Below, piece after piece: positions 1-51,142 of a stretch of DNA of 51,142 bases. The notes under the pieces are model-generated. The model made no database searches. It saw only the letters and a list, made by a program, of their open reading frames with translations, and was not told the origin of the DNA. Origin of the DNA: Deltaproteobacteria bacterium (GTDB taxonomy: Bacteria > Myxococcota > JACRCW01 > JAFGSX01); contig JAFGSX010000259.1 in NCBI GenBank assembly GCA_016934455.1, forward strand, positions 1 to 51,142, given 5' to 3'. The position numbers were made by a program, and so were the translations under genes. Position 1 is the first letter of the stretch, and the number at the start of each line of letters is the position of its first letter.

Positions 1-9
1 GCGCCCATG

Positions 10-1738
10 TCAACGTCCAGTCACAGGATTGCGGGGATTCCGATCGATTTTCCGCGACTTGTGCGTGAATTGAACCTGGAAGTTCAGCATAGTGGGGTCG
101 ATGCCCGGCTTGACGAAAACCTTGTACATCAGGCGAAGGTCGACCTCGTCGCTGTTCCAAAAAGCCTCTGCTTTGGCGTGCAACTCCGCCGAACGCTGAT
201 CGCTCCACGGTGCGCGTGGCTCGATACGGTCGACGCCGAGCCCGTCTATGAGATCCAGGAGACCGATCACGTCGTCGATGCCGTCGCTTACCCAGGTACC
301 GCTCCGCGCTCGGACCTGCAGCCCTTCGCGCAGCTTGACGATGAAAACAGGGCGCTGCTTCTCGGGGTCGAAGGTGTCTATTTTGAGCCGCGCGAGATCG
401 AGCTTTTGTAAAACCGAAAACCGCTCGAACGAAGTCGCGGTCTGGCCGTCGTTGCGATGGGCGGTGACATCGACGACACCAGAAACTTGCGGGACGACTG
501 CGAGGATCGTCGACGTTGTAGCCCGGACGATCGCCGCCTCGGCGCCTCCGACCGTCACCGAAGACGGCAGATCGAACCCTGATCCTCCGATCGTCAAGAA
601 CGAACCCGGAGCTTCCTGCAACGGTTCTACGCTGGCGATACCAAACCCCTCCGTATTCTCGAACGTCGCCGACACTATCGACGACGTCGACGAATGGCCG
701 GCCATGTCGACAGCGCCGGCGCTGAATGTGTGCAGGCCGTTTGCATAGTCACCGCTCTCGACCCAGACCAGAAAAGGCTCGCGGGTCACGGTGCCAACCG
801 CTGTCCCGTCGACAAAAAGCGTCACGCTCGCAATCCCGCTTGCGTCCCGCGCGGCAGCCTGCACTCCCAGCGTACCGACGACGACCCGCCCCTCGTACGG
901 CGACACGATCTCCACGTGTGGCGGCGTCACGTCGACGACGACCGAGATGCTCACCACCGCGGCAACGCCGTTGATATCGGTCGCGATGACCTCGATCTGT
1001 TGCTCGCCCTCCTCGAGATGGAGCACCCCAGAAAATCTCTCGCCCTCGAGCGCCAGCACGGTCCCGTTCGCTGCCACGCTCGCGACCGGCGCGCGAGACC
1101 AGACCGTCCCCTCGACCAAGACGTCCCTGGTGCTGACCAAAGAATCAGGCGCCGGACTGGTCACTGTCAGCACGATCGCATCGACCAGCTTGACCACCGG
1201 CGTCAAGATCCACCCCTGATTTGGGCTGTGGTGCACCGAATGCTCGGCATCGAAGTCGACGATCACCTCGGTCGTGACATTGGGCGCGATGACAAAGCCA
1301 CCCGGCCGCGTCAGCTTGATGCCGGTCTGCTCACCGCTCGGCACACGCAGCGAAAACTGCTCGCCGTCGATCGTGACAGTGTTGCCCTGCTCGGCCAGGA
1401 TCAGCCGGATCTGCTTAATTACGCCAATTGGCAGCACTGCGTCGGCCAGCACCGCTGTCACGCCGTTTCGCAGGTCGAGCAGATTGAAGCTCTTGGGCTC
1501 GGCCAGGATCGTGCGCGGGGCTTCGGCAGCGTCGGAAAAAACCACGTCGACGCGGTCGATCGTGATGTCGATCCGCTCGATCTCGCCAGCCGGCGCGTCG
1601 GTCAATAATACAAGCAGTCTACCGCTCGCAGGGGCGCGGCTGATCGATTGCGGATCGCCGGCCATGTCGCAGGCCGTGGTCACCGCTGCAAGTGCCGAGA
1701 GAGAGAGCTTTTCGCAACATCGAGCGCGCGATCGCCAT
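10..1738 (-). CDS. DUF4382 + Ig-like/IPT-TIG surface lipoprotein; the signal peptide is split by a frame change in a (CT)5 run
   Basis: The distal 2/3 of track ORF 10..2376 reads RLLVLLTDAPAGEIERIDITIDRVDV..IKQIRLIL..LRVPSGEQTGIKL..VDFDAEHS, which fits the DUF4382 pattern. Ig-like/IPT-like repeats follow, and the TGA stop is at 10-12. GGGAGGGG-acc-ATG at 1738 encodes MAIARSMLRK in a different frame. The h-region and lipobox LSLSALAAVTTAC lie in the long-ORF frame. The in-frame alternative starts (GTG 1683, ATG 1665) give no signal peptide. Confidence 0.7.
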
Positions 1739-1835
1739 GGTCCCCTCCCGATGAAAGGCAGATGGGCGAGATGACTCAAAGTGTAGCAGGCGACCCTTGG
1801 CGTGCCAGGAATTGTTGGCGGCGATTGGCCGCTGA

Positions 1836-2466
1836 TCATTTGCGCCACCTCTCGTGCATCATCTCGACAAAGTCGCCAAGAGCGATCGCCAGGGTGCCGT
1901 GCCCGAGTGGAAAGCGATCGCCGGCCGGGATGACGACGTATCGGGCCTCGGCGCCAACCTCCTCGCAGCCACAGCCGCTCGATATCGTGGCCCTGCTGCG
2001 ATGCCGCGATCTCTCTCGCCGTAAAGGGCTTCAGCTCGAAGTAGGCGCTGCGACCGGCCAGGCTCTTTGCTGACTGGTGCAGCAGATCGCGCGACGCCGA
2101 GCCGAGCACCAGAAAGTGCCCCGCGCGATCGCCACGGCGGACGCGCTCGTCCACCAGGCTGCGGAGCAGCGGAAAGAGCTGCGGCCGGCGCTGCACCTCG
2201 TCGACGATGACCAGCCGGCCGGCCTGCTGGCCGAGGTAGATCTCGGCCTCGTCGAGACGCGCGCGGTGCGAGTCGCGCTCGAGATCGAGGTACAGCGTCT
2301 CGCGGTCGACCTGCTCGGCGACGGCAAGCGCGAGCGTGGTCTTTCCCACCTGGCGCGGTCCCAGCAGCCCGACCACTGGAAATCACGAGAGAGCTTCGAC
2401 AAGGCTACCCTGCAGGCTACCCTGCAGGCTACCCTGCAGGCTGCGCTGCAGGCTGCGCTGCAGCAT
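1836..2466 (-). pseudogene. Decayed AAA ATPase of the DUF4143 (COG1373-like) family
   Basis: From ATG 2466 the minus strand reads M-(LQRS)2-(LQGS)3-LVEALS-TGA(2383-2385)-FPVVGLLGPRQVGKTTLA (Walker A). This parallels the intact paralogue at 22592 (..SFPIVLLTGARQVGKTTL..). Similarity stops after ..ERLWLRGG at about 1960. It resumes in another frame as a family-like C-terminal tail EARYVVIPAGDRFPLGHGTLAIALGDF.., with TGA at 1836-1838. The DUF4143 core is absent. Confidence 0.65.
2403..2462 (-). repeat. 12-nt tandem repeat, 5 copies (3x ggctaccctgca, 2x ggctgcgctgca)
   Basis: Read directly from the sequence. The copies are head-to-tail with no spacers. In the pseudogene frame they encode LQRS/LQGS. 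Confidence 0.9.
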
Positions 2467-2597
2467 CCTTGCAAATTAGGACTATTTCTCCCTGATTGCA
2501 TGGTAAAGACCGGGCACATGCAACGGGCTGCCGTGTTGCCGACCGGGCGCAGCCGCCAGCGGCGCTGGGCACGCTGTTCGGGCGATGAGGACGCTGG

Positions 2598-3017
2598 CTA
2601 ATTTCCGCCGCCCGCCGGCCACAGCCCGATCGGCCCGACCGTGACGTCGCGGTCCTCCAGCGCCACCTCGGTGTAGTCGGGGGCATAGTCGGAGTGCGAC
2701 GCGATCAGCTTGTGGCAGCCGGGCAGCACGTACGCAGTCAGCGCGAACACGCCCTCGCCGTCGGTGTAGCTGTAGTAACCTCCGACCCGCACCTCGGCGC
2801 TGGCGATCGGCGCTCCGCTCTCGGCATCTACCACCACGCCATCGATCAGGTACTCGCAGTTGCCGCCGCCATAGGTCTGGTCGCAGGCGCCGCCGCCGGT
2901 CTCGATGCGGGAGCTCGAGTGCGACTCGATGACCATGCACCCCCAGAGGGAGCTGGCCAGTATGGCGACGGACCAGACTGCGATGGCTCGCATTGCCGGC
3001 TGCGGTGCGGTTGTCAT
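2598..3017 (-). CDS. Small lipoprotein with a carboxypeptidase-regulatory-like (CarboxypepD_reg) beta-sandwich
   Basis: GGAG-N8-ATG at 3017. The signal is MTTAPQPAMRAIAVWSVAILASSLWGC with a lipobox. YLIDGVVVDAESGAPIASAEVRVGG..TDGEGVF..GCHKLIASHSDY fits the family pattern. The stop is TAG at 2598-2600. This is the C-terminal part of track ORF 2598..3647. Confidence 0.7.
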   Translation of the reverse strand: MTTAPQPAMRAIAVWSVAILASSLWGCMVIESHSSSRIETGGGACDQTYGGGNCEYLIDGVVVDAESGAPIASAEVRVGGYYSYTDGEGVFALTAYVLPGCHKLIASHSDYAPDYTEVALEDRDVTVGPIGLWPAGGGN

Positions 3018-3091
3018 TTTGGGCTCCGCGATGATCAGGGTGGTCTGAACAAAAGCAAGAGGCACGCCAGAAACGCACCCTGCGTCTGACG

Positions 3092-3121
3092 ATAACATGC
3101 TGTTTTTATTGATGTTTACAA
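3092..3121 (-). promoter_or_regulatory. Weak sigma70-like promoter candidate in an AT-rich patch (TTGTAA-18-TGTTAT)
   Basis: It lies in the 200-nt gap between the pbpC stop (3220) and the lipoprotein start (3017). Each hexamer matches consensus at only 4/6 positions. Confidence 0.25.
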
Positions 3122-3219
3122 AATACGTCGCGCCTGCTCGAACCAGAGATCGGGCAGACCACCGAGAATCGCGACATGGGAGTCCGGATCTAGTGCTGCG
3201 AGGCAGTCGAGCGCGGCCG

Positions 3220-5607
3220 TCAATCGACCACTGTGACCGTGATCGGCTGGCTGCGCGCCGGCCGCTGCGCCATGGATGCCTGCACCACGTGGCGACCCGG
3301 CGTGAGCTGCCAGCGAAACTGGTGCGGGTAGCCGACCTGCGCCACCGGCACGCCGTCGACCAGCCAGACGATCGACTCGGCGCGCGGCCGCACCTGCGCC
3401 TCGAAGCGCAGCGTCGCGAACTCGACCGGGGTGTCCGGATCCCACAGGTAACGGCCGTTGTCCGGCGGGCTGACGATGCGCACCTGCGGCTCCTCGAACG
3501 GCGGCGGCCCGCACAGCGGGCTCGGCTCCCGGGGCGCCAGCTCGAGTCGCTGCTGCCGCGCCCAGACCTCGTAGCGCTCCGGCAGGTCGAGCAGCAGCCG
3601 CTCCTCGGCCAGATCGCGCGGGCAGTCGGCGCTGGCCAGCAGGCCATTGCGGCGATCGACGCGCACCCGCCGGTGAAAAGGGCACACTTTTACCGGCTCG
3701 CTGCCGGGTGCAAAGTGCTCGACGGCCGGGTGCGGGCAGTCCGGCCCGGCCAGCAGTCCCGAGAGCGAGCAGACGGTGGCGGCGACGTACTCCGGCGGCG
3801 GCGCGAACCGCTCTGCCACGGCGCGCCAGGGCTCGATCGCCGACGTCGCCAGGTCGAGCATCTCGTGCGCGGCCGCGGCCGCGCCCCTGGCCCCGGTGAT
3901 CCGGTTCATGCTGCTGCAGTCGTGGTTGCCGACCCAGACCACCACCAGCGCGCGGTCGCTGAAGGCGACCGCCCAGGCGTCCCGAAATCCCTGGCTGGTG
4001 CCGGTCTTGACCGCGGCCGCGTAGTCGTACTCGAGCGGGCCGCCGCGCCGGAAGCTGGGCGCGCGCGCCTCGTCGTCGGCCAGGATGTTGCGGATCTGCT
4101 GCGCCGCGCCCCGCTCCAGCAGCCGGCGCCGCGGGGCGACCGGCTCGTCGGCCAGCCAGCGCAGCGGCACGCTCTCGCCGCCGTTCGCGAGCATCAGGTA
4201 AACCGCGGCCAGCTCCTCGGCCGTCAGGTGCAGGTTGCCCAGCGCCATCCCCAGGCCGTAGGCGTCGGGCTGGTACGAGATGCCGCGCACGCCCGCGGCT
4301 TCGAGCAGGCTCAGCACGGGCTCGATGCCGACCGTCGACAGCAGGCGCAGCGCCGGGATGTTGCGCGAGTTACCCAGCGCCGGCCGCAGCAGCAGCGGCC
4401 CCATGAACCTGCCGCCGATGTTGCGCGGCAGGTAGGCGCGGCCCGCCTCGGCGACGAAGTCCATCGGCGTGTCCTCGAGCTCGCTGGCAGCGGTGAAGCC
4501 GCGCTCGAGCGCCAGCGCGTAGATGAACGGCTTGAGCGCCGAGCCGGGCGAGCGCTTGACCTTGCCGTAGTTGATGGCGCCGCGCTCGCTCTCGCCGAAG
4601 TAGTCGGCCGAGCCGACGTAGGCCAGGATGTCGCCGGCGGCGGTGTCGATAACGAGCCCCGCGGTGTTGCTGGCGTGCAGCCAGCGCAGCCGGCGCAGGT
4701 TGCGTTCGAGGATCTGCGCCACCTGCTGCTGCAGGTCCAGATCGAGCGTGGCGGTGGTCACCGCGTCGGGGCGGCCGCGCACCAGCTCCGACCAGTCGAG
4801 CACCGCGTGCAGCGCCTCCGGCCGGCGCGCCGGCCGCGGCACCAGCCGCAGATCGCTGGCCAGCGCCTGTTGCAGCTCATCGGCGCCAAGACGGCCGCGC
4901 TGGTGCAGACGGCGCAGGATGCGGTGCGCGCGCTGCAGGCCGCGCTGCTGGCTGGCGCCGTGGTGGGGGTTGAGGCGGCCCGGCGCCTGCGGCAGCCCCG
5001 CCAGGTAGGCGGCCTGCAACCACGACAGATCCTCGAGCGGCTTGTCGAAGTAGTAGCGCGCCGCGCGCGCCGCGCCGCGCACCCGGTTGCCGTAGGGCGC
5101 GATGGTCAGGTAGTGGCGCAGCACCCGATCGTGGCCGTGGCGCTGCACCAGGATCAGCGCCTCGAGCGACTCGCGCAGCTTGTTCCAGAGATGGCGCGCG
5201 CCCGGGGACTGCATGCGCGCCACCTGCATCGGGATCGTCGACCCGCCCGAGACCACGCGCAGGTGGGCCAGGTTCTGCCGCAGCGCCCGCCCGATCGCCA
5301 GCAGCGAGACCCCGCGGTGGCGATAGAAGCGGTGGTCCTCGGTCTCGACGGTGGCGATCGCGATCCGCTCGGGCAGCGCGTCCGGCAGCGGCCAGAAGCC
5401 GAGCAGCTCGCCGTCGCTGGGCACCTCGCCGAGGTAGCTGCCGCGGCGGTCGAGGATCAGCTTGGACGGCGGCGGCGCGATCAGCTCCGTGGTCAGGGTG
5501 GCGCCCAGGACGAGGATCGCCCCGGCGGCCAGCCCGATCGCGGCCAGAGCCGGCCAGCGCCGGTGCGCGCCGGGATCGCGCGCCCGATGGTTTTTACGGC
5601 CTAGCAT
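3220..5607 (-). CDS. pbpC: Penicillin-binding protein 1C (bifunctional glycosyltransferase/transpeptidase)
   Basis: The start is MLGRKNH.. followed by a TM segment. Glycosyltransferase motif: TEDHRFYRHRGVS. SxxK motif: GSALKP. The C-terminal BiPBP_C-like tail reads ..VRIVSPPDNGRYLW..LVDGVPV... ATG 5607 overlaps the upstream stop (ATGCTAG). Confidence 0.9.
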   Translation of the reverse strand: MLGRKNHRARDPGAHRRWPALAAIGLAAGAILVLGATLTTELIAPPPSKLILDRRGSYLGEVPSDGELLGFWPLPDALPERIAIATVETEDHRFYRHRGVSLLAIGRALRQNLAHLRVVSGGSTIPMQVARMQSPGARHLWNKLRESLEALILVQRHGHDRVLRHYLTIAPYGNRVRGAARAARYYFDKPLEDLSWLQAAYLAGLPQAPGRLNPHHGASQQRGLQRAHRILRRLHQRGRLGADELQQALASDLRLVPRPARRPEALHAVLDWSELVRGRPDAVTTATLDLDLQQQVAQILERNLRRLRWLHASNTAGLVIDTAAGDILAYVGSADYFGESERGAINYGKVKRSPGSALKPFIYALALERGFTAASELEDTPMDFVAEAGRAYLPRNIGGRFMGPLLLRPALGNSRNIPALRLLSTVGIEPVLSLLEAAGVRGISYQPDAYGLGMALGNLHLTAEELAAVYLMLANGGESVPLRWLADEPVAPRRRLLERGAAQQIRNILADDEARAPSFRRGGPLEYDYAAAVKTGTSQGFRDAWAVAFSDRALVVVWVGNHDCSSMNRITGARGAAAAAHEMLDLATSAIEPWRAVAERFAPPPEYVAATVCSLSGLLAGPDCPHPAVEHFAPGSEPVKVCPFHRRVRVDRRNGLLASADCPRDLAEERLLLDLPERYEVWARQQRLELAPREPSPLCGPPPFEEPQVRIVSPPDNGRYLWDPDTPVEFATLRFEAQVRPRAESIVWLVDGVPVAQVGYPHQFRWQLTPGRHVVQASMAQRPARSQPITVTVVD

Positions 5608-6587
5608 TCGCGGCACGGCACGCCACAACTGACCGGCTTGCACACGCCGAAACAGTCGCGGTGGCTTCTGACCTGGACGGAGCAATTTCCGGTGCAGCGG
5701 CATTCGAAAAAGCAGGGATCGCCGTAGCCGGAGACGCAGCTCGTGCAGGCGCCGCTCCAGCATTCGGCGTCCTCCCCGCACGACGTGCCGTCGTGCTCGA
5801 ATTCGTCCGTGCACTGGCCGTTGCTGCAACCGTAGACGTGGCAGGGTTCGCTGCCGCTGCAATCGCGGCACAGCGCGCCATTGACGCCGCAGGAGTGCAA
5901 CTGGGTCCCGGCCACGCAGCCGCCGTCGGCAGCGCGGCACGCCAGCGGGGCGCAGGTCGCGCAGGTCGGTGACTCACCGAGGCAGTTGTTCTGCGTGCAG
6001 TCCTGCTCCAGTTGGCGCGCGCCGCAACCGAAGCTGTCGACCTCGCAACTGTAGACGTCGCCGTCGTGGCAGTGGACGCCACTGCACTCGTCGACGGAAC
6101 AGACGCACTGCCCGTCCGGCGTGCACTGCGAGTTGGCGCCGCACACGCCGTCGACGCAGTCGCTCCACTGCACCAAGTCGATGCACACGCGGTGGCCGCA
6201 CTGCTCGCACGCCGGCGGAGCGGTGCCGCCGCTGCAGGCGCCGTGGCACGCGATCGTGGCGCCGCAGGAGCCGTCCTCGGCGCACGGCGCACCGAACCCG
6301 TCCACGCAGCCCGCGTCCACACGGGCAGCGTCCGCGCGGCCAGCGTCGATCGCGACGCAGATCCAATCGCGGCAACTCTCGCCCGCGGCACACGCGTCGT
6401 CGCTCTGGCACCGCGGCGCCTGGCACCTGCCGCGCACGCATCTCAGGCCGGGCGCGCAGGCCTCGTCCCCCTGGCACGGCAGCCCCTCGCCGCCTCCCAT
6501 CGCGACGCACATCTCGCATCCGGTCAAGGCGGCGAGCGCGGCCAGGGCGGCCAGGGCGGCCGCGGTTCGCGGATGGCGTCGCGGCAT
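5601..6587 (-). CDS. Cysteine-rich secreted lipoprotein (52 Cys in 328 aa by my count)
   Basis: GGTGGA-N4-ATG at 6587. The signal is MPRRHPRTAAALAALAALAALTGC. The remainder is C-x(2-8)-C repeats resembling myxobacterial Cys-rich repeats. The stop overlaps the pbpC start by 7 nt. Confidence 0.75.
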   Translation of the reverse strand: MPRRHPRTAAALAALAALAALTGCEMCVAMGGGEGLPCQGDEACAPGLRCVRGRCQAPRCQSDDACAAGESCRDWICVAIDAGRADAARVDAGCVDGFGAPCAEDGSCGATIACHGACSGGTAPPACEQCGHRVCIDLVQWSDCVDGVCGANSQCTPDGQCVCSVDECSGVHCHDGDVYSCEVDSFGCGARQLEQDCTQNNCLGESPTCATCAPLACRAADGGCVAGTQLHSCGVNGALCRDCSGSEPCHVYGCSNGQCTDEFEHDGTSCGEDAECWSGACTSCVSGYGDPCFFECRCTGNCSVQVRSHRDCFGVCKPVSCGVPCREC

Positions 6588-6679
6588 GGATCCACCGACA
6601 GCGTGAATTCCATCCAATGATAGCAGACGCGACGACGTGCTTCACCCCCGGCTGCCGCACCGGCGAATGCCTGCGCGCG

Positions 6680-7759
6680 TCAGGGCAGCGTGGCGCGGCA
6701 GCCGCCCGACCAGTTGCCGCTGCAGTCGTAGATGGACTGGCTCGTCGCCACCAGGCCGTCGGGCCAGCTTATGGACGCGGCGGTCCAGACGTGCCAGGGC
6801 GCCAGGTCCTGGATGTCGACGACCACCAGCTTGCCCCACAGGTTGATGATCACCCGGCCGTCCGAGTCGGTGCTGCCGCTGCTGTTCCAGTGCTCGACCA
6901 GCACCGTGTAGATCCCGTCCTGCGGGCGATCGAGCCAGATGTTCTCGGGGCCGTAGCTGTACAGCCAGTCGACGTCCTTGTGCGGATCGTCCGCGGAGTC
7001 GCCGACCACGCCCCAGTCCGGGGATGCGTGCACGCACGAGGTCCAGGTGCAGTCGCTGGCGTCGTCGTTGATCTGACCGCCCGGCCGGATCAGGTGCAGC
7101 TCCCAGTCGACGCCGATGGCGTCCCACACCAGCGTGATCCGCATGTCGGCGTCCACGCAGCTACTGGTGCTGACGCGCGTCACCAGCACGTAGCTGCAGG
7201 TGGCGTTGGACCAGATGCGCTTGACCAACGAGTCGCCGCAGAAGAGAGGCACCGTGACCGAATAGGAGCCGTCGCCGGCGGTCGGGATCTCGCCGCTGAT
7301 CTCCTCCTGGTTGCGGCCGCGCACGTAAAAGGTGCCGTTGCCGACCGCATTGTCGACGACTCCCGAGAAGGTGTACGAGGTCACCTCGCCCGCCTGGATG
7401 GTGGTCGTCGCCGGCTCGGTGTCCGGGCAGTTGCCGGTGCCGTCGGTGTACTCGCCGGGCTGCTGGTGGCCGGGCGCCGGATCGAGCTCGGGCTCGCGCT
7501 CGACGCTGCCGCGGTCCAGGCGCACCGCATCGCGGCCGCCGGCGTCGCTGCCGCGGTCGGCGCCACCCGCGTCGGTGCGCCCGTCGGCGGTCGCGGCGTC
7601 GCGCGCCGCATCGCCCGCCGCGTCTCCACCGCCGCTATCCGCGGCCCCGCCGTCGCCGCCCCCGTCTTGGGCCGGGCCGGCTCCGCAGTCGGCGCAGCCC
7701 GCCAGGGCGCAGATCGCGATCGCCGCCAGAAACCACACCGCTCTGCCTCCACGACGCAT
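6680..7759 (-). CDS. YfaP/DUF2135-like lipoprotein
   Basis: AGGGGG-N6-ATG at 7759. The signal is MRRGGRAVWFLAAIAICALAGC, followed by a D/G/A-rich linker. The core is MRITLVWDAIGVDWELHLIRPGG..DWLYSYGPENIWL..DGIYTVLVEHW. This matches my memory of the DUF2135 pattern (i.L.Wd..D.DLHv.eP.g ... GyGPE.y ... G.Y.v.V). Only the C-terminal 359 aa of track ORF 6680..11497 are real. Confidence 0.75.
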   Translation of the reverse strand: MRRGGRAVWFLAAIAICALAGCADCGAGPAQDGGGDGGAADSGGGDAAGDAARDAATADGRTDAGGADRGSDAGGRDAVRLDRGSVEREPELDPAPGHQQPGEYTDGTGNCPDTEPATTTIQAGEVTSYTFSGVVDNAVGNGTFYVRGRNQEEISGEIPTAGDGSYSVTVPLFCGDSLVKRIWSNATCSYVLVTRVSTSSCVDADMRITLVWDAIGVDWELHLIRPGGQINDDASDCTWTSCVHASPDWGVVGDSADDPHKDVDWLYSYGPENIWLDRPQDGIYTVLVEHWNSSGSTDSDGRVIINLWGKLVVVDIQDLAPWHVWTAASISWPDGLVATSQSIYDCSGNWSGGCRATLP

Positions 7760-7785
7760 GGTTACCCCCTGGGCGCAGGTCGCGC

Positions 7786-10700
7786 CTATTTCTCGTGCTC
7801 GCCGCTGACCACGATGCGCATGCCGTCGCCGCGGCCGCGCACCTCCTCGTGATACATCTGCTCGGCGTGGGCCGCCGGGTGCACGAATGAGCCTTCGACC
7901 GTGGCGCGGACCCTGAAGTGGAAGCTGTAGCTGCCGGCGGCCAGCTCGGTGAAGTAGTAGCGCACCTCGTGGTCCAGCCGCTGCACGTAGGTCGGCGCGA
8001 TCGAATCGGCCTCGCTCGGCCTGGCCTCGGCGCCCGAGGTCTGCAGCTCGGGATTCATCAGCTCGAGCCCGGCCGCAAACGGCACCACCAGCGCCACGTG
8101 GTAGCGCCGGGCGTCGACGGTCAGCCGGGTGTGCAGCTCGAGGATGTCGCCCACCGCCAGCCGCTCGACCGCCCCCTTCCGGTCCTCGAAGTGGGTCGGG
8201 GTCGAGCCGTCGGCGTACAGGTGGGTGGCGCCGCGCTGCACCAGGAACCCCTGCTTGAGCGCCTCGGCCTGGTCGCCCGGCGCCGCCGGCAGGTAGCTGT
8301 AGGCGACGCGGGCGTCGATCCGGGGCGCGCCCGACAGCTCGACCCGCAGCGCCTGCTCGCCGCGCACGTCGAGCGACGCCACCCGGTGCCGGTCGTCGAG
8401 GCTGAGCACGCCCGGGCTGCCCAGCGCCAGCCAGGCCTTGACCGGCTTGAGCTGCGCCTGCTCGAGGTAGGCAATCAGCGCCCGCAGCGCCGCCCGGTTC
8501 TCGTAGGTCGAGCCGAAGCCGTAATGGGCCGACGACTTGGCCAGCAGCGCCTCGAGCAGCGCGCTCAGCCGCTCGTCCCCGGGCGACAGCCGCACCAGGT
8601 TCTCGAGCACCGCCGCCAGCGTCGCGGTGCGGCTGCCCAGGTAGCTGCCGCTCCAGTCGCCGCGCCGCCAGCGCAGCCCCTGGACCACGCGCTTGCCCTT
8701 GAACAGCTTGAAGTCGACGCTCTGCCACAGCTCGTCGCGCAGCGCCCCGAGGTTGGTCTCGAACAGCCGGTTCTGCCGCAGCATGGCGGCGGTCAGATCG
8801 GACAGGCTGGACAGATCGAGGCCGCTGCGGCGATGGAACATGTCGATCAGGTAGTGCTCGTCGCCGCGCCCGATGAGCGCCAGGGCGCGGTGGGCGGCGG
8901 CCTGCTCGTTGTAGCGGTAGGCCGGGTCGAGCCGGCGGTAATCGCTGCGCAGGCTGCGCTGCAGCGCCTCGACGGCGCGGGTCTGCACCTTGTCGGGGGC
9001 GGTCAGCCCGAGCGAGCGGGCGCTGGCCATCAGCTCCACGGCGCGCGCGGTCATGCTGACGCTGCCGGCGCTGCCCGGCCAGGCCCCGAACAGGCCCTCG
9101 TCGTCCTGGTAGAGCGACAGCTCGTCGAGCAGCTTCTTGAGGTGGGACTTGACCTGCGCCGCGTAGTGGGCGCTCAGGCCGAACCGCCCGAGCGCCGCCC
9201 CCACCTCGGCCTCGGCCACCAGCGCCGAGATCTTCTGCTCCAGGCAGCCGTGCGGGTAGGCGGCCAGGTAATCGATGCCGGCCACCGCGGCCAGCATGCC
9301 GGGCACCGCCGAGATGGTGATGCGCTGCCGCGCCGTGCCCGGCCGCGGCGGCTCGGGGAACGGCTTGAGCGTCGTCACGCCGCCGTGGATGGTGTCGAAG
9401 TAGGCGTAGTGCTCGACCCGGCGGTCGGGCAGGATCGGCACCTCGACCTCGAAGGCGTCGCCGACGCCGTCGCTCAACCGGGTGACGTCGACGCGCACCT
9501 TGACCGAGGTCTGCGCAACGGCGTCCTGCGCCTTGACGCTGGCCTGCCACAGCCGGCTGGCGGCCTGGTTGAGCCGCAGCTCGACCCGCTGCTTGCCGGC
9601 CCGCACCTCGAGCGGGCCGGTCACCTTGAGCTCGACCGTGCCCGGCCCCTCGGCGCCCTCCACCAGCCGCGCCACGCCGCCAAGCCAGAAGCGGTCGCCC
9701 TGGCGCACGACGCGCGGAAGCTGCGGCTGCACCAGCACCGGCAGCCGCACCCGCAGCCGGCTGTGGAAATAACCGAAGCGGCGGAAACCGGCGGCCGCCA
9801 CCGCCCGCACCTGAAAGTTGGTCAGATCGTCGGACAGGGTGACCGGCACCACCAGCCTGCCCGACGGTCCCACCTCGAGCGTCGCCTGGTAGTAAGGCAC
9901 GGTCTCGAAGTTCTTGCGCACCACGCGCTTGCGCGAGATCCCCTCCCCCTCGGCGTCGGGTTCGCCGTCGCCACCCGGCTCCTCCTCCTGCTCGACCAGC
10001 CGGCCGACCACCCGGTTGCGGGTGTCGCGCACGCTGGTGCGCCTGGTGTTGGGCACGACAAAGCCGGTCAGCGGATCGAGCGGCTTCTCGGGCGCCAGCG
10101 ACAGCACCGCCTCGTCCACCAGCCACAGCGTGACCTCGCCGCCGAGCGGTTTGTTCTTCTCGTCCTGCAGGGTGACGATCAGATCGACCCTGGAGCCAGG
10201 TCGCGCCGTCTCCGGGTGCTGCACCTTTACCTGCACCGTGTTGGCGATCGGCTCCACCTCGAGGTCGAGGCTGGCGCCCAGCGTCTGCGGTCGGTAGCGG
10301 TCGTCGTTGCCCTTGCCGTCGCCCAGGCGGCCGCGCATCAGCACCACGTGCAGCGGCAGGTTGGGCACGTGCAGCGGCGAGATCTTGACCGGCACCACCG
10401 CCTTGCCGCCGCGGACCTCGGTCCAGCGGTACTCGTTGCGCTCGGGCTGCTCGACGATGACCAGCGCCTTGCCCGCCGCAAACGGGCTCTTGACCAGGAG
10501 CTGCGCGGTGTCGCCGGGCTGGTACTTCTTCTTGTCGGTCGCCAGCTCGAACACGCCCTGGCTCGCCTTCTCCCACGCCAGCGCTTCCTTGCCGCCGACG
10601 TAGAGATCGGCCGACAGCGTCTGCACCCGACCCAGCTTGTCGCGTCCGGTCAGCTCGACCACGTAGACGCCGGCCCGCGCGATGGCGAAGGTCGGCGTCA

Positions 10701-13611
10701 CCGGCCGCGCTTGCGTGGTGATCGCGATCTCCTTGAGCTTCTGGTCCTCCTGCTCGGTGATGTACTTGGCCTCGCCGGTGGCGAAGTTGGTCTCGCGCAG
10801 GTGGCTGTGCCAGATGCGGCGGTAGAGCCGGACCAGCACCTCCTGGCCCGCCAGCAGCTTGTTGTCGACGCCGACCGCGATGATCTCGGGCTTGAGCTCG
10901 AAAGCCTTCTCGGAGTAGCGCTGCAGCTTGAGCCCGAGCACGAACGGCGGCAGCGCGGTGGCCTCGTGGACGGCGCTGACCTGCTGGTTGTCGGCGCCGG
11001 TGACGGTGGCCTCGAAGCGGTAGATGCGCGGCGAGGCGTCGAGGTCGAGCGCCGGGTTGACCTCGATCTCGGCGCCGCCGTCGTCGTCGAGCGTGCCGCG
11101 CCGGCGCTGGGTCTCGGGAGCGCGCGCCAGGCCGGGCCGGGCGAACTGCGAGCTGGACGCGAACAGGTAGCCGGGGCGCCCCTCGGGCAAGTAGTGGTAG
11201 GGCCGCCGCGTCACCACCCAGTCGATCTGCTCGCCGGCGACCGAGCCGCCGGCGTAGTAGCGGGCCGCGGCCTTGACCTTGAACGGCTGGTCGAGCCGCA
11301 CTTTGGCGGCACCGGTGAGTTGCACCTCGAAGGTCGGGATGCGGTAGGCCTCGACCTGGAAGGTGCGCGTCGCCAGCGTCTGCGCCGGCTTGACGCTGAA
11401 CAGCTCGAGGGTGTAGCGGCCGCTGGCGACCTCGCCGCCCTCGTGCCACTCGGCCGCCAGGCCGCCGAGCCGGCTGAACTTGAACGGCAGCAGCCACTCC
11501 TCGCCGCCCGGGCCGCGCAGCTTGAGCCCGAAGTTGGTGGCCGGGCCGGCCTCGAGCAGGTCACCGCCGCGGCGCTGGCGCACGAAGCCCTTGACGTAGA
11601 CCTTCTCGCCCGGCCGGTAGATCGGCCGCTCCGTGAAGACGAACCCGAGCAGCCGGTCGTCGGGCGGCGGCGGCACCTTGTCGGTCAGCCAGCCCAGCCA
11701 GTGCGAACCCGGCGACCAGTGGTTGTTGGCGAACCGCGGCGGCGGATCGCGCGGGTCGAGCACCAGGATATCCTCGCCGCTCTGCACCGCGATGCGGAAC
11801 AGGCTGCGCCACCACTCGGGATTGGGCTTCAGGAGCGCCCGGCCCTCGCGGTCGGTGACGATGAGCTGGGCCTCCAGCGTCGGCGGCGCGCGCTTCTCGC
11901 CCGGCTTGGGCTCGGGTGGGTTCTTGACCATCTCGAGGGTGATCCGCGCATTGGCGACCGGCTCGGCGCGGTCGAGCGTGCGGACGTAGAAGACCGCCTG
12001 GTCGCGCTCCTCGACCACCGTCAGCGCCAGGTTGGTCACCTGCACCCGGGTGTAGACCCGCTGCGGCGACCCGGTCAGCCGGCGCAGGCCGACCAGGTAG
12101 GTGCCGGGCCGGCCCGCACCTACCGCACCGTCGAGCAGCGGTCCGATGTCGAGGCCGAAGTGGGTGGTGCCGCCCTTGTCGCCGAGCGGCAGGTCGACCA
12201 CCTGCGACACCAGCGGCGAGCCCAGCAGCCGCAGGTGGCGCACCAGGTCGCCCGACGAGATGTAGCCGATGTCGGCGGGAGTGCGCGGCGCCGGCTCCTC
12301 GCCCGGGAACGGCGGCGCCGTCTCCTCGTTGATCGCGAGCGGGCTGCTGGGAAACGGCCACAGCCCGAGGTGCAGCGGATCGACCCGGTAGATGCGCACG
12401 TCGACCCGCTTGTCGCCGTAGCCGACCACCGGCACCATGCGCGGCCCGCGCGCCTCGAGCACCGACTGCGCCTGCTCCCACTTGACGAAGGGCTTCTTCC
12501 AGCCGAGGTAGAAATAGACCTCGGGCGAGCCCGGATCGGCCAGCGGCCGGTCGCTGTCGTCGACGATCGGCGCGGCCGCGATCCGCATCCGGTACAGCAC
12601 GTCGGGCACGAACTTGCCGCGCAGCGCGACGCGCTGGCCGGAGACGGTGAAGTTGAGGTCGGGCACCGCCGGCTCGAGCCGCACCAGCTTCTTGAGCGCG
12701 GTCAGGCCGAGATCCTTGACACTGGCGGAGAACATGAGCTGCGGCCTGTCGCCGGTGTTGCCGCAGGCCAGCGCCAGCTCGCGCGGCACGCGGGCGGCGC
12801 CGACCAGCGGAACGCTGGAGCTGCCGCACGCCACCGAGACCAGCGAAAACGGCAGCCGCGTCGCCAGCCGGCCCTCCCACAGCACGCGCCCCTCGTCGCC
12901 GAGCGCCAGGCTGACGTTGACGTGAAGCTGCTTGCCCTCGGGCACCTCCTCGTCGAGGGTGATGGCGTAGGTCGCCGCGTCGCGGTGGCTGGCGCGCGGC
13001 AGCAGCGTCAGCGCGTAGCGATCGATGCTGCGGCGCGGGGCGTCGGCCAGGCCGGGCCGGTCGCGCACGTCGAGCTTGATCATCTTCTGCAGCGCGCCCT
13101 CGGGCAGCGCCTGGGGAAAGGTCAGCGTGAAGGTCCGAAACGGCTTGAGGTGATCGCTGCCCGAGGCTGGCGCCATGGCCGACGGCGGCGACATCATCGT
13201 CGTCAGCACCGCCCGGACGACCCCGGGAAGTCCCTGCCGGGGGACGCCGCGCGCGCTGACCGCGAACCGCGCCAGCGCCGGCCACGGCTCGGCCGGCCTG
13301 AACTGCATGGTCTGCCGGTCGAGCCACGACCAGGCGCCGGGCCAGGCCGGCTCGATCTGGAGCCACCTGGCGCCGTCGTCCGCCGGGCCGCGGCCGGGGC
13401 CGACGTTCCGGTTGAAATAGACCGTGATCGGGTCGTAGCCGCGCAAGAACTTCTCGGGCAGGATGATCAGCCCTCGCCGCGCCGGCGCCTGTCCCTCGTC
13501 GCCCGGCCGATAGGGCTCGTCGCCACCGGCCGCCAGGGCCGCCACCGCGCTGGCCATCGCCAGCGCCACCAGCGCCCCGGTCCACCGTGCGATGCGCAGT
13601 GACCTGCTCAT
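7786..13611 (-). CDS. Bacterial alpha-2-macroglobulin family protein, 1941 aa, with the thioester motif present
   Basis: The start is MSRSLRIARWTGALVALAMASAVAALAAGG, an SPI-type signal with no lipobox Cys. It has long MG-domain-like architecture. AAYPHGCLEQKIS carries the thioester CLEQ. The ATG overlaps the upstream stop as ATGA. Confidence 0.9.
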   Translation of the reverse strand: MSRSLRIARWTGALVALAMASAVAALAAGGDEPYRPGDEGQAPARRGLIILPEKFLRGYDPITVYFNRNVGPGRGPADDGARWLQIEPAWPGAWSWLDRQTMQFRPAEPWPALARFAVSARGVPRQGLPGVVRAVLTTMMSPPSAMAPASGSDHLKPFRTFTLTFPQALPEGALQKMIKLDVRDRPGLADAPRRSIDRYALTLLPRASHRDAATYAITLDEEVPEGKQLHVNVSLALGDEGRVLWEGRLATRLPFSLVSVACGSSSVPLVGAARVPRELALACGNTGDRPQLMFSASVKDLGLTALKKLVRLEPAVPDLNFTVSGQRVALRGKFVPDVLYRMRIAAAPIVDDSDRPLADPGSPEVYFYLGWKKPFVKWEQAQSVLEARGPRMVPVVGYGDKRVDVRIYRVDPLHLGLWPFPSSPLAINEETAPPFPGEEPAPRTPADIGYISSGDLVRHLRLLGSPLVSQVVDLPLGDKGGTTHFGLDIGPLLDGAVGAGRPGTYLVGLRRLTGSPQRVYTRVQVTNLALTVVEERDQAVFYVRTLDRAEPVANARITLEMVKNPPEPKPGEKRAPPTLEAQLIVTDREGRALLKPNPEWWRSLFRIAVQSGEDILVLDPRDPPPRFANNHWSPGSHWLGWLTDKVPPPPDDRLLGFVFTERPIYRPGEKVYVKGFVRQRRGGDLLEAGPATNFGLKLRGPGGEEWLLPFKFSRLGGLAAEWHEGGEVASGRYTLELFSVKPAQTLATRTFQVEAYRIPTFEVQLTGAAKVRLDQPFKVKAAARYYAGGSVAGEQIDWVVTRRPYHYLPEGRPGYLFASSSQFARPGLARAPETQRRRGTLDDDGGAEIEVNPALDLDASPRIYRFEATVTGADNQQVSAVHEATALPPFVLGLKLQRYSEKAFELKPEIIAVGVDNKLLAGQEVLVRLYRRIWHSHLRETNFATGEAKYITEQEDQKLKEIAITTQARPVTPTFAIARAGVYVVELTGRDKLGRVQTLSADLYVGGKEALAWEKASQGVFELATDKKKYQPGDTAQLLVKSPFAAGKALVIVEQPERNEYRWTEVRGGKAVVPVKISPLHVPNLPLHVVLMRGRLGDGKGNDDRYRPQTLGASLDLEVEPIANTVQVKVQHPETARPGSRVDLIVTLQDEKNKPLGGEVTLWLVDEAVLSLAPEKPLDPLTGFVVPNTRRTSVRDTRNRVVGRLVEQEEEPGGDGEPDAEGEGISRKRVVRKNFETVPYYQATLEVGPSGRLVVPVTLSDDLTNFQVRAVAAAGFRRFGYFHSRLRVRLPVLVQPQLPRVVRQGDRFWLGGVARLVEGAEGPGTVELKVTGPLEVRAGKQRVELRLNQAASRLWQASVKAQDAVAQTSVKVRVDVTRLSDGVGDAFEVEVPILPDRRVEHYAYFDTIHGGVTTLKPFPEPPRPGTARQRITISAVPGMLAAVAGIDYLAAYPHGCLEQKISALVAEAEVGAALGRFGLSAHYAAQVKSHLKKLLDELSLYQDDEGLFGAWPGSAGSVSMTARAVELMASARSLGLTAPDKVQTRAVEALQRSLRSDYRRLDPAYRYNEQAAAHRALALIGRGDEHYLIDMFHRRSGLDLSSLSDLTAAMLRQNRLFETNLGALRDELWQSVDFKLFKGKRVVQGLRWRRGDWSGSYLGSRTATLAAVLENLVRLSPGDERLSALLEALLAKSSAHYGFGSTYENRAALRALIAYLEQAQLKPVKAWLALGSPGVLSLDDRHRVASLDVRGEQALRVELSGAPRIDARVAYSYLPAAPGDQAEALKQGFLVQRGATHLYADGSTPTHFEDRKGAVERLAVGDILELHTRLTVDARRYHVALVVPFAAGLELMNPELQTSGAEARPSEADSIAPTYVQRLDHEVRYYFTELAAGSYSFHFRVRATVEGSFVHPAAHAEQMYHEEVRGRGDGMRIVVSGEHEK
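9235..9246 (-). other. CLEQ thioester motif codons of the A2M
   Basis: The reverse complement of ctgctccaggca is TGC CTG GAG CAG, in the A2M frame. Confidence 0.85.
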
Positions 13612-16600
13612 GGCGTCGCTCCGATCCGTTGGAAGAAGTCGCGCAGATACTCCTCGGGCACGTCCCGCTGGGAACCCTTGAGCCCGAGCAGCACCGGCCT
13701 GAAGCGCTGCGGCGCCAGCTCCGGTGGCGCGCGCACGGCCAGCAGGTAGTTGCCGGCGGGCAGCTCGAGGAACTGCTGACAACCATGGCCGAGCAGCCGG
13801 TGGTTGACGTCGAGGACAGTGCACTCGAGCCGGTCGGCGTCGACCTGCAGCCCGAGCCCGACTCTCCCCGCCGAGGTGGTGCGAAAGCTGAAGTAGCGCG
13901 CCGCGCCCGGCGCGATCCACTGCTCGGCGCCGACGCCGTCGGCCAGCGCCGGCACCGGTTCGGCGGTCCAGCTCACGCTGCCGGTGGCCGGCGCTCCGGC
14001 AAAGGGCCGCAGCATGACGCGGTAGCGGCCCGGCTCGAGCAGGCGCTGCAAGGTGCAGGCGCCGCCCAGACCGTCCAGCTTGAGCAGCCGCGTGCCGTCG
14101 AACAGGGCGCCGACCCCCGAGTCGGCGCGCACATCGAGCAGGCTGCGCTGCCTGATCTCGACCGTGAAATCGTTGACACCCGGCTTGATCGGGATCGCCC
14201 GCGCCTCGCCCAGCGGCGGCGGCAGCTTCCGCGGCAGCAGCTTGCTCCAGCGCGCCACGTTGGGCTGCCCGGGGGCGAACACCACCGCGCGCAGCGGCCC
14301 GGGCGGGTGGTTGATCACCACCTCGGCGCCCTGGCGCGCCGGGATGGCGCCGCGACAACCGCCGCTGCGGCTGCCGTCGTCGCGCGTGATGGTGCAGCGC
14401 ACCTCTCCGTCCACCTCGACCAGCCGCGCGCCGGCGGCCGGCGGCACCCGCAACCGGAGCTGGCCGTGCTGGAGCGGCAGCGCCTCGTACAGGCCGCGCA
14501 GCACCACCTGCGGCGGCGCCGCGTCGACCAGCAACAGCCGCGCCTGCAGCCGACTCCCGTCGCCGCCGCGCAGCAGCAGCTCGCCGCCTTGCCCGGCCAG
14601 CAGGCAGCGGCTCAACGCCTCGCCCGGCGGGCAAAAATCGATCGCGGCTCCGGCGCGGTCGAGTTGCACGGCCCAGGTCTGCGGCGGCAGCGTGGCCTCG
14701 AGCTGAAACGGCGCGTCCGGCAGCGCGAAGCGGCCGACCTGCCCGCTCCAGGTGGCCTCGCTCTTGCCCGGCGCCAGGGTCGCGGCGCGCTCGGGGATGA
14801 GAGCGGCGATGCGCGTCACCGTCGCCGGCAGCGGCTTGTCGGTGGCGGCCCACAGCCGCAGCAGCGACTCTCGGGTCGCGCCGCTGGCGGCAAAGCAGGC
14901 GTGCGGTTGCTGCTCGGCGACCCCGCCCTCGAGGCGACAGGCGGGAGCCGCCGCCTCGCCGAACGGCACCCGCACCGCGACCAGGTGCAGGCCGGGCTGG
15001 CCGCTGCGCTGACGCTCGATCAATCGGCGCTGGCCGAGCTGCTCGCGTACGGCCGGGTTGTCATCGGCGCTCAGCTCGATCACCATCTCGTCGAGGTCGA
15101 GCCTGAGCTCATCGCGCTGCCCCACCGTCGACACCACCAGCGCCCCCGCCTCCAGCGGCGCGCTCGGACCGCAGGGCGACAGCAGGCCGGGCTCGGCCGC
15201 CGGCCGGCACCAGACATTGGCGGCTGTGCGATAGCGGCCGGGCCGGGCGATGTCGACCCGACCGGCCCGACCCGCGGCCACGGTGCGGCCGTGCAGCTTG
15301 CCGATCGGTCGCGCCTGGTGGCTCGCGGTCAGCTCGGCCCATCTCCCCTTGGTCCAGAGCCGGACGTTGAAGGGCTGGCCGGCCGCGTGCACCAGTAACT
15401 GGCAATGGCGCACGCTGTCCTCGCGCTGCAGCACGGTGCCGTCGCCGCGCTCGAGGGCGCACGAGAAGGCGCTCTTGGACCTGAAGTGCAGCTCCTGCAC
15501 GGCGTCACCCTCGACCGCGGGCAACGGCACCACCAGCGCCTGGTTGGCGGTCTTGAGCTTGGCGCCGTCGACCAGCCGGTCCAGGCGCCGGTCCGGCGGC
15601 GCCACCACCTTGACCCGGGTCGAGCCGCTACGCTGGTTTTGCGCCTCGAACACCAGCCGGTAGTCGCCGGCCGGCAGCGGCTCGACCAGGCGGCAGTTCC
15701 AGTCCGCGCCGTAGTCGGCGCTCTCGGCCAGCAGCGCGCCGCCGGCAGCGAACAGCCGGCAGCGCACGTCGGTCTGGCCCCGGGTGGCCAGGTGCAGCAT
15801 GCCCGCGGCGGGCATCCGCACGGTGGCCGAGCCGGGCACCGGCAGCTCCTGCTGCAGCCCCGGCGCCAGCACCTCCGAGACCACTCGCAACCGGTACGCG
15901 ATGGCGACGTCGCCGCGGCAGTGCTCCGTCACCAGCCGGTATCTCCCCGCCTTGAGGTCGACGGCCAGGTTGTCGTCACCGGACGGCTTGCGCCGCGCCG
16001 CCGCCGGCGGCGGTTGGTAGGCCGGGTCCGGCGTCTCGCCGTCGGACAGCGCGCCATCTCCCTCGTCGTCGACGTCGCCGCCGGAGCCGTCTGGCATCTC
16101 CTCCTCGCCGTCGCCGCCTTCGTCGTAGCCTTCGTCCTCGCCACCCTCCTCGACCGGCATCTCGTCCGGCTCCTCCTCGTACTCCTGCTCGTACTCCTCC
16201 TCATCCTCCTCCGACCCAGCGGCCGGCGGCTCGGCCGGCGGCACCGTCTCGATCAGTTTTTCCCGGTCACCGTCGACGCGGTAGAGCCGCCCCTGCATGC
16301 CGTTGGTGAGAGCCACCCGGACCGGCAGGTCCGCGCTCAGCGTGAACTGGAACTCGTCGCGGCCGTCGCGGCCGAGCTCCGCGTCGTACCAGGTGTTGAC
16401 ATCGATGGCGTGGCGTCTCTTGTTGCCGCGCAACACCAGCGCCGGCCGCACCCGCCTGATCTCGGTGCGGCGCATGCTCTCGACCGTGAGCGGCAACTGC
16501 GACCAGCGGTAGCGGCCGCGAGCCAGCTCGTGGCTCGCCCGGCAAGGGGTGGGGACTGCCACCAGCGGCCAGCCGTCGCGGTCGTCGAGCCGGCACTGCA

Positions 16601-18974
16601 GTTGCACGCCCTGGCCCGATGTGTCCAGGGCGTAGCGGCCCTTCTGGCCCACGCTCAGCTCCTGCTGCACCAGATCGCCGGCCCGGGCCCGGAAAAAGAC
16701 CTCGCCGTCGGCGCGCACGGCCGGCCCCCGGGTCGCCGGCCGCCGGCTCAGCAGAACGGATGCGCGGCCCCTGCTCTGGCCGACCGTCTTGGCGGTGGCC
16801 AGGTAGCGGCCGGGCCGCAGGTAGCCGGCGAGCAGACAGTTGCGACCGCGGCCGCCGCTGCGGTCTCTAGCGAGCTGCGGCGCCACCGGCGTGCGCAGCC
16901 GGCACTCGGTCGCCAGCAGCCCCTCGGTCGTCAGGTGATAGAGGCCGGCCTCGGCCACGTCGAACAGCAGCGAGTGCGACTCGGAGCGGTCGAAATCGAG
17001 ATAGATCGGCTTGCCGACGCCGATGGCCGGGATCGGGGCGAACCTGGGCGCGTAGCTGGCCAGCACCGGCGCCGGAGGTCGCGGCCGGGGCCGGCCGACC
17101 ACGGCGGTGACCCCGTCGACGCTGCGGTTGGTCAGGATCAGCTCGTCGCCGCTGGCCAGCGCCGGCAGCGCGCAGACGCCGTCTCTGCCGGCCACCGGAG
17201 CCCCGCTGCGCAGCGCGCAGGTCAGCGCACCGACCCCGCGCACCAGCCCGGCGCGTCCCGCCGCCGACGGCAACCGGACCTCGCTCTGGCCGTCGACGGT
17301 GATCGGCAGCGGCGTGTCCAGCGTCAGCGGCAGCGGCCGCAGCACCAGGCCCCGCGCCTGCACCTCGCCCAGCCGGTTGGTGCGAATGCGGTAGCGAACG
17401 CCGGCGGCGAGCGCGACGTCGGAGAAGCGGCAACCGCTCTTGCCGGGCGTCGGCTGGATCTCGGGTGGCTGGTCCGATTTCTTGGTGTTGGTGAATCGAT
17501 CGATCACCGACTTGAGCAGGCCGCCCTCCCGGTCGATGACCAGCTTCTCGATGCCGGCTTGGCCGCCATAGAAATTGAGCTGGTACTGCCCCGGACCGAG
17601 CCGGAGCTTGAGGTCGCAGCGCTTGGCCTTGGGGTCGCTCTTGGTCAGCCGATGGTCGCCCTGGTACAGCTCGCATATCGCCCGGGTCTCGCCGGAGGAG
17701 GCGATGCGGTACTCGCCCGACTCGAGCAGCTCGAACCACAGCGTGTAGCCCTGCTCGCGCAGGTTGAACTGCCGCGAGAACGGGTGCTTGCCGTCGATGC
17801 GCAGCGCGTCGACGGCCATCCGCTGCCACTGCCGGTCGGGCTGCCGCCGCTCGAGCGCGCAGCCGAGCGGCGGCGCATCGAAATCGGTCGGCACGTCGTG
17901 CAGCCCGATCAGGTAGCGCCCGGCCGCCGGCGCCTGGAACTCGAGATCGCCCTGCGTCAGATACTCGCCGTCGGCGAGCAGCCCCTTGGGTCTGGGCGCC
18001 CACTGGAGCTGGCCGCCGGTGCCGGGCTCGCCGGTGACGACCAGCAGGTGGCGTTTCTTTCCGCTCGCCGAGGTGGCGCACGCCGGCGCCACCGCCTTGG
18101 CCGCGACGCTGCAGCTTCCGCCGCGGCCGCCGGTCGCGCCACCCGCCGAGTCCAGCTCCCAGAACTCGAGCGACGTCGCCGCGGCCGGCGCCTGGTCGAG
18201 GCTGAGCGTCGCGAAGTGGGGCCCGGCGCCGATCTCGATCCACAGCCTGCCCCACGCCGGCAGCGCGAAGTCCAGCGTGCGCTCGGCGGGCGCCAGCGCG
18301 AAACCGTTGGCGACGTAGAGCGCGTCGTCCTCGCTGCCGCGCGTCCACCGCTGCGGCCGGGCGCCGTAGGCCACCAGCAGGTAGTCGCCGGCCTCGAGCC
18401 TGCCGCGCAGGTGCCAGAGCCATATCGGTTGCCCCGGCCGCGGGGCCAACTGCTCGCTGGCGGCCTCGATCTCCTCGACCCACTGGCCGTTGCGCCACAG
18501 CCGCACCAGCCCGGCGCTGCGGCCGGCCACGATCAGATCGACGCGGCGCGGCTTGTCATTGTGAATCCAGTGCGAGACCTGCTGGCCGGGCGCGAGCCTC
18601 AGCTCGGCCGACTGCCGCTCGTCGAGCCGCACGCCGCCGGGGTTGAGCTCGGCAAACGGCGCGACCGCGAGCGCCACCTGGCCCTTGCCCTTGACCGGCG
18701 ATCGCAGGCGCAGTTTGTAGCTGCCGCTGTCGAGCAGCAGATCGAGCTCGCAGTTGCTGGTACCGGACGCGCCGCTGCTGTCGAACGGTCCGCGCAGGTG
18801 GTCGACGATCTCGCACGCCGTGCCCGAGTCGCTGCGGGCGCTCAGGTGATACATGCCGGCGGCGTCGATGGTGAGGATCGCCTCCTGCTGGCCCCGGGCC
18901 GGCACCGTCGCCGGTTTGACGGCAAGGCCGGGGACGGCACACAGCAGAGCGAGCGCAGCGACAGTGAGCGACAT
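13608..18974 (-). CDS. 1788-aa secreted multi-repeat protein (two-Cys, PPC-like beta-sandwich modules); function unknown
   Basis: GGGGAG-N5-ATG at 18974. The signal is MSLTVAALALLCAVPGLA. A repeated AG.Y.L ... C.L ... C.L..L..G.Y.L module recurs. An acidic low-complexity insert lies mid-protein. The stop is fused to the A2M start (ATGA). Confidence 0.85.
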   Translation of the reverse strand: MSLTVAALALLCAVPGLAVKPATVPARGQQEAILTIDAAGMYHLSARSDSGTACEIVDHLRGPFDSSGASGTSNCELDLLLDSGSYKLRLRSPVKGKGQVALAVAPFAELNPGGVRLDERQSAELRLAPGQQVSHWIHNDKPRRVDLIVAGRSAGLVRLWRNGQWVEEIEAASEQLAPRPGQPIWLWHLRGRLEAGDYLLVAYGARPQRWTRGSEDDALYVANGFALAPAERTLDFALPAWGRLWIEIGAGPHFATLSLDQAPAAATSLEFWELDSAGGATGGRGGSCSVAAKAVAPACATSASGKKRHLLVVTGEPGTGGQLQWAPRPKGLLADGEYLTQGDLEFQAPAAGRYLIGLHDVPTDFDAPPLGCALERRQPDRQWQRMAVDALRIDGKHPFSRQFNLREQGYTLWFELLESGEYRIASSGETRAICELYQGDHRLTKSDPKAKRCDLKLRLGPGQYQLNFYGGQAGIEKLVIDREGGLLKSVIDRFTNTKKSDQPPEIQPTPGKSGCRFSDVALAAGVRYRIRTNRLGEVQARGLVLRPLPLTLDTPLPITVDGQSEVRLPSAAGRAGLVRGVGALTCALRSGAPVAGRDGVCALPALASGDELILTNRSVDGVTAVVGRPRPRPPAPVLASYAPRFAPIPAIGVGKPIYLDFDRSESHSLLFDVAEAGLYHLTTEGLLATECRLRTPVAPQLARDRSGGRGRNCLLAGYLRPGRYLATAKTVGQSRGRASVLLSRRPATRGPAVRADGEVFFRARAGDLVQQELSVGQKGRYALDTSGQGVQLQCRLDDRDGWPLVAVPTPCRASHELARGRYRWSQLPLTVESMRRTEIRRVRPALVLRGNKRRHAIDVNTWYDAELGRDGRDEFQFTLSADLPVRVALTNGMQGRLYRVDGDREKLIETVPPAEPPAAGSEEDEEEYEQEYEEEPDEMPVEEGGEDEGYDEGGDGEEEMPDGSGGDVDDEGDGALSDGETPDPAYQPPPAAARRKPSGDDNLAVDLKAGRYRLVTEHCRGDVAIAYRLRVVSEVLAPGLQQELPVPGSATVRMPAAGMLHLATRGQTDVRCRLFAAGGALLAESADYGADWNCRLVEPLPAGDYRLVFEAQNQRSGSTRVKVVAPPDRRLDRLVDGAKLKTANQALVVPLPAVEGDAVQELHFRSKSAFSCALERGDGTVLQREDSVRHCQLLVHAAGQPFNVRLWTKGRWAELTASHQARPIGKLHGRTVAAGRAGRVDIARPGRYRTAANVWCRPAAEPGLLSPCGPSAPLEAGALVVSTVGQRDELRLDLDEMVIELSADDNPAVREQLGQRRLIERQRSGQPGLHLVAVRVPFGEAAAPACRLEGGVAEQQPHACFAASGATRESLLRLWAATDKPLPATVTRIAALIPERAATLAPGKSEATWSGQVGRFALPDAPFQLEATLPPQTWAVQLDRAGAAIDFCPPGEALSRCLLAGQGGELLLRGGDGSRLQARLLLVDAAPPQVVLRGLYEALPLQHGQLRLRVPPAAGARLVEVDGEVRCTITRDDGSRSGGCRGAIPARQGAEVVINHPPGPLRAVVFAPGQPNVARWSKLLPRKLPPPLGEARAIPIKPGVNDFTVEIRQRSLLDVRADSGVGALFDGTRLLKLDGLGGACTLQRLLEPGRYRVMLRPFAGAPATGSVSWTAEPVPALADGVGAEQWIAPGAARYFSFRTTSAGRVGLGLQVDADRLECTVLDVNHRLLGHGCQQFLELPAGNYLLAVRAPPELAPQRFRPVLLGLKGSQRDVPEEYLRDFFQRIGATP

Positions 18975-19079
18975 GGGACTCCCCGCGTGAATACACAGCC
19001 GGGCATCACCTTAGCGTGCTATGGGAATCGGAAAAAGGCGCGCGCCCCGAGCCGCCGCCGTCGGCGATCTGCGGCCAGC

Positions 19080-20054
19080 TCACGGTCTCGCCGACGTCTG
19101 CGGCCAGGTTCGGTTCTCGAACTCCAGGTCTTCCTGCTCCCGGTTGGTGTAGACGTCGAACCTCTTGGTCAAAGCGAATCCCTGCTGCGCCAGATAGTCG
19201 ATGAATTCCTGCTCGGTGCCGGGCCGCTCCGCGCCCTCCCCCTCGTAGGCCGGCTTGAGCAGGACCTCCACCTGCACGGTCTTGATCCGGCGGAGCGCGG
19301 GACCGGCCGACTTGACGACCTGCAGGTCGCGACCCTGGGTATCGACCTTGAGAAACTCGATCGGCAGCGACTCCGGGATGGCCGCCAGTATGCGTTCGAG
19401 CCGCAGCGCGAAGACGCGCCGGATCTCGAGCGTCTGCTGCAACCGACCAGCCCACGAATCGTCGCGCGACTTGGCGAGCGAGCTGGTGGCGTCGTAGGCA
19501 TTGACGTTGAAGTGCTTGACCCCCTCGCTGTGGTCGATGGCGACCGGAAACGCGATCAGCCGCGGATCGTCGGGCCAGGTCTGCCACGCCTCGCGCAGCG
19601 GATCGATCGCGATCAGCCCGAGCTCGGCGTGCTGCTCCAGCTCGGTCCGCGTCCGCTCCAGCTTGTAGGCACCGACGTCTATCCAGATGCGCTTGACCGT
19701 CGTCGGAAAGGAGAGCCGGGCCGACTGCGCGAAAATGTTGTTGTGCGAGCCGAAGACCAGGCGCTCGTGGTTGGCCTGGCTCATCAGGTCGGCGGCCGAG
19801 CGCATCGCCATCTCCTCGAACGCCTTTCGCAGCTCCTCGCCGTCGAGCCTGGCGTCGGAGGCGGGCGAATTCTCGCGCCCGGGCGCCTTGCTCGACGACG
19901 GACAGCCGGCCGCGACCAGCAGAAAAAGGATGATCGCTCGACTCTCGCCCGGCCACCTGCTCCGAAAGCACCAACGCCAGCGACCGGTCGTGCATTCCCG
20001 ACAGGAGGCGCCGGCAGCGGTCGAGTTGGCGGCAGCCCCGGCGCGTGCGGACAT
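19080..20054 (-). CDS. FkbM-family methyltransferase-like protein with a lipoprotein-type N-terminus; start uncertain
   Basis: IWIDVGAY.., ..LIAIDP.., ..FPVAIDHSEGVKHFNV..SSL.. and ..IEFLKVDTQGRDLQVV.. fit the FkbM pattern. SRAIILFLLVAAGC precedes it, but no ATG/GTG/TTG lies just upstream. The nearest in-frame Met codons are at 20054, 20069 and 20102. Confidence 0.55.
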   Translation of the reverse strand: MSARAGAAANSTAAGASCRECTTGRWRWCFRSRWPGESRAIILFLLVAAGCPSSSKAPGRENSPASDARLDGEELRKAFEEMAMRSAADLMSQANHERLVFGSHNNIFAQSARLSFPTTVKRIWIDVGAYKLERTRTELEQHAELGLIAIDPLREAWQTWPDDPRLIAFPVAIDHSEGVKHFNVNAYDATSSLAKSRDDSWAGRLQQTLEIRRVFALRLERILAAIPESLPIEFLKVDTQGRDLQVVKSAGPALRRIKTVQVEVLLKPAYEGEGAERPGTEQEFIDYLAQQGFALTKRFDVYTNREQEDLEFENRTWPQTSARP

Positions 20055-20229
20055 CCCATGAATCGGCATGGGGCGAGAGACTAGCGCGCAAGCGGGGTGC
20101 AATGAAAGTGCGATCCGTGATCGCGGGGCCGCCTCGCGCTACTCCCAGCGCGCGTACTCGAGCTGGCTGTTCAACCGCCGCCAGGCGATGTGCCAACGGA
20201 TGAGCGCCTTCGGGACCAGCGCGGACGGT

Positions 20230-21237
20230 TCAGCCCACCGCCGCCGCGTGCAGCCGCTCCCCCAGCCGGTGCAGCAGCGAGCTGTTCTCGACGTTCTGCC
20301 GCCAGTGCTCGGGTATCGCCGCGACGCCGTTGTAGGCCCCGCTGATCGAGCCGGCGATGCAGCCGATGCTGTCCGAGTCGCCGTCGGTGTTGACGGCGGT
20401 CAGCACCGTGGCCCTGAAATCGGTCGGCGCGCGCCAGAAACAATAGAGCGCGCTCGCCACCGCCTCCTCGGCCACCCAGCTCTCGCCCAGCCCCTGCTCC
20501 GAGAGCACCGACGCCGGCGCCCGGTCGAGCATTTGCGGCAGGCGGCGCCAGCAGCGGTCGAAGTCGGCCGAGCGCGGGCCGCACTCGGCCAGCACCGCGT
20601 CGTACATCTCGGCCGGCGAGCTCTTCTCGAGCGCCAGCGCCACCAGCAGCGCCGCGGCGGCCGCCCCCTCGATCCCGGCGTCGTGGCGATGGGTGGGCAG
20701 GCTGCTGGCGCGGGCCAGCTCGAGCAGCCGGGAGCGGTCGCGCCAGCACACCAGGCCGATCGCAGCCACCCGCATGGCGCTGCCGCAGCCCTTGCTGTCG
20801 GCGACTCCAGCCTCGCGCCACGGCACGCCGCGCGCCAGGTTGCGGCAGCCGGTCAGACAGGCGTTGCCGGGCGCGCGGTCGTTGTCGCCGCTGCGGCTCC
20901 AGTCGACGAAACGCCGGGCCATGCGCCGCATCACCGTGTCGACGTCATCGGTCGGTCCGTCGAGCAACGCCTCGGCCACGGCGATGCTCATCTGGGTGTC
21001 GTCGCTGTAGGTCCCGGGCGGGTGGCCGCGGCCGATGATGGCCGGCCGCGCGGGCCAGCGCGGGTCGAGCTGGCCGACGAAGTCGGTCACGCCGTCCGGA
21101 CCAAAGGTGTCGAGGATGGCCTGGCGGCGGCGAAACTCGGTGGCAAAGCCGAGCGCATCGCCGACCGCGAGCCCCACCATCGAGCCGACGAAGGCGTCGA
21201 CCGGCACCGGGGCAGCGGGTTGTCGTGGTGCGGTCAA
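20230..21237 (-). CDS. ADP-ribosylglycohydrolase (ARH/DraG family)
   Basis: GLAVGDALGFATEF.., GTYSDDTQMSIAVAEAL.. and DSDSIGCIAGSISGAYNG..IP..W are family hallmarks. The start may be TTG 21237 or GTG 21210. Confidence 0.85.
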   Translation of the reverse strand: MTAPRQPAAPVPVDAFVGSMVGLAVGDALGFATEFRRRQAILDTFGPDGVTDFVGQLDPRWPARPAIIGRGHPPGTYSDDTQMSIAVAEALLDGPTDDVDTVMRRMARRFVDWSRSGDNDRAPGNACLTGCRNLARGVPWREAGVADSKGCGSAMRVAAIGLVCWRDRSRLLELARASSLPTHRHDAGIEGAAAAALLVALALEKSSPAEMYDAVLAECGPRSADFDRCWRRLPQMLDRAPASVLSEQGLGESWVAEEAVASALYCFWRAPTDFRATVLTAVNTDGDSDSIGCIAGSISGAYNGVAAIPEHWRQNVENSSLLHRLGERLHAAAVG

Positions 21238-21257
21238 AAGCTCGACGCGGCCGACGT

Positions 21258-21359
21258 TCAGCTCTTGGCGGCCTTCTTGGCGGCCTTCTTGGCCTTCTTC
21301 TCCTTGGTCGAGAGCTTGGGTTTGTTGGTCTTGGGGGGGCGCAACTGTCCCTTGGCCAT
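21258..21359 (-). CDS. 33-aa Lys/Ala-rich basic microprotein (MAKGQLRPPKTNKPKLSTKEKKAKKAAKKAAKS)
   Basis: GGAGG-N4-ATG at 21359. The stop lies 20 nt upstream of the ARH ORF. The codons have a GC-rich third position, like the neighbouring genes. Confidence 0.55.
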   Translation of the reverse strand: MAKGQLRPPKTNKPKLSTKEKKAKKAAKKAAKS

Positions 21360-21362
21360 GAC

Positions 21363-21389
21363 ATCCTCCGGGGGTAATTTATGGAGGAT
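21363..21389 (-). promoter_or_regulatory. SD-sequestering hairpin: AUCCUCC, 13-nt loop, GGAGGAU
   Basis: A perfect 7-bp inverted repeat read from the sequence. The 3' arm contains the microprotein Shine-Dalgarno, 3 nt before the ATG. Confidence 0.4.
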
Positions 21390-21409
21390 TCTTACAACAC
21401 CTGACGTCG

Positions 21410-22213
21410 TCAGCGCAATACCTGCGAGCCGGCAACCGCCTCCTCGAACGGCGCTGCGGCCATGCCGTCGCGCCACGCCTGGTAGCACGAGCAGAGCCGA
21501 ACCTCGGCCTCGTCCCGCGCCGACGCCTCCTCGATCACCAGCCGCCCGTCGACCACACCGAGCAGGTAGCCTCGCGGCCAGAGCCGGTTGTCGGCGCGCC
21601 GGGCGGTGAAGAAGACCTGGTGGTCGATACCGGCGGCTGGACCGAGATCGCGACCGACCAGGAGCGGGTCGCGCAGGCCTTCGTTCTCGAGCGCGAGCAG
21701 GGTCAGGTCGTAGCGCGCGGTCTCGCCGCCCGGCGTCACAAGCTGCAGACCGGCGGGCGCTCCGTAGGCGGTCCCCCGGCTGAGGACGACGAATCCGACC
21801 TCGGCGCGGGCGGCGATCCGCCACACGCGCACGCCGTGCACGCAGGCGTGGTGCGTCGGCGCGATCGGCTGGCCGCGCCAGAATCTGCCATCGACGAAGA
21901 TCAACAGCCGGTCCAACTGGTCGCCGGTGAGCGCGAAGTAGCCGCGGCCGTCGCGGCCGCTCTCGATGTAGGATTCGAGCGGGTTGTTCAGGTTGGTGAC
22001 GCCGGCCGCGCGCAGGCGATGAAAAGCGTCGACCAGCGGTGTGCCGGGTGCCAGCTCTACCGCGTCTATGGCGATCGCGGACCCGACCGGATCGAGCGGC
22101 CGCGCCACTGTCCCGGGCGCGCAGGCGAGCGCGATACAGGGCGCGGCGAGCAGCGACCGCGCGAACAAGCGCGACAGCGAGGATCGGGCGCGACGCCGGC
22201 GGCAAGTGGCCAT
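21410..22213 (-). CDS. Putative lipoprotein, function unknown
   Basis: A 267-aa ORF. MATCRRRRARSSLSRLFARSLLAAPCIALAC gives a signal with a lipobox-like Cys. I recognise no family motif. Confidence 0.6.
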   Translation of the reverse strand: MATCRRRRARSSLSRLFARSLLAAPCIALACAPGTVARPLDPVGSAIAIDAVELAPGTPLVDAFHRLRAAGVTNLNNPLESYIESGRDGRGYFALTGDQLDRLLIFVDGRFWRGQPIAPTHHACVHGVRVWRIAARAEVGFVVLSRGTAYGAPAGLQLVTPGGETARYDLTLLALENEGLRDPLLVGRDLGPAAGIDHQVFFTARRADNRLWPRGYLLGVVDGRLVIEEASARDEAEVRLCSCYQAWRDGMAAAPFEEAVAGSQVLR

Positions 22214-22284
22214 ACAGGGATTGGTGGCGACACGCCGGTCATGCGTTCATGCCGATGGGGCGGATCGGTCGGTGCGGTCAGCGT

Positions 22285-22515
22285 CGGCCGGCCTCCCCGA
22301 CGACGCGGATTACTTCGTCAGCTACGGCGATCCCGCGGCTGGACCGGCTCCGGCCGACCGCAACCGTGTCTATCTGTTCTTCGACGACTTCGAGGCCGGC
22401 AGCCTCGCGCGCTGGCGATAGCGACCGCTGGTGGGTAGACGACTTCAGGGTGCGGCGCTACCTCGATCCCGAGCCGACGGTGAGCCTGGGGGCGGAGCGC
22501 GAGTGGTGTCCGTGA
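22285..22515 (+). pseudogene. Remnant of a DUF2341/LamG-type gene (internal deletion plus frameshift)
   Basis: One frame reads ..DADYFVSYGDPAAGPAPADRNRVYLFFDDFEAGSLARWR*. Another frame reads ..DRWWVDDFRVRRYLDPEPTVSLGAERE... These correspond to the start and the end of a LamG domain (compare LDEVRLSS.. in the intact gene 29922..31655), with almost nothing between them. Confidence 0.5.
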
Positions 22516-22591
22516 CCGCCCCGCCTGCGCACAGCGGGATCACCTTCTTCCTCTCTTTGACTATTTTGCAGTAGCACTATAAATTAGTCGA

Positions 22592-23821
22592 ATGTACAAG
22601 AGCCGCTATCTGGAACCCCGGATCTTGAGGCTGTCGCGCTCGTTCCCGATCGTGCTGCTGACCGGCGCCCGCCAGGTCGGCAAGACGACTCTGCTCGACC
22701 ACCTGGGCGGCGAGCGCGGGCGCGCCCGGCGCCGCTACGTCAGCCTCGACGAGTTCGAACTGCGGTCGCTGGCCCGAAACGACCCGGGGCTGTTTCTGCA
22801 GCACCATCCCCCGCCGCTGACCATCGACGAGATCCAGTACGCGCCGCAGCTCTTGCCCTACCTCAAGGTGCGGGTCGATCGCAGCGGACGCATGGGAGAA
22901 TACTGGCTCACCGGGTCACAGCACTTCCATCTGATGCGCGATGTCTCGGAGTCTCTGGCGGGCCGGGTCGGAGTGCTGCGACTGCTCGGATTGTCGCAGG
23001 CCGAGGAGGATTCGGTTCCCGCCGCGGCCCGGCCCTGGAGCCCGGCCCTCGCGAGGTCGGGCCAGGCGCGCGCCGCGGCGACGGTGCGGCAGATCTTCTC
23101 CCGGATCGTGCGCGGCTCGTTCCCCAGGCTCGTGCACCGCAACGCGCCGCCGTTGGACGCCTTCTACGGCTCCTACGTCCAGACGTACATCGACCGCGAC
23201 CTGCGGGACCTGGTCCGGGCCGGCTCGCTGTCGAGCTTCGAGCGATTCCTGCGGGTCTGCGCCGCGCGCACCGCGTCGTTGCTCAACCTCTCCGATCTCG
23301 CGCGAGACAGCGACGTCAGCGTGAACACCGCCAAGGAATGGCTGAGTCTGCTCGAGGCCGCCGGGCACGTGTTCCTGCTGCGGCCTTACTATCGAAATCT
23401 CACCAAGCGACTGACCAAGGCCCCCAAGCTCTATTTCGTCGACACCGGCCTCGCCTGCTACCTGACGGGCTGGCGCAACGCCGACGTCGCAGCGCGCGGC
23501 GCCGCTGCCGGAGCGCTCTTCGAAACGTATGTCGTGGCCGAGATCATCAAGAGCTACTGGCACCGGGGCTGCGAGCCGCCCATCTTCTTCTTTCGGACCA
23601 AGGAAAAGGTCGAGATCGACGTCGTGCTCGAAGCCAACGGCAGGCTGCTGCCCATCGAGATCAAGCTCGCGTCGCGGGTGCCGGCGGACAGCCTAAAGGG
23701 ATTTGCCGCGCTGCGAAAGACGTCGGCCGCGGTCGGCTGCGGCACCGTCGTCGCCGCGGTGCGCGAGCCCTATGCGTTGAGCGCGGAGGTACACGTGCTG
23801 CCGCCCGCTGCCATCTCCTGA
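22592..23821 (+). CDS. AAA ATPase with DUF4143 domain (COG1373-like), intact
   Basis: A 409-aa ORF. Walker A is LLTGARQVGKTTL. IDEIQYAPQL fits the Walker B region. The tail is typical of the family. An AT-rich patch precedes the ATG. Confidence 0.85.
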   Translation: MYKSRYLEPRILRLSRSFPIVLLTGARQVGKTTLLDHLGGERGRARRRYVSLDEFELRSLARNDPGLFLQHHPPPLTIDEIQYAPQLLPYLKVRVDRSGRMGEYWLTGSQHFHLMRDVSESLAGRVGVLRLLGLSQAEEDSVPAAARPWSPALARSGQARAAATVRQIFSRIVRGSFPRLVHRNAPPLDAFYGSYVQTYIDRDLRDLVRAGSLSSFERFLRVCAARTASLLNLSDLARDSDVSVNTAKEWLSLLEAAGHVFLLRPYYRNLTKRLTKAPKLYFVDTGLACYLTGWRNADVAARGAAAGALFETYVVAEIIKSYWHRGCEPPIFFFRTKEKVEIDVVLEANGRLLPIEIKLASRVPADSLKGFAALRKTSAAVGCGTVVAAVREPYALSAEVHVLPPAAIS

Positions 23822-23835
23822 GCCGCCGCCCGCGC

Positions 23836-25539
23836 TCAGCGCAGATCGATCTCGCGCCGCAGGTGCTCGTCGGCGCGGATCGCGATCTTGAGCTTGCGGC
23901 CGGGCAGCTTGCCCTGGCTGCGCAGCTCCAGCGTGTGCTGCCCCACCGGCAGCTTGACCCCGACCAGCGGTGTCTCGCCCAGCCGCTTGCCCCTGAGCCA
24001 GACCTCGGCCCAGGGCGTGGTCTTCAGCGAGAACAGCCCGCTGGCCTGCTCGTCGCGGCTCTCCTTCTTGGGCGGTCTGACCCTGGCCGCGACCTTCTTG
24101 GCCGGCGCCAAAGCGATCGCCGGCTGCGCCGGCGCCGACGCAGAGCTCGCCGCCGCGACCGCTGCCGGCCGGGTATCGGTTGGCGCGGCGTCTGGCAGTG
24201 CGGCGTCGGATGGCGCAGCCGCGATAGCGGGCGCGCTCGTCGCCGCCGTGGGCGCAGACCAGTTCAACCAGGCGCGGCCGCCCAGGATGGTCGCCGCGCC
24301 GGCGGCGATGACCACTGCCGCGGCCAGCAGCAGACTCCGGCTCCGGCTCCGGCTCGCGGTCGGCTTCCCCTCCGAGATCGTCGGCGCCAACGCCGGCTCT
24401 CGCGGCACGCCCTCGAACGACAGCTCGATGCTGCCGCTCGAGCCCAGCTCGCAAAAAATATCGGGCGGCGGAGCCACGCCGGTCTCGCCCGACTCGCGCA
24501 GCCGCGCCTTGATCTGCATCCGGTCGCTGAACACGCGCCGCATCCAGCCACCGATCTCGCTCGCTCCCGCCACCGAACCGATCACCAGCAGCGACTGCTG
24601 GATCGCGCGCCGCATCTCGTCGGCGGTCTGGAACCGGTCGGCGGGCCGCATCGCCAGCGCCCGGAGCACCACCTGCTCCAGCTCGAGCGGATAGCCGGGC
24701 ACCACCGCCGAGGGCGGTGGGATCTGGCCGCCGAGGATGAGAGAGAGCGTACCCATCTCGCTGTCGTGCTTGAACAGGCGGCGGGCGCAGGTCACCTCGT
24801 AGAGCACGATACCGAGCGAGAAGACATCCGACCGCCGATCCAGGTCCAGCCCCTGCGCCTGCTCGGGCGACATGTAGGGGATCTTGCCCTTGAGCTGCCG
24901 GTCGGTGGTGCTGGTGATGCGGCCGCGCGCCTTGGCCACGCCGAAGTCGACCAGCTTCACGAAGCCGTCGTAGGTGATCAGGATGTTGTGGGGAGAGACG
25001 TCGCGGTGAACCAGGTTGAGCGACTGGCCGTCGCCGCCGCGCAGCTCGTGCGCTGCGTGCAACCCGGCCGCGGCGTCGGCCACGATGGTGGCGGCCTCGA
25101 CCAGCGGCATCCGCGGCGGATCGCTGCGAACGACCTGCTGGCGCAGGGTCTCGCCGACCAGCCGCGACAGACTCTCGCCCTCGACATACTCCATCGCGAT
25201 GTAGAAGCTGCCGTTGCTCTCCCCCAGGTCGAAGATCTGGGCCACGTTGGGGTGCTGCAGGCGCGCGGCGATGCGCGCCTCGTCGAGAAACATGTCGACG
25301 AAGTAGCGCTGCTTGGCCAGGTGGGGATGGATGCGCTTGATGGCGACCAGCTTCTCGAACCCGGCCGGCCCGGTCGCCCGCGCCAGGTAGAGCGTGGCCA
25401 TGCCGCCCGCGGCCAACTCGTACAGCAGCTCGTAACGGCCCAGGCGCTCGCTATCGACCAGACCCGTCCTCGAGCCCCCCGCGCGGCCTTCGGCGCCAGC
25501 GGGCAGCTCCTCGGTCTGAGCATCCTTCCAGCCGCTCAT
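23836..25539 (-). CDS. Ser/Thr protein kinase with a TM segment and a C-terminal PEGA domain
   Basis: The start is MSGWKD... Kinase motifs: VAIKRI, HRDVSPHNILI, DFGVAK, YMSPEQ. The TM segment is LLLAAAVVIAAGAATILGG. The C-terminus ..TTPWAEVWLRGKRLGETPLVGVKLPVGQHTLEL.. is PEGA-like. Confidence 0.9.
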   Translation of the reverse strand: MSGWKDAQTEELPAGAEGRAGGSRTGLVDSERLGRYELLYELAAGGMATLYLARATGPAGFEKLVAIKRIHPHLAKQRYFVDMFLDEARIAARLQHPNVAQIFDLGESNGSFYIAMEYVEGESLSRLVGETLRQQVVRSDPPRMPLVEAATIVADAAAGLHAAHELRGGDGQSLNLVHRDVSPHNILITYDGFVKLVDFGVAKARGRITSTTDRQLKGKIPYMSPEQAQGLDLDRRSDVFSLGIVLYEVTCARRLFKHDSEMGTLSLILGGQIPPPSAVVPGYPLELEQVVLRALAMRPADRFQTADEMRRAIQQSLLVIGSVAGASEIGGWMRRVFSDRMQIKARLRESGETGVAPPPDIFCELGSSGSIELSFEGVPREPALAPTISEGKPTASRSRSRSLLLAAAVVIAAGAATILGGRAWLNWSAPTAATSAPAIAAAPSDAALPDAAPTDTRPAAVAAASSASAPAQPAIALAPAKKVAARVRPPKKESRDEQASGLFSLKTTPWAEVWLRGKRLGETPLVGVKLPVGQHTLELRSQGKLPGRKLKIAIRADEHLRREIDLR

Positions 25540-25550
25540 GTCATCCGCGG

Positions 25551-26492
25551 TCAGTCGCCGGCGATGCGGTACGAGACACTGCCGAAGTGGACCGGCGCCG
25601 TAGACGACTGGTTGACCGCCACCGCGACCGCCGCGGTGGTCCCGCCGGCGACCAGCAGCGCCGCCACCCCGCCGGCGGCAACCCAGACCCAGCCGTTCTG
25701 GTACCACGGCCTGTCCACATCGCGGTCACCGCCTGCGGCGTCCGGCGTCGGAGCAGCGCTGGTGCCAGCTTGGCTGACCGCCACCGCGGGCGCCGGCGCG
25801 TCGGCGCGCACCGCGATCGGCGACGATTCGGAGCCGTACTCCCACAACACGCCGCCATTGGCGTCGCTGACCTGCACGTAGTACTCGAGGTCCCGGCCCG
25901 GCCCGATCTCTTGCGCGGACAGCGCCAATCTCATCCGGCCGGCGCCCGGCATCGATCGCGTCTTGAAGACCGCGCCGCCGGCCTCGCGGTAGCGCACCGC
26001 CACCCCGGTCGCCAGCCCGAGCGAATCCGGCTCGAGCTCGATTTCGAGTTGCAGCGGCCCCTCCGCCGGCCGCACGGAGGGCGGGGTGTGGATCAGCCGA
26101 AACCGCTTGAGCTGCTTGGTCGCCTCCTGCGCGACGAGAAACGGTCCCTGCACCTTGGGCGGTGCGTCCTCCGCGAGCTGCGCCTGAGGGTTGACGCAGA
26201 GCAGGCGCTTGAAGTGCTCGGAGGCCTCCGACGGCCGATCCATGGCCGCCGCGACGATGCCGAGATGCAGGTAGATGCTGGCGATCTGATCCGGGGTATT
26301 GCCCCTCGTGGCGAGCGCCTGGTTGTAGGCGACGTAGGCCTCGTCGTAGCGGAAGGCGTCGTACAGGGCCTGCGCTCGCGCGAGCGCCCCGTTCTTCGCG
26401 GTCGCGGTGGTCGCCAGGGCAACCGCGACCACGCCGAACACGCAGCACAGCGACTGCCGTGGCGCTCGCGGGACGCGGCGTTGCCTGGTCAT
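25551..26492 (-). CDS. TPR-like protein with an N-terminal signal/anchor and a C-terminal TM helix
   Basis: GGAGGG-N6-ATG at 26492 (MTRQRRVPRAP..). ARAQALYDAFRYDEAYVAYNQAL.. is TPR-like. The C-terminal helix is WVWVAAGGVAALLVAGG. It ends 11 nt upstream of the kinase start. Confidence 0.7.
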   Translation of the reverse strand: MTRQRRVPRAPRQSLCCVFGVVAVALATTATAKNGALARAQALYDAFRYDEAYVAYNQALATRGNTPDQIASIYLHLGIVAAAMDRPSEASEHFKRLLCVNPQAQLAEDAPPKVQGPFLVAQEATKQLKRFRLIHTPPSVRPAEGPLQLEIELEPDSLGLATGVAVRYREAGGAVFKTRSMPGAGRMRLALSAQEIGPGRDLEYYVQVSDANGGVLWEYGSESSPIAVRADAPAPAVAVSQAGTSAAPTPDAAGGDRDVDRPWYQNGWVWVAAGGVAALLVAGGTTAAVAVAVNQSSTAPVHFGSVSYRIAGD

Positions 26493-26723
26493 CGATCGCC
26501 CTCCGTCGCCGCGCATGGCCGCCGCCGCGATCAACGAGCTTGACCGTACCACCGCGTTGCGGGGGTCACAAGCCGGGTGCCGCGGTCCTGCCATGTCAAT
26601 TCGATCGCCGAGCTACGTCGATCGCCAGGCCTCGTCGTCTGGTTGACCGGCGGCTGGCCGCAGCCCGTCCCCTGGCAACCACGGATCGCCGACGACTCCA
26701 TCTCGGCCGCGCCCGTCTCCCTG

Positions 26724-26761
26724 TTGCAGCAAAACAACTGGTTGATTAAACTGGTTTGATA
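26724..26761 (+). promoter_or_regulatory. Sigma70-like promoter (TTGCAG-17-TAAACT) overlapped by two 13-nt direct repeats, AACTGGTTGATTA/AACTGGTTTGATA
   Basis: Read from the sequence. It lies 15-50 nt upstream of GAGAGG-N6-GTG, the antitoxin start. This is the layout expected of an autoregulated TA operator. Confidence 0.35.
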
Positions 26762-26775
26762 ACGAGAGGTGCCGT

Positions 26776-27024
26776 GTGAGCGTACCCAAGAAGATAGGTT
26801 CGTTCGAGGCCAAGACCCGCCTGGCCGAGCTGCTGCGGGAGGTCGAGCGGGGGCAGAGCTATGACATTCTGCGCCGCGGCAAGCCGGTCGCCCGGCTCGG
26901 GCCGGTGCCGGATGAAAATTCCGGCGACCTGCGCGCGATCGCAGCGGCCTTTCGGCAGATCCGGGCGCGCGCGCGCGGGTCGGTGCCGGTGCGCGACCTC
27001 ATCGACACCGGAAGAAAGAGATGA
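26776..27024 (+). CDS. Phd/YefM-type antitoxin
   Basis: An 82-aa ORF. ..IGSFEAKTRLAELLREVERGQSYDILRRGKPVARL.. fits the Phd/YefM fold pattern. The TGA overlaps the downstream ATG (ATGA). Confidence 0.8.
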   Translation: MSVPKKIGSFEAKTRLAELLREVERGQSYDILRRGKPVARLGPVPDENSGDLRAIAAAFRQIRARARGSVPVRDLIDTGRKR

Positions 27025-27449
27025 TGCCACGCGAGCTGGTGCTCGATTGCTCGGTGGCGCTGGCCTGGCTGCTACCGGACGAGTCGACGGCGACCGCCGA
27101 GCGCCTGCTGCAGTCCCTGGACCAGCGCTGCCGGCTCTGGATCCCGGCACTCTGGTGGTACGAGCTCGCCAACGCGCTCCGGGCCGCGGTGGCAAGAAGG
27201 CGGTTGTCACCAGCCGATGCCGACCATGCGCTCGAACTCATTCGCGGACTGCCGCTCTATGTCGATACGCTACTCGGCAGCGAGGCAGCACAGCGATTTG
27301 ACGCCCTGGCCCGCGAGCACGGGCTCTCCGCATACGACGCTGCCTACCTCGAGCTCGCGCAGCGTCGCGGCGTGCCGCTCGCAACATTTGACGCCGCCCT
27401 CACGACCGCCTGCCGTCGCTCTGGCGTGAAGCTCGTTCCCGGCCGCTGA
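27021..27449 (+). CDS. vapC: PIN-domain toxin (VapC-like)
   Basis: A 142-aa ORF. LVLDCSVALAW.. carries the N-terminal acidic residue, ..WWYELANAL.. the Glu, and ..SAYDAAYLELA.. the Asp. This is the typical PIN triad context. Confidence 0.85.
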   Translation: MMPRELVLDCSVALAWLLPDESTATAERLLQSLDQRCRLWIPALWWYELANALRAAVARRRLSPADADHALELIRGLPLYVDTLLGSEAAQRFDALAREHGLSAYDAAYLELAQRRGVPLATFDAALTTACRRSGVKLVPGR

Positions 27450-27551
27450 TCGACCCCCACCGGTTGTCGGTCGCCGCCGACACCCGGCCCGCCCACCGTC
27501 GGCCGCGTCTCAATTCGCAAGTCAATTCAGCTATTAGCCAGATCCCCTCGA

Positions 27552-27566
27552 TGGCCTGATGTTTGC
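27552..27566 (+). promoter_or_regulatory. Sigma54-type promoter candidate TGGCCTgatgtTTGC (GG-N10-GC spacing correct)
   Basis: It matches TGGCAC-N5-TTGC at T1 G2 G3 C4 G7 T12 T13 G14 C15. The predicted TSS is near 27578. That leaves a 26-nt leader containing GAGGTGG before ATG 27604. Confidence 0.4.
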
Positions 27567-27603
27567 GTTACCAGCGCCTCAAATGCACTAGACGAGGTGG
27601 ATC

Positions 27604-29928
27604 ATGAACCTGACTCCAGCGCGCGCGGCCATCCTTGCCGCTGCCGCGATCGCCAGCGCCTGCGGCCCGGCCGGCATCGAGGTCAACGAGCCAACGGCAG
27701 ACAGCATCGACGCCGGCACCGCGGCCGACCTGCTGCTCCGGCGCCGCGGTACCTGCTCGGTCTCGCCCGATCCGGCGACCGTCGACATCGAGGCCATGGT
27801 CCTCGGCCTCGGGCTGGCGAGCGACGAGCCGATCCGGGTGGAGATCTCGGTGGCCGGTTCCACCGAATCGCACGACGCCGCGACCGACAGCGACGGCGGC
27901 ATTTTGCTCGCCTTCGTGCCGCGGGCCGCCGGGTCGGGCCGCGTGTCGATATACGGCGGCCGAAGGTTGTCGAAGCTCGCCGCGGTCTGCTCTTTTCTCG
28001 TCGAGGCGGCAGCGCCGCAGCCCGACGACGCCGGCCAAGATGCGGCCGTGCCTGATGCCGATGCTCCGGATGCTGCCGCGCCCGACATCGATGCTCCGGA
28101 TACTGCCGCGCCCACCTGCGGCGACGGCGACTGCAGCGGCGGCGAGACCTGCGTCTCATGTGCTCGGGACTGCGGCGAGTGTCCGGCCACGGGGACCGAA
28201 TACTACGTGGCCGCAAACGGCGGCAGCGACTCCTACGACGGGCGCTCCGCAGCCTTTCAGGGTGGCTCCAGCGGGCCGTGGCAGACCATCCGGCACGCGG
28301 TCAGCACGGTGACTGCCGGCGCCACGGTCTATGTCCGGGCCGGCACCTACCACGAGACCATCGATCCGGTGCGCTCCGGGTCGGCCGACAACTGGATCGC
28401 GTTTCGCAATTATCCGGGAGAGCAGCCGCTGATCGACGGCCAGAACGGCACCCGCCAGTACTGCATCCGGGTCAACGGATACGACCATCTCTTGTTCAGC
28501 GGCTTCAGGCTGACCGGAGTGGGCAACGGCAGCTCCGGTTCCTCGGCCGTGGCGGTGCTGCCCGGCTCTGACAGCATCGTGCTCGACAACCTGGAGGTCT
28601 ACGGCAACCGCATCGGCATCCGGCTGAACGGCAGCAGCTCATCGGCGGGTGCGGCGATCACTAACGTGGTCATCAGGAACTGCCAGCTTCACGACAACAC
28701 CAAGTACGGCCTCTTCATCTACCGCAAGTGCCAGCACATCGTCGTCGGGCCGGGCAACTCCATCTCCTTCAACGGCATCACCCAGGTCGAGGACCATCCG
28801 TTCGGCATCGAGATCGGCGCCGCCTACGGCACCACGACCACCTCGCCCGATCCGGTGGACACCTGGCCCACGCAGATCGAGGTGGTCGGCAACGAGATCT
28901 ACAGCAACGAGGAGCAGGGCGTGCGCCCCGGCTTCTCGCGGAAGATCTGGATCCACGACAACTACATCCACGACAACGGGGCGACCGGCATCCAGGCCGA
29001 GCACAACGTCGAGAACATCGTGGTCGAGGACAATGTCCTGGAGCACAACGCGCTCTGGCACGAGTACGAGACCGGCCTCTGGTTCAGCAACGTGGTCAAC
29101 GGCTGCGCGCGCCGCAACGTCATCCGGGCCAACACCCTCGGCCTGACGACCCAGTACGGCCGCGATCTGATCATCCATCACAATCTGTTCCTCAAGAACG
29201 ACCGCGGCGTGGCCAGCGACGGCAGCTTCACCAACCCCGGAGCGAGCTACGGCGGCAGCACCTCCGGCATCAACATGTGGGGCGGAACCAGCTACTGCTA
29301 CATGACCCACAATACCTTGTACCAGAACACCTCGCCGGACTCGGGCAGCGCCAGCCTGCGCATCAAGAACAACGGTAATGACCACTCCGTGTTCAAGAAC
29401 AACATCGTCGCCATGACCCAGGCCGACGTCGATCTGGTGATCGATGCGGCCGACCATTTCTCCAGCGACAACAATGGCTTTTTCAATTCGCGCGACACCC
29501 GGGTGCGCTGGCTCGGCAGCGAGCTGTCGCTGGCTGCCTACCGGTCGGCCAGCGGCCAGGATGCCCACTCGCTGACCGGCGATCCCAAGTTCGTCAGCGC
29601 CATCGCCTCCGGCGGCGACTTCTCGCTGCAGGCCGGCAGCCCGGCGATCGACGCTGGCGCGCTCTTGACCTCGGTCACCTCGGCCGCCGGCCAGGGCACT
29701 ACCTTTGCGGTGGCCGATGCCCGCTATTTTTGCCCGGGCTGGGATACCGGCGCCGCCGGCGACACCATCGCGGTGGGAGACAATCCACCGGTCAGGCTGG
29801 TCAGCGTCGACAACGCGGCGAGCACGCTCACCGTGGACACGGCCGTGACCTGGCAGTCCGGCGACGCGGTGTCCTTTGCCTACGCCGGCGCCGGGCCCGA
29901 TCTCGGCGCCTTCGAACGCGCTCAGTGA
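27604..29928 (+). CDS. Right-handed parallel beta-helix (pectin-lyase-fold) lipoprotein
   Basis: The signal is MNLTPARAAILAAAAIASAC, followed by a D/A/P linker and the motif CGDGDCSGGETCVSCARDCGEC. Repeated beta-helix turns are visible (VIRNCQLHDN, IWIHDNYIHDN, IVVEDNVLEHN, IIHHNLFLKN). Confidence 0.8.
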   Translation: MNLTPARAAILAAAAIASACGPAGIEVNEPTADSIDAGTAADLLLRRRGTCSVSPDPATVDIEAMVLGLGLASDEPIRVEISVAGSTESHDAATDSDGGILLAFVPRAAGSGRVSIYGGRRLSKLAAVCSFLVEAAAPQPDDAGQDAAVPDADAPDAAAPDIDAPDTAAPTCGDGDCSGGETCVSCARDCGECPATGTEYYVAANGGSDSYDGRSAAFQGGSSGPWQTIRHAVSTVTAGATVYVRAGTYHETIDPVRSGSADNWIAFRNYPGEQPLIDGQNGTRQYCIRVNGYDHLLFSGFRLTGVGNGSSGSSAVAVLPGSDSIVLDNLEVYGNRIGIRLNGSSSSAGAAITNVVIRNCQLHDNTKYGLFIYRKCQHIVVGPGNSISFNGITQVEDHPFGIEIGAAYGTTTTSPDPVDTWPTQIEVVGNEIYSNEEQGVRPGFSRKIWIHDNYIHDNGATGIQAEHNVENIVVEDNVLEHNALWHEYETGLWFSNVVNGCARRNVIRANTLGLTTQYGRDLIIHHNLFLKNDRGVASDGSFTNPGASYGGSTSGINMWGGTSYCYMTHNTLYQNTSPDSGSASLRIKNNGNDHSVFKNNIVAMTQADVDLVIDAADHFSSDNNGFFNSRDTRVRWLGSELSLAAYRSASGQDAHSLTGDPKFVSAIASGGDFSLQAGSPAIDAGALLTSVTSAAGQGTTFAVADARYFCPGWDTGAAGDTIAVGDNPPVRLVSVDNAASTLTVDTAVTWQSGDAVSFAYAGAGPDLGAFERAQ

Positions 29929-31655
29929 ATCACGGTGTAGGTCGATCCGGGCGCGCTCTGATTGAGGTAGCTGGCGTGGATCCAGGCCGCCGGGCGCGCT
30001 GTCGACGACAACCGCACCTCGTCGAGCCTGCCGCTCAGGTGGTTGCGGGCGTTGCACGCGTTGCGCCCCAGGTACAGCCCGCTGGCCGGCACCAGCGTCA
30101 GACCGGAGTAGTCGTCGTCGACCTGGAAAATCAGCGCGCCGTCCGAGTAGATCAGCAGCTCGCTCGCCGTGCGCACGCCGGCGACGTGGTGCCAGGTGTC
30201 GCTGGAAATCCGCCGGCCGAAGACATCCTCGCAGGTTTCGGCGTGGCACATGCGGAACACGTCGTAGTTGACGTGTCCCGTGTCGTCGGTGACCCGCAGC
30301 TCGAAGCCGTCGTCGTAATCGCAGGTGTACTGCGACAGAATCGTGTTGTCGTCGACGACCGGGTCGTCCGCGATCCGCACCCAGACCGAGACCGTCATCT
30401 GCCCGATGCTCCAGGCGCCCGCGAGCTGGTCGATGGCGATGCTATCTTCTTCGGTCGCAGAAAACTCGTAGCCGGTGCCGATCGGCGCCAAGACCCCGGG
30501 CTGGGCTCCATTCGCGATCCCGTTGCGACCGAGGGCGGTCGAGTCAAGGACGGCACCCGTCGACTCGCCCAGGTGCCAGACCCCGACGAATCCGTTGGCC
30601 CAGACCGCGCTGGCGTGCTGCACGTCGGCGACCACCTGATCGCTGCCGAAGTAGAGAAATATGGACTGACTGGCACCGACGAGGTCGACGCGCACCCAGG
30701 CCCGGTACTCGCCGGTCGCGGACAGGTAGCTCTCCACCTCGTGCTTGAGGATCTCGGTACCGTCGGCGGCCGCGAACACGACGTCAAAACCCTGCGCCTG
30801 CCGGACGTGCCCGCCGGCAGCGAGCGGCCTGAGCTCGTCCATCAGCGCCGAGTCGACCGCCGAATCGAAGAGCACCGGGAAGCGATCCAGCGGCTGGCCG
30901 GTCAGCGTCGGCGAGATGTCGATCTGCCAGCGCCGGGCAAAGCGCGTTGGAATACCGTCGACGAGCACCGAGAACTGAAAACCGGCAGCGTCCAACGCCT
31001 GCGCATCCGGCCATCCAGAGTCCGGGAGCGCGTCGGGCAGGCCGGTGTCGTGCCGCGCGTCGACCTGCGCGGCATCGGCGGCATCCGCCGCCGTCGCGTC
31101 CGGATATCCGGCGTCGACCCGGACGTCGGGCCAGGAGATGTCGGCCGCAGCAGCGTCCCCGCCCACGTCGGCGACGCCGGCGTCGCGCCGGTCGTTCGCG
31201 CTTGAATCGGCGTGACTGACGTCGGCGCTGGCCGCATCGCCCGCCACGCAGCGCCCCTGCTCGCAGCGCTGACCCGCGCCGCAGCCGGCGCCCGCCACCT
31301 CGCGCAGCGCTATCTTCACCGTGTTGTCGACACCGCGCCGGATCTCGGTCTCGGCGCAGCCCTCGAGAAAGACCAGACAGTCGCCGTCGCTCACCTCTGC
31401 CAGAAACGCCACCTTGCCGATCGCCACCTGCCCCACCTCGGGCGAGTCGGCGTGCGAGTCGAACACCAGCCGCGGCGTGCCCGGCGCGGCCCGCAACCCC
31501 GAGCACGCAAAGCCCTCGCCCACGAACAGCTCGACCGTGCGGCCGCGCTCGAACAACTGTTGCGACGGGTAGACGAGCTGCGCGCTGAAGGTGCCGTCGC
31601 CGCAGGCGGCCGCCATTGCAGCCAGCCACAGCGTCGCCCCGCAGCGCGCATCCAT
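29922..31655 (-). CDS. DUF2341 + LamG (concanavalin-like) lipoprotein
   Basis: The signal is MDARCGATLWLAAMAAAC. The DUF2341-like core is ..RAWVRVDLVGASQSIFLYFGS... The LamG end is ..HLSGRLDEVRLSSTARPAAWIHASYLNQ... The stops overlap convergently with the previous gene (TCAgTGA). Confidence 0.8.
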   Translation of the reverse strand: MDARCGATLWLAAMAAACGDGTFSAQLVYPSQQLFERGRTVELFVGEGFACSGLRAAPGTPRLVFDSHADSPEVGQVAIGKVAFLAEVSDGDCLVFLEGCAETEIRRGVDNTVKIALREVAGAGCGAGQRCEQGRCVAGDAASADVSHADSSANDRRDAGVADVGGDAAAADISWPDVRVDAGYPDATAADAADAAQVDARHDTGLPDALPDSGWPDAQALDAAGFQFSVLVDGIPTRFARRWQIDISPTLTGQPLDRFPVLFDSAVDSALMDELRPLAAGGHVRQAQGFDVVFAAADGTEILKHEVESYLSATGEYRAWVRVDLVGASQSIFLYFGSDQVVADVQHASAVWANGFVGVWHLGESTGAVLDSTALGRNGIANGAQPGVLAPIGTGYEFSATEEDSIAIDQLAGAWSIGQMTVSVWVRIADDPVVDDNTILSQYTCDYDDGFELRVTDDTGHVNYDVFRMCHAETCEDVFGRRISSDTWHHVAGVRTASELLIYSDGALIFQVDDDYSGLTLVPASGLYLGRNACNARNHLSGRLDEVRLSSTARPAAWIHASYLNQSAPGSTYTVIH

Positions 31656-31662
31656 GTCATCG

Positions 31663-31691
31663 ACGCTAGACGCGCGCCCTCGACCTGTCAA
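31663..31691 (-). promoter_or_regulatory. Sigma70-like promoter TTGACA-17-TAGCGT ending 7 nt before ATG 31655 (implies a leaderless mRNA)
   Basis: Read from the minus strand. No SD lies between the -10 element and the ATG. Confidence 0.3.
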
Positions 31692-31824
31692 ATCCCGGCC
31701 GCGATCGTGACGGCCGTCACCAGAGCGCGGTCCGGCGCCCGCCTGTTGTCGGTTGCCGCCGACATCGAGATGGGTCTCGCGAGCCAGGACCGTTGAGATC
31801 TGGACAAAATCTACGCCAGACCGT

Positions 31825-31839
31825 TGGTCTGCACCTTGC
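31825..31839 (+). promoter_or_regulatory. Sigma54-type promoter candidate TGGTCTgcaccTTGC
   Basis: It matches the consensus at T1 G2 G3 G7 T12 T13 G14 C15. The predicted TSS is near 31851. That means either a near-leaderless ATG at 31854 or use of the Met at 31878. Confidence 0.35.
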
Positions 31840-31853
31840 TTTCACGGAGATCC

Positions 31854-33680
31854 ATGAAAAAAAAATCGAGACTGGCCATGCGCTCTTGCGGCCTGTTGCT
31901 CGCAGTCACCCTCGTCCTGGCGATCGGCGCCGCGTGCGGCCCGCGCGGCATCCAGGTGAGAGAGCCGTCGACAGGCGACTTTGACGACCAGGCCTGCGGC
32001 GACCGGCCCTGCGACGAGGGCGAGGGCGAGGATGGTGGGATCGGGCCGCTGGACTGCGGTCCAGACGACGCGGGTTCACTACCGGCCGACGCCGCGTTGC
32101 CCGATCCCGACGCCGCGTTGCCCGATCCCGACGCCGCGCTGCCCGATCCCGACGCTGCAATGCCCGATCCCGACGCCGCGCTGCCCGATCCCGACGCTGC
32201 AATGCCCGATCCCGACGCCGGTCCGCTTGGTCCCGCGGTGGCGTTCCCGGGTGCCGAGGGTTTTGGAGCGTCGACCCCGGGCGGCCGCGGTGGACAGATT
32301 TTCGTGGTCTCCAACCTGAACGACTCGGGCGCGGGCAGCCTGCGCGCGTGTGTCTCGGCCACCGGGCCGCGGATGTGCATCTTCAGCACGGGCGGGCTCA
32401 TCGATCTCCGGACCTCGTTGGCCATCGACAATCCCTTCATCACGATCGCCGGCCAGAGCGCGCCGGGCGGAGGCATCACCGTCAGGAACCTGAACGGCGG
32501 CGATGCGTTGACGGTTCGGACCCACGACGTGGTGCTGCGCTACCTCTCGCTGCGACCCGGCCCCGGCGGCGAAAACCACGCCCTCGAGATCGCCAGCAAC
32601 GGCGATGCGCTCCACGACATCGTCGTCGACCACTGTTCCATGAGCTGGGCCACGGACGAGGTGTTCGAGACCTGGTATGGCGACCACGATGTCACCATCC
32701 AGTGGTCGCTCGTCACCGAGGGGCTCCACTGCAGCAACCACTCCAAGGGCTGCCACGGCAAGGGCGCCCTGCTGGGCGGCTACAAGGATGACGAGAACGG
32801 CAACGGCGGCGGCGCCTACGACATCTCCTTTCACCACAACCTGCTGGCCCACAACGGCGAGCGCAACCCGATGATCGACAACGGCGGCCTGGTGGAGGTC
32901 GTCAACAACGTCGTCTACAACCCATTTGGCGTGTTCAGCTACATGTACTACACGTCGAGCGAGCTGGTCAAAGTCGACTACGTCGCCAACTACTTCAAGT
33001 ACGGTCCCGACTCCACGGTCGGCAAGTACGAGATCAAGGGATACGACGACAGCGGCGCCGGCGCCGAGTTCTATGTACGGGACAACATCGGCCCGCACCG
33101 CACGTCGAACAGCCAGGCCCAGGATCTGGTGGTCGATCCGGGATTCCGCGTCACCGCTGACCCCGACACCACCGGGTCGCCGCTGGGGCATCTGGTCGCG
33201 ACGCGCTGGAACGCATCGCAGATCACGACGCTGCCCGCCTTTGACACCAGCCAGAGCAGCGACGCCTACCGCGAGGTGCTGGCGACGGCGGGCAACGCCA
33301 GAGGGCTCGACTGCAGCGGCAACTGGATCGCCCGGCGGGACGCCGTCGACAGGAGAATCGTGGAGGAGCTCAAGCGCGGCGAGGGCCGGGTGATCGACGC
33401 CCCGGGCCAGAGCACCTGCGTCGGTGTCTGCCGGGGCGGAACCTATGTCCTGAGCGCCGCGGACTACACCCGGTACGGGATCACCGATGCGCTGGATGGC
33501 CACGGCTGGCCCGTGGTGGCGACCGGAACGCCGTGCGCGGACAGCGATCGCGACGGCATGCCCGATGCGTGGGAAACGCGGCAAGAGCTCGACCCCGGCA
33601 GCTCCGCCGACAACACGCTCGATCGGGACGGCGACGGCTACACCAACATCGAGGAGTACCTCAACGGCACGACTCCCTGA
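31854..33680 (+). CDS. Pectate lyase-like (PL1-type) lipoprotein with a C-terminal Ca-binding-type DxDxDG tail
   Basis: The signal is MKKKSRLAMRSCGLLLAVTLVLAIGAAC. Family-type segments: GGRGGQIFVVSNLNDSGAGSLRACV, IVVDHCSMSWATDE and HHNLLAHNGERNP..VNNVVYN. The tail is DSDRDGMPDAWE..DRDGDGYTNIEEYLNG. Confidence 0.8.
   Translation: MKKKSRLAMRSCGLLLAVTLVLAIGAACGPRGIQVREPSTGDFDDQACGDRPCDEGEGEDGGIGPLDCGPDDAGSLPADAALPDPDAALPDPDAALPDPDAAMPDPDAALPDPDAAMPDPDAGPLGPAVAFPGAEGFGASTPGGRGGQIFVVSNLNDSGAGSLRACVSATGPRMCIFSTGGLIDLRTSLAIDNPFITIAGQSAPGGGITVRNLNGGDALTVRTHDVVLRYLSLRPGPGGENHALEIASNGDALHDIVVDHCSMSWATDEVFETWYGDHDVTIQWSLVTEGLHCSNHSKGCHGKGALLGGYKDDENGNGGGAYDISFHHNLLAHNGERNPMIDNGGLVEVVNNVVYNPFGVFSYMYYTSSELVKVDYVANYFKYGPDSTVGKYEIKGYDDSGAGAEFYVRDNIGPHRTSNSQAQDLVVDPGFRVTADPDTTGSPLGHLVATRWNASQITTLPAFDTSQSSDAYREVLATAGNARGLDCSGNWIARRDAVDRRIVEELKRGEGRVIDAPGQSTCVGVCRGGTYVLSAADYTRYGITDALDGHGWPVVATGTPCADSDRDGMPDAWETRQELDPGSSADNTLDRDGDGYTNIEEYLNGTTP
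32088..32213 (+). repeat. 21-nt tandem repeat x6 encoding (DAA[LM]PDP)n in the lipoprotein linker
   Basis: gacgccgcgttgcccgatccc and close variants are read head-to-tail and in frame. Confidence 0.9.
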
Positions 33681-33733
33681 TCCCGGCAGCGAACCGGTTG
33701 TGGCATCGGTGCAGACCACATAGAGTCCTGCCC

Positions 33734-35089
<1,356 letters not shown>

Positions 35090-35461
35090 TCACGGCTCGC
35101 GCCGCAGCAGCGCCTCGACGCTGGTGCGAAAGGACTTGACGGTCTGCAGATAGCCGGCGTCGTCGACGCCCAGGTAATCGTGGACGCTGAGGTTGCGGTC
35201 CTCGAGAAAGCCCAGCCACGCCTCCGCGTCGTCGAGCAGGCCCATGCGGGCGGCGGTCTTGATGGCGTCGCGCGGGCTATGCGCCTCGAGGCCGTGCTCG
35301 GTGGCCACCGCCTTGAGGTACTTCCAGGCGTACTCGAAGCAGATCTCGAAGCTCTTGGCGATGCCGGCGGCATAGAAGGGATCGCTCTTGGCCTTCTTGG
35401 CAAAGGCCAGGGCATGCGCCAGGGCCAGGCTCGCCTCGGCCAGCCTACTCTTGTCGGCCAC
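35090..35461 (-). CDS. HEPN-domain protein (HI0074-like nucleotidyltransferase substrate-binding protein; putative toxin)
   Basis: A 123-aa ORF with the R-x4-H motif in EDRNLSVHDY. It overlaps the upstream MNT gene by 17 nt. Confidence 0.8.
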   Translation of the reverse strand: MADKSRLAEASLALAHALAFAKKAKSDPFYAAGIAKSFEICFEYAWKYLKAVATEHGLEAHSPRDAIKTAARMGLLDDAEAWLGFLEDRNLSVHDYLGVDDAGYLQTVKSFRTSVEALLRREP

Positions 35462-36008
35462 GACTCACCTCTGCCTGCAGCCGCAGCCAGTCGCCCTGTC
35501 GGCCGGCCAGGAATAACCAGCTCCGGGAGATCTGGCGCAGGAAACCGGCCGGGGCGCGGTTGAGGTTGACCAGGTCGACCGCCACCGGCAGCGCCTCGGC
35601 CGCCTCGGCCACCAGCACGCGCATCGCGCGGTACTGTCCGTGGTCAAGCCCGTCCCGGCGGTAGACGCCGATGTCCCAGTCCGCGTAGCGGCCGGCCGTG
35701 CGCCGCGCGCGCGAGCCGAACAGCACCAGAGCGGCTTCGGGGAAACGCTCGTGCAGGCGGTCCACCAGCGGCGCGATCTGCTCCAGACCGCGCGCCGGGT
35801 CCGGATCGACGCGCACGATCGCCTGCTCGATCGGAAGCCCGAGCTGATCGAGCAGGCGCTCGAGCTTGGCGGGCAGCACCGGCTTGCCCGAGAGGTAGTA
35901 GTGGACCGTGTTGCGGTGCAGGCCGGCGGCCGTCGCCAGCTCCTGCAGCGAGCGATAGCCGCGCTCTTTGGCCGCCCGGCGGACGGCGCTGGGGTCCACT
36001 ATATGCAC
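35445..36008 (-). CDS. HTH-fused minimal nucleotidyltransferase (MNT; putative antitoxin)
   Basis: YRSLQELATAAGLHRNTVHYYLSG is an HTH. LVLFGSRARRTAGRYADWDIGVY is the GS..DxD NTase motif. The track start TTG 36032 falls inside the predicted promoter, so GTG 36008 or 35999 is more likely. Confidence 0.75.
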   Translation of the reverse strand: MHIVDPSAVRRAAKERGYRSLQELATAAGLHRNTVHYYLSGKPVLPAKLERLLDQLGLPIEQAIVRVDPDPARGLEQIAPLVDRLHERFPEAALVLFGSRARRTAGRYADWDIGVYRRDGLDHGQYRAMRVLVAEAAEALPVAVDLVNLNRAPAGFLRQISRSWLFLAGRQGDWLRLQAEVSRGRQE

Positions 36009-36014
36009 AAAAAT

Positions 36015-36043
36015 ATTATGCAATGCATACAATTATTAGTCAA
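36015..36043 (-). promoter_or_regulatory. Near-consensus sigma70 promoter TTGACT-17-CATAAT, with the palindrome TATGCA-t-TGCATA (36017-36029) in the spacer and -10 region
   Basis: Read from the minus strand, within the only strongly AT-rich patch of this region. The palindrome arms are perfect 6-mers. Confidence 0.5.
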
Positions 36044-36118
36044 ATAGCTCGGCTGCGCACGAACTCGGAACGGCAGATCCTGGTCATGGCCCCTGCTCCT
36101 CGCTCCCCGGCCTCTACC

Positions 36119-37627
36119 TCACGGCACGATCACGATCGTCTCGTTGACGTCCAGCACGTTCCACAGCCGGTCGATGTGGGCGTTGTCGAGCGCCACGCAG
36201 CCCCAGGTCCAGTCGTAGTCGCCGGTGTCGTCGCCGCCGCCGTGCACCTCGATGTAGCTACCGAGTTCGGTGTCCTGCGGCGGCGCCGCGCAGCTCTGCT
36301 GTGCGCTCACGATCGCATCGTGCTGGCTCTGGTCGATCAGGCCGGCCTGCAGCCCGCGCGCGGCATCGGCCGCGTCCGGATAGCTGATCAAATACGCCTC
36401 GTAGTAGGACGAGACCCCCTGCGGTATCTTGGACGCCGCGTAGAACACGCCCTCGGGCGTCTTGTAGTCGCCCTCGCGCTCCTTGTCGCCGACCGGAGCG
36501 TAGGCGCTGAGGCCGACGCTGAAGTTGGCCACCAGGCTGCCGCAGTCGCACAGCGCCAGGTTGCGCGCGCTCTTGTGCACCACCGCGTAGTCGTCCGGCA
36601 CCAGGTCGCACGGCGACAGGCCAGCGGCCCAGGCCGCCGCGCAGTCGCCGGCGCCGACGCCCGGGTTCCACAGCGGGTGGTGCTCCTGGGCCGAGCCCGG
36701 CCAGCAGACGTCGAACTCCGGATCGCAGACGTAGCCTTCTCCGCTGCGGCAGTCGCCGGCGCCGCCGCAGTCCTCGAGGCAGGCGAAGATGCCGACGTCG
36801 AGCAGGTGAAAGCAGGTCGATCCGGTCGGGCAGCCGGCCAGGTCGCACATCTGCTTCGAGCAGTAACCGCCGGGCAGATCGAGGCAGGCCGAGTGGCCGC
36901 AGGCGGCGGGCGCGCCGCAGGCGGCTCCGATGTCGAAGGCGGGCGCGCTCTCGCCCGGCCACGCCTGGGTCGCCGACGGCAGGCAGACCGCCGCGATCCT
37001 CGACGGATCGCCGTAGCGCTGCCGCAGCACGCAGGTGTAACCGGGGCGGCAGCCGGTCGGCGACTTGTCGAAATGGCAGGTGGCGACACAGCGCGGATCG
37101 CCGCCGGCGTCGATGCAAAAAGACATCGTCTCGGCCGCGGCGATCGGCTGGTGGTCCGGGCACACCCAGGAGCTGCCTGGTTGCGTGCAGGACTGGGTAC
37201 ACAGGCCGCCCGAGAAGCCGGCGGTCTCGCAGATCGCGGTGCTGGTGTAGCCGTCGAGGCTGCATTCGCCCGCGCCGCTGCAGGCGCCGCCGATCCAGCC
37301 CGGGTTGAGCTCGACGCCCGGGTTGCCGGCGTCGGCGGGGGCGGATGCATCGACGGGATCCAGGCCGAGGTCGCGCGGGCCGCTGTCGACGGGCCGGGCG
37401 TCGCGGCCGACCGCGGTGTCGCGGCCGGTGGCGCGATCGCCGCCCCCGGCGTCGACGGCGCCCAGGTCGCCGCCGCCCAGATCGGCGCTCGCGGCGTCGA
37501 ACGCGGCATCGGGCAGGTCGACGCCGGCGTCCTCGTCCGCCGCCGGTGGCGCGTCGCAGGCCGCGACAGCCCACACCGCCAGCGCGGCGATCGGACCCAG
37601 CGCGCGCGATCTGCCTGCGAGCGGCAT
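36119..37627 (-). CDS. Cys-rich lipoprotein with a C-terminal L,D-transpeptidase-fold domain (YkuD/YafK-like)
   Basis: GAGG-N5-ATG at 37627. The signal is MPLAGRSRALGPIAALAVWAVAAC. Two Cys-rich modules follow (IGGACSGAGEC.. and IGAACGAPAAC..). The C-terminus reads ..GDKEREGDYKTPEGVFY..IEVHGGG..TWGCVALDNAHIDRLW. Confidence 0.8.
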   Translation of the reverse strand: MPLAGRSRALGPIAALAVWAVAACDAPPAADEDAGVDLPDAAFDAASADLGGGDLGAVDAGGGDRATGRDTAVGRDARPVDSGPRDLGLDPVDASAPADAGNPGVELNPGWIGGACSGAGECSLDGYTSTAICETAGFSGGLCTQSCTQPGSSWVCPDHQPIAAAETMSFCIDAGGDPRCVATCHFDKSPTGCRPGYTCVLRQRYGDPSRIAAVCLPSATQAWPGESAPAFDIGAACGAPAACGHSACLDLPGGYCSKQMCDLAGCPTGSTCFHLLDVGIFACLEDCGGAGDCRSGEGYVCDPEFDVCWPGSAQEHHPLWNPGVGAGDCAAAWAAGLSPCDLVPDDYAVVHKSARNLALCDCGSLVANFSVGLSAYAPVGDKEREGDYKTPEGVFYAASKIPQGVSSYYEAYLISYPDAADAARGLQAGLIDQSQHDAIVSAQQSCAAPPQDTELGSYIEVHGGGDDTGDYDWTWGCVALDNAHIDRLWNVLDVNETIVIVP

Positions 37628-37634
37628 CACCACC

Positions 37635-38264
37635 TCACTGCGACGCGCTGTCCGTCGTCGCCTGGCGCGCCTGCTCACCCTCGAGCGCGGCGCCGAGCAA
37701 CAGGCTGTCGAGCAGCCGCTTGGCGCTGTCGTCGAACTTGTTGCCGCCATCGAGGCGCGCGCGCACGGCGATCGCGAACAGGTAGGTGCCCGCATCGAGG
37801 TCGGCCAGAAGCTGGTCGGCCAGCACCATGCCCCCGGGCGGCGGACAGCTCCAGGTGATCGACGCCGCGGGCGCGGTCGGCACCGGCGCCGCGCAGGCCG
37901 GCGGCAACGCGTCGGCCGCGGCCGCTGCCAGAGCCGCCGCGCGGTCGTCGCGATCGAGCTCGCTGGCGATCCTGGCTGCCTCCCCCAGCGCGCCCAGCAC
38001 CTCCGGGCAGCTTGCGCCCAGGCCGGCGAGCGCCGGCCGAACGCGCCGGATCGGCGCGACGGACTCGACCGCGGGCAGCGCCGCCCTGAGCTGGTCGCCG
38101 CAGGTGGCGACACCGCCCTCGCCCGTCGGGTCGCCGCCGCCAGCGCTGCCGCCGCGGCCGCTCGCGGTCGTGGCGCAGCCGACGACGGACAGCCACGCGG
38201 CGAGCAGAGCGCTCGCCAGCGCTGCTGCGTTCACCGGCAACCGCCCTGTCGATCGTCCGTTCAT
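37635..38264 (-). CDS. Putative lipoprotein, function unknown
   Basis: A 209-aa ORF. LASALLAAWLSVVGC is a lipobox signal. The stop lies 7 nt before the next start. Confidence 0.6.
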   Translation of the reverse strand: MNGRSTGRLPVNAAALASALLAAWLSVVGCATTASGRGGSAGGGDPTGEGGVATCGDQLRAALPAVESVAPIRRVRPALAGLGASCPEVLGALGEAARIASELDRDDRAAALAAAAADALPPACAAPVPTAPAASITWSCPPPGGMVLADQLLADLDAGTYLFAIAVRARLDGGNKFDDSAKRLLDSLLLGAALEGEQARQATTDSASQ

Positions 38265-38291
38265 GATCGCGTCTTCGAGCCGCGAGCCCGC

Positions 38292-39827
38292 CTAGATCCA
38301 GTTGTTGGGAATCGTGCGCGGGTCCAGGTTCCACAGCCCGTTGAGCAACTGCAGCGTGCGCTGCGCGGCCGGGTCAGCGCTGCCGCTCTGATCCAGGTGG
38401 AGCCTGAAATTCTCGATCGCGCCGACCGCCTGCTGGCGCGACATGGTGCCAAAATCCGGCGGCGTCAGGCCGAGCGCCTGGTAGCCGGCCGCGATCTGCG
38501 ATCCGTACTCGCGCTGGAAGCGCGGCGCGATGTTGCTGGTGTAGAACAGCGTGCGGATGGTCTGGTCGCGGCGGCTCTCGAGCTCGCGCCGTTGCTCCCC
38601 GGTCACGGCCGAGCGCTGCAGCAGCGCCTGCACGTTGTTGTAGTACTCGCGCAACGGCCCGGTCTGCGAGTTCTCGACCACCCGCTCGCCGCTGAAGTAG
38701 GAGCGAAAGTTATAGGCGCCGTAGCTGACCGCGTCGCGCAGCTCGGACAGCGACTGGCTGCTCTGGTTGGCGTCACCCTCGGTCCAGGTGGCGATGTTCT
38801 CGGCCTTGCGGGTGCCCAGCGCCGTCAGCCGATCGACCGCGCCCGCGACGTTGCTACCGCTGCCGCGGGTTACCCGGTCCCAGGCCGCCTGGTGCGCGGT
38901 GGCGCCGCTTCCCGAGCCGGGCGCCGAGCCGCCGTAGGCCCAGATGGTGCGGACGTTGGGAAAGATCTCCCGGTACTTCTCGTTGTTGGCCTCGCCGCCC
39001 GAATAGCAGGCCGAGATGTTGAGATCCTCGACCGCGGCCGCGGCGCGCGGCATGGCATCGGCCAGCCCCTTGAGCGAGTCCCAGGTGAGCTGTCCGTTGC
39101 CGTCGCCCCACGGGCCGTCGCCCACGTTGTGGCCCGAGATGACCAGGCGCCCCGGGATGGTGCCGCCGCGCTCGGCCCGGGCCCAGACCTTGGCGATGCC
39201 GGCCAGCTCGTCGCGCGCGCCCTCGCCGCCGTTGCCGATCGCGTCCGCCACCCTGCCCGCCTGGTCGGCCGGCAACCCGAGCGTGCCGACAAAACCAGCG
39301 CGGCCCTCCGGTGTCTTGAGATCGTAGCTGCGGCCGCCGACCGCGATCTGGTCCTGGCCGAGGCGCGAATCGGTCACCGCCGTCACGCTGTTGCCGCGGC
39401 CGCGGAGCTGCGCGATCTCGTGCGGCGCGCCGGCGCTCTCCCGGGTCGGGTTGTTCATGCCGACGAACAGGATATCGTCCCGGTTGGATGTCCGCTGCGG
39501 CTGGGGCGCGCCGCCCTGCAGCTCGCGGTTCTGCATCAGCAGCCCGAGCGCGTTGACCGCCTTGCCGGCCTGGGTCGGCTGACCAGCGCGATCGGTCGCC
39601 ACCAGCGAATGGCGCGAGCCGTCGCGGTCGAAGTCGTCGGCCACGTTGAACGCCTCGTCGGCGTCGATCTTGCCGTCGCCGTTGCGGTCCGCCCGCTCGA
39701 GCTGTTGCACGGTCATGCCGCCCTGCTCGAGCTGGGTTCTGGCCGGCTGGTCTTGCCTTAGCTTCTGCAGATCGATGGACTGGCCTCGATGCTGGGTCGT
39801 GAACGTCGGGCGGTCGATCTTGGCCAT
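38292..39827 (-). CDS. EF-hand-containing protein with a caspase/CHAT-like His...Cys dyad context; no signal peptide
   Basis: AGGAG-N7-ATG at 39827 (MAKIDRP..). The EF-hand loop is DRNGDGKIDADE (aa 47-58). GRLVISGHNVG has His233 (39129-39131). EDLNISACYSGG has Cys274 (39006-39008). Confidence 0.7.
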   Translation of the reverse strand: MAKIDRPTFTTQHRGQSIDLQKLRQDQPARTQLEQGGMTVQQLERADRNGDGKIDADEAFNVADDFDRDGSRHSLVATDRAGQPTQAGKAVNALGLLMQNRELQGGAPQPQRTSNRDDILFVGMNNPTRESAGAPHEIAQLRGRGNSVTAVTDSRLGQDQIAVGGRSYDLKTPEGRAGFVGTLGLPADQAGRVADAIGNGGEGARDELAGIAKVWARAERGGTIPGRLVISGHNVGDGPWGDGNGQLTWDSLKGLADAMPRAAAAVEDLNISACYSGGEANNEKYREIFPNVRTIWAYGGSAPGSGSGATAHQAAWDRVTRGSGSNVAGAVDRLTALGTRKAENIATWTEGDANQSSQSLSELRDAVSYGAYNFRSYFSGERVVENSQTGPLREYYNNVQALLQRSAVTGEQRRELESRRDQTIRTLFYTSNIAPRFQREYGSQIAAGYQALGLTPPDFGTMSRQQAVGAIENFRLHLDQSGSADPAAQRTLQLLNGLWNLDPRTIPNNWI

Positions 39828-39841
39828 CGTCATTCTCCTGG

Positions 39842-39871
39842 CGCGCGGCGCACCTGTACCTCGGCCGCGCG
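39842..39871 (-). other. GC-rich hairpin (8-bp stem CGCGCGGC/GCCGCGCG, 14-nt loop) between the tdh stop and the next SD
   Basis: Read from the sequence. There is no U-tract, so its role as a terminator is uncertain. Confidence 0.3.
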
Positions 39872-39993
39872 ACACACGCGGGCCTTGATCATATATCTGG
39901 GCGGACGCGAATTTGTCGGATCGGTGAGCCGGATCACAAATGACCTGGTGCTGCCGGGGTGCAATTCGTTGCCTACGGCGCGGGGCGTGTCTC

Positions 39994-40968
39994 TTACAGC
40001 TTGCCCTCTTTGTGTTGCTGGCCAAGCTTTTTCAGCATGTCCTTGGTCATAGTCGCAAGGTCGTACGACGGCTTCCAGCCCCATTCCTCGCGCGCTGCAC
40101 TGTCGTCCAGGGAGCGCGGCCACGAATCGGCGATGGCCTGCCTGAAGTCCGGCTCATAGCTGCAGGTGAATGTGGGAATGTTCTTCTTGATCTCCGCCGC
40201 TAGTTCTCCCGCGCTGAAGCTCATGGCGCCGACATTGAAGTCCGAATGATGCTTGAGTCTCTCGAACGGCGCTTCCATCAGATCCATGGTCGCCTTGAGG
40301 CAGTCGGGCATGTACATCATGGGCAGCCGGGTGTCCTCGCGCACGAAACAGGTGTATTTGCCGTGCTTCACTGCATCGTAGAAAATGGCAACCGCATAGT
40401 CGGTCGTGCCGCCGCCCGGCAAGGTCTCGGAGCTGATAATGCCGGGGTAGCGAAGACCTCTGACGTCCAACCCGTACTTGCGCACATAATAGTCGCACAG
40501 AAGCTCACCGCACACCTTGGTCACACCGTACATAGTCGTTGGTTTCAAGACTGTCTCGTTGGGCGTGTTCTCCAGCGGGCAGCCCGGACCGAATACCGCG
40601 ATCGACGATGGAATAATGACCTGGGTCAGCTTTCGATCTCTGGCGATGTCGAGAACGGTCCGCATCCCGTTCATATTCACGTCCCAGGCGAGCTCCGGGT
40701 TCTTCTCTCCCACTGCCGAGAGAATGGCAGCCATGTGCACGATCGTGTCGATATCGTGTTTCTCGACCACCTCTTCGACCGCTGCCCGGTTTGTGACATT
40801 GATAAAATAGAAAGGGCCTGAATCGCGCAGGGCGGGGCTGGGTTCGGTCTTGCGGCCAGTGGCCACCACGTTGTCATTGCCGTATCTCTCGCGCAGGGCC
40901 ATGGTAAGCTCGGAGCCGATTTGGCCGACCGATCCAGTCACCAGGATTTTCGTTATCTTCTTGTTCAC
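39994..40968 (-). CDS. tdh: L-threonine 3-dehydrogenase, SDR/epimerase-type
   Basis: The GTG start gives VNKKITKILVTGSVGQIGSEL (Rossmann GxxGxxG). ..YGVTKVCGELL.. carries YxxxK. The size is about 324 aa. It is adjacent to kbl. Confidence 0.85.
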   Translation of the reverse strand: MNKKITKILVTGSVGQIGSELTMALRERYGNDNVVATGRKTEPSPALRDSGPFYFINVTNRAAVEEVVEKHDIDTIVHMAAILSAVGEKNPELAWDVNMNGMRTVLDIARDRKLTQVIIPSSIAVFGPGCPLENTPNETVLKPTTMYGVTKVCGELLCDYYVRKYGLDVRGLRYPGIISSETLPGGGTTDYAVAIFYDAVKHGKYTCFVREDTRLPMMYMPDCLKATMDLMEAPFERLKHHSDFNVGAMSFSAGELAAEIKKNIPTFTCSYEPDFRQAIADSWPRSLDDSAAREEWGWKPSYDLATMTKDMLKKLGQQHKEGKL

Positions 40969-41111
40969 ACGGCGCCCCTTCTTTGATTCGCGGCCTCGAG
41001 CAGCCCGAATTTTTTGGCAAAGTACACCTTGCCCGAGCCAGCGGCAACTGTTAGATTCCGCCGCCAAGAAACGACGAGAAGCCCGTCTTGAAGGCTTTGG
41101 GAGGCGTTTTC

Positions 41112-42299
41112 ATGTTCGACAGTTACCGCAGCGAAATTCAAAAAGAGCTGGACGGCATACGAGAGGCCGGCACCTACAAAGTTGAACGTGTCATCCAGTC
41201 CAAGCAAAGCGCGGCCATCAAGGTACCGGGCCAGGAGGTGATCAACTTTTGCGCCAATAACTATCTGGGCCTGGCCGACAATCCAGAGATCATCCAGGCG
41301 GCGAAGAAAGCCCTGGACGAGCGCGGTTTTGGAATGGCCTCGGTCCGCTTCATCTGCGGCACGCTCGATCTTCACAAGGAGCTGGAAAAGACCATCAGCG
41401 CGTTCAACGGCACCGACGACACGATCCTCTACTCGTCCTGCTTCGACGCCAACACCGGTCTGTTCGAGACCGTCCTCGGCGAGGGCGACGCCATCATCTC
41501 GGATCAGTTGAACCACGCTTCGGTCATCGACGGTGTCAGACTCTGCAAGGCCGAGCGATTCAAGTACGCGAACTCGGATATGAACGAGCTCGAAGAGATC
41601 TTGAAAAAGACCCAGAAGCATCGCCGGCGCCTGATCGCCACCGACGGCGTCTTCTCCATGGACGGATATCTGGTCAAGCTCGACAAGATCTGCCCGCTGG
41701 CCGAAAAATACAATGCGATGGTCATGGTGGACGACTCGCACGCCACCGGCTACATCGGCAAGACCGGCCGCGGCACGCCGGAGCATTGCGGCGTTCAAGG
41801 GCGGGTGGATGTCATCACCTCAACGCTGGGCAAGGCGCTCGGCGGCGCTTCCGGCGGCTATACGACCGGCCGCAAAGAGATCATCGACCTGCTGCGCCAG
41901 CGGTCCCGGCCGTACCTCTTCTCGAACACGCTGACGCCGTCGCTGGCGGCCGCTGCTACCAAGACCTTCGAGATTCTCTCCAAGAGCACTGCCCTGCGCG
42001 ACAAGCTCATGGACAACACCGCCTACTTCAGAAACAAGCTCGAGAAGCTGGGCTTCGACGTCCTCAAGGGGGAGACCGCGATCGTTCCGGTCATGCTCTA
42101 CGACGCCAAGCTGGCCACCGATTTCGCGAACGAGATGCTCAAAGAAGGCATCTATGTGATCGGTTTTTCCTATCCCGTGGTGCCCAAGGACAAGGCGCGA
42201 ATCCGGACTCAGATCTCGGCCGCCCACGACAAACACCACCTCGACCGGGCGGTCGACGCCTTCGCCAAGGTCGGCAAGAAGATGGGTGTGCTGAAGTGA
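41112..42299 (+). CDS. kbl: 2-amino-3-ketobutyrate CoA ligase (glycine C-acetyltransferase)
   Basis: GGGAGG-N8-[26 protein letters not shown].. Family segments: [26 protein letters not shown], and STLGKALGG (PLP Lys). Confidence 0.9.
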
Positions 42300-42413
42300 T
42301 AGCGCGGTTGCCGGATCGATCCAGCTTCGACTCGATGATGACCGCCGCGCTGTCCTGATGGCCAGCGCCACCGCAAAAGTCAAACCGCCGCCCTAAGTGC
42401 TATACTCGCCAAC

Positions 42414-43961
42414 ATGACCGGCCGCTGGCGATCGCTCGCGTGGATGACTGCCCTGGCCGCTTCTGCCGGTTGCACCTGTGGCAGTACCTTCAGGACCACC
42501 TGCAGCAGCGACGACCAGTGCCCGACCGGATACCTGTGCCGCGCCGACCTCTGCCGGTTGGCCGGCGCCGACACCGACGCCGCGGCCGACGACGGATCGC
42601 AGCCCGACGCCGGGCCCGGCGATTGCGCGACCGCACGCGACGGCCAGGCGTCAGACCTGTCACGGCACGACGGCAACGCCGACGGCTCGCAACCGGACGC
42701 CGCGCTGCCGGACCGCGGTCCTGTCGACGGTGGAGCGAGCAACGATGCCGGACCGCTGGACACCGGGTCTCTCGAAACCGGCTACCTCGATCGCGGCCCG
42801 GCGCCGCCCTGCGGCACCACCTCTGTCTACCAGGACGACTTTACCGATGGCCTGCAGCCATATTGGCTGCGGCCCGAGCAGGAAGGGGCGCACCTGGCGA
42901 CAAGCTCGAGCGGGCTCCAGTTAACGACGCCGGCCGTCGTGCAAGATCCGGTCTATGCCTATGCCGGAGTGATGACGCCCTACCAGGTCGAGCTGCTGGC
43001 CGACGCGCTGACCGTCCACGTGACCGCAGCGGACATGCCAGACGGGAGCGAGGCCTTCGTGGAGCTCTGGCACGACGAGGAGAACACCATGCGTTTCATG
43101 GTGAACGCAGGGGTCCTCTATGCAGACATCGTGGGGCCGGGAAATCCGCCGTCACAGCGGATCGGGCCGCTCGCCAATTTCGTCCCCGGCTTCTGGCGCA
43201 TCCGCGAGCAAGGTGGATCGGTAGAGTTCCAGACGCGCGTCGGCGTCTCGGAGTGGCAGACGCACTGCACCACTGCCACCGCGCTGCACCTGACGCGCGG
43301 CCACATCTCGCTCGGGCTGGGGGCGTATTTCGCGAACAACACGCCGGCCACCATAACGTTCGGCAGCGTCAACCTGGACCGCCCGGCCACCACCTGGTGC
43401 CGGGCCAGCTCGTGGCAGGATGATTTTGATGACAGCAGCCTGCGGCCCGAGTGGGCCATCGCGCTATACCCCGACAACCACTGCTCTGTGACGCTGCAGG
43501 ACCAGAAGCTGCGTATATCTAATCTGGCGGGGGGGGGGAGCTACTGCGGCGTGCTGACCGGCAGCGCTTACAACTTGGTCGACGACAGCATCTCGATCGA
43601 GATGACAGAATACCCGACCGGCACCCTGGTCTTCCCGCTGCTGACGGTCCAGGGGGGCGGACTGACAATCAACTATGGCAAGTGGAACAGCTCGCTGGAC
43701 GTGCAGATCCGTGACCAGAGCGGGATCATCTGGGGCTGGCAACAGCCGTTCGCGGGCACCGAAAGGTGGCTGATCATCAGCCATTATGACGACGGCCTGA
43801 TCTCGTTCGAGTACCAGGCGCTCCAGGACGGCCCGCTGTTTCATTTTGCAGCCACCCAGACGTCGCTGCACCTCGACCAGGTCGCCATCGGCGTGGTGAG
43901 CTGGTGCGGCGACGGGTGCGACGCCAATGGCGCGCTGGTCGTCGACAATTACAATTTGTAG
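42414..43961 (+). CDS. Lipoprotein with two jelly-roll/LamG-like halves
   Basis: The signal is MTGRWRSLAWMTALAASAGC, followed by a D/A/G-rich linker. There is an internal duplication: each half opens with ..YQDDFTDGLQPYW.. or ..WQDDFDDSSLRPEW... TATACT lies exactly 7 nt before the ATG and there is no SD. Confidence 0.7.
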   Translation: MTGRWRSLAWMTALAASAGCTCGSTFRTTCSSDDQCPTGYLCRADLCRLAGADTDAAADDGSQPDAGPGDCATARDGQASDLSRHDGNADGSQPDAALPDRGPVDGGASNDAGPLDTGSLETGYLDRGPAPPCGTTSVYQDDFTDGLQPYWLRPEQEGAHLATSSSGLQLTTPAVVQDPVYAYAGVMTPYQVELLADALTVHVTAADMPDGSEAFVELWHDEENTMRFMVNAGVLYADIVGPGNPPSQRIGPLANFVPGFWRIREQGGSVEFQTRVGVSEWQTHCTTATALHLTRGHISLGLGAYFANNTPATITFGSVNLDRPATTWCRASSWQDDFDDSSLRPEWAIALYPDNHCSVTLQDQKLRISNLAGGGSYCGVLTGSAYNLVDDSISIEMTEYPTGTLVFPLLTVQGGGLTINYGKWNSSLDVQIRDQSGIIWGWQQPFAGTERWLIISHYDDGLISFEYQALQDGPLFHFAATQTSLHLDQVAIGVVSWCGDGCDANGALVVDNYNL

Positions 43962-43963
43962 TA

Positions 43964-44115
43964 CGAAATCGGCTTGGATCGTTTCGGTGTGGGGGGCCAA
44001 GGCGACACTTTTTTCCGAGCCAGTGACCCTTGGAAATCCCCGACGAGGGACGAGGACAAAAAGGGTCGCCGATTAAGGCGGGGCCCCACCTGATGGTCGA
44101 TTCAAGCCGATTTCG
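43964..44115 (+). repeat. 18-nt inverted repeat (one G.U position) enclosing 116 nt of the intergenic region upstream of trxB
   Basis: cgaaatcggcttggatcg (43964-43981) pairs with cgattcaagccgatttcg (44098-44115). It starts 3 nt after the upstream stop and ends 22 nt before the trxB ATG. Confidence 0.6.
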
Positions 44116-44137
44116 AATAAAGGACAAGGGAGAGAGC

Positions 44138-45073
44138 ATGGGAGATCAGGTGCGCAACGTCATCATCGTCGGGTCAGGCCCGGCCGGCCTGACCGCGGCC
44201 ATCTACACCGGCCGCGCCAACCTGCAGCCGCTGGTGATCGAGGGCGCCCAGCCGGGCGGCCAGCTCATGATCACCACCGAGGTCGAGAACTTTCCGGGCT
44301 GGCCCGAGGGCATTCAGGGGCCGGAGCTGATGGCCAAGCTGCGCGAGCAGGCGGCCCGCTTCGGCGCCGAATTCGTCACCGCGGATGTCGTCGAGGTCGA
44401 TCTCAGGCACCGGCCGTTCACGGTCAAGACCGACAGCGCGGCCTTCCGCGGCCAGACCGTCATCGTCTCGACCGGCGCCACGGCCAACCTGCTCGACCTG
44501 CCCGAGGTGCCCAAGCTGATGGGGCGCGGGGTCTCGGCCTGCGCCACCTGCGACGGCGCCTTCTTCAGGAACCAGGACATCGTCGTCGTGGGCGGCGGCG
44601 ACAGCGCGATGGAGGAGGCCGGTTTTCTCACCCGCTTCGCCCGCACCGTCACCATCGTGCACCGCCGGGACGAGCTGCGCGCCTCCAAGATCATGGGCGA
44701 GCGCGTGCGCCAGAATCCCAAGATCGAGTTCGCGCTCTCCAGCACCATCGAGCGCATCCTCGGCGACCAGAGCGGCGTCACCGGCGTCGTGCTCAAATCG
44801 ACCAAGGACGGCCGCACCAGCGAGCTGCGGTGCAGCGGCGTCTTTTTCGCCATCGGTCACACGCCCAACACCGCGCTGTTCAAAGGCCAGCTCGGCCTCG
44901 ACGCCAAGGGCTACATCAAGACCCGGCCTGGCTCCAGCTACACCGAGGTCGACGGCGTCTTCGCCTGCGGCGACGTGCAGGACCCGACCTACCGCCAGGC
45001 CGTCACCGCGGCCGGCTCCGGCTGCATGGCGGCCATCGACGCCGAGCGCTGGCTCGAAGGGCACCGAGGCTGA
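44138..45073 (+). CDS. trxB: Thioredoxin-disulfide reductase
   Basis: GGGAGAGAG-c-[19 protein letters not shown] is the FAD motif, CATCDG the redox-active site, and [12 protein letters not shown] the NADPH motif. The protein is 311 aa. Confidence 0.9.
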
Positions 45074-45080
45074 TAACTTT

Positions 45081-45107
45081 GACCTCCTCGGTTGATCTGC
45101 GGAGGTC
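45081..45107 (+). promoter_or_regulatory. SD-sequestering hairpin: GACCUCC, 13-nt loop, GGAGGUC
   Basis: A perfect 7-bp inverted repeat. The 3' arm is the SD, 3 nt before ATG 45111. Confidence 0.45.
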
Positions 45108-45110
45108 GCC

Positions 45111-46739
45111 ATGCGTCGCCCATCTTCATTCGCGTTGCTCGTCGCCACCGTTCTCGCCGCCGGCTGCCCGAGCCAGGCCGCCGAGAAGGCCGCGGCCAAG
45201 ACCTGGAGCGGGCCGGCGCCGGCCGTGGTCGAGCGCAAGGTGTTCGGGCCGATCAAGGCCGGCTCCTGGTACCCCGGTTCGGCCGACGAGCTCAACGCCA
45301 TGCTCGACGGCTTCATGGCCAAAGCGCAGCCCCAGGCCCCGGCCGGTCGGGTGGTGGCGCTGGTCTCGCCCCACGCCGGATACCAGTGGTCCGGCCCGAC
45401 CGCGGCCCATGGTTACGCGCTGCTCAAGGGGCAGGCCTACCAGCGCGTGATCGTCATGGCGCCCAGCCACAGCACCGGCTTTGGCGGCTTCTGCGTGCTC
45501 GACGCCGAGGCGTACCGCACGCCGCTGGGCGAGATCCCGATCGACACCGCGGCCACCGCGTCGCTGCGGCGCGCCGCCGACCACCGCGATCCGCCGCGGG
45601 TCTGGGCCGACGAGCACGCGGTCGAGATGCAGCTCCCGTTTTTGCAGCGCGTGCTCAAACCGGGCTTCAGGCTGGTGGCGATGCTGGTCGGCGGCAACTC
45701 GAGCGACGACCAGTTGCAGCGGCTGGCCGACGCGCTGGCGGCGCTGGCCGACAGCCAGACCCTGGTCGTGGTGTCGTCGGACTTTACCCACTACGGCGCC
45801 AATTTCGGCTACCTCCCTTTCACCGACAACGTGGCCAAGAGGCTGCGCAGCGACCTGGCGGTGCCGGCGACCGACGCGATCGTGAGGCTGGACCTGGCCG
45901 CGTTTGAGGCCCACCTCAAGAAGACCGACGACACCATCTGCGGCCGCGAGCCGATCAAGGTGCTGCTGCGGATGAAGCCCAACGCCACGGCCAAGCTGCT
46001 GGCGCTGCAGACCTCGGGCGACCAGACCGGCGACTACCGCAGCAGCGTCAGCTACGCCGCGATCGCCTTCGTCGACGAGAAGAACGCGGCGCGCGCCTTT
46101 GCCGCCGGCGCCGGCGGCGACCTGGCGCCGTCCTCCAAGCCCGTTTTCCGGCCCTCGGACAGCGGCCTCACCAGCGACGAGAAGAAGGCTCTGCTGTCGA
46201 TCGCGCGCGCCTCGCTCACCGACCACTTGACCAAGGACGGTTCGCTCAAGAAGCTGGGGTCCACGCTCAAGTTGACGCCGGGCCTGCTGCTCGAACGGGG
46301 CGCCTTCGTCACCATCAACCTCAAGACCAAGAACCGCGAGGGCGTGCCCGAGCTGCGCGGCTGCATCGGCCACATGACGCCGACCGCCAGGCTGCACGAG
46401 CAGATCGCCGGGCTGGCGATCGACGCCGGCACCCGCGACCCGCGCTTTTCACCGATGACCGCGGCCGAGCTCAAGAACGTCGATTTCGAGATCTCGATCC
46501 TGTCGCCGATGCAGCCGGTCAACTCATACCGCGACATCGTCATCGGCAAGCACGGCATGACACTCGAGAAGAGCGGCCGCCACGCCGTCTTTCTGCCACA
46601 GGTGGCGCCCGAGTGGGGGTGGGATCTGCCGACCACGCTGACCCACCTGGCGCGAAAGGCGGGCCTGGCCGGCGACGCCTGGCAGGAGGGAGCCCGCTTC
46701 CAGGTCTTCACCGCCGACGTCTTCGGCGAGGCCGAGTAG
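45111..46739 (+). CDS. Memo (AmrB-like) / AMMECR1 (AmrA-like) fusion protein with a lipoprotein-type signal peptide
   Basis: The signal is MRRPSSFALLVATVLAAGC. Memo motifs: AGSWYPG, SPHAGYQWSG, DEHAVEMQLPFL, SSDFTHYG, ICGREPI. AMMECR1 motifs: LRGCIGH, DPRFSP, EISILS, GKHG, FLPQVAPEWGW. Confidence 0.85.
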   Translation: MRRPSSFALLVATVLAAGCPSQAAEKAAAKTWSGPAPAVVERKVFGPIKAGSWYPGSADELNAMLDGFMAKAQPQAPAGRVVALVSPHAGYQWSGPTAAHGYALLKGQAYQRVIVMAPSHSTGFGGFCVLDAEAYRTPLGEIPIDTAATASLRRAADHRDPPRVWADEHAVEMQLPFLQRVLKPGFRLVAMLVGGNSSDDQLQRLADALAALADSQTLVVVSSDFTHYGANFGYLPFTDNVAKRLRSDLAVPATDAIVRLDLAAFEAHLKKTDDTICGREPIKVLLRMKPNATAKLLALQTSGDQTGDYRSSVSYAAIAFVDEKNAARAFAAGAGGDLAPSSKPVFRPSDSGLTSDEKKALLSIARASLTDHLTKDGSLKKLGSTLKLTPGLLLERGAFVTINLKTKNREGVPELRGCIGHMTPTARLHEQIAGLAIDAGTRDPRFSPMTAAELKNVDFEISILSPMQPVNSYRDIVIGKHGMTLEKSGRHAVFLPQVAPEWGWDLPTTLTHLARKAGLAGDAWQEGARFQVFTADVFGEAE

Positions 46740-46756
46740 CGGCGTAACCGGTCAAG

Positions 46757-46773
46757 CGGCCGGCCCGGCCGCG
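46757..46773 (+). terminator. GC hairpin GCGGCC-(ggccc)-GGCCGC after the fusion gene; no U-tract
   Basis: Read from the sequence. It lies 18 nt after the stop at 46739. Confidence 0.25.
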
Positions 46774-46818
46774 CGCAAAGGCGTGGGCACCGCCGGCGCG
46801 CTGTGCTAGAAAGATCGC

Positions 46819-47997
46819 ATGCGCGACACCGATGACAAACAGATCCCGGCCTGCAGCCCGTCGCTGCTGAGCCCGCGGCTGGTCGAGCAGATCCGCGAGC
46901 TGGCCGCGCGCTGCGATGGGCCGTTCTACGTCTACGACCAGGCGGCCATCGAGCAGAACTGCCGCGACTTCCTGGCCATCCCTTACGCAGACAAGAGCAT
47001 CCACTTCGCGTCGATGGCCAACTCGACCCGCCGCTTTCTCGAGATCGTGCGCGGCGCCGGTCTGCAGATCTTTGTCAACTCCCCCGGCCACCTGGCGCTG
47101 GCGCGCGAGATCGGCTTTGCCGGCCAGCAGATCGTCTACACCTCGTCGGCGATGGACGACGGGCTGCTGCGGCTGGCGCACGACGCCGGCGCCATCGTCA
47201 ACCTCGACTCGATGGGCCAGCTCGCGGCGTGGCGCCGGCTTTTCGGCGACGAGCCGGTGGGCATCCGCTGCAACATCGGCGAGCTGGTCGAGCCGCGGCC
47301 GACGCTCGCCGGCTACTTCCTGGGCAAGCAAAGCAGGCTCGGCCTGACCGTCGACGAGATCGAGTCGCTCGCCGGCCAGCACGGCATCGCCGGACTGCAC
47401 GTCTACGTCGGCACCGACATCCTCGATCTCGGCTACTTTCGCGACTGCTACCAGCAGCTCGCCCGGCTGACCAAGCTGTTCCCCGCGCTCCGGTTCGTCG
47501 ACTTCGGCGGCGGCTTTGGCCTGCCGCACAACAGCGACGCGCCGTTCCCGATCGAGCAGTATCGGGACCTGGTGACGGAGCTGATGACCCGGCTGTCGAA
47601 CGAGCTGGGCCGCTCGATCCGCCTGCTCCTCGAGCCCGGCCGCATCATCGGCGGCGCGGCCGGCTTCTTCGTCTGCCGGGTCACCGACGTCAAGCTGCGC
47701 GGCGACTGGCAGCTCATCGGCCTCGACGCCTCGTCCACCCAGTTCCCGCGGCCGCTCTTCTACCCCGCGGACGCCCGACATCCGGTGACGCTGCTCGACG
47801 CAGCGGATCGGAGCGTGACGCTGCGCTCGTCGCTGTACGGCTGCTCGACCTACTCGCGCGACTTCTTGGCGCGCGATCTCCAGCTCCCGGCGACACGCAT
47901 CGGCGACCTGGTCGTGCTCGGCCAGGCCGGCAGCTACTGCGCCACCGCCTTCACCCATTTTCTCGGCTTCGAGCCAGCGACCGAGTTTTTCGTCTAA
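46819..47997 (+). CDS. Orn/DAP/Arg decarboxylase-fold (group IV, alanine-racemase-fold) protein lacking the PLP-binding lysine
   Basis: PFYVYD.., ..FGGGFGLP.., ..LLEPGRIIGG.. and ..LYGCSTYSRDFL.. align with E. coli LysA as I remember it. The FAQKACSN position reads FASMANST here. Confidence 0.8.
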   Translation: MRDTDDKQIPACSPSLLSPRLVEQIRELAARCDGPFYVYDQAAIEQNCRDFLAIPYADKSIHFASMANSTRRFLEIVRGAGLQIFVNSPGHLALAREIGFAGQQIVYTSSAMDDGLLRLAHDAGAIVNLDSMGQLAAWRRLFGDEPVGIRCNIGELVEPRPTLAGYFLGKQSRLGLTVDEIESLAGQHGIAGLHVYVGTDILDLGYFRDCYQQLARLTKLFPALRFVDFGGGFGLPHNSDAPFPIEQYRDLVTELMTRLSNELGRSIRLLLEPGRIIGGAAGFFVCRVTDVKLRGDWQLIGLDASSTQFPRPLFYPADARHPVTLLDAADRSVTLRSSLYGCSTYSRDFLARDLQLPATRIGDLVVLGQAGSYCATAFTHFLGFEPATEFFV

Positions 47998-48064
47998 TCT
48001 CTCGGCACCGCAGCCCTGGGGGACCACAATCGCAGAGCTGATCATCATCGTTGTCCTGGCGACC

Positions 48065-51000
48065 TTGATCTTCTCGATCATCGGATTCGTCGTCACCCTG
48101 CAGAAGATCTTCGGAATCCGACCCGCGCCGGCGGTCGTCCCGCTGTCGCGACGAAAGAAGCTCGAGCTGGTCGAGGAGGTGCTCCGCGACCGCATGCCGG
48201 ATGACCTGAAGCGCGAGCTGGCGAGATGGCGCGGCCAGCCGTCGCCGGCGGTCTCGAGCACCGCAGCGGCCATCCCCGACGGGGCCGCAGACGAGGCGGC
48301 CCCTCAGTCGGCGGCAGCGGAGGTCGCGCTGACAGCGGAGGTCGCGCTGACAGCGACGGTAGCCCCTGGCGGCGAGGCCGCCGCCGCGCTCGACGTCGAT
48401 GTCGCGCTGTTGGCCGACGACCGACCGCTGCCCGTCAGCGACGAGGTAAAGGCGATCGCCGCCGCCGCCCACCCCGGCCTGCGCGCCTTTCTCTCGTTCG
48501 AGAACATCATATTCTCGCTCTCCTCGATCCTGATCCTCGGCGGCACGCTCTACTTTGCGGCCATCACCTGGAGCCAGGTGCCGGGCAACTGGCAGTACTT
48601 CTTCGTCGAGGCGATGACCGGCTTTTATGGCTCGATGATGCTGGTGGGCGCCTGGCTGTTGGTGCAGCGGCTGGGTTTGGAGAGCGCCGGCCGCATTCTC
48701 ACCGCGATCGCGTGCGGCGTGAGCGCCGTCTGCGCGGTCATCGCGGCCGCCGCCTTTGAGCAGTCCGCGGCCGCCGGACTGCTCGGATGCGCCCTCGCCA
48801 GCGGCATCGCCTGCTGGGCGGCGTCGGCGTTTGCCCGGCTCCAAAGGCAGACGAGTTCGACGGCATGGGCTTTTGCCGCCGCCGTCGGCCTGGTTGGCCT
48901 GGCCGGCGGTCTGGCCGAGCTGCGCGGCGGGATCGGGGTCGGCGCTTGCCTGCTGGCCGCCAGCGCCCTGATCGGCGGGATATTCGTCGGCCGAGCATCT
49001 GCGCCGAGGACGACGCATCTGGTGGTGGCGCTCGCCGTGCCGACGGTAAGTTTTTTGCTGCTCGCGGCGCGCCCGATCGAGCTGCAGATGATCGCTCCGG
49101 CACTCGCCGCGCTGGCGTGGGCCGGGCTGGATCTGCGCCGCGCCGACCGGCGCTGGGCCACACCGCTCACCATGGCGCTGGTCGCGGCAGCAGCGATCCT
49201 GGCGTTGCCGTCCATCGGGGCGGTGGCGGTCGCCGCCTGCGCCGGCATCGCGGCCTGCTGGCGCTGCTCGCAACCGCTGGACGCCAGCGCCGACGACGCG
49301 CGGCGCTCGCGGCCGGTGCTCGTCGCCGCTGGCCTGGCCGCCGCGCTGTGGGTGGCGCTCGCCATGATCTGGGCGCCCGCGATCGGCTCCGCCTTTCCGC
49401 ACTGGCTCAAGCAGTGGTTCGTCGACCTGATCACGAGCCCGGGAGAGCGCGTCGCCGCGTCTTGGGACGGGCTGGCCGCATTGCCGTCCATGGCGCTCGC
49501 GCTCTGGCTCGCCGACCGGCTGCGCCGAGAAGAGGACCGTCGCGCTCTGATCGTCGAGCTCGCAGCCTGGGTCACCCTCGCCTTGACGGTGGCCGCCTCG
49601 CTCGCCACGCTGCAACGCCAGCCGGTGCCGACCGCGATCATCCTGGGGCTCTGCTGTGCCCTCTGGTACGGCTGGGGTTGGCGACGCGCGACGGCGGCGC
49701 GCTGGAGCGGCGCCCACCTGGCGCTGCTGTTCGTTGCCGGCGCCAGCGGATACGCCGGCGGCCCGCATCTGGCCTGGATCAGCGTCGCGATCGTCGCGCT
49801 CGCGCTGTTCGCGGTCGCCGGCAAGAGCGGCCGCATCGTCGGCGTGTTCGCGTTGCCGATCGCGGTGCTCGCGGCGCTGGTCGAGGGCCATCTCCAGGGC
49901 AGCGGCGCGGCGCTATTGCTCGCGCTCTATGGCGCGCTCGCGGTCTGGCAACTCCGACCTCCCAGGCTCTCCTGGGTCTCGCCGTTCGGGCCACCGGCGC
50001 TGCTGGCCGCCCTGCAGATCGCGCTCTATTTCGAGTCGAGCGAACAGGCGGCATTGCTCGATGCGCGCTATTTCTTGCTGACGCTGGCGGGCGGGGTCGC
50101 CGTGGCGAGCGGCATCGTGGCGTTGCGGCGCGGCCCGCTCTTTCTTCACGCCGAGATCAACGCCGCCGCCGCCGCGCTCGTGTTTTTCGGCACCGCGGTG
50201 GCCACGGGCTTCGAGCGCGGCTCCATCGACGCCGCGATCAACGCCAGCGCCGCCGCCGTGGTGCTGCTGGGCGCGCTGGTCGCTGCGCGCGCGGCCGCGG
50301 GATTCCGGGCGCGGCTCGCCTGGGCGATCACCATGTTCGCCCTGCCCTGGCCAGCCATCTTCCTGACCGACTGGATCATGGGCTGGCCAGGCGCCCTGAT
50401 CGCGGCGCTCGGGCTGGTGGCGCTGGCAGCGGTGTCGCGGCGAGAGCAGAGCAGTTGGCTGGCGGGCGTCGGTTTGGGCGAGGGGCTGATCGCCGCGCTC
50501 TGGGCGACCCTGGCGGTGGCCGAGGTATTTTCGACCGGCGGCGGCGAGGAGCGGGTGTTGACCGCGCTCGCCTTGGCCGCGGTTCTGTACGGCGGCGCCG
50601 TCGCCGCTCTGGGCGAGCGCCTGACCGCGGCCAGCGACCGCCTGGTGCGCGGCTTTGCGCTCGCCTGCCTGGCGCTGGCGCTGCTGCTCGGGGCCGCCGG
50701 CATCGGCCTGGTCGACGAACCCGACACCGTCGACGTCGCGCTGGCCGTCGCCGCGCTGATCGGCGTCGGGCTGTTCTCGGTCCAGTTGGCGCTGCGCGAC
50801 GGCGCTGGTTGGCCGGTCTTACTGGCCGAGACGGCGCTGGTCGTGCTCTACGGTTACCTGCGCGGCCGCACCGACTGGCTCGCTTTCTGCGATGACTACG
50901 ATGCGGTGGTGCTGGCCGTGTTGTCGTTTGCCTACCTGGGGCTGTCGCACTGGCTGGCCTCCACCCGCAGCGCGCTGGGCAGCAGAGAGAGCCTCCGCCT

Positions 51001-51142
51001 GGCCTCGCTGTTGCCGCTGGCGATACCGTTCGTCATGCAGTGGCACGGCGGGTTCGAGGATTCGTTCTCGCTGGTGCTGGCCAGCGTGCTGTATGTCGTG
51101 CTGGCTTTCCAGCAGAACAAGATGCGCTTTGGCTGGCTGGCC
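48065..51142 (+). CDS. Large polytopic membrane protein, 3'-partial (runs off the window); start undetermined
   Basis: It is not in the ORF track because there is no stop in the window. I translated the frame with codon starts at 48002+3n by hand, and it is open from 47348 to 51142. The third codon position is GC-rich. There are many hydrophobic helices (..IIFSLSSILILGGTLYFAAITW.., ..VVALAVPTVSFLLLAA.. and others). Candidate starts are TTG 48065, GTG 48179 and ATG 48194. Confidence 0.65.
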   Translation, partial: MIFSIIGFVVTLQKIFGIRPAPAVVPLSRRKKLELVEEVLRDRMPDDLKRELARWRGQPSPAVSSTAAAIPDGAADEAAPQSAAAEVALTAEVALTATVAPGGEAAAALDVDVALLADDRPLPVSDEVKAIAAAAHPGLRAFLSFENIIFSLSSILILGGTLYFAAITWSQVPGNWQYFFVEAMTGFYGSMMLVGAWLLVQRLGLESAGRILTAIACGVSAVCAVIAAAAFEQSAAAGLLGCALASGIACWAASAFARLQRQTSSTAWAFAAAVGLVGLAGGLAELRGGIGVGACLLAASALIGGIFVGRASAPRTTHLVVALAVPTVSFLLLAARPIELQMIAPALAALAWAGLDLRRADRRWATPLTMALVAAAAILALPSIGAVAVAACAGIAACWRCSQPLDASADDARRSRPVLVAAGLAAALWVALAMIWAPAIGSAFPHWLKQWFVDLITSPGERVAASWDGLAALPSMALALWLADRLRREEDRRALIVELAAWVTLALTVAASLATLQRQPVPTAIILGLCCALWYGWGWRRATAARWSGAHLALLFVAGASGYAGGPHLAWISVAIVALALFAVAGKSGRIVGVFALPIAVLAALVEGHLQGSGAALLLALYGALAVWQLRPPRLSWVSPFGPPALLAALQIALYFESSEQAALLDARYFLLTLAGGVAVASGIVALRRGPLFLHAEINAAAAALVFFGTAVATGFERGSIDAAINASAAAVVLLGALVAARAAAGFRARLAWAITMFALPWPAIFLTDWIMGWPGALIAALGLVALAAVSRREQSSWLAGVGLGEGLIAALWATLAVAEVFSTGGGEERVLTALALAAVLYGGAVAALGERLTAASDRLVRGFALACLALALLLGAAGIGLVDEPDTVDVALAVAALIGVGLFSVQLALRDGAGWPVLLAETALVVLYGYLRGRTDWLAFCDDYDAVVLAVLSFAYLGLSHWLASTRSALGSRESLRLASLLPLAIPFVMQWHGGFEDSFSLVLASVLYVVLAFQQNKMRFGWLA

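Follow-up and report, generated by a model that had tools for sequence, protein, structure and literature searches.

A thioester alpha-2-macroglobulin locus with a widespread upstream gene for a giant all-beta protein in a deltaproteobacterial genome

This study analysed the locus of a thioester alpha-2-macroglobulin (A2M) in contig JAFGSX010000259.1 of a Deltaproteobacteria bacterium; the whole stretch of 51,142 nucleotides is referred to as the window. The results revealed that the gene preceding the A2M gene encodes a giant all-beta protein of an unannotated, never-named family, and that, in nearly all sampled loci, this gene and the A2M gene lie side by side in one orientation, usually with a 4-nt overlap. 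Our preferred explanation, held with moderate confidence, is that the locus is a locally elaborated version of a widespread giant-A2M-PbpC envelope cassette in which the giant protein serves as a non-catalytic, A2M-binding partner. We found no description of this three-gene cassette in the literature consulted; the upstream gene may nevertheless have been mentioned earlier.

Gene order and junctions

All genes of the locus lie on the minus strand, in the order giant, A2M, g3 (a YfaP-like gene), Cys-rich lipoprotein gene, pbpC and 139-aa lipoprotein gene (Table 1). A sequence-only reading had described six translationally coupled genes, and its coordinates were all right when re-read in the sequence: the ATGA shared by giant and A2M, the 26 nt between the A2M stop and the next ATG (7759, g3), the ATGCTAG at 5601-5607 in which the stop of the Cys-rich ORF overlaps the start of pbpC, and the CLEQ motif. 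Only three of the five junctions are tight: g3 and the Cys-rich gene are separated by 92 nt and pbpC and the sixth gene by 202 nt. Within the latter gap lie a weak hairpin that resembles a terminator and a stretch rich in A and T. For the sixth gene, which is probably a separate transcription unit, 3017 rather than 3647 is the most likely start.

Table 1. Coordinates of genes and sequence features of the locus within the window
Feature	Positions	Strand	Basis or remark
CarboxypepD_reg-like lipoprotein, 139 aa, lipobox LWGC	2598..3017	-	Pfam match
Weak terminator-like hairpin between pbpC and the 139-aa gene	3060..3080	-	Consensus scan only
PbpC, PBP1C-type class A PBP, 795 aa, TM anchor	3220..5607	-	GT51, transpeptidase, BiPBP_C
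Orphan Cys-rich lipoprotein, 328 aa, 52 Cys, lipobox LTGC	5601..6587	-	Variable accessory gene
YfaP/MagA-like lipoprotein g3, 359 aa (COG4676, remote DUF2135)	6680..7759	-	hhalign, tblastn
Thioester A2M, 1941 aa, SPI-type signal peptide	7786..13611	-	Pfam and ECAM alignment
Thioester motif CLEQ, A2M residues 1456-1459	9235..9246	-	Aligns to ECAM YPYGCLEQ
Probable bait region EEEPGGDGEPDAEGEGISRK, A2M residues ~1205-1230	9922..9999	-	Between A2M_BRD and A2M domains
ATGA, common to giant stop and A2M start	13608..13611	-	Sequence read
Giant secreted all-beta protein, 1788 aa, first cassette gene	13608..18974	-	Signal peptide, ~15 beta-sandwich domains
Acidic low-complexity linker of the giant protein, residues ~915-1004	15963..16232	-	Sequence read

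The A2M and PbpC proteins

The A2M protein matched the Pfam families bMG10 (1.4e-27), A2M_BRD (4.7e-20), MG2 (1.9e-13) and A2M (7.1e-08), with a weak match to TED. It aligned with ECAM of E. coli at 22% identity over 948 aa (E 4e-16), and its closest PDB sequence match was YfhM (4ziu, E 0.0017). The segment EEEPGGDGEPDAEGEGISRK, which aligned with the ECAM segment GRLAALRFGGDGDELKRGGKPP, is the probable bait region. Because the first 40 residues contain no Cys, and hence no lipobox, the signal is of the SPI type. The locus thus has a single thioester A2M with an SPI-type signal, as had been read from the sequence. The protein has the domain set and the CxEQ motif of Type I (thioester) A2Ms and lacks their N-terminal lipobox; it falls outside the Type II (MagD/YfaS) system, given that CLEQ is present and YfaQ/T/A-type partners are absent.

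PbpC matched Transgly (2.6e-41), Transpeptidase and BiPBP_C in Pfam. Its score against TIGR02073, by far the best-scoring model, was 490.5 bits, just under the cutoff of 494.2. The motifs EDHRFYRHRG (90), SALK (356), SRN (414) and KTG (534) leave both GT51 and the SxxK/SxN/KTG set intact. The profile searches therefore upheld the earlier assignments of A2M, PbpC and the CarboxypepD_reg protein.

The giant protein

The giant protein matched no Pfam or NCBIfam model even at E<=10 and had no PADLOC match. Its 30 Cys residues form 15 close pairs, and internal comparison by hhalign identified at least seven copies of a module of ~85 aa resembling PPC/collagen-binding domains. The acidic linker separates two conserved halves, and alignments of homologs break there. 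AF2 modelled both halves as all-beta (N-half: pLDDT 87.5, pTM 0.80; C-half: pLDDT 87.4, pTM 0.57). No enzyme or catalytic fold was found in the AF2 models or by Foldseek, which returned generic sandwich matches only; among these was the ColG CBD (1nqj, TMt 0.74), on which individual modules superposed at an rmsd of 2.9 Å and 22% identity, with a whole-chain TM of ~0.1. The protein itself is not membrane-anchored.

The family comprises ~700 clusters at 50% identity (representative clusters, E<=1e-10), with members of 1650-2230 aa that are collinear over their full length. Three distant homologs matched Pfam PPC (PF04151), and 12 of 119 homologs carry an N-terminal LprI/DUF1311 domain; the window protein has neither. 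The first report of the LprI/DUF1311 domain concerned a mycobacterial lipoprotein that confers lysozyme resistance (PMC7933661).

Linkage of giant and A2M genes across phyla

The sequence-only reading had treated the 1788-aa protein as an unclassified partner particular to this locus; the comparison across phyla shows that no other partner of this A2M class is as well conserved. Among 28 independent loci that contain a giant homolog and downstream DNA, a small, pattern-selected subset of the ~700 clusters, A2M was the next gene in 26. The pair occurs in at least three phyla (Myxococcota, Acidobacteriota, and Gamma- and Alphaproteobacteria), and its carriers include Archangium gephyra, Wenzhouxiangella (Gammaproteobacteria), Telmatospirillum (Alphaproteobacteria) and Thermoanaerobaculum (Acidobacteriota). 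A 4-nt ATGA/GTGA overlap joins the two genes in at least 17 loci from several phyla, and pbpC usually follows, coming directly after A2M in 16 of the giant-carrying loci; one locus (L085) has giant and A2M without pbpC. The giant-linked A2Ms measure 1893-2067 aa, have SPI-type signals in all relatives examined, and retain GC[LT]EQ in all 22 that gave an alignment.

These findings bear on whether the giant protein has a role apart from A2M, such as a structural or adhesive one in the periplasm or at the surface, and is merely co-regulated with A2M-PbpC within a general envelope-stress regulon. We consider this improbable: the A2M adjacency and the conserved overlaps make a link tighter than the classical one between A2M and pbpC, and the genes upstream of the giant gene were never conserved among the loci compared. 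The independent role nevertheless draws support from one exceptional clade (L079 and L084, ~50% GC), in which the giant gene lies beside lpxB-NUDIX-lpxK, that is, by lipid A genes, with no adjoining A2M. It is also favoured by the domains, which look like binding modules (collagen-binding domain, CUB) and unlike any known A2M partner, and by the lack of any homology found between the giant protein and YfaQ, YfaA or YfaP.

The YfaP-like protein g3

In the g3 protein, a lipobox (LAGC) and a linker rich in D, G and A precede a beta-sandwich and a DUF2135-like core, into which a Cys-containing segment is inserted. The protein matched neither Pfam, PF09906 included, nor NCBIfam even at E<=10, and PF09906 weakly matched 5 of 30 family members (best E 0.0042). 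The g3-family profile aligned with E. coli YfaP in hhalign at a probability of 94.7% (E 6.2e-08, 148 columns), with homology over the sandwich and the DUF2135 core, and tblastn with YfaP over the whole window returned g3 as the sole match (E 2e-4); homologs are named YfaP family at NCBI and JGI. The earlier DUF2135 assignment thus failed at the level of Pfam, an outcome that the sequence-only reading had itself named as counting against it, although homology holds at the profile-profile level.

In 50 species-representative genomes, no g3 homolog had an A2M, giant or pbpC gene within 10 kb, and the family showed no conserved neighbour, indicating a stand-alone gene. Only in the small clade of the window does g3 lie between A2M and pbpC, where all three members have it at 76-77% identity. 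The gene is a lineage-specific insertion, and its local acquisition means that one A2M type can recruit accessory genes of the other. The locus had been described as a composite of both known A2M contexts; g3 is indeed a distant YfaP relative and pbpC is genuine, but the merger is limited to a very narrow clade.

Since the family is unlinked to A2M in the other 50 genomes, the role of g3 here could be unrelated to A2M. A fuller form of this alternative, in which an insertion event brought in g3 and the Cys-rich gene as neutral passengers that play no part in A2M biology, seems rather unlikely to us. It accords with the stand-alone habit of g3, with a paralog of the Cys-rich gene elsewhere in the same MAG, and with further indels of the region relative to the sister contig; against it, g3 was kept in three of three clade members 26 nt after A2M, and its homologs MagA and MagF bind an A2M (PMC5764988). 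The other indels seen against the sister contig are an FkbM gene inserted upstream and a loss of downstream synteny.

The Cys-rich and 139-aa lipoproteins

The Cys-rich protein had no Pfam or NCBIfam match even at E<=10, and its paralog in the same MAG is its sole database homolog. It is only 37% identical to its counterpart in L051, compared with 71-87% for the neighbouring genes, and is a fast-evolving orphan. The 139-aa protein matched PF13620 at residues 58-126 with 33.7 bits (cutoff 32.3) and is 64% identical in L051. All six genes occur in the same order in one close relative (L051/L052/L053), in support of the sequence-only reading, but the sister contig L054 carries giant-A2M-g3-pbpC only. 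Both lipoprotein genes were thus added in part of the clade of the window and are recent local additions.

The same comparison weighs on the proposal of a single operon and complex that integrates all six genes and combines the yfhM-pbpC system with the yfaS-type system, in which the three lipoproteins would be obligate new subunits. The order and orientation kept in the close relative, the three tight junctions, and the homology of g3 to YfaP-family proteins, which bind A2M in Pseudomonas (PMC5764988), are what this proposal would predict. The absence of two of the genes from L054, the divergence of the Cys-rich protein, the 202-nt gap with its hairpin, the unlinked g3 homologs in 50 of 50 genomes and the absence of YfaQ, YfaT and YfaA make it unlikely. 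That none of these three Yfa proteins is found in the window had already been noted from the sequence.

Proposed mechanism and significance

We infer that the giant protein is a stoichiometric periplasmic partner of A2M. In the cassette that we favour, all products would be exported to the periplasm, where A2M is predicted to trap endopeptidases that breach the outer membrane covalently, through bait cleavage and the thioester, and PbpC would repair peptidoglycan. The giant protein, predicted to be made in a fixed ratio with A2M and to bind it, may be a scaffold or cage partner without catalytic activity, by which the trap is stabilised, positioned or completed. It might replace the lipid anchor of ECAM, comparable with the stabilisation of the anchor-less MagD by MagB, MagA and MagF in Pseudomonas; lacking a membrane anchor, it cannot simply stand in for the lipobox. 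By analogy with MagA and MagF, g3 could be an extra A2M-binding accessory, and the Cys-rich and 139-aa lipoproteins may be dispensable add-ons.

A stronger version makes the giant protein an obligate structural subunit of widespread anchor-less thioester A2Ms, forming a two-protein trap in which it completes or positions the cage or senses a breach. We regard this version as tentative, and as the less probable of the two; if true, many environmental bacteria would have a Type I A2M-PBP1c system built of three components, the largest of them never named.

The linkage points to a phylogenetically broad third A2M arrangement, in which an anchor-less thioester A2M is almost always coupled to an upstream unannotated protein of ~1750 aa. 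A giant-A2M complex, if true, would account for the stabilisation or positioning of anchor-less Type I A2Ms, would show what a large family of giant proteins now called "hypothetical" does, and would provide a concrete partner for work in cultured Archangium, Hyalangium and Wenzhouxiangella.

Comparison with known systems

Individual modules of the giant protein resemble those of PPC, ColG s3 CBD and CUB-type arrays, and a few family members match Pfam PPC. In contrast to PPC/CBD proteins, the giant protein has no attached protease or enzyme, and its ~15 domains follow a fixed, collinear and length-conserved architecture. The ~10% of the family that start with an LprI/DUF1311 domain share with LprI/DUF1311 proteins a theme of periplasmic wall protection, a link that is circumstantial.

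Published bacterial A2Ms fall into two contexts: those of Type I go with PBP1c, those of Type II with Mag/Yfa accessory proteins (PMC5764988, PMC3328433). The E. coli yfhM/ECAM-pbpC system and Salmonella Sa-A2M likewise have MG domains, a bait-region domain, a TED with CxEQ and bMG10. In Type I loci, as here, pbpC lies downstream in the same orientation, and a periplasmic logic of protease trapping and wall repair is presumed in both (PMC3328433, PMC5764988). Unlike in those loci, two lipoprotein genes separate A2M and pbpC in the window, and the A2Ms of the class described here have about 270-400 additional N-terminal residues, the window A2M about 270 more than ECAM. ECAM and Sa-A2M carry a lipobox (inner-membrane lipoprotein), whereas the window A2M has a signal peptide instead. 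The E. coli yfhM-pbpC system, with an A2M of 1653 aa, has no giant gene (PMC3328433), whereas the class described here is almost always preceded by one.

Type II operons (P. aeruginosa magABCDEF; E. coli yfaP-yfaQ-yfaS-yfaT-yfaA) differ from the window in several respects. Their A2M lacks the thioester that the window A2M has, the window lacks homologs of YfaQ/MagB, YfaT/MagC and YfaA/MagE, and mag operons have no counterpart of the giant protein. Compared with Type II YfaP, g3 is too divergent for Pfam DUF2135 and has a Cys-rich insert. Both nevertheless encode a COG4676/YfaP-like protein, and in both an A2M without a lipid anchor is co-encoded with envelope accessories. In Pseudomonas, the COG4676 proteins MagA and MagF bind the A2M MagD 1:1, and MagD depends on MagB for its stability (PMC3735191, PMC5764988). 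Both the Type II operons and the window suggest a need for partners where an A2M lacks an anchor (PMC3735191, PMC5764988).

Results

Gene calls in the window (51,142 bp; locus tags JXR83_* in the source MAG, which is labelled Deltaproteobacteria bacterium) were retained only when a homolog or an HMM supported them, because long spurious ORFs are common at its GC content of approximately 70%. The sequence-only reading had described one composite, translationally coupled operon of six genes around a thioester alpha-2-macroglobulin (A2M), and its underlying observation is real. The overlaps ATGA (13608-13611) and ATGCTAG (5601-5607) and the CLEQ motif (9235-9246) were all present exactly, and the 26-nt spacing between A2M and g3, the gene of a YfaP-like lipoprotein, was as claimed. 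Two of the junctions are loose: g3 and the Cys-rich lipoprotein gene are 92 nt apart, and pbpC and the 139-aa lipoprotein gene are 202 nt apart; the latter gap is AT-rich in part and holds a weak hairpin resembling a terminator (3080-3060). Pfam domains backed the A2M and PbpC assignments; PbpC scored 490.5 bits against TIGR02073, marginally under the cutoff of 494.2, and its catalytic motifs are all intact. The 139-aa protein matched CarboxypepD_reg slightly over the cutoff. The Cys-rich protein, g3, and the giant protein encoded directly upstream of A2M had no match in Pfam, NCBIfam, or PADLOC, even at E<=10, and scans of the window for tRNA and Rfam elements revealed none.

Cassette genes of the window, repeat modules of the giant protein, and giant homologs with an N-terminal LprI/DUF1311 domain
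Feature	Coordinates	Strand	Description
Giant ORF	18974..13608	-	1788 aa
A2M	13611..7786	-	1941 aa; bMG10, A2M_BRD, MG2, and A2M domains; weak TED and bMG3/5 matches
g3	7759..6680	-	359 aa; lipobox LAGC
Cys-rich ORF	best start 6587, end 5601	-	328 aa; 52 Cys; lipobox LTGC
pbpC	5607..3220	-	795 aa; Transgly, Transpeptidase, BiPBP_C
Small lipoprotein	best start 3017, end 2598	-	139 aa; lipobox LWGC
Giant ~85-aa modules	approx. residues 21-110, 390-480, 650-735, 750-826, 1047-1120, 1591-1677, 1676-1748		hhalign
LprI/DUF1311-bearing giant homologs	L057:10001-15595		PF07007; P0193, P0194, P0203, P0206, P0211, P0213, P0217, P0227, P0228, P0232, P0235, P0237

The conserved unit of this locus is giant-A2M, with pbpC usually the next gene. 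A2M directly followed the giant gene in 26 of 28 independent loci, and the giant-A2M-pbpC triad was found in Archangium gephyra, Wenzhouxiangella sp. AB-CW3, Thermoanaerobaculum, a 3.86-Mb genome, and a 720-kb contig; in Telmatospirillum, giant-A2M is followed by the contig end. A metagenome scan that used an alignment of the closer homologs placed A2M directly downstream of the giant gene in all Myxococcota-type loci (17/17), with pbpC next wherever the contig was long enough. The 4-nt stop/start overlap between the two genes was seen in at least 17 loci. The giant-linked A2Ms are 1893-2067 aa long, carry SPI-type signals, conserve the mature N-terminus, and keep GC[LT]EQ. The sole exceptions to the adjacency among the 28 loci, L079 and L084, belong to one clade of approximately 50% GC, in which lpxB-NUDIX-lpxK follow the giant gene; LysM and DUF3108-like genes precede the giant-family gene in both (L079:10001-17992 and L084:10001-17991). 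At one locus (L085:10001-22371), the giant gene and a 1982-aa A2M are followed by an unannotated 425-aa gene and no pbpC, which makes the linkage of A2M to the giant gene appear tighter than its classical linkage to pbpC.

The giant homologs are all annotated as "hypothetical." A phmmer search with the N-terminal half, run in full against 1.84 billion cluster representatives, retrieved 845 proteins at E<=1e-3, of which 700 passed E<=1e-10 and 460 passed E<=1e-30. Length is conserved (mostly 1650-1870 aa, up to 2230-2500), and the homologs are collinear in both halves (residues 1-913 and 1005-1788), with an acidic linker between them. The broad family alignment contained no conserved peptide stretch, and the family profile gave no meaningful match to PDB sequences. 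The PF07007 LprI/DUF1311 domain, first described from a mycobacterial lysozyme-resistance lipoprotein (PMC7933661), begins 12 of 119 giant homologs (approximately 10%) and is absent from the window giant.

AF2 models built from a 44-sequence alignment were confident and all-beta for both halves of the giant protein (N-half, pLDDT 87.5 and pTM 0.80; C-half, pLDDT 87.4 and pTM 0.57). Foldseek searches of these models against the PDB revealed generic sandwich arrays only, namely the ColG collagen-binding domain (TMt 0.74 for a giant module, a domain-level likeness), CUB arrays, HA70, and the SID1 ectodomain, and no enzyme fold was found. By using hhalign with sliding windows, at least seven copies of an approximately 85-aa module were identified. 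The 30 Cys residues, which are arranged in close pairs, and the signal peptides found throughout the family point to an oxidizing extracytoplasmic location. The possibility that the giant protein is YfaQ, YfaA, or YfaP in fused or diverged form was rejected by hhalign (probability <1%), which also detected no homology between the giant protein and g3. A diverged A2M paralog was likewise rejected, with the low-probability whole-chain Foldseek matches to complement C5, A2ML1, and ECAM (the E. coli YfhM A2M; probabilities of 0.1-0.5 and TM scores of 0.05-0.09) reflecting generic sandwich-array likeness. The sole confident helix of the C-half is the conserved C-terminal segment VPEEYLRDFFQRIG (residues ~1760-1788; window 13608-13700), which has the family consensus GPPxEVxR...G..P and immediately precedes the overlap with the A2M start; this helix could be a docking peptide.

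The g3 family is large, and its members are at times labelled "YfaP family / DUF2135 (COG4676)" by NCBI and JGI. Alignment of a 30-sequence g3 profile with E. coli YfaP in hhalign gave a probability of 94.7% (E 6e-8, 148 columns) over a span comprising the beta-sandwich and the core R-x-T-L-x-W-D...D-L-D-L-H...G-Y-G-P-E...G-x-Y, and g3 was the sole match in the window in tblastn with E. coli YfaP (E 2e-4). PF09906 matched just 5 of the 30 family members, weakly, and the family profile had no meaningful match among PDB sequences. The proposed YfaP/DUF2135 likeness was thus upheld as homology to YfaP but not by Pfam; judged from these alignments, g3 is a remote YfaP homolog below Pfam-level membership. 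The absence of YfaQ, YfaT, and YfaA was borne out, with tblastn of the E. coli proteins finding nothing in the window.

The g3 family ordinarily occurs as a stand-alone gene. We analyzed 50 g3 loci, one genome per species, chiefly from Myxococcota with a few from Acidobacteriota and Actinomycetota, by using tblastn with all six window proteins, and the positive controls worked. Homologs of A2M, giant, pbpC, and the Cys-rich and 139-aa genes were absent within 10 kb of g3 in these loci, bar one weak match, and ORF clustering across them revealed no conserved neighbor; g3 is therefore normally unlinked to the cassette. The weak match (L024:47-1378; 25% identity, E 4e-4) is MG2/bait-region-like; situated 8.6 kb upstream of a stand-alone g3 homolog, it is the only hint of an A2M-like gene near g3 beyond the window's clade.

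The close relatives have g3 orthologs 76-77% identical to that of the window. One of them (L051/L052/L053) has the full order giant-A2M-g3-Cys-rich-pbpC-139aa, and L054 has giant-A2M-g3-pbpC and lacks the Cys-rich and 139-aa genes. The expected co-occurrence of the six genes held in that one relative but neither in L054 nor at the 50 unlinked g3 loci, and the proposed merger of both A2M contexts is an embellishment confined to one narrow lineage. Within this small clade, g3 and the Cys-rich and 139-aa genes were added recently and vary in occurrence; the Cys-rich and 139-aa lipoproteins would be dispensable. Identity between the window and L051 was 71% for giant, 87% for A2M, 81% for pbpC, and 64% for the 139-aa protein; the Cys-rich proteins were just 37% identical, over the central part. 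A database search with the Cys-rich protein found a sole homolog, the paralog P0240 in the same MAG, which suggests a small, fast-evolving, genome-specific family. P0240 (JXR83_21455; 404 aa) is encoded on a different contig and matches 29% of the query at 52% identity.

Synteny with L051 stops directly past the 139-aa gene. Directly upstream of the giant gene, an FkbM-type methyltransferase gene (19080-20102, -) represents an insertion of approximately 1.25 kb relative to the sister contig L059, in which a conserved ADP-ribosylglycohydrolase gene (window 20230-21237) lies approximately 85 nt from the giant gene. A single long ORF at 10-2376 (-), in a segment of lower GC (62.6%) without L051 synteny, carries DUF4382, Glucodextran_B, Big_7, and TIG domains together with a fragment of an AAA_14 ATPase (residues 2-123) and probably represents two genes, or a lipoprotein joined to a remnant. 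Its AAA_14 fragment (~2000-2376) is the second in the window and lies on the opposite side of the cassette from an AAA_14 + DUF4143 ATPase gene (22592-23821, +). Local GC falls to 58.6% at 40001-42000, and AT skew is strongly negative at 38001-40000 (-0.17) and 48001-50000 (-0.22).

Discussion

The notable feature of this locus is the giant partner family. We infer that the giant protein would accompany an anchor-less thioester A2M in the periplasm as a non-catalytic partner in fixed stoichiometry. A plausible role for g3 follows by analogy with Pseudomonas aeruginosa MagA and MagF, which belong to COG4676 and bind the A2M MagD 1:1 (PMC3735191 Table 2; PMC5764988); like MagA, g3 may serve as an accessory that binds A2M.

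In three published accounts (PMC3328433, PMC3735191, PMC5764988), bacterial A2Ms appear in just two contexts, yfhM-pbpC and the yfaP-yfaQ-yfaS-yfaT-yfaA/mag operons. Our literature searches, whose coverage was incomplete so that earlier notice is possible, turned up no third conserved A2M partner. In a phmmer search of PDB sequences with the window A2M, YfhM was barely detected (E 0.0017). The E. coli yfhM-pbpC locus differs from the window in having no giant-type gene upstream, and ECAM shares just 22% identity with the window A2M and is approximately 270 residues shorter at the N-terminus.

Follow-up and report, generated by a model that had tools for sequence, protein, structure and literature searches.

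A conserved, unnamed PPC-array protein encoded directly before the thioester A2M gene in a deltaproteobacterial A2M-PBP1C operon

The PPC-array proteins form a conserved, unnamed family whose gene is the first of a three-gene module, encoding PPC-array protein, thioester A2M and PBP1C in that order. Research on bacterial A2Ms treats them as a rudimentary immune system of the periplasm, with type I described as a two-gene unit with PBP1C. In this study, we analysed a deltaproteobacterial stretch of 51,142 nucleotides, hereafter the window, that contains the module. The PPC-array gene lies directly before the A2M gene in many phyla, and the two-gene defence operon therefore probably has an overlooked third component. 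The A2M-PBP1C operon was already known, and the literature that we found on bacterial A2Ms makes no mention of the PPC-array gene; the version with the PPC-array gene in front is probably new. The features of the operon in the window are given below.

13608..18974 (-): PPC-array protein gene, stop codon included, first gene of the operon (ORF list and translation)
13608..13611 (-): ATGA overlap between the TGA stop of the PPC-array gene and the ATG start of the A2M gene (sequence)
7786..13611 (-): thioester A2M, 1941 aa, Sec signal, no lipobox (Pfam bMG10, A2M_BRD, MG2, A2M)
6680..7759 (-): X1 lipoprotein, 359 aa, LAGC lipobox, YfaP/DUF2135-like (GC3 frame plot, sequence)
5601..6617 (-): X2 cysteine-rich lipoprotein, at most 338 aa (GC3 frame plot, translation)
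3220..5607 (-): pbpC (PBP1C), 795 aa, probable start ATG at 5607 (Pfam Transgly, Transpeptidase, BiPBP_C)
3060..3080 (-): terminator-like hairpin downstream of pbpC (consensus scan only)

The window A2M carries the thioester motif YPHGCLEQ and has no Cys in its signal region; the linked A2Ms have Sec signals, and a possible lipobox was found in only 1 of 70. X1 and X2 are inserted between the A2M gene and pbpC, which are directly adjacent in other genomes. X1 had no Pfam match, and its likeness to YfaP rests on the name 'YfaP family' given to its homologues by their sources, while X2 matched nothing in Pfam or NCBIfam. The PBP1C scored 490.7 bits on TIGR02073, and the probable start of its gene, placed partly by GC3 frame plot, overlaps the end of X2. 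The hairpin is a possible operon end.

The PPC-array ORF begins with ATG and encodes a product of 1788 aa (ORF list, translation) with a mass of about 190 kDa, entirely beta-structured. An artefact was considered, namely a spurious long ORF in DNA of 72% G+C or a pseudo-repeat made by composition. Long spurious ORFs are many in high-GC windows, and 29 ORFs of at least 150 aa overlap the PPC-array region. However, the homologue search returned 119 homologues of similar length, full-length and down to 25% identity, in other phyla, the AF2 models of both halves were confident, and the repeat was not reproduced by shuffled controls. The artefact explanation is already refuted, and the ORF claimed in the first-pass annotation was borne out in its length, homologues and models. 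That annotation had also called the gene "translationally fused" to the A2M gene. The ATGA stop/start overlap is present, and the junction reads ...CCATGAGC..., but there is no fusion protein, and the overlap likely reflects translational coupling instead. The proposed signal peptide is plausible as read from the sequence. The N-terminus lacks a basic n-region but is hydrophobic, residues 1-13 of the AF2 model have pLDDT <50 with the first strand starting at about residue 17, and non-myxobacterial or distant homologues have canonical Sec signals. Apart from the missing basic n-region, these features and the 12 intradomain cysteine pairs are in line with export.

AF2 models of the two halves were all-beta (pLDDT 86.9 and 87.6; pTM 0.79 for the N-terminal half) and revealed about 17 beta-sandwich domains. 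In the family alignment, the 17 domains are collinear across phyla with few gaps. The collinearity and the pTM of the N-terminal half speak for a defined assembly and against a repeat protein of variable make-up. The parts of the protein are as follows.

18921..18974 (-): probable Sec signal peptide, aa 1 to ~18, MSLTVAALALLCAVPGLA followed by VKP (sequence reading)
18645..18932 (-): D1, aa 15-110, PPC-like module, Cys54-Cys75 (hhalign vs D5, D16, D8, D10: 93-96%)
18291..18638 (-): D2, aa 113-228, PPC-like module (hhalign vs D8, D5: 93-95%)
17754..18290 (-): D3 and D4, aa 229-407, beta-sandwich domains (AF2 secondary structure)
17523..17753 (-): D5, aa 408-484, PPC-like module, Cys434-Cys453 (seed HMM; hhalign vs D10: 98%)
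17079..17453 (-): D6, aa 508-632, larger beta-sandwich (AF2)
16440..17021 (-): D7 and D8, aa 652-845, two PPC-like modules (hhalign 96-98%; conservation ranking)
15867..16433 (-): D9, aa 848-916 and 1000-1036, split PPC-like module (hhalign vs D8 and D16)
15978..16223 (-): disordered acidic insertion in D9, aa 918-999 (family length comparison, AF2)
15591..15863 (-): D10, aa 1038-1128, archetypal PPC-like module, Cys1072-Cys1094 (alignment; profile matches PF04151 arrays)
14265..15572 (-): D11-D15, aa 1135-1570, five beta-sandwich domains with one Cys pair each (AF2)
13671..14189 (-): D16 and D17, aa 1596-1768, C-terminal PPC-like modules (hhalign 91-97%)
13611..13670 (-): short C-terminal helix, aa 1769-1788, ...VPEEYLRDFFQRIGATP (AF2 helix, residues 775-784 of the C-terminal half)

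At least nine copies of a repeated module had been counted by eye, and profile-profile comparison gave the same number: nine of the 17 domains (D1, D2, D5, D7, D8, D9, D10, D16 and D17) are mutually homologous. Using family sub-alignments, hhalign linked D1, D2, D5, D7, D8, D10, D16 and D17 at 84-98% probability, and D9 joined the group through D8 and D16 (82-84%). In the remaining eight domains, hhalign detected no module similarity beyond a marginal signal in D11 (90% vs D10), alone among D11-D15; every pair involving D3 or D4 stayed below 40%, and D6 was weakly module-like (54% vs D8). A seed HMM was built from the four example modules of the first-pass annotation. It recovered further copies at aa 408-472 (E 5e-6; D5 4.9e-6), 1615-1662 (1e-4), 769-833 (1e-3) and 990-1020 (6e-3), and the best match among 21 reversed or shuffled control sequences had E 0.03. 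These results support the repeat statistically. The unit of 55-65 aa described before is a real repeat but forms only the core of complete domains, which span 75-115 aa. About 15 G-x-Y-x-L strands had been noted, and a regex search for G-x-[YF]-x-h returned exactly 15.

D1 is the most conserved domain (mean identity 0.38 to non-Myxococcota members), D17 is also highly conserved (0.35), and D11-D15 are the least conserved region (0.14-0.21). The best-conserved motifs of the family by conservation ranking, GLLxT...G-x-GRN...YLRxGxY and RLEDxxGWP, lie in D7/D8, and D10 has the pattern DVRxRL...DDxxxDWN...LxxGxYxL. The C-terminal helix region has the family consensus GxPxEVxRxxxxxxGxxP. D6 is preceded by a low-confidence linker at aa 485-507 (AF2). 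The D9 region spans 265 aa in the window protein, compared to 179-185 aa in members without the insertion. The acidic insert contains a 40-aa stretch with 60% Asp+Glu, with pLDDT <50 at 918-932 (AF2); it is confined to Myxococcota, missing from members outside, and not family-defining. The module had also been described as having two cysteines. The window protein contains 31 Cys, including the 12 intradomain pairs, which are spaced 9-22 residues and are probably disulfides, and in its myxobacterial clade a pair is found in 12 of 17 domains. Cys counts in distant members are 0-10, and Ala or Phe occupies the module cysteine positions. The pairs are thus present in the window protein but are Myxococcota-specific and do not define the family.

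No named family had been recognised in the protein, and the searches agreed. Neither Pfam nor NCBIfam gave a match to the window protein at E<=1, the family profile found no related sequence in the PDB, and every homologue is named 'hypothetical protein'. The earlier statement that there is no catalytic motif also held: no peptidase domain was found in the protein or its homologues, no enzymatic domain was found with Pfam or NCBIfam, and Gly, Pro, Trp, Tyr, Asp and Asn make up most of the conserved residues. Membership of the A2M or thioester-protein family was not supported by Pfam or by hhalign (<5%), and the sequence lacks C.EQ.

The guess that the modules are PPC-like was strengthened by profile searches. 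The D10 module profile matched 5062 representative proteins at E<=1e-3, and PF04151, often in tandem arrays, was the top Pfam family in 10 of 10 non-family matches scanned. The PPC and module matches covered the same residues in P0184 (364-429 vs 359-424), P0168 (492-551 vs 487-550) and P0162 (50-115 vs 44-110). A distant homologue, P0060, scored above the PPC gathering score (29.3 vs 25.9 bits) only by summing weak stretches, and single D10 modules reached PF04151 with E 0.03 at best, in 3 of 24 members. With Foldseek, both halves matched 5iku (ColG s3a-s3b) at probability 1.0, but with TM 0.31-0.35 on the target, and CUB-domain proteins scored equally. The nine modules share the strand pattern D-V-x-x-x-L...D-D...L-x-x-G-x-Y-x-L with PPC domains and the collagenase CBDs (ColG s3a-s3b, PDB 5iku). 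By profile homology they are divergent PPC (PF04151) domains, predicted to be jelly rolls like collagen-binding domains. The window protein differs from PF04151 proteins in having no direct HMM match, the link being transitive through profiles; from PPC-bearing peptidases in having no preceding peptidase domain; and from PPC proteins in that its modules are set among eight other beta-sandwich domains in fixed order. PPC domains serve generically for binding or structure and indicate no particular ligand.

Tandem-PPC array proteins (e.g. P0120-P0128, 9-21 copies) have the same kind of module and matched the D10 profile at E 1e-97 to 1e-148. However, their copies are near-identical and recognised by Pfam, their lengths vary widely (544 to 4709 aa), and they fall outside the A2M-linked orthologous family. 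FG-GAP repeats were seen in one of ten scanned, and weak Por_Secre_tail matches sit on PPC copies.

A D7/D8 motif search of GTDB species representatives found the family in about ten phyla, with at least 119 species-level genomes. The gene precedes that of A2M in Myxococcota, Acidobacteriota, Spirochaetota, Fibrobacterota, Nitrospirota, Elusimicrobiota, Binatia and several proteobacterial classes. Among the 119 representatives, 52 loci were informative, and in 51 of them the next gene downstream, on the same strand, encodes A2M; at locus L103, the PPC-array gene is present and a downstream A2M gene is absent. The A2M gene also adjoined, downstream and on the same strand, in all six distant homologues looked up, with unrelated flanking genes, and look-ups starting from A2M found the PPC-array gene adjacent in 3 of 3. 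The association with A2M assumed in the first-pass annotation thus extends to the homologues. The same 4-nt stop/start overlap as in the window occurs at L001, L127 and L129, and in some genomes the two genes do not overlap but are 58-80 nt apart. pbpC usually follows the A2M gene, and nearly all complete operons include it. In one clade, an N-terminal LprI lysozyme-inhibitor domain (PF07007, LprI/DUF1311), absent from the window protein, is fused to family members. LprI of M. tuberculosis has anti-lysozyme activity, which the fused members may share, and the fusion fits an anti-lytic-enzyme theme.

In the first-pass annotation, the protein had been suggested as a possible bait, scaffold or shield working with the A2M. 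With roughly even confidence, we propose that the PPC-array protein may be a non-catalytic periplasmic partner or scaffold of the soluble, non-lipoprotein A2M. It would be exported to the periplasm by Sec and act there as a roughly stoichiometric, non-catalytic partner that docks, positions or stabilises A2M, in the way that MagD, a type II A2M, is served by MagA, MagB and MagF. With its many domains of a binding type, it might in addition capture lytic enzymes that enter the cell envelope, and the defence in which A2M traps proteases and PBP1C repairs the wall would become three-component. Points counted in favour were the A2M adjacency, the 4-nt overlaps, whose frequency suggests tight stoichiometric coupling, the fixed architecture, the lack of an enzymatic domain, the PPC-type binding modules, the A2Ms without lipobox, the LprI fusion and the precedent of the MagD accessory proteins. 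L103 without A2M, the 58-80 nt gaps, the n-region that is not basic and the generic PPC modules were counted against it. To our knowledge, the type I A2Ms of E. coli and Salmonella function without a partner of the PPC-array type, so such a partner would be dispensable for the basic trap. Accessory proteins are known to bind and stabilise MagD (PMC5764988).

It is unlikely that the protein is instead an independent periplasmic decoy or binder, sequestering other enzymes or toxins without contact to A2M. Its targets would be lysozymes, peptidoglycan hydrolases and bacteriocins, and A2M would be co-regulated only through a shared envelope-breach response. The LprI fusion is in line with this, PPC and collagen-binding-type domains are ligand-binding modules, and the A2M + PBP1C operon already follows a logic of 'one gene per threat' (PMC5764988). 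However, the gene adjoins that of A2M and never pbpC alone, it frequently overlaps the A2M gene, and its conserved domain order is more to be expected of a specific assembly than of a generic sponge. Slightly less probable in our judgement is that the soluble thioester A2M makes up an obligate heterodimeric periplasmic trap with the PPC-array protein, the 17-domain partner being second cage wall and/or prey-recognition platform. The prey of the platform would be proteases, lysozymes or bacteriocins, and the partner would take the role that oligomerisation has for human A2M, which is tetrameric.

A macroglobulin-like trap, a thioester-less beta-sandwich cage functionally parallel to A2M with exposed loops (the linker at aa 485-507 or the acidic insert) as bait, seems improbable. 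The size (1788 vs 1941 aa) and all-beta multidomain build resemble A2M, the AF2 model has disordered loops, and the Foldseek matches included C5, A2ML1, TEP1 and ECAM with E down to 1.6e-6, but the probability of these matches was low (0.1-0.8) with TM about 0.07. All 17 domain profiles stayed below 5% probability in hhalign against 7 linked A2Ms, no CxEQ motif occurs in the 1788 aa, no thioester, MG or A2M Pfam domain was found, and the candidate bait insert is missing outside Myxococcota. We likewise doubt strongly that the protein is a scaffold of the envelope, of structural, adhesive or peptidoglycan-binding type, and works for PBP1C, perhaps in guiding repair synthesis, instead of A2M. 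The regular presence of pbpC in the operon speaks for such a scaffold, as does the binding of insoluble polymers by the collagen-binding (PPC) domains of ColG and ColH in collagenases. Against it, the PPC-array gene is never adjacent to pbpC, the window keeps the PPC-array/A2M overlap while A2M and pbpC are split by two genes, and no LysM, SPOR, OmpA or PG_binding domain was found with Pfam.

Beyond the enteric model organisms, an equally large, conserved and wholly unannotated gene precedes that of A2M. If the two proteins cooperate, current descriptions of how bacterial macroglobulins work, where they are located and how they are regulated are incomplete for most lineages. If the heterodimeric trap were true, a system of two large subunits would be the ancestral bacterial macroglobulin or the most widespread one, and enterobacteria, with a lipoprotein that acts as a single protein, would have its reduced version. 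The PPC-array family deserves to be named, to have a family model and to be characterised structurally, and Anaeromyxobacter, Archangium or Wenzhouxiangella are examples of cultivable test systems.

Like the type I operon (E. coli yfhM-pbpC, Salmonella Sa-A2M), the window has a thioester (CxEQ) A2M gene followed by pbpC on the same strand. It differs in the extra gene before A2M, with a family length of about 1750 aa, and in the two more lipoprotein genes between the A2M gene and pbpC. E. coli YfhM is an inner-membrane lipoprotein of about 1650 aa, deposited in the PDB as a lipoprotein, whereas the window A2M has no lipobox, is about 290 aa longer and is barely alignable with it, matching YfhM in the PDB at E=0.0017 only. 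The presumed logic of the type I operon is protease trapping and wall repair (PMC5764988). MagA/B/C/E/F of P. aeruginosa and YfaP/Q/T/A of E. coli are non-catalytic periplasmic proteins that are encoded with a type II A2M and bind and stabilise it (PMC5764988). Only X1, a different gene from PPC-array, resembles YfaP, and this by homologue names. The PPC-array protein matched none of DUF2135, DUF2300, DUF1175 and DUF2138 in Pfam or NCBIfam. Compared with the type II accessory proteins, it is unrelated in sequence, five to ten times larger and linked to a thioester-type A2M; the analogy that we propose with them is one of function.

The window has a G+C content of about 71%, so long ORFs alone mean little. 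However, 119 homologues of similar length, with identity down to 25%, were found for the product of the ORF at 13608 to 18974, hereafter the PPC-array protein. AlphaFold2 models of both halves were all-beta, with pLDDT 86.9 and pTM 0.79 for aa 1-935 and pLDDT 87.6 and pTM 0.63 for aa 1000-1788. The homologues and the confident models indicate that this ORF is a real gene. The TGA that ends it overlaps the start codon (ATG) of the alpha-2-macroglobulin (A2M) gene (CCATGAGC), the ATGA junction described in the first-pass annotation. Genes past the A2M gene on the same strand were read from a GC3 plot (G+C content at third codon positions).

Features of the operon and its upstream neighbor (all stranded features on the reverse strand)
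ending at 19080, reverse: FkbM-type methyltransferase gene, upstream of the operon
13608..18974, reverse: PPC-array gene; ATG start, 1788 aa (ORF list and translation)
7786..13611, reverse: A2M gene; 1941 aa; Pfam bMG10, A2M_BRD, MG2 and A2M; thioester motif YPHGCLEQ
6680..7759, reverse: lipoprotein gene X1, between the A2M gene and pbpC; 359 aa, LAGC lipobox (GC3 plot)
5601..6617, reverse: cysteine-rich lipoprotein gene X2; LAALTGC... N-terminus (GC3 frame plot support)
3220..5607, reverse: pbpC; Transgly, Transpeptidase and BiPBP_C; TIGR02073 at 490.7 bits
past pbpC: terminator-like hairpin

The X2 stop runs into pbpC, which probably starts at 5607. In the window, X1 and X2 are inserted between the A2M gene and pbpC, two genes that directly abut in the further genomes inspected. 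No match was obtained for X1 in Pfam or for X2 in Pfam and NCBIfam. NCBI and JGI label the homologues of X1 'YfaP family / DUF2135', an accessory gene that belongs to type II (thioester-less) A2M operons. FkbM-family methyltransferase and ADP-ribosylglycohydrolase genes lie immediately upstream of the operon on the same strand (19080-21237, reverse); other genomes gave no sign of a link between them and the operon. Elsewhere in the window, the edge ORF at 10-2376 (reverse) carries an odd mix of AAA_14 with DUF4382, Glucodextran_B, Big_7 and TIG; the mechanical ORF calling may have joined two genes here. The G+C content dips to 0.586 at 40001-42000 against about 0.70 in the rest of the window; this stretch could be foreign or RNA-coding DNA.

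We examined the linkage of the family to A2M genes across genomes. Six distant homologues were taken from Wenzhouxiangella, Archangium, a bacterium with an LprI fusion, Thermoanaerobaculaceae, Telmatospirillum and an ENA metagenome. Each of the six had an A2M gene as its next downstream neighbor, in surroundings that were otherwise unrelated, and pbpC followed in 5/5 loci whose contig runs past the A2M gene. A degenerate DNA pattern was then built by hand from two conserved motifs (G-x-GRN, 82-85 aa, then R-h-[DE]-D-x-x-GWP). It matched at least 119 GTDB species representatives, and all matches listed were true family members by tblastn. Among these, 52 loci were informative, having at least 600 nt past the gene end, and in 51 of them an A2M gene was immediately downstream on the same strand. 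The sole exception was locus L103 from a gammaproteobacterial MAG (family gene at 2188-7557, reverse); downstream ORFs there looked DUF924-like and pseudouridine-synthase-like from their translations. In a search begun from three myxobacterial A2Ms, the PPC-array gene was upstream in each case, with a 4-nt overlap in two. The adjacency to A2M genes that had been set as a test is seen from both directions. One of these three copies, at locus L128 (2653-7956) ahead of an A2M gene of Myxococcales, was split over three reading frames, reflecting either assembly frameshifts in a long-read, nanopore MAG or a pseudogene.

Among the matches listed, family taxa included Myxococcota, Acidobacteriota, Spirochaetota, Fibrobacterota, Elusimicrobiota, Nitrospirota, Binatia, Magnetococcales and Alpha-, Beta- and Gammaproteobacteria. 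One alphaproteobacterial clade carries an N-terminal LprI domain (PF07007, lysozyme inhibitor / DUF1311), as in P0073, P0074, P0083, about ten other proteins and locus L004 (10001-15595).

The linked A2Ms were about 1900-2030 aa long and had a Sec signal without a lipobox (possible lipobox in 1/70), whereas the PDB entry of E. coli YfhM names it a lipoprotein. The window A2M was barely alignable with YfhM (E=0.0017). Of seven full-length linked A2Ms examined, two lacked CxEQ: the copies at L001 (Wenzhouxiangella) and L004. The linked A2Ms make up a deep-branching subfamily.

Next, the repeat of the PPC-array protein was analyzed. Self-BLASTP gave the identity match alone, and the repeat was then analyzed by HMM and hhalign. 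An HMM built from the four example modules of the first-pass annotation found further copies at E values of 5e-6 to 6e-3, against a best match of 0.03 in 21 shuffled or reversed controls, which supports the claimed repeat statistically. About 17 beta-sandwich domains (D1-D17) were delimited from the AlphaFold2 strand pattern, and all-against-all hhalign was performed with 17 sub-alignments of a 41-sequence family alignment. D1, D2, D5, D7, D8, D10, D16 and D17 were interlinked at 84-98% probability, and D9, once rebuilt across an acidic insert, joined them at 82-84%. The nine modules are thus demonstrably homologous to each other, in line with the at least nine copies counted by eye. The eight other domains had no detectable similarity to the modules, D11 being only marginally module-like. 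The estimate of about 15 G-x-Y-x-L strands was also borne out, with exactly 15 G-x-[YF]-x-h strands. The 17-domain order was collinear from phylum to phylum, and gaps were few. Identity to non-Myxococcota members was highest for D1, D7 and D17 (35-38%) and next highest for D2 and D10 (about 30%); D11-D16 were least conserved.

The whole protein had no Pfam or NCBIfam match at E<=1, the family has no model in either database, and every database entry carries the name 'hypothetical protein'. Family and D10 module profiles found nothing significant among PDB sequences, and a Pfam scan of the longest homologues (2060-2511 aa) gave no informative fusions. However, the distant homologue P0060 exceeded the gathering score of PF04151 (PPC) via summed weak matches, and three others came near it. 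The D10 profile (alignment A4), searched against 1.84 billion representative proteins, gave 5062 matches, and its top non-family matches were tandem arrays. PF04151 was the top Pfam family in 10/10 scanned non-family matches, with its best match on the residues matched by the D10 profile in 3/10 arrays. In the PDB, Foldseek searches with each of the two halves matched the tandem collagen-binding (PPC-type) domains of ColG with probability about 1, as it did CUB-domain proteins, HA70 and SIDT1 ectodomains; no whole-chain analogue was found, all query-length-normalized TM scores being <=0.15. Taken together, the P0060 score, the arrays and the Foldseek matches identify the modules as divergent PPC domains, which their strand pattern had hinted at.

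Other features were not family-defining. The PPC-array protein has 31 Cys, including 12 pairs each inside one domain, but members outside Myxococcota have 0-14, mostly fewer than 10, and in A4 Ala or Phe occupies the positions of the two myxobacterial Cys on neighboring strands. The two-cysteine module described earlier was therefore rejected as a family signature, and the pairs are probably clade-specific disulfide staples. The acidic stretch at aa 918-999, in which Asp+Glu reach 60% over 40 aa, interrupts a D9 loop as an insertion. To a baseline spacing of 179-185 aa there, 60-85 acidic residues are added in most Myxococcota; because the insertion is Myxococcota-specific, the stretch was rejected as a conserved bait region. 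The protein has no CxEQ motif, and hhalign of all domains against seven linked A2Ms stayed below 5% probability. By these comparisons it is not a detectable A2M paralogue.

In the accepted view, the A2M-pbpC operon guards the periplasm from incoming lytic enzymes, and the LprI fusion fits this role. The PPC-array protein could be a non-catalytic partner or scaffold of the A2M, made in step with it, a reading to which we give about an even chance. That the two genes are almost always adjacent, often translationally coupled and similar in size suggests a partner more than a gene that is only loosely co-regulated. An independent decoy or binder might employ the same binding-type domains, yet beside this adjacency it seems rather unlikely. 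A peptidoglycan or PBP1C scaffold would suit an operon containing pbpC; we regard this reading and that of a self-standing thioester-less trap as each improbable. For the partner reading, the fixed multidomain architecture, the confident interdomain packing and binding-type domains with no catalytic signature point to a non-catalytic role beside the A2M.

Type I A2M has been described as a two-gene unit with pbpC (literature including PMC5764988). Literature searches, which did not cover the 2004 survey by Budd et al., found no third gene in A2M-pbpC operons. The domain type (PPC) and the A2M-pbpC operon are both already known; neither the PPC-array family nor the three-gene arrangement seems to have been described before. 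In the Mag complex, accessory proteins bind and stabilize a type II A2M (PMC5764988). By analogy, this complex is the best precedent for the PPC-array protein as a partner of A2M.

Follow-up and report, generated by a model that had tools for sequence, protein, structure and literature searches.

The three-gene cassette described here is carried, entirely on the minus strand, by an uncultured myxobacterium, and the product of its first gene belongs to a large family, as yet unnamed, in which a His/Cys pair is conserved and the predicted fold is caspase-like. As wall-binding modules are attached to proteins of this family and a dedicated lipoprotein partner is exported, the family probably represents a novel type of enzyme or weapon aimed at the cell wall, rather than a cytoplasmic calcium sensor. 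We suggest, with a probability of about one half, that the cassette as a whole is envelope-directed, with gene 1 encoding a clan CD-like wall enzyme, gene 2 an immunity or inhibitor lipoprotein, and gene 3 a peptidoglycan-editing helper.

Within the window (the whole 51,142-nt stretch of DNA analysed), gene 1 (38292..39827, minus strand, as for all features below) encodes a signal-less protein of 511 aa with an EF-hand-pair head, a caspase-fold core and a helical tail. Gene 2 (37635..38264) encodes a 209-aa lipoprotein, the dedicated partner of gene 1 and a candidate immunity or inhibitor protein, and gene 3 (36119..37627) encodes a lipoprotein of 502 aa in which two Cys-rich modules precede a YkuD domain. 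Re-reading of the minus strand reproduced this arrangement, with the intergenic gaps of 27 nt and 7 nt reported in a previous sequence-only reading of this DNA. Gene 1 starts at the ATG at 39827, with a Shine-Dalgarno sequence (AGGAGA, 39834..39839) 6 nt ahead of it, and its homologues open with M-[ST]-K-I at the equivalent position. The N-terminus shows no hydrophobic stretch, in agreement with the absence of a signal peptide noted in that reading, the overall account of which is partly supported by our results.

Putative catalytic core of gene 1

The AlphaFold models of gene 1 were confident (pLDDT 92.7 and 94.9) and predicted an alpha/beta core with a clan-CD-like fold at residues 113–356 (38760..39491; AlphaFold2 pLDDT 94.9), followed by an all-helical C-terminal domain at residues 357–511 (38295..38759; helices within 360–500), which is conserved across the family and ends in the motif ...IPxxW[IVL]. 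The top Foldseek matches of the core were the SAVED-CHAT protein 8tl0 and the C11 peptidase 6n9j (E ~2e-4, TMq 0.48, probability 1.0), with legumain/AEP, caspase-8, caspase-7, CED-3 and GPI8 among the further matches; a search with the whole protein also pointed to clan CD. The clan CD matches had probabilities of 0.9–1.0, TMq values of 0.40–0.48 and RMSD values of 6–9 Å, and the matches also included proteins with generic alpha/beta folds, pyridoxal kinases among them. A TM value of ~0.48 makes a fold shared with clan CD a borderline prediction of the model. The clan-CD-like character proposed from the sequence is supported by the nature of the best structural matches, namely CHAT, C11, legumain and caspases.

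Both of the segments singled out in the sequence-only reading, RLVISGHN (His233) and DLNISACYSGG (Cys274), were present and 41 residues apart. DSSP analysis of the model placed the candidate catalytic His233 (codon 39129..39131) directly after the strand at residues 224–231, and the candidate nucleophile Cys274 (codon 39006..39008) directly after the strand at residues 268–272; the proposed placement of the two residues at strand ends thus held in the model, in which the two strands are consecutive, and both residues are conserved family-wide. In a sample of 103 diverse gene-1 homologues (28–45% identity to gene 1), Cys274 was conserved in all 103 sequences and His233 in 101, together with R227 (103), E137 (102) and W316 (103), so the conservation expected of a catalytic pair was found, and the pair exceeds what would be expected by chance. 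The dyad was retained even in the 26%-identical C-terminal domain of a set of 1,238-aa proteins.

Gene 1 had no sequence match in Pfam (E <= 1), NCBIfam or PADLOC, and sequence and profile searches of the PDB yielded no match either; none of the Pfam, NCBIfam and PDB searches linked it by sequence to a clan CD family. The alignment of the gene 1 profile with a 15-sequence CHAT alignment by hhalign gave a probability of 11.8%, with the Cys aligned and the His not. On the basis of the modelled fold, gene 1 is predicted to be a cysteine peptidase or transpeptidase-type enzyme, with His233 and Cys274 as its putative catalytic dyad.

Head module and lipoprotein partners

The N-terminal part of gene 1 (residues 1–104; 39516..39827) is an EF-hand-pair, dockerin-like module (alignment A2). 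The EF-hand loop proposed previously, DRNGDGKIDADE, was found at residues 47–58 (39654..39689); it fits the pattern D-x-[DNS]-x-[DNS]-G-x-[ILV]-x-x-x-E and is flanked by helices at residues 40–46 and 56–64. A second Ca-loop-like segment, DDFDRDGSRHSL, follows at residues 64–75 (39603..39638). In the module alignment, D47 and G52 of the first loop and D64 and D67 of the second are invariant, G70 is nearly so, and D51 also belongs to this set of invariant or nearly invariant residues. The loop falls below the Pfam gathering score (EF-hand_5: 18.7–21.5 bits, 18.7 for gene 1, against a cut-off of 25.9), as does the match of the module to Dockerin_1 (12.9–16.9 bits, cut-off 22.9), and the same weak EF-hand match was obtained from 17 of the 18 members of the module alignment.

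This head is present in 61 of the 301 Myxococcota genomes and nearly always starts at residues 1–4. It is fused to signal-less M23, M74, BTLCP, CHAP/NlpC-like, lysozyme-like and glucosaminidase-like domains, so that the company it keeps consists almost wholly of peptidoglycan hydrolases; most of the other proteins bearing it have no obvious exported partner encoded downstream. The module occurs in tandem in places, with three copies in one protein (P0218), as would be expected of a binding module more than of a secretion signal. The EF-hand pair is probably an interchangeable, putatively Ca2+-binding head marking a set of signal-less Myxococcota peptidoglycan hydrolases, which it would either dock at the wall or feed into a route of export or delivery.

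Gene 2 carries the lipobox LSVVGC, as read from the sequence against the pattern [LVI][ASTVI][GAS]C, and matched no known family in Pfam or NCBIfam. All 12 of its homologues in other genomes (E <= 1e-6, four families) follow a gene-1 homologue in the same orientation at a distance of 0–300 nt, as does one weak homologue, and an iterative search covering 51 loci returned the same pattern. These homologues have lipoboxes or signal peptides, and the lipoboxes of the homologues of genes 2 and 3 read LAAC, LTAC, ATGC and LFAC. Gene 2 is absent beside most gene-1 homologues, for example those of the LysM type in Archangium and Myxococcaceae. The layout is that of an effector-immunity pair, with an adjacent, same-strand, exported partner found only with the enzyme gene, and an enzyme that is itself signal-less. 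A position directly downstream of gene-1 homologues is what would be expected of a gene for immunity or inhibition, and the gene 2 product is most likely such a protein, a dedicated exported partner that would shield the producer's own periplasm from gene 1.

In gene 3, the lipobox reads AVAAC and is followed by two modules with 12 Cys each, at about residues 110–215 (36983..37300) and 230–310 (36698..36940), which recur in other lipoproteins adjoining EF-hand-head proteins. The C-terminal YkuD L,D-peptidase domain (residues 346–500; 36128..36592) was recognized by Pfam (PF03734, 53.3 bits, cut-off 23.4), and both the two Cys-rich modules and the L,D-transpeptidase domain described earlier were present. 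Its His462 and Cys477, in the context ...EVHGGG...TWGCVALDN, are both kept in orthologues. The nearest relatives in the PDB were the YkuD protein 8ikr and Pgp2 (6xj6). The canonical (S/T)xGC[IV]R[ML] motif is not found in gene 3, in which Ala replaces Arg, and the Cys context resembles that of the L,D-carboxypeptidase Pgp2 (TRGCIALFN). Assignment to the YafK/DpaA (LdtF) amidase equivalog NF040599 was rejected (score 26.1 bits, cut-off 365, with a match confined to residues 378–427). The YafK-type affiliation suggested from the sequence thus stands in that the GCVAL context is like that of the hydrolytic Pgp2/YafK-like subgroup and unlike GC[IV]R[ML], but not in the sense of a YafK/DpaA equivalog, and gene 3 is best described, from its motifs, as a putative Pgp2/YafK-like YkuD lipoprotein leaning towards hydrolysis.

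The order of the three genes is kept in the sister genus; in another genome (G039), the gene 3 homologue is adjacent to and convergent with the gene-1 homologue, and two genomes of another family have it immediately upstream of the genes for the 1,238-aa gene-1-like proteins. Gene 3 is therefore tied in three distinct ways to domains of the gene-1 type, and its orthologues are usually on contigs other than that of gene 1. Synteny in relatives thus holds fully for genes 1 and 2, and partly for gene 3. The gene 3 product, predicted to be periplasmic, most likely edits or repairs the peptidoglycan of the producer, which would then tolerate or cooperate with the activity of gene 1.

Site of action and alternative explanations

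The gene-1 family comprises ~1,100 clusters with LysM, PG_binding_1, SH3_3 or eCIS_core heads, and some homologues have three PG_binding_1 domains. Peptidoglycan hydrolases also bear the EF-hand head, and the lipoprotein that is its obligate partner is exported, so the envelope is the indicated site of action of gene 1, and gene 1 is most likely a delivered cell-envelope cysteine peptidase. It would act at the cell wall rather than in the cytoplasm, with peptidoglycan stem peptides or wall-tethered proteins as candidate substrates, and the helical domain at its C-terminus may serve as a cap or regulator of the active site, the role that the C-terminal domain has in prolegumain. No delivery route emerged from the searches: neither a T6SS sheath (VipB) nor FHIPEP was found in the 82%-complete genome, no T6SS, T4SS or eCIS delivery genes were found in the window, and a T6SS sheath was present in one of five relatives rich in the head module.

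Gene 1 could alternatively be a housekeeping autolysin or remodelling enzyme whose target is the wall of the producer itself as it grows, divides or sporulates, with gene 2 as its lipoprotein regulator or activator instead of an immunity protein and gene 3 as a co-working L,D-peptidase. All three products are envelope-directed or wall-associated, the YkuD partner recurs, gene 2 is missing beside many homologues, and the genome yielded no T6SS or eCIS, all of which would be consistent with such a role. However, gene 1 and ~90% of its relatives lack a signal peptide, the distribution of the family is patchy (one to three copies in each of 45 genomes out of 301), every genome offers a different neighbourhood for the gene-1 homologue, and some members carry the eCIS_core cargo domain. 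Taken together, these observations are more in keeping with accessory weaponry than with a housekeeping function, and we consider the autolysin explanation rather unlikely.

It is also conceivable that the caspase-like gene 1 has a chemistry other than peptidoglycan hydrolysis. It would then be a transamidase or ligase, like the clan CD members GPI8 and butelase, or would cleave envelope proteins, for instance the tethers between the outer membrane and the wall. GPI transamidase and asparaginyl ligases are among its structural matches, wall-binding heads indicate location only and not substrate, and no characterised clan CD enzyme (MEROPS clan CD) is known to cleave peptidoglycan. The almost exclusive association of the head module with peptidoglycan hydrolases argues against this explanation, which overlaps with that of a delivered envelope peptidase and which, taken separately, we regard as doubtful.

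The sequence-only reading had pointed to a cytoplasmic, Ca2+-switched regulatory protease that would control, from within the cell, how peptidoglycan or lipoproteins are remodelled. The lack of a signal peptide, the canonical-looking EF-hand loop and the caspase-like fold are compatible with this role. However, homologues swap the EF-hand head for LysM, PG_binding_1 or SH3_3, the same head is found on wall hydrolases of the M23, M74 and lysozyme-like types, Sec signals or membrane anchors occur in ~8 of the 103 homologues, and the obligate partner is exported, so this part of the earlier account was not upheld and now appears improbable.

A CHAT-type anti-phage defence protease or a prophage endolysin is the least probable explanation, despite the SAVED-CHAT (CRISPR-associated protease) top match, a HEPN/MNT pair adjoining the cassette and an endolysin-like combination of wall-binding head and catalytic domain, since there was no match in PADLOC or in 50,697 phage records, no sensor domain in the protein and no phage genes around the cassette, and the conserved partner is a lipoprotein rather than a holin or nuclease.

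Comparison with known systems

The clan CD peptidases (C11 6n9j, CHAT 8tl0, C13 legumain/AEP/GPI8 and C14 caspases) have an alpha/beta sandwich core, as modelled for gene 1, and in both cases the His comes before the Cys, with a hydrophobic strand leading up to either residue. The spacing of 41 residues in gene 1 may be compared with that of legumain, which is ~41 residues, and the spacing in caspases is similar. The family motif hhhSAC-x-(S/T)G resembles the LSAC-x-TG of CHAT proteins, and prolegumain also has a helical domain C-terminal to the core. However, gene 1 differs from clan CD in the lack of any sequence or profile match, in TM-scores that reach ~0.48 at most, and in a His that is preceded by Gly (SGH) rather than followed by it (HG). 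The gene-1 family is further distinguished by its fused wall-binding modules and its lipoprotein partner, a combination that is not known for clan CD.

Genes 1 and 2 resemble the T6SS pairs Tae/Tai and Tge/Tgi and the Xanthomonas T4SS pair X-Tfe/X-Tfi, in which a signal-less wall enzyme is followed by an exported partner, often a lipoprotein, and which have a similarly patchy distribution and varying neighbourhoods. In contrast to the T6SS pairs, no T6SS sheath was found in the carrier genome or in four of five relatives, and gene 1 lacks the VgrG, PAAR and XVIPCD-type delivery domains of T6SS and T4SS effectors. The Tae effectors are papain/NlpC-like, whereas gene 1 has a different catalytic fold, and many gene-1 homologues, unlike effector-immunity pairs, have no partner gene beside them.

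The head of gene 1 recalls the effector marker or loading domains MIX, FIX and eCIS_core/DUF4157, which are also ~100 aa long, located at the extreme N-terminus and common to unrelated toxic or lytic C-terminal domains; eCIS_core is indeed interchangeable with the EF-hand head within the gene-1 family. The two Ca-loop-plus-helix repeats are shared with Ca2+-dependent dockerins, the Dockerin_1 matches being weak. The module differs from all of these in being absent from Pfam and in that no cognate secretion system or cohesin-like partner was found for it.

Finally, gene 3 scores above the YkuD cut-off of Pfam and retains both the His and the Cys of the YkuD-fold set, which includes L,D-transpeptidases, Pgp2/Csd6, the YafK/DpaA amidase and the T6SS effector Tlde1. 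Its GDYKTPEG segment and GC[IV]AL context match those of 8ikr, Pgp2 and the YafK model region. It differs from this set in the replacement of the Arg of GC[IV]R[ML] with Ala, and in its lipoprotein anchor and two 12-Cys modules, which are absent from all of these proteins.

Layout of the cassette

Genes 1 (38292–39827, 511 aa), 2 (37635–38264, 209 aa) and 3 (36119–37627, 502 aa) follow one another in tandem on the minus strand, and the three-gene operon layout described by the sequence-only reading, with intergenic gaps of 27 and 7 nt, was reproduced from the gene coordinates. The start of gene 1 at 39827 is supported by an AGGAGA sequence located 6 nt upstream and by homologues, which open with M-[ST]-K-I at the same site. 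The N-terminus of gene 1 contains no hydrophobic segment, consistent with the earlier statement that it has no signal peptide, and genes 2 and 3 carry lipoprotein signals (LSVVGC and VAAC, respectively). The only terminator-like site found on the minus strand lies within gene 3 (36415–36396) and is taken to be a chance match. The promoter scan of the region revealed no strong sigma-70-like site upstream of gene 1; the sole strong site (TTGACT-17-CATAAT, 36015–36043, minus strand) is found just below gene 3, ahead of an MNT/HEPN pair. Immediately upstream of gene 1, the tdh/kbl pair (40001–42000) has a GC content of 58.6%, versus about 70% elsewhere in the window.

Fold, family and N-terminal heads of gene 1

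No family match was obtained for genes 1 and 2 in Pfam, NCBIfam or PADLOC, sub-threshold EF-hand matches in gene 1 being the sole exception, and sequence and profile searches of gene 1 against the PDB returned chance matches only; gene 1 thus remains without a named family, as previously noted. The EF-hand loop DRNGDGKIDADE (residues 47–58) and the two members of the candidate dyad, His233 (in RLVISGHN) and Cys274 (in DLNISACYSGG), were all present. The AlphaFold2 model of gene 1, with 39 homologues as input (pLDDT 92.7), consists of a helical head with an EF-hand pair (residues 1–104), an alpha/beta domain (residues ~113–356) and an all-helical tail (residues 357–511), and a separate model of the alpha/beta core alone reached a pLDDT of 94.9. 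In Foldseek searches of the PDB, the top matches of the core were the CHAT protease of the SAVED-CHAT filament (8tl0) and a Bacteroides C11 peptidase (6n9j), each with an E of ~2e-4, a probability of 1.0 and a TMq of 0.48, followed by asparaginyl endopeptidase/legumain, caspase-8, caspase-7, CED-3 and GPI8, with borderline TM-scores and generic alpha/beta proteins (pyridoxal kinases) intermixed. The whole model matched C11 and prolegumains, and all matches with a probability of at least 0.9 belonged to clan CD. In the model, His233 follows strand 224–231 and Cys274 follows strand 268–272, an order that corresponds to the clan CD arrangement. An hhalign comparison of the core with a CHAT alignment built from relatives was not significant (probability 11.8%), the cysteine columns being aligned and the histidine columns not. 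The earlier description of gene 1 as clan-CD-like is therefore upheld by its best structural matches and strand order and not by any sequence or profile match, the TMq being borderline. We conclude that gene 1 probably works like a clan CD enzyme, without assigning it to a named family.

The profile search against 1.84 billion representatives identified 1,139 clusters at E ≤ 1e-3, of which 448 reached E ≤ 1e-30, and the unit conserved across this family corresponds to residues ~113–511. Among 103 diverse representatives (28–45% identical to gene 1), Cys274, Arg227 and Trp316 were kept in all, Glu137 in 102 and His233 in 101, with a glutamate in the other two, so the dyad withstood the conservation check. 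It was also retained in the 26%-identical C-terminal domain of proteins of 1,238 and 1,246 aa (LSGHSGG, LLNCYN), the 1,238-aa protein having no match in a Pfam scan. The family is found mainly in Myxococcota (Archangium, Myxococcaceae, Labilithrix, Polyangiaceae), in 45 of the 301 sampled genomes of this phylum, with outliers in Planctomycetota, Saprospiraceae and a few other MAGs; the public annotation of all the proteins involved is "hypothetical" or names a binding domain only. The N-terminal heads vary across the family and include the EF-hand module, LysM, three PG_binding_1 domains, SH3_3 and the eCIS_core (DUF4157) cargo domain, and a clear Sec signal peptide or membrane anchor was present in about 8 of the 103 representatives and in none of the rest. 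These variable heads, together with the Sec signals and anchors, constitute evidence against the cytoplasmic role given to gene 1 by the sequence-only reading, and it can be argued from these features that the cell wall is the site of action of the family. In two distant genomes, genes for VanZ-like small membrane proteins were observed two genes downstream of gene-1 homologues, one annotated as VanZ by Pfam (L005:7976–8332) and the other resembling VanZ by eye, with no Pfam match (L001:8224–8748).

A homologue search with residues 1–108 alone returned four proteins (short-word index) and was replaced by a profile search of the genomes with the head module (residues 1–104), which was detected in 61 of the 301 Myxococcota genomes and reaches seven copies in a single genome at most. 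The module nearly always starts at residue 1–4, on proteins without a Sec signal, and is followed mostly by wall hydrolases, the partners being Peptidase_M23 with two PG_binding_1 domains, Peptidase_M74 with PG_binding_1, BTLCP/transglutaminase-like domains, two kinds of NlpC/CHAP-like Cys/His domain, lysozyme-like and glucosaminidase-like domains and, in Myxococcaceae, a PG_binding_1 and amidase-like protein. One metagenomic protein has three tandem head modules followed by a CHAP-like domain. Weak matches to EF-hand (17 of 18 head-module sequences) and dockerin (six) were all below the cut-offs. The extreme N-terminal position would suit a loading or secretion tag, and the tandem copies and the interchange with LysM and SH3 would fit a module that binds or docks in a Ca2+-dependent manner. 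In the 301-genome sample, the two large Myxococcaceae genera gave no match to the head module; our guess is that these include Myxococcus and that Myxococcus xanthus lacks the module, which makes a connection to that experimental system doubtful.

The source genome encodes three head-module proteins, namely gene 1, G000:C101 and G000:C323. The C101 protein (L052:4329–5507, minus strand, 392 aa) has an unfamiliar Cys/His C-terminal domain, and its gene overlaps by 4 nt with the next gene downstream, which encodes a protein of ~1,057 aa (L052:1159–4332) with caspase-like motifs (ICYFGHAGYG ... LVLLAQCWGEGN) and no match in a Pfam scan. An exported partner gene was not regularly found after other EF-hand-head proteins, most of which were without a clear one (the short flanks limit this check), and the idea of an immunity gene behind every such protein was not consistently borne out.

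The partner lipoproteins

In the 301 genomes, 12 homologues of gene 2 were found at E ≤ 1e-6 outside the source genome, in four families, and each of the 12 follows a gene-1 homologue of its own strand at a distance of 0–300 nt; a weaker thirteenth homologue occupied the same position. Direct BLAST of genes 2 and 3 against the genes downstream of distant homologues gave weak matches, so iterative and genome-wide searches were needed, and the iterative search of 51 fetched loci yielded eight gene-2 homologues, again all downstream of a gene-1 homologue. These homologues have lipoboxes or signal peptides, and no orphan copies were seen in the 301 genomes or the 51 loci. Gene 2 is absent from the majority of gene-1 homologue loci, those of the LysM type among them. 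On the basis of this gene neighborhood, gene 2 appears to be a dedicated partner of gene 1.

Gene 3 was confirmed to contain two Cys-rich modules, each with 12 cysteines, as well as a C-terminal YkuD domain (residues 346–500, 53.3 bits in Pfam) with His462 and Cys477. The cysteine context, TWGCVAL, lacks the arginine of canonical L,D-transpeptidases and resembles TRGCIAL of the L,D-carboxypeptidase Pgp2. The proposed YafK type was therefore borne out in the GCVAL context and not in the profile comparison, since the YafK/DpaA model matched residues 378–427 only and scored 26 bits, the cut-off being 365. Full-length orthologues were found in about 17 of the 301 genomes. In the sister genus, the order of genes 1, 2 and 3 is kept (L050:5441–10157), the gene-1 member being a paralogue, and a fourth gene encodes a further EF-hand-head protein, which carries PG_binding_1 together with an endopeptidase domain similar to Peptidase_M74; the place of this gene is occupied in the window by the HEPN/MNT pair. 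Gene 3 adjoins a gene-1 homologue convergently in a second genome (G039) and lies directly upstream of the 1,238-aa gene-1-like protein in two others (G037 and G110). Elsewhere, it is on contigs other than that of gene 1; the gene-1 core is present in 13 of the 17 gene-3 genomes, but these genomes are related, and their co-presence is therefore no statistical test. Synteny between genes 1 and 3 is thus found in these three forms and not beyond them, and the linkage is loose but repeated.

Cys-rich modules of the gene 3 type also occur in lipoproteins that adjoin EF-hand-head proteins and have a different Cys/His C-terminal domain. The members of this family in the source genome (L054:3297–4949) and the sister genus (L055:1974–3674) contain both 12-Cys modules, with an unnamed Cys/His end (GGGDC.CTGH ... 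SGHAV.FVGW) replacing YkuD, and in the sister genus one such lipoprotein is encoded directly downstream of an EF-hand-head protein. No match to these lipoproteins was obtained in a Pfam scan.

A candidate wall-directed enzyme and its partners

We propose, with a probability of about 0.5, that gene 1 is a delivered Cys-dependent peptidase or transpeptidase that would reach the periplasm of other cells or siblings and target peptidoglycan stems or wall-tethered proteins there, and that, in the producer, gene 1 would be blocked by gene 2 and the stem peptides would be trimmed or re-linked by gene 3; within this mechanism, we infer the catalysis, substrate, immunity and export route. More tentatively, the head module may be the tag by which an arsenal of signal-less wall enzymes of non-model Myxococcota is loaded onto, or docked at, a delivery route not described so far, with gene 1 as the first bacterial-wall enzyme with a clan CD fold, gene 2 as an immunity lipoprotein and the YkuD lipoprotein as a second, peptidoglycan-editing line of self-protection. 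Delivery by a T6SS is unsupported, as searches for the VipB sheath detected it neither in the source genome (82% complete) nor in four of five relatives rich in the head module. FHIPEP, the SctV/FlhA-type export gate, was not found in the same 82%-complete genome, and is present in 268 of the 301 sampled genomes, commonly in two to three copies; T3SS co-occurrence therefore cannot discriminate.

The alternative that survives best, although we consider it unlikely, is that gene 1 is an autolysin acting on the producer itself and regulated by a lipoprotein. It is somewhat less probable that gene 1 catalyses a different clan CD reaction, for example transamidation or the cleavage of envelope proteins. 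The cytoplasmic Ca2+ switch of the sequence-only reading is improbable, given the LysM, PG_binding_1, SH3_3 and eCIS_core heads and the Sec signals and anchors of the family. A role in phage defence or a prophage endolysin origin is very improbable, as PADLOC and a tblastn search of 50,697 phage records gave no match.

None of the libraries searched has a name for the gene 1 family, the head module or gene 2, and no description of them was found in the literature. To our knowledge, the folds described so far for wall-directed enzymes and interbacterial effectors are papain/NlpC, LAS/M23, lysozyme, amidase and YkuD. A caspase-fold family with peptidoglycan-binding modules and a lipoprotein partner would give cell-wall biology a new catalytic scaffold, and would also form a new branch of clan CD. 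As a lead only, the shared EF-hand head would be a sequence marker with which lytic enzymes of predatory Myxococcota could be searched for in a simple way; the effectors of myxobacterial contact-dependent killing were still hypothetical in a 2025 review (PMC12428579). The cassette differs from effector-immunity pairs in that gene 2 is missing beside most gene-1 homologues. It nevertheless appears to follow the same logic as the pairs that act in the periplasm, in which a signal-less wall-directed enzyme, here gene 1, precedes an exported partner that occurs in no other setting, here gene 2.

Follow-up and report, generated by a model that had tools for sequence, protein, structure and literature searches.

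Does a fused Memo-AMMECR1 protein work inside the cytoplasm or outside it? The question is raised by a contig of 51,142 bp, analysed over its whole length and called the window here, in which a single ORF joins Memo (AmrB) to AMMECR1 (AmrA) behind an apparent lipoprotein signal peptide. Conservation of Memo and AMMECR1 extends from archaea to humans, and both have been linked to human disease. To our knowledge, descriptions of the AmmeMemoRadiSam system present it as a set of three genes and do not mention export. Work by Burroughs and colleagues is said to link Memo to nucleotide-base and isoprenoid modification. A passage of PMC7159879 cites Burroughs et al. 2019 (J Biol Chem) for "Memo-Ammecr1 systems", and AMMECR1 has been placed among the top-priority uncharacterised archaeal families (PMC6393860). 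A literature search found no established biochemical reaction for Memo or AMMECR1 and no experimental precedent for the export of either domain. The original prediction described the window's protein as a fused, exported pair with no radical-SAM partner nearby, and set it against a system presumed to be cytoplasmic. The features on which the argument turns are as follows.

44138..45073 (+): trxB, thioredoxin-disulfide reductase, 311 aa, cytoplasmic (TIGR01292)
45101..45105 (+): Shine-Dalgarno GGAGG, 5 nt before the ATG (sequence, conserved in orthologues)
45111..46739 (+): AmrB-AmrA (Memo-AMMECR1) fusion, putative lipoprotein precursor (complete ORF, Pfam and NCBIfam domains)
45111..45167 (+): predicted SPase II-type signal peptide, residues 1–18, and lipobox Cys19 (PS51257 rule, conservation)
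45168..45251 (+): tether between the putative lipid anchor and the Memo domain, residues 20–47, Ala/Pro-rich (low pLDDT, codon comparison)
45225..45227 (+): alternative in-frame GTG, codon 39, rejected as start
45252..46070 (+): Memo/AmrB domain, residues 48–320 (PF01875, TIGR04336, MEMO1 match, Foldseek)
46071..46187 (+): flexible interdomain linker, residues 321–359 (low pLDDT, non-synonymous changes)
46188..46736 (+): AMMECR1/AmrA domain, residues 360–542, LRGCIG motif with Cys418 (PF01871, TIGR04335, PDB matches)
46819..47997 (+): Lys-less decarboxylase-fold protein, 392 aa (Pfam, alignment to DAP decarboxylases)
about 48053..51142 (+): giant polytopic membrane protein, truncated where the contig ends (TM count, orthologue in locus L001)

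Domains and metal site of the fusion

The fusion ORF starts with ATG and encodes 542 residues followed by a stop codon. The Memo domain matches Pfam PF01875 over residues 48–318 (E 6.9e-58) and NCBIfam TIGR04336 (AmrB) over residues 48–320, with 210.2 bits against a cut-off of 26. The AMMECR1 domain matches PF01871 over residues 363–538 (E 1.2e-46) and TIGR04335 (AmrA) over residues 360–538, with 145.5 bits against a cut-off of 99. All of the motifs quoted in the original prediction are present, and the agreement is far beyond chance, so that the assignment as a Memo-AMMECR1 fusion is confirmed. An NCBI entry named "AmmeMemoRadiSam system protein B" is 100% identical to the fusion.

In an AlphaFold model of the fusion both domains are confident, with a mean pLDDT of 91. 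With a pTM of 0.64, how the two domains are oriented to each other is uncertain. The linker between them has pLDDT values below 50 at residues 334–342, and in a codon comparison with orthologues the non-synonymous share of changes is larger in the linker than in the domains on either side.

The Memo domain shares its fold with human MEMO1 (3bcz; iron-bound 7kq8; copper-bound 7l5c), with Foldseek TM scores of 0.86–0.87, 32% identity and a sequence match at E 4e-37. The likeness extends to the metal site. Residues His88, His120, Asp224, His227 and Cys277 are the same as their aligned counterparts in MEMO1 and invariant in 88 fusions, and Cys277 aligns with the residue altered in the "C244S metal binding site mutant" (7m8h). 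In contrast to the fusion, MEMO1 is a stand-alone, cytosolic, eukaryotic protein that has neither a leader nor an AMMECR1 domain. The AMMECR1 domain resembles the archaeal proteins PH0010 (1vaj), MM0484 (1zq7) and ST0229 (1wsc), with E values from 1e-27 to 1e-16 (1zq7, 1.3e-27; 1vaj, 8e-23) and TM scores of 0.62–0.74, and it has the same invariant RGCIG cysteine, which as Cys418 of the LRGCIG motif does not vary across 88 sequences. The archaeal proteins also stand alone and have no leader, whereas in the window the AMMECR1 domain makes up the C-terminal half of a predicted exported fusion. For both reference families the absence of a leader follows from the solved chains, which start at most 8 (MEMO1) and 2 (archaeal AMMECR1) residues from the domain boundaries.

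Among the 91 columns that are conserved in AmrS-linked fusions, 87 are also identical in the subclade to which the window belongs. Judged from its residues, the window's fusion is catalytically intact, with a Memo His/His/Cys and Asp/His metal centre and the AMMECR1 RGCIG cysteine.

Start codon and leader

The ATG at 45111 is preceded by GGAGG at a distance of 5 nt, and the strong Shine-Dalgarno sequence that had been claimed is conserved in orthologues. The 12 nt ahead of the ATG, gcGGAGGtcgcc, are the same in the window and in the related loci L001 and L090, and read gtGGAGGtggtc in L003. The leader that follows consists of an n-region (MRRPSS), an h-region (FALLVATVL) and a lipobox (AAG before Cys19). 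This N-terminal sequence, MRRPSSFALLVATVLAAGC, satisfies the PROSITE PS51257 lipobox rule as coded for this analysis, lipobox calls being made with our own regular expression after PS51257. In the AlphaFold model, residues 6–17 form a leader helix of low pLDDT, and residues 18–34 are disordered (pLDDT below 50).

Every one of the five subclade members, down to 57% identity, has retained Cys19 and a lipobox. The cysteine is in each case preceded by [AT][GA] and lies directly after the h-region, even though the h-region itself has diverged; 10 of the 19 leader codons change non-synonymously and stay hydrophobic. Four orthologues fit the strict pattern [LVI][ASTVI][GAS]C, and the window has Ala instead of Leu/Val/Ile at position −3. 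This non-canonical residue would suit a leader that targets the protein to the envelope without lipidation, as an uncleaved type II anchor or as a substrate of signal peptidase I, and many of the leaders found among homologues lack a lipobox and resemble signal peptidase I signals or plain TM anchors. Against such a non-lipoprotein leader stand the invariant cysteine in a diverged context and the agreement with the PROSITE rule, and we consider it improbable.

The claim of a lipoprotein signal peptide had come with the caveat that an in-frame GTG at 45225 could give a typical cytoplasmic N terminus. The GTG exists, and it is kept in L001 and L090. If translation began there, the protein would be an ordinary cytoplasmic AmrB-AmrA fusion and the apparent signal peptide an untranslated open frame, as might be expected from the absence of a leader in canonical Memo and AMMECR1 proteins and from the Memo profile, which begins 9 residues after the GTG. 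However, the GTG has no Shine-Dalgarno sequence before it, and the codons that precede it are under purifying selection. Compared with L001, whose fusion is 87% identical, codons 20–38 contain 5 synonymous and 0 non-synonymous differences, and codons 20–47 contain 6 and 0, which indicates that the stretch is translated. In-frame GC3 over 45111–45224 is 0.87. In L088 there is no start codon at the equivalent position; Cys19 and its lipobox are kept there as in the four other lineages. An alignment of the orthologous N termini was run, in which none starts at the equivalent of 45225. The original prediction had named such a start as grounds against itself; these grounds fall away, because the orthologues start upstream and keep the leader throughout. 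The GTG was rejected as start, a hydrophobic leader on most homologues across phyla being a further point against it, and a cytoplasmic protein made from this codon seems very unlikely. On this conservation evidence the lipoprotein export signal and the ATG start at 45111 are genuine, and from them we infer that the fusion is actually exported and lipidated.

Relatives of the fusion were found in no fewer than 595 species-level genomes, and the best match in a search of genome contigs has 46% identity. A hydrophobic leader is found in 98 of 115 homologues (85%), and a PS51257-type lipobox in 48 of the 115. As controls, the same leader test was positive for 33 of 600 internal segments and for 0 of 120 N termini of the cytoplasmic decarboxylase-like family that is described below. 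The leader is also present in 48 of 52 species loci that contain AmrS. By these sequence counts an exported fusion is the norm in a large bacterial clade and is not peculiar to the window's locus. The presumption of a cytoplasmic system fails for the fused clade, and neither fusion nor export can be kept as a special property of this locus. That export is the rule suggests an extracytoplasmic site of action for the enzyme pair in this clade.

Gene context in relatives and in the window

Gene context was tallied over 80 representative species loci. AmrS is present in 52 of them, in most relatives directly upstream of the fusion, and a giant membrane protein of the FMN_bind/Fer4_5, NapH-like type is present in 43. 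A small ORF with a twin-arginine signal usually lies between AmrS and the fusion, so that the canonical order is AmrS, small twin-arginine-signal ORF, exported fusion and giant membrane protein. The AmrS of the relatives is genuine, with 339 bits against the TIGR04337 cut-off of 220, and it is PflA-like without a SPASM domain. The window resembles the AmmeMemoRadiSam system (AmrA, TIGR04335; AmrB, TIGR04336; AmrS, TIGR04337) in that its AmrB and AmrA score above the cut-offs and its distant relatives adjoin a genuine AmrS; it differs in that the two are fused behind a lipoprotein signal and that AmrS is absent from the 51-kb contig.

NapH-like proteins that combine FMN_bind and PF12801 domains have been described as carrying electrons across the membrane to extracytosolic oxidoreductases (Meheust et al. 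2021, PMC8238504). The giant partner of the relatives shares with these flavinylated systems an FMN_bind domain that contains TGAT and SGAT sequences, a Fer4_5 (PF12801) module and similarity to NapH/NosR. It differs from them by an additional N-terminal membrane region with weak similarity to polyamine aminopropyltransferases, and the partner as a whole is absent from the window. An ApbE gene lies near the fusion in L004. The two flavinylation surveys that were searched contain no mention of Memo or AMMECR1.

The radical-SAM partner was sought in the window in several ways. Neither tblastn with three AmrS proteins nor a three-sequence HMM run against every six-frame ORF down to a length of 50 aa detected AmrS. 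Pfam, run on most of the GC3-supported ORFs with those at 10–2376 (−) and 36119–38113 (−) left out, revealed no Radical_SAM domain, and no radical-SAM candidate emerged when every ORF of 150 aa or longer was scanned for CxxxCxxC. The claim that no radical-SAM partner is nearby is thus borne out for the contig. AmrS was likewise not found within 10 kb on either side of the fusion in L001, L003 and L088. Two radical-SAM/SPASM genes near the fusion of L003 are not AmrS; their best NCBIfam matches are SPASM maturases, all below cut-off. For the small twin-arginine-signal ORF, a 33-sequence HMM gave only noise in the window and subclade (best E 0.04–0.2), and an adjacent protein with FMN_bind and PF12801 Fer4_5 domains is absent from the window and the subclade loci by tblastn and HMM. 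All three usual partners of the fusion may have been lost from the window's lineage, or they may be encoded at another place in its genome.

The gene upstream of the fusion is trxB, as predicted. Its product scores 394 bits against the TIGR01292 cut-off of 343 and has a CATC redox motif in the translation, and 37 nt separate its stop codon from the fusion ATG. Since trxB also lies ahead of the fusion or close to it in L001, L003 and L089, and its end can be seen ahead of the L090 fusion, its proximity looks like inherited synteny in the order glmU-like gene, trxB, fusion.

A membrane protein of more than 1000 residues is encoded further downstream, as the original prediction had noted, but it is not a conserved partner of the fusion. 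It is shared only with L001 (65% identity over 1033 aligned positions, L001 residues 1–1020) and is absent from L003, L088 and L090. The L001 orthologue has 1180 residues and about 26 TM-like segments. No Pfam or NCBIfam family was assigned to the window's protein, which gave only a sub-threshold match to TgpA_N. It was also considered as the FMN_bind/Fer4_5 giant of other loci, and this was rejected, as neither tblastn nor HMM detected homology. A promoter and terminator scan gave no promoter-like site, and its terminator-like matches lie inside genes.

The gene directly downstream of the fusion encodes the Lys-less decarboxylase-fold protein. Both Orn_Arg_deC_N (PF02784, E 2.8e-17) and Orn_DAP_Arg_deC (PF00278, E 1.4e-11) are detected, the two-domain fold of a TIM-barrel N-terminal and a β-sheet C-terminal part is present, and the best PDB matches are DAP decarboxylases (E 7e-25). 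Besides both Pfam domains, the protein keeps the GGG and EPGR motifs of the fold-type III PLP decarboxylases (LysA, NspC, and ornithine and lysine decarboxylases). The difference lies in the catalytic residues. The PLP lysine is replaced by Met66 (codon 47014–47016), with FASMAN aligning with AVKAN, and the catalytic Cys-Glu by Thr-Tyr, with STYSRD aligning with ICETGD of the DAP decarboxylases. The same residues are replaced in the proteins of L001 and L088, and the replacement is family-wide: the Met-containing motif was recognised in 100 of the 120 closest homologues, all 100 with Met and none with Lys, and GCSTYSRD is present in 116 of the 120. All of the NCBIfam decarboxylase equivalogs score below cut-off. 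The description as a Lys-less decarboxylase fold is upheld by the domains and the Met, and with these replacements the protein, as read from its sequence, cannot form the usual PLP internal aldimine.

The fusion is followed by the decarboxylase-like gene in the window and likewise in L001, L093 and L088; in L088 the fusion is 59% and the decarboxylase-like protein 67% identical to that of the window. The two genes might constitute a unit that is independent of AmrS, in which the decarboxylase-fold protein would serve as a non-catalytic binding or regulatory subunit or in substrate supply, possibly co-transcribed with trxB. All three genes lie on one strand with gaps of 37 and 79 nt and no terminator predicted between them, and the fusion and the decarboxylase-like gene are both detached from their usual radical-SAM-rich modules. 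However, the gene order in close relatives is shared by descent, and the linkage is found in three of five subclade lineages and was seen nowhere else. The pair is missing from L003 (57% identical) and from L090, where the fusion is 85% identical and a convergent gene lies downstream, and in none of the 80 other species loci does a decarboxylase-like gene adjoin the fusion. The absence of a leader in its family (0/120) would also place the decarboxylase-like protein in a different compartment from the exported fusion. A functional unit of this kind is rather unlikely. We regard the decarboxylase-like gene as a neighbour that is restricted to this lineage. Outside the subclade, two lookups place the decarboxylase-like family in a B12-radical-SAM cluster instead, and a linkage of the family to Memo-AMMECR1 there was rejected. 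The other members of that cluster are absent from L001 and the window.

Proposed role of the fusion

The reading that we favour, and consider probable as a whole, is that the window encodes an exported AmrB-AmrA lipoprotein from a clade of extracytoplasmic fusions, an envelope redox enzyme that has been separated from its AmrS and NapH-like partners. Translation would start at ATG 45111, and the precursor would leave the cytoplasm through Sec and mature as a lipoprotein. Signal peptidase II would cut before Cys19, which would then be lipid-modified, and the mature fusion would hang on the periplasmic face of the membrane via a disordered tether of roughly 28 residues. There it may act as a metalloenzyme in redox chemistry on a periplasmic or membrane-embedded substrate; both the redox role and the substrate class are inferences. 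In other loci the NapH-like partner, with its extracytoplasmic flavinylation-type FMN_bind domain and its NapH/NosR-like Fe-S module, could pass electrons across the membrane to the fusion. The redox and electron-conduit proposal is drawn from those loci, and none of the partners concerned is visible in the window. In the window's lineage the fusion has lost its linkage to AmrS, to the small ORF and to the NapH-like partner, and it now stands between trxB and the Lys-less decarboxylase-like gene. Our verdict is that the window encodes an extracytoplasmic AmrB-AmrA lipoprotein which is catalytically intact and unlinked from the usual partner genes of the clade.

A cytoplasmic AmrS beside an exported partner poses a topological puzzle, which is explained here by analogy only. 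Cytoplasmic radical-SAM maturases are known to act on proteins that are exported, as anSME does on sulfatases and QhpD on QhpC of quinohemoprotein amine dehydrogenase. The likeness of the canonical loci to these systems is the arrangement of a radical-SAM gene beside an exported enzyme or small peptide, here AmrS, the Tat ORF and the fusion. The sequences are unrelated, the PflA-like AmrS lacks a SPASM domain, and a modification by AmrS is hypothetical. By the same maturase or cofactor-biogenesis logic, AmrS might act before export on the fusion precursor or on the Tat peptide, and the clade's AmrB-AmrA would be a tethered extracytoplasmic redox enzyme fed by a flavinylated NapH-like conduit. 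The window's lineage would then have kept the enzyme intact without adjacent partners and paired it with the Lys-less decarboxylase-fold protein. This fuller proposal is speculative, and we hold it to be doubtful in its entirety. If it is true, the window's lineage shows that an exported enzyme can stay catalytically intact without its canonical partners next to it.

The context across the clade gives hypotheses that can be tested, namely that the pair is an electron-requiring or electron-yielding metalloenzyme, that its substrate lies in the envelope, and that AmrS acts upstream of export. For the window itself, the annotation is corrected to a lipoprotein that starts at 45111. The window is also a natural "unlinked" variant, which is useful for asking whether the enzyme works without AmrS.

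The fusion and its translation start

The fusion is encoded by a single ORF that is preceded by a Shine-Dalgarno sequence.

Features of the fusion gene
45111-46739, + strand: Memo-AMMECR1 fusion ORF, ATG start, 542 aa
5 nt 5' of ATG 45111, + strand: GGAGG, read from the sequence

The Pfam Memo domain covers residues 48-318 (E = 6.9e-58) and the AMMECR1 domain residues 363-538 (E = 1.2e-46). With NCBIfam, the N-terminal half scores 210 bits against TIGR04336 (AmrB, curated cut-off 26) and the C-terminal half 145.5 bits against TIGR04335 (AmrA, curated cut-off 99), so that both halves exceed their cut-offs in agreement with Pfam, and the predicted Memo-AMMECR1 fusion is confirmed. The window is a MAG contig in its full length of 51,142 bp, and at NCBI the protein is already named 'AmmeMemoRadiSam system protein B [Deltaproteobacteria bacterium]'. 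It matches human MEMO1 with E = 4e-37 and archaeal AMMECR1 structures with E values of 1e-27 to 1e-16. An AlphaFold model built from 88 sequences (mean pLDDT 91) superposes on MEMO1 with a TM of 0.86-0.87 and on the AMMECR1 structures 1zq7/1vaj with 0.68-0.74. His88, His120, Asp224, His227 and Cys277 are identical to the aligned metal-site residues of MEMO1, and the residue mutated in 7m8h ('C244S metal binding site mutant') aligns with Cys277. Cys418 of the AMMECR1 motif RGCIG does not vary across 88 fusions.

The 12 nucleotides directly 5' of the ATG (gcGGAGGtcgcc) are the same in the window and in the relatives L001 and L090, whose fusions are 87% and 85% identical, and gtGGAGGtggtcATG occupies the equivalent place before the ATG of L003 (57% identical). 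In all five members of the subclade (the window, L001, L090, L088 and L003), residue 19 is a cysteine that follows a lipobox; the lipoboxes found are LAAGC, LITGC, VVTGC, LITGC and LVTAC. Between the window and L001, 10 of the 19 codons for residues 1-19 are changed non-synonymously with hydrophobicity kept, a pattern typical of a signal peptide. Codons 20-38, situated 5' of an in-frame GTG at 45225, show five synonymous and no non-synonymous changes, which indicates that this stretch is translated and under purifying selection. The in-frame GC3 of 45111-45224 is 0.87. In the model, residues 6-17 are helical and residues 18-34 disordered, and the first confident domain follows.

A cytoplasmic protein starting at GTG 45225, the main caveat of the original prediction, was considered and rejected, given the selection on codons 20-38, the leader kept in five of five members and the lack of a start codon at the equivalent position in L088. 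Signal-less orthologues beginning at 45225, which would have spoken against the original prediction, were not seen. The evidence from sequence comparison supports ATG 45111 as the translation start, and the original prediction of a lipoprotein start is upheld by the Shine-Dalgarno/ATG arrangement, the retained Cys19 lipobox and the synonymous-only codons. The leader, of lipoprotein type, is conserved and translated; a disordered tether follows it, and then come the Memo-type metal site and the AMMECR1 domain, both intact. The precursor would be exported by Sec, cleaved before Cys19 and lipidated, and the fusion would then be tethered in the periplasm.

Leaders and gene context across the fused clade

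The 120 best database matches come from many phyla, have 478-580 aa and all combine Memo with AMMECR1; at one genome per species, at least 595 encoded relatives were counted. The protein family and its name are already known, and the fusion is common. A Memo motif could be recognised in 115 homologues, of which 98 carry a hydrophobic leader ahead of it and 48 a lipobox by the PROSITE rule. In the controls, leaders were scored for 33 of 600 internal segments of 45 residues and for none of 120 N termini of the decarboxylase-like family encoded downstream of the window's fusion. The solved MEMO1 and AMMECR1 chains start at most 8 and 2 residues from their respective domain boundaries, and they are therefore leaderless. 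Because 98 of the 115 homologues carry a leader, the description 'presumed cytoplasmic', quoted for this system in the original prediction, does not suit the fused clade; the predicted lipoprotein leader of the window protein is the normal state there. Leaders occur in 48 of 52 loci with AmrS, so the exported state and AmrS linkage coexist. A few fusions are clearly leaderless (L037, L038, L045, L068, L071 and L086), and an adjoining AmrS and NapH-like partner are also absent from these loci, which suggests a separate, possibly cytoplasmic subgroup.

Gene context was surveyed in 80 species-representative loci with 35-46% identity to the window protein. Of these, 52 contain an AmrS-like radical-SAM gene, which in 42 is the immediate upstream neighbour in the same orientation. 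A giant protein of 1200-1360 aa is encoded in 43, directly downstream in 38, and 41 loci have both. Neither is found in 15 of the 42 loci having at least 5 kb on each side. With 339 bits against the TIGR04337 cut-off of 220, the upstream gene is a genuine AmrS.

Genes adjoining the fusion in two surveyed loci
L004 9573-13181; L006 9510-13592: giant FMN_bind/Fer4_5 partner, downstream of the fusion
L004 7746-7985; L006 7756-7980: small Tat ORF, between AmrS and the fusion

The giant partner has an N-terminal membrane region, weakly similar to polyamine aminopropyltransferases, an RnfG-type FMN_bind domain with DAMTGAT or DTVSGAT, in which T/SGAT is a flavinylation-type sequence, and a NapH/NosR-type Fer4_5 module. 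An ApbE gene is situated near the fusion in L004. This is the 'NapH-like' architecture of Meheust et al. (PMC8238504), assigned to transmembrane electron transfer to or from extracytosolic oxidoreductases whose reaction is mostly unknown. The giant protein is the conserved partner of the exported fusions; Memo, AMMECR1 and radical SAM are unmentioned in two flavinylation surveys (PMC8238504 and its 2024 follow-up).

Where AmrS adjoins the fusion, a short gap separates the two, and in 43 of these 45 loci the gap holds an ORF whose product has a hydrophobic stretch and the twin-arginine motif M[KT]RRxF[LI]. Alignment of 33 of these 43 (L006-L085; about 50-70 residues as extracted) reveals a conserved end, '...YPG.[VI][KR]PL......GKW[AS]G'. 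The only family matched is TAT_signal, and the peptide could be a partner or substrate of AmrS.

By analogy with these relatives, the fusion may carry out a redox reaction on an envelope substrate, with a flavin/Fe-S conduit through the membrane to back it. The action of AmrS would be cytoplasmic and would precede export, with the precursor, a membrane substrate or the small Tat peptide as its target; the pairs anSME-sulfatase and QhpD-QhpC may be comparable cases. In the literature searched, no description of the exported state, the small Tat ORF or the NapH-like partner was found; an earlier one, for instance in the key comparative paper of Burroughs et al. 2019, is possible. The interest lies mostly in this family-level pattern, and less in the window's own copy.

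The subclade and its neighbouring genes

In a neighbour-joining tree, the five subclade members form one branch nested among linked lineages. AmrS, the small Tat ORF and the NapH-like partner are missing from the sequence available around the fusion in every one of them. The claimed absence of AmrS nearby holds, as no radical-SAM gene of any kind was detected in the window, where only 4.4 kb follow the fusion; in the syntenic L001, AmrS was not found in 10 kb further downstream. Unlinked loci also occur at various other places across the tree, which indicates that dissociation happened repeatedly. The subclade enzyme looks functional: AmrS-linked fusions have 91 alignment columns with a conservation of 90% or more, and 87 of these are unchanged in every subclade member; the sole consistent changes are Ser170Ala and Leu402Ile. 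L003 carries two radical-SAM/SPASM genes in divergent orientation (13037-15652) 1.5-4 kb downstream of the fusion; they were rejected as AmrS, and every NCBIfam match is below cut-off.

Neighbours of the fusion in the window
42414-43961, + strand: predicted lipoprotein (MTGRWRSLAWMTALAASAGC...), 515 aa, directly upstream of trxB
44138-45073: trxB, canonical thioredoxin reductase (NCBIfam)
46819-47997: Lys-less decarboxylase-fold gene, fold kept, catalytic motifs replaced
48053-51142, cut by the contig end (L001 12907-16449): giant polytopic membrane protein

The 515-aa protein matches no Pfam family and is rich in Cys over a stretch at its N terminus. As claimed, trxB lies upstream of the fusion, and it is upstream or near in every subclade lineage with enough sequence. 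The two are separated by further genes in L003 and L089, whereas in L001 and L003 trxB itself follows a glmU-like gene; inherited synteny is the simplest reading. In L088/L089, an unrelated 495-aa lipoprotein is encoded between trxB and the fusion.

In the decarboxylase-like protein, the Schiff-base lysine is replaced by Met66 ('FASMAN' versus 'AVKAN') and the catalytic 'ICETGD' by 'STYSRD'. Among its 120 closest homologues (53-100% identical; Bacteroidota, Cloacimonadaceae, Spirochaetia and others), the motif around the lysine site was recognised in 100, with Met in all and Lys in none, and GCSTYSRD is present in 116. A decaying pseudogene was rejected since these substitutions hold family-wide; the protein is a conserved one. 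The Lys-less fold was thus predicted correctly; its linkage to the fusion is seen in the window, its duplicate contig L093, L001 and L088, and not in L003 or L090. The family is strongly conserved (53-67% identity between phyla). Two MAGs, one of them from Bacteroidales, carry the gene in a conserved cluster (L091 6443-15429, L092 8001-14049) with three to four radical-SAM enzymes, mostly B12-binding, and two unannotated proteins of ~350-395 aa; neither the window gene nor its counterpart in L001 has any of these nearby.

The predicted membrane protein of more than 1000 aa does exist downstream and matched no Pfam or NCBIfam family. It is not a conserved neighbour, being seen only in the window, L093 and L001, where the orthologue has 1180 aa, ~26 TM-like segments and a short charged, cytoplasmic-looking helix near the N terminus.

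Other loci of the window

The remaining genes are unrelated envelope and housekeeping genes, among them a PBP1C-type transglycosylase, an alpha-2-macroglobulin (A2M), a Ser/Thr kinase, a sigma-54 activator, a HepT/MNT pair and tdh-kbl.

Further features of the window
3220-5973, - strand: PBP1C-type penicillin-binding protein (Transgly, Transpeptidase and BiPBP_C domains)
7786-19010, - strand: very large A2M-like gene near PBP1C
35090-36032, - strand: HepT-like/nucleotidyltransferase (MNT, with HTH) pair

The first two represent a pairing of A2M with PBP1C that is known from bacteria. Two long ORFs in different frames (7786-15060 and 13608-19010), overlapping by ~1.4 kb, make up the A2M region; the cause could be a frameshift or an assembly error, or the two could be separate genes. 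The HepT/MNT pair looks like a type VII toxin-antitoxin module.
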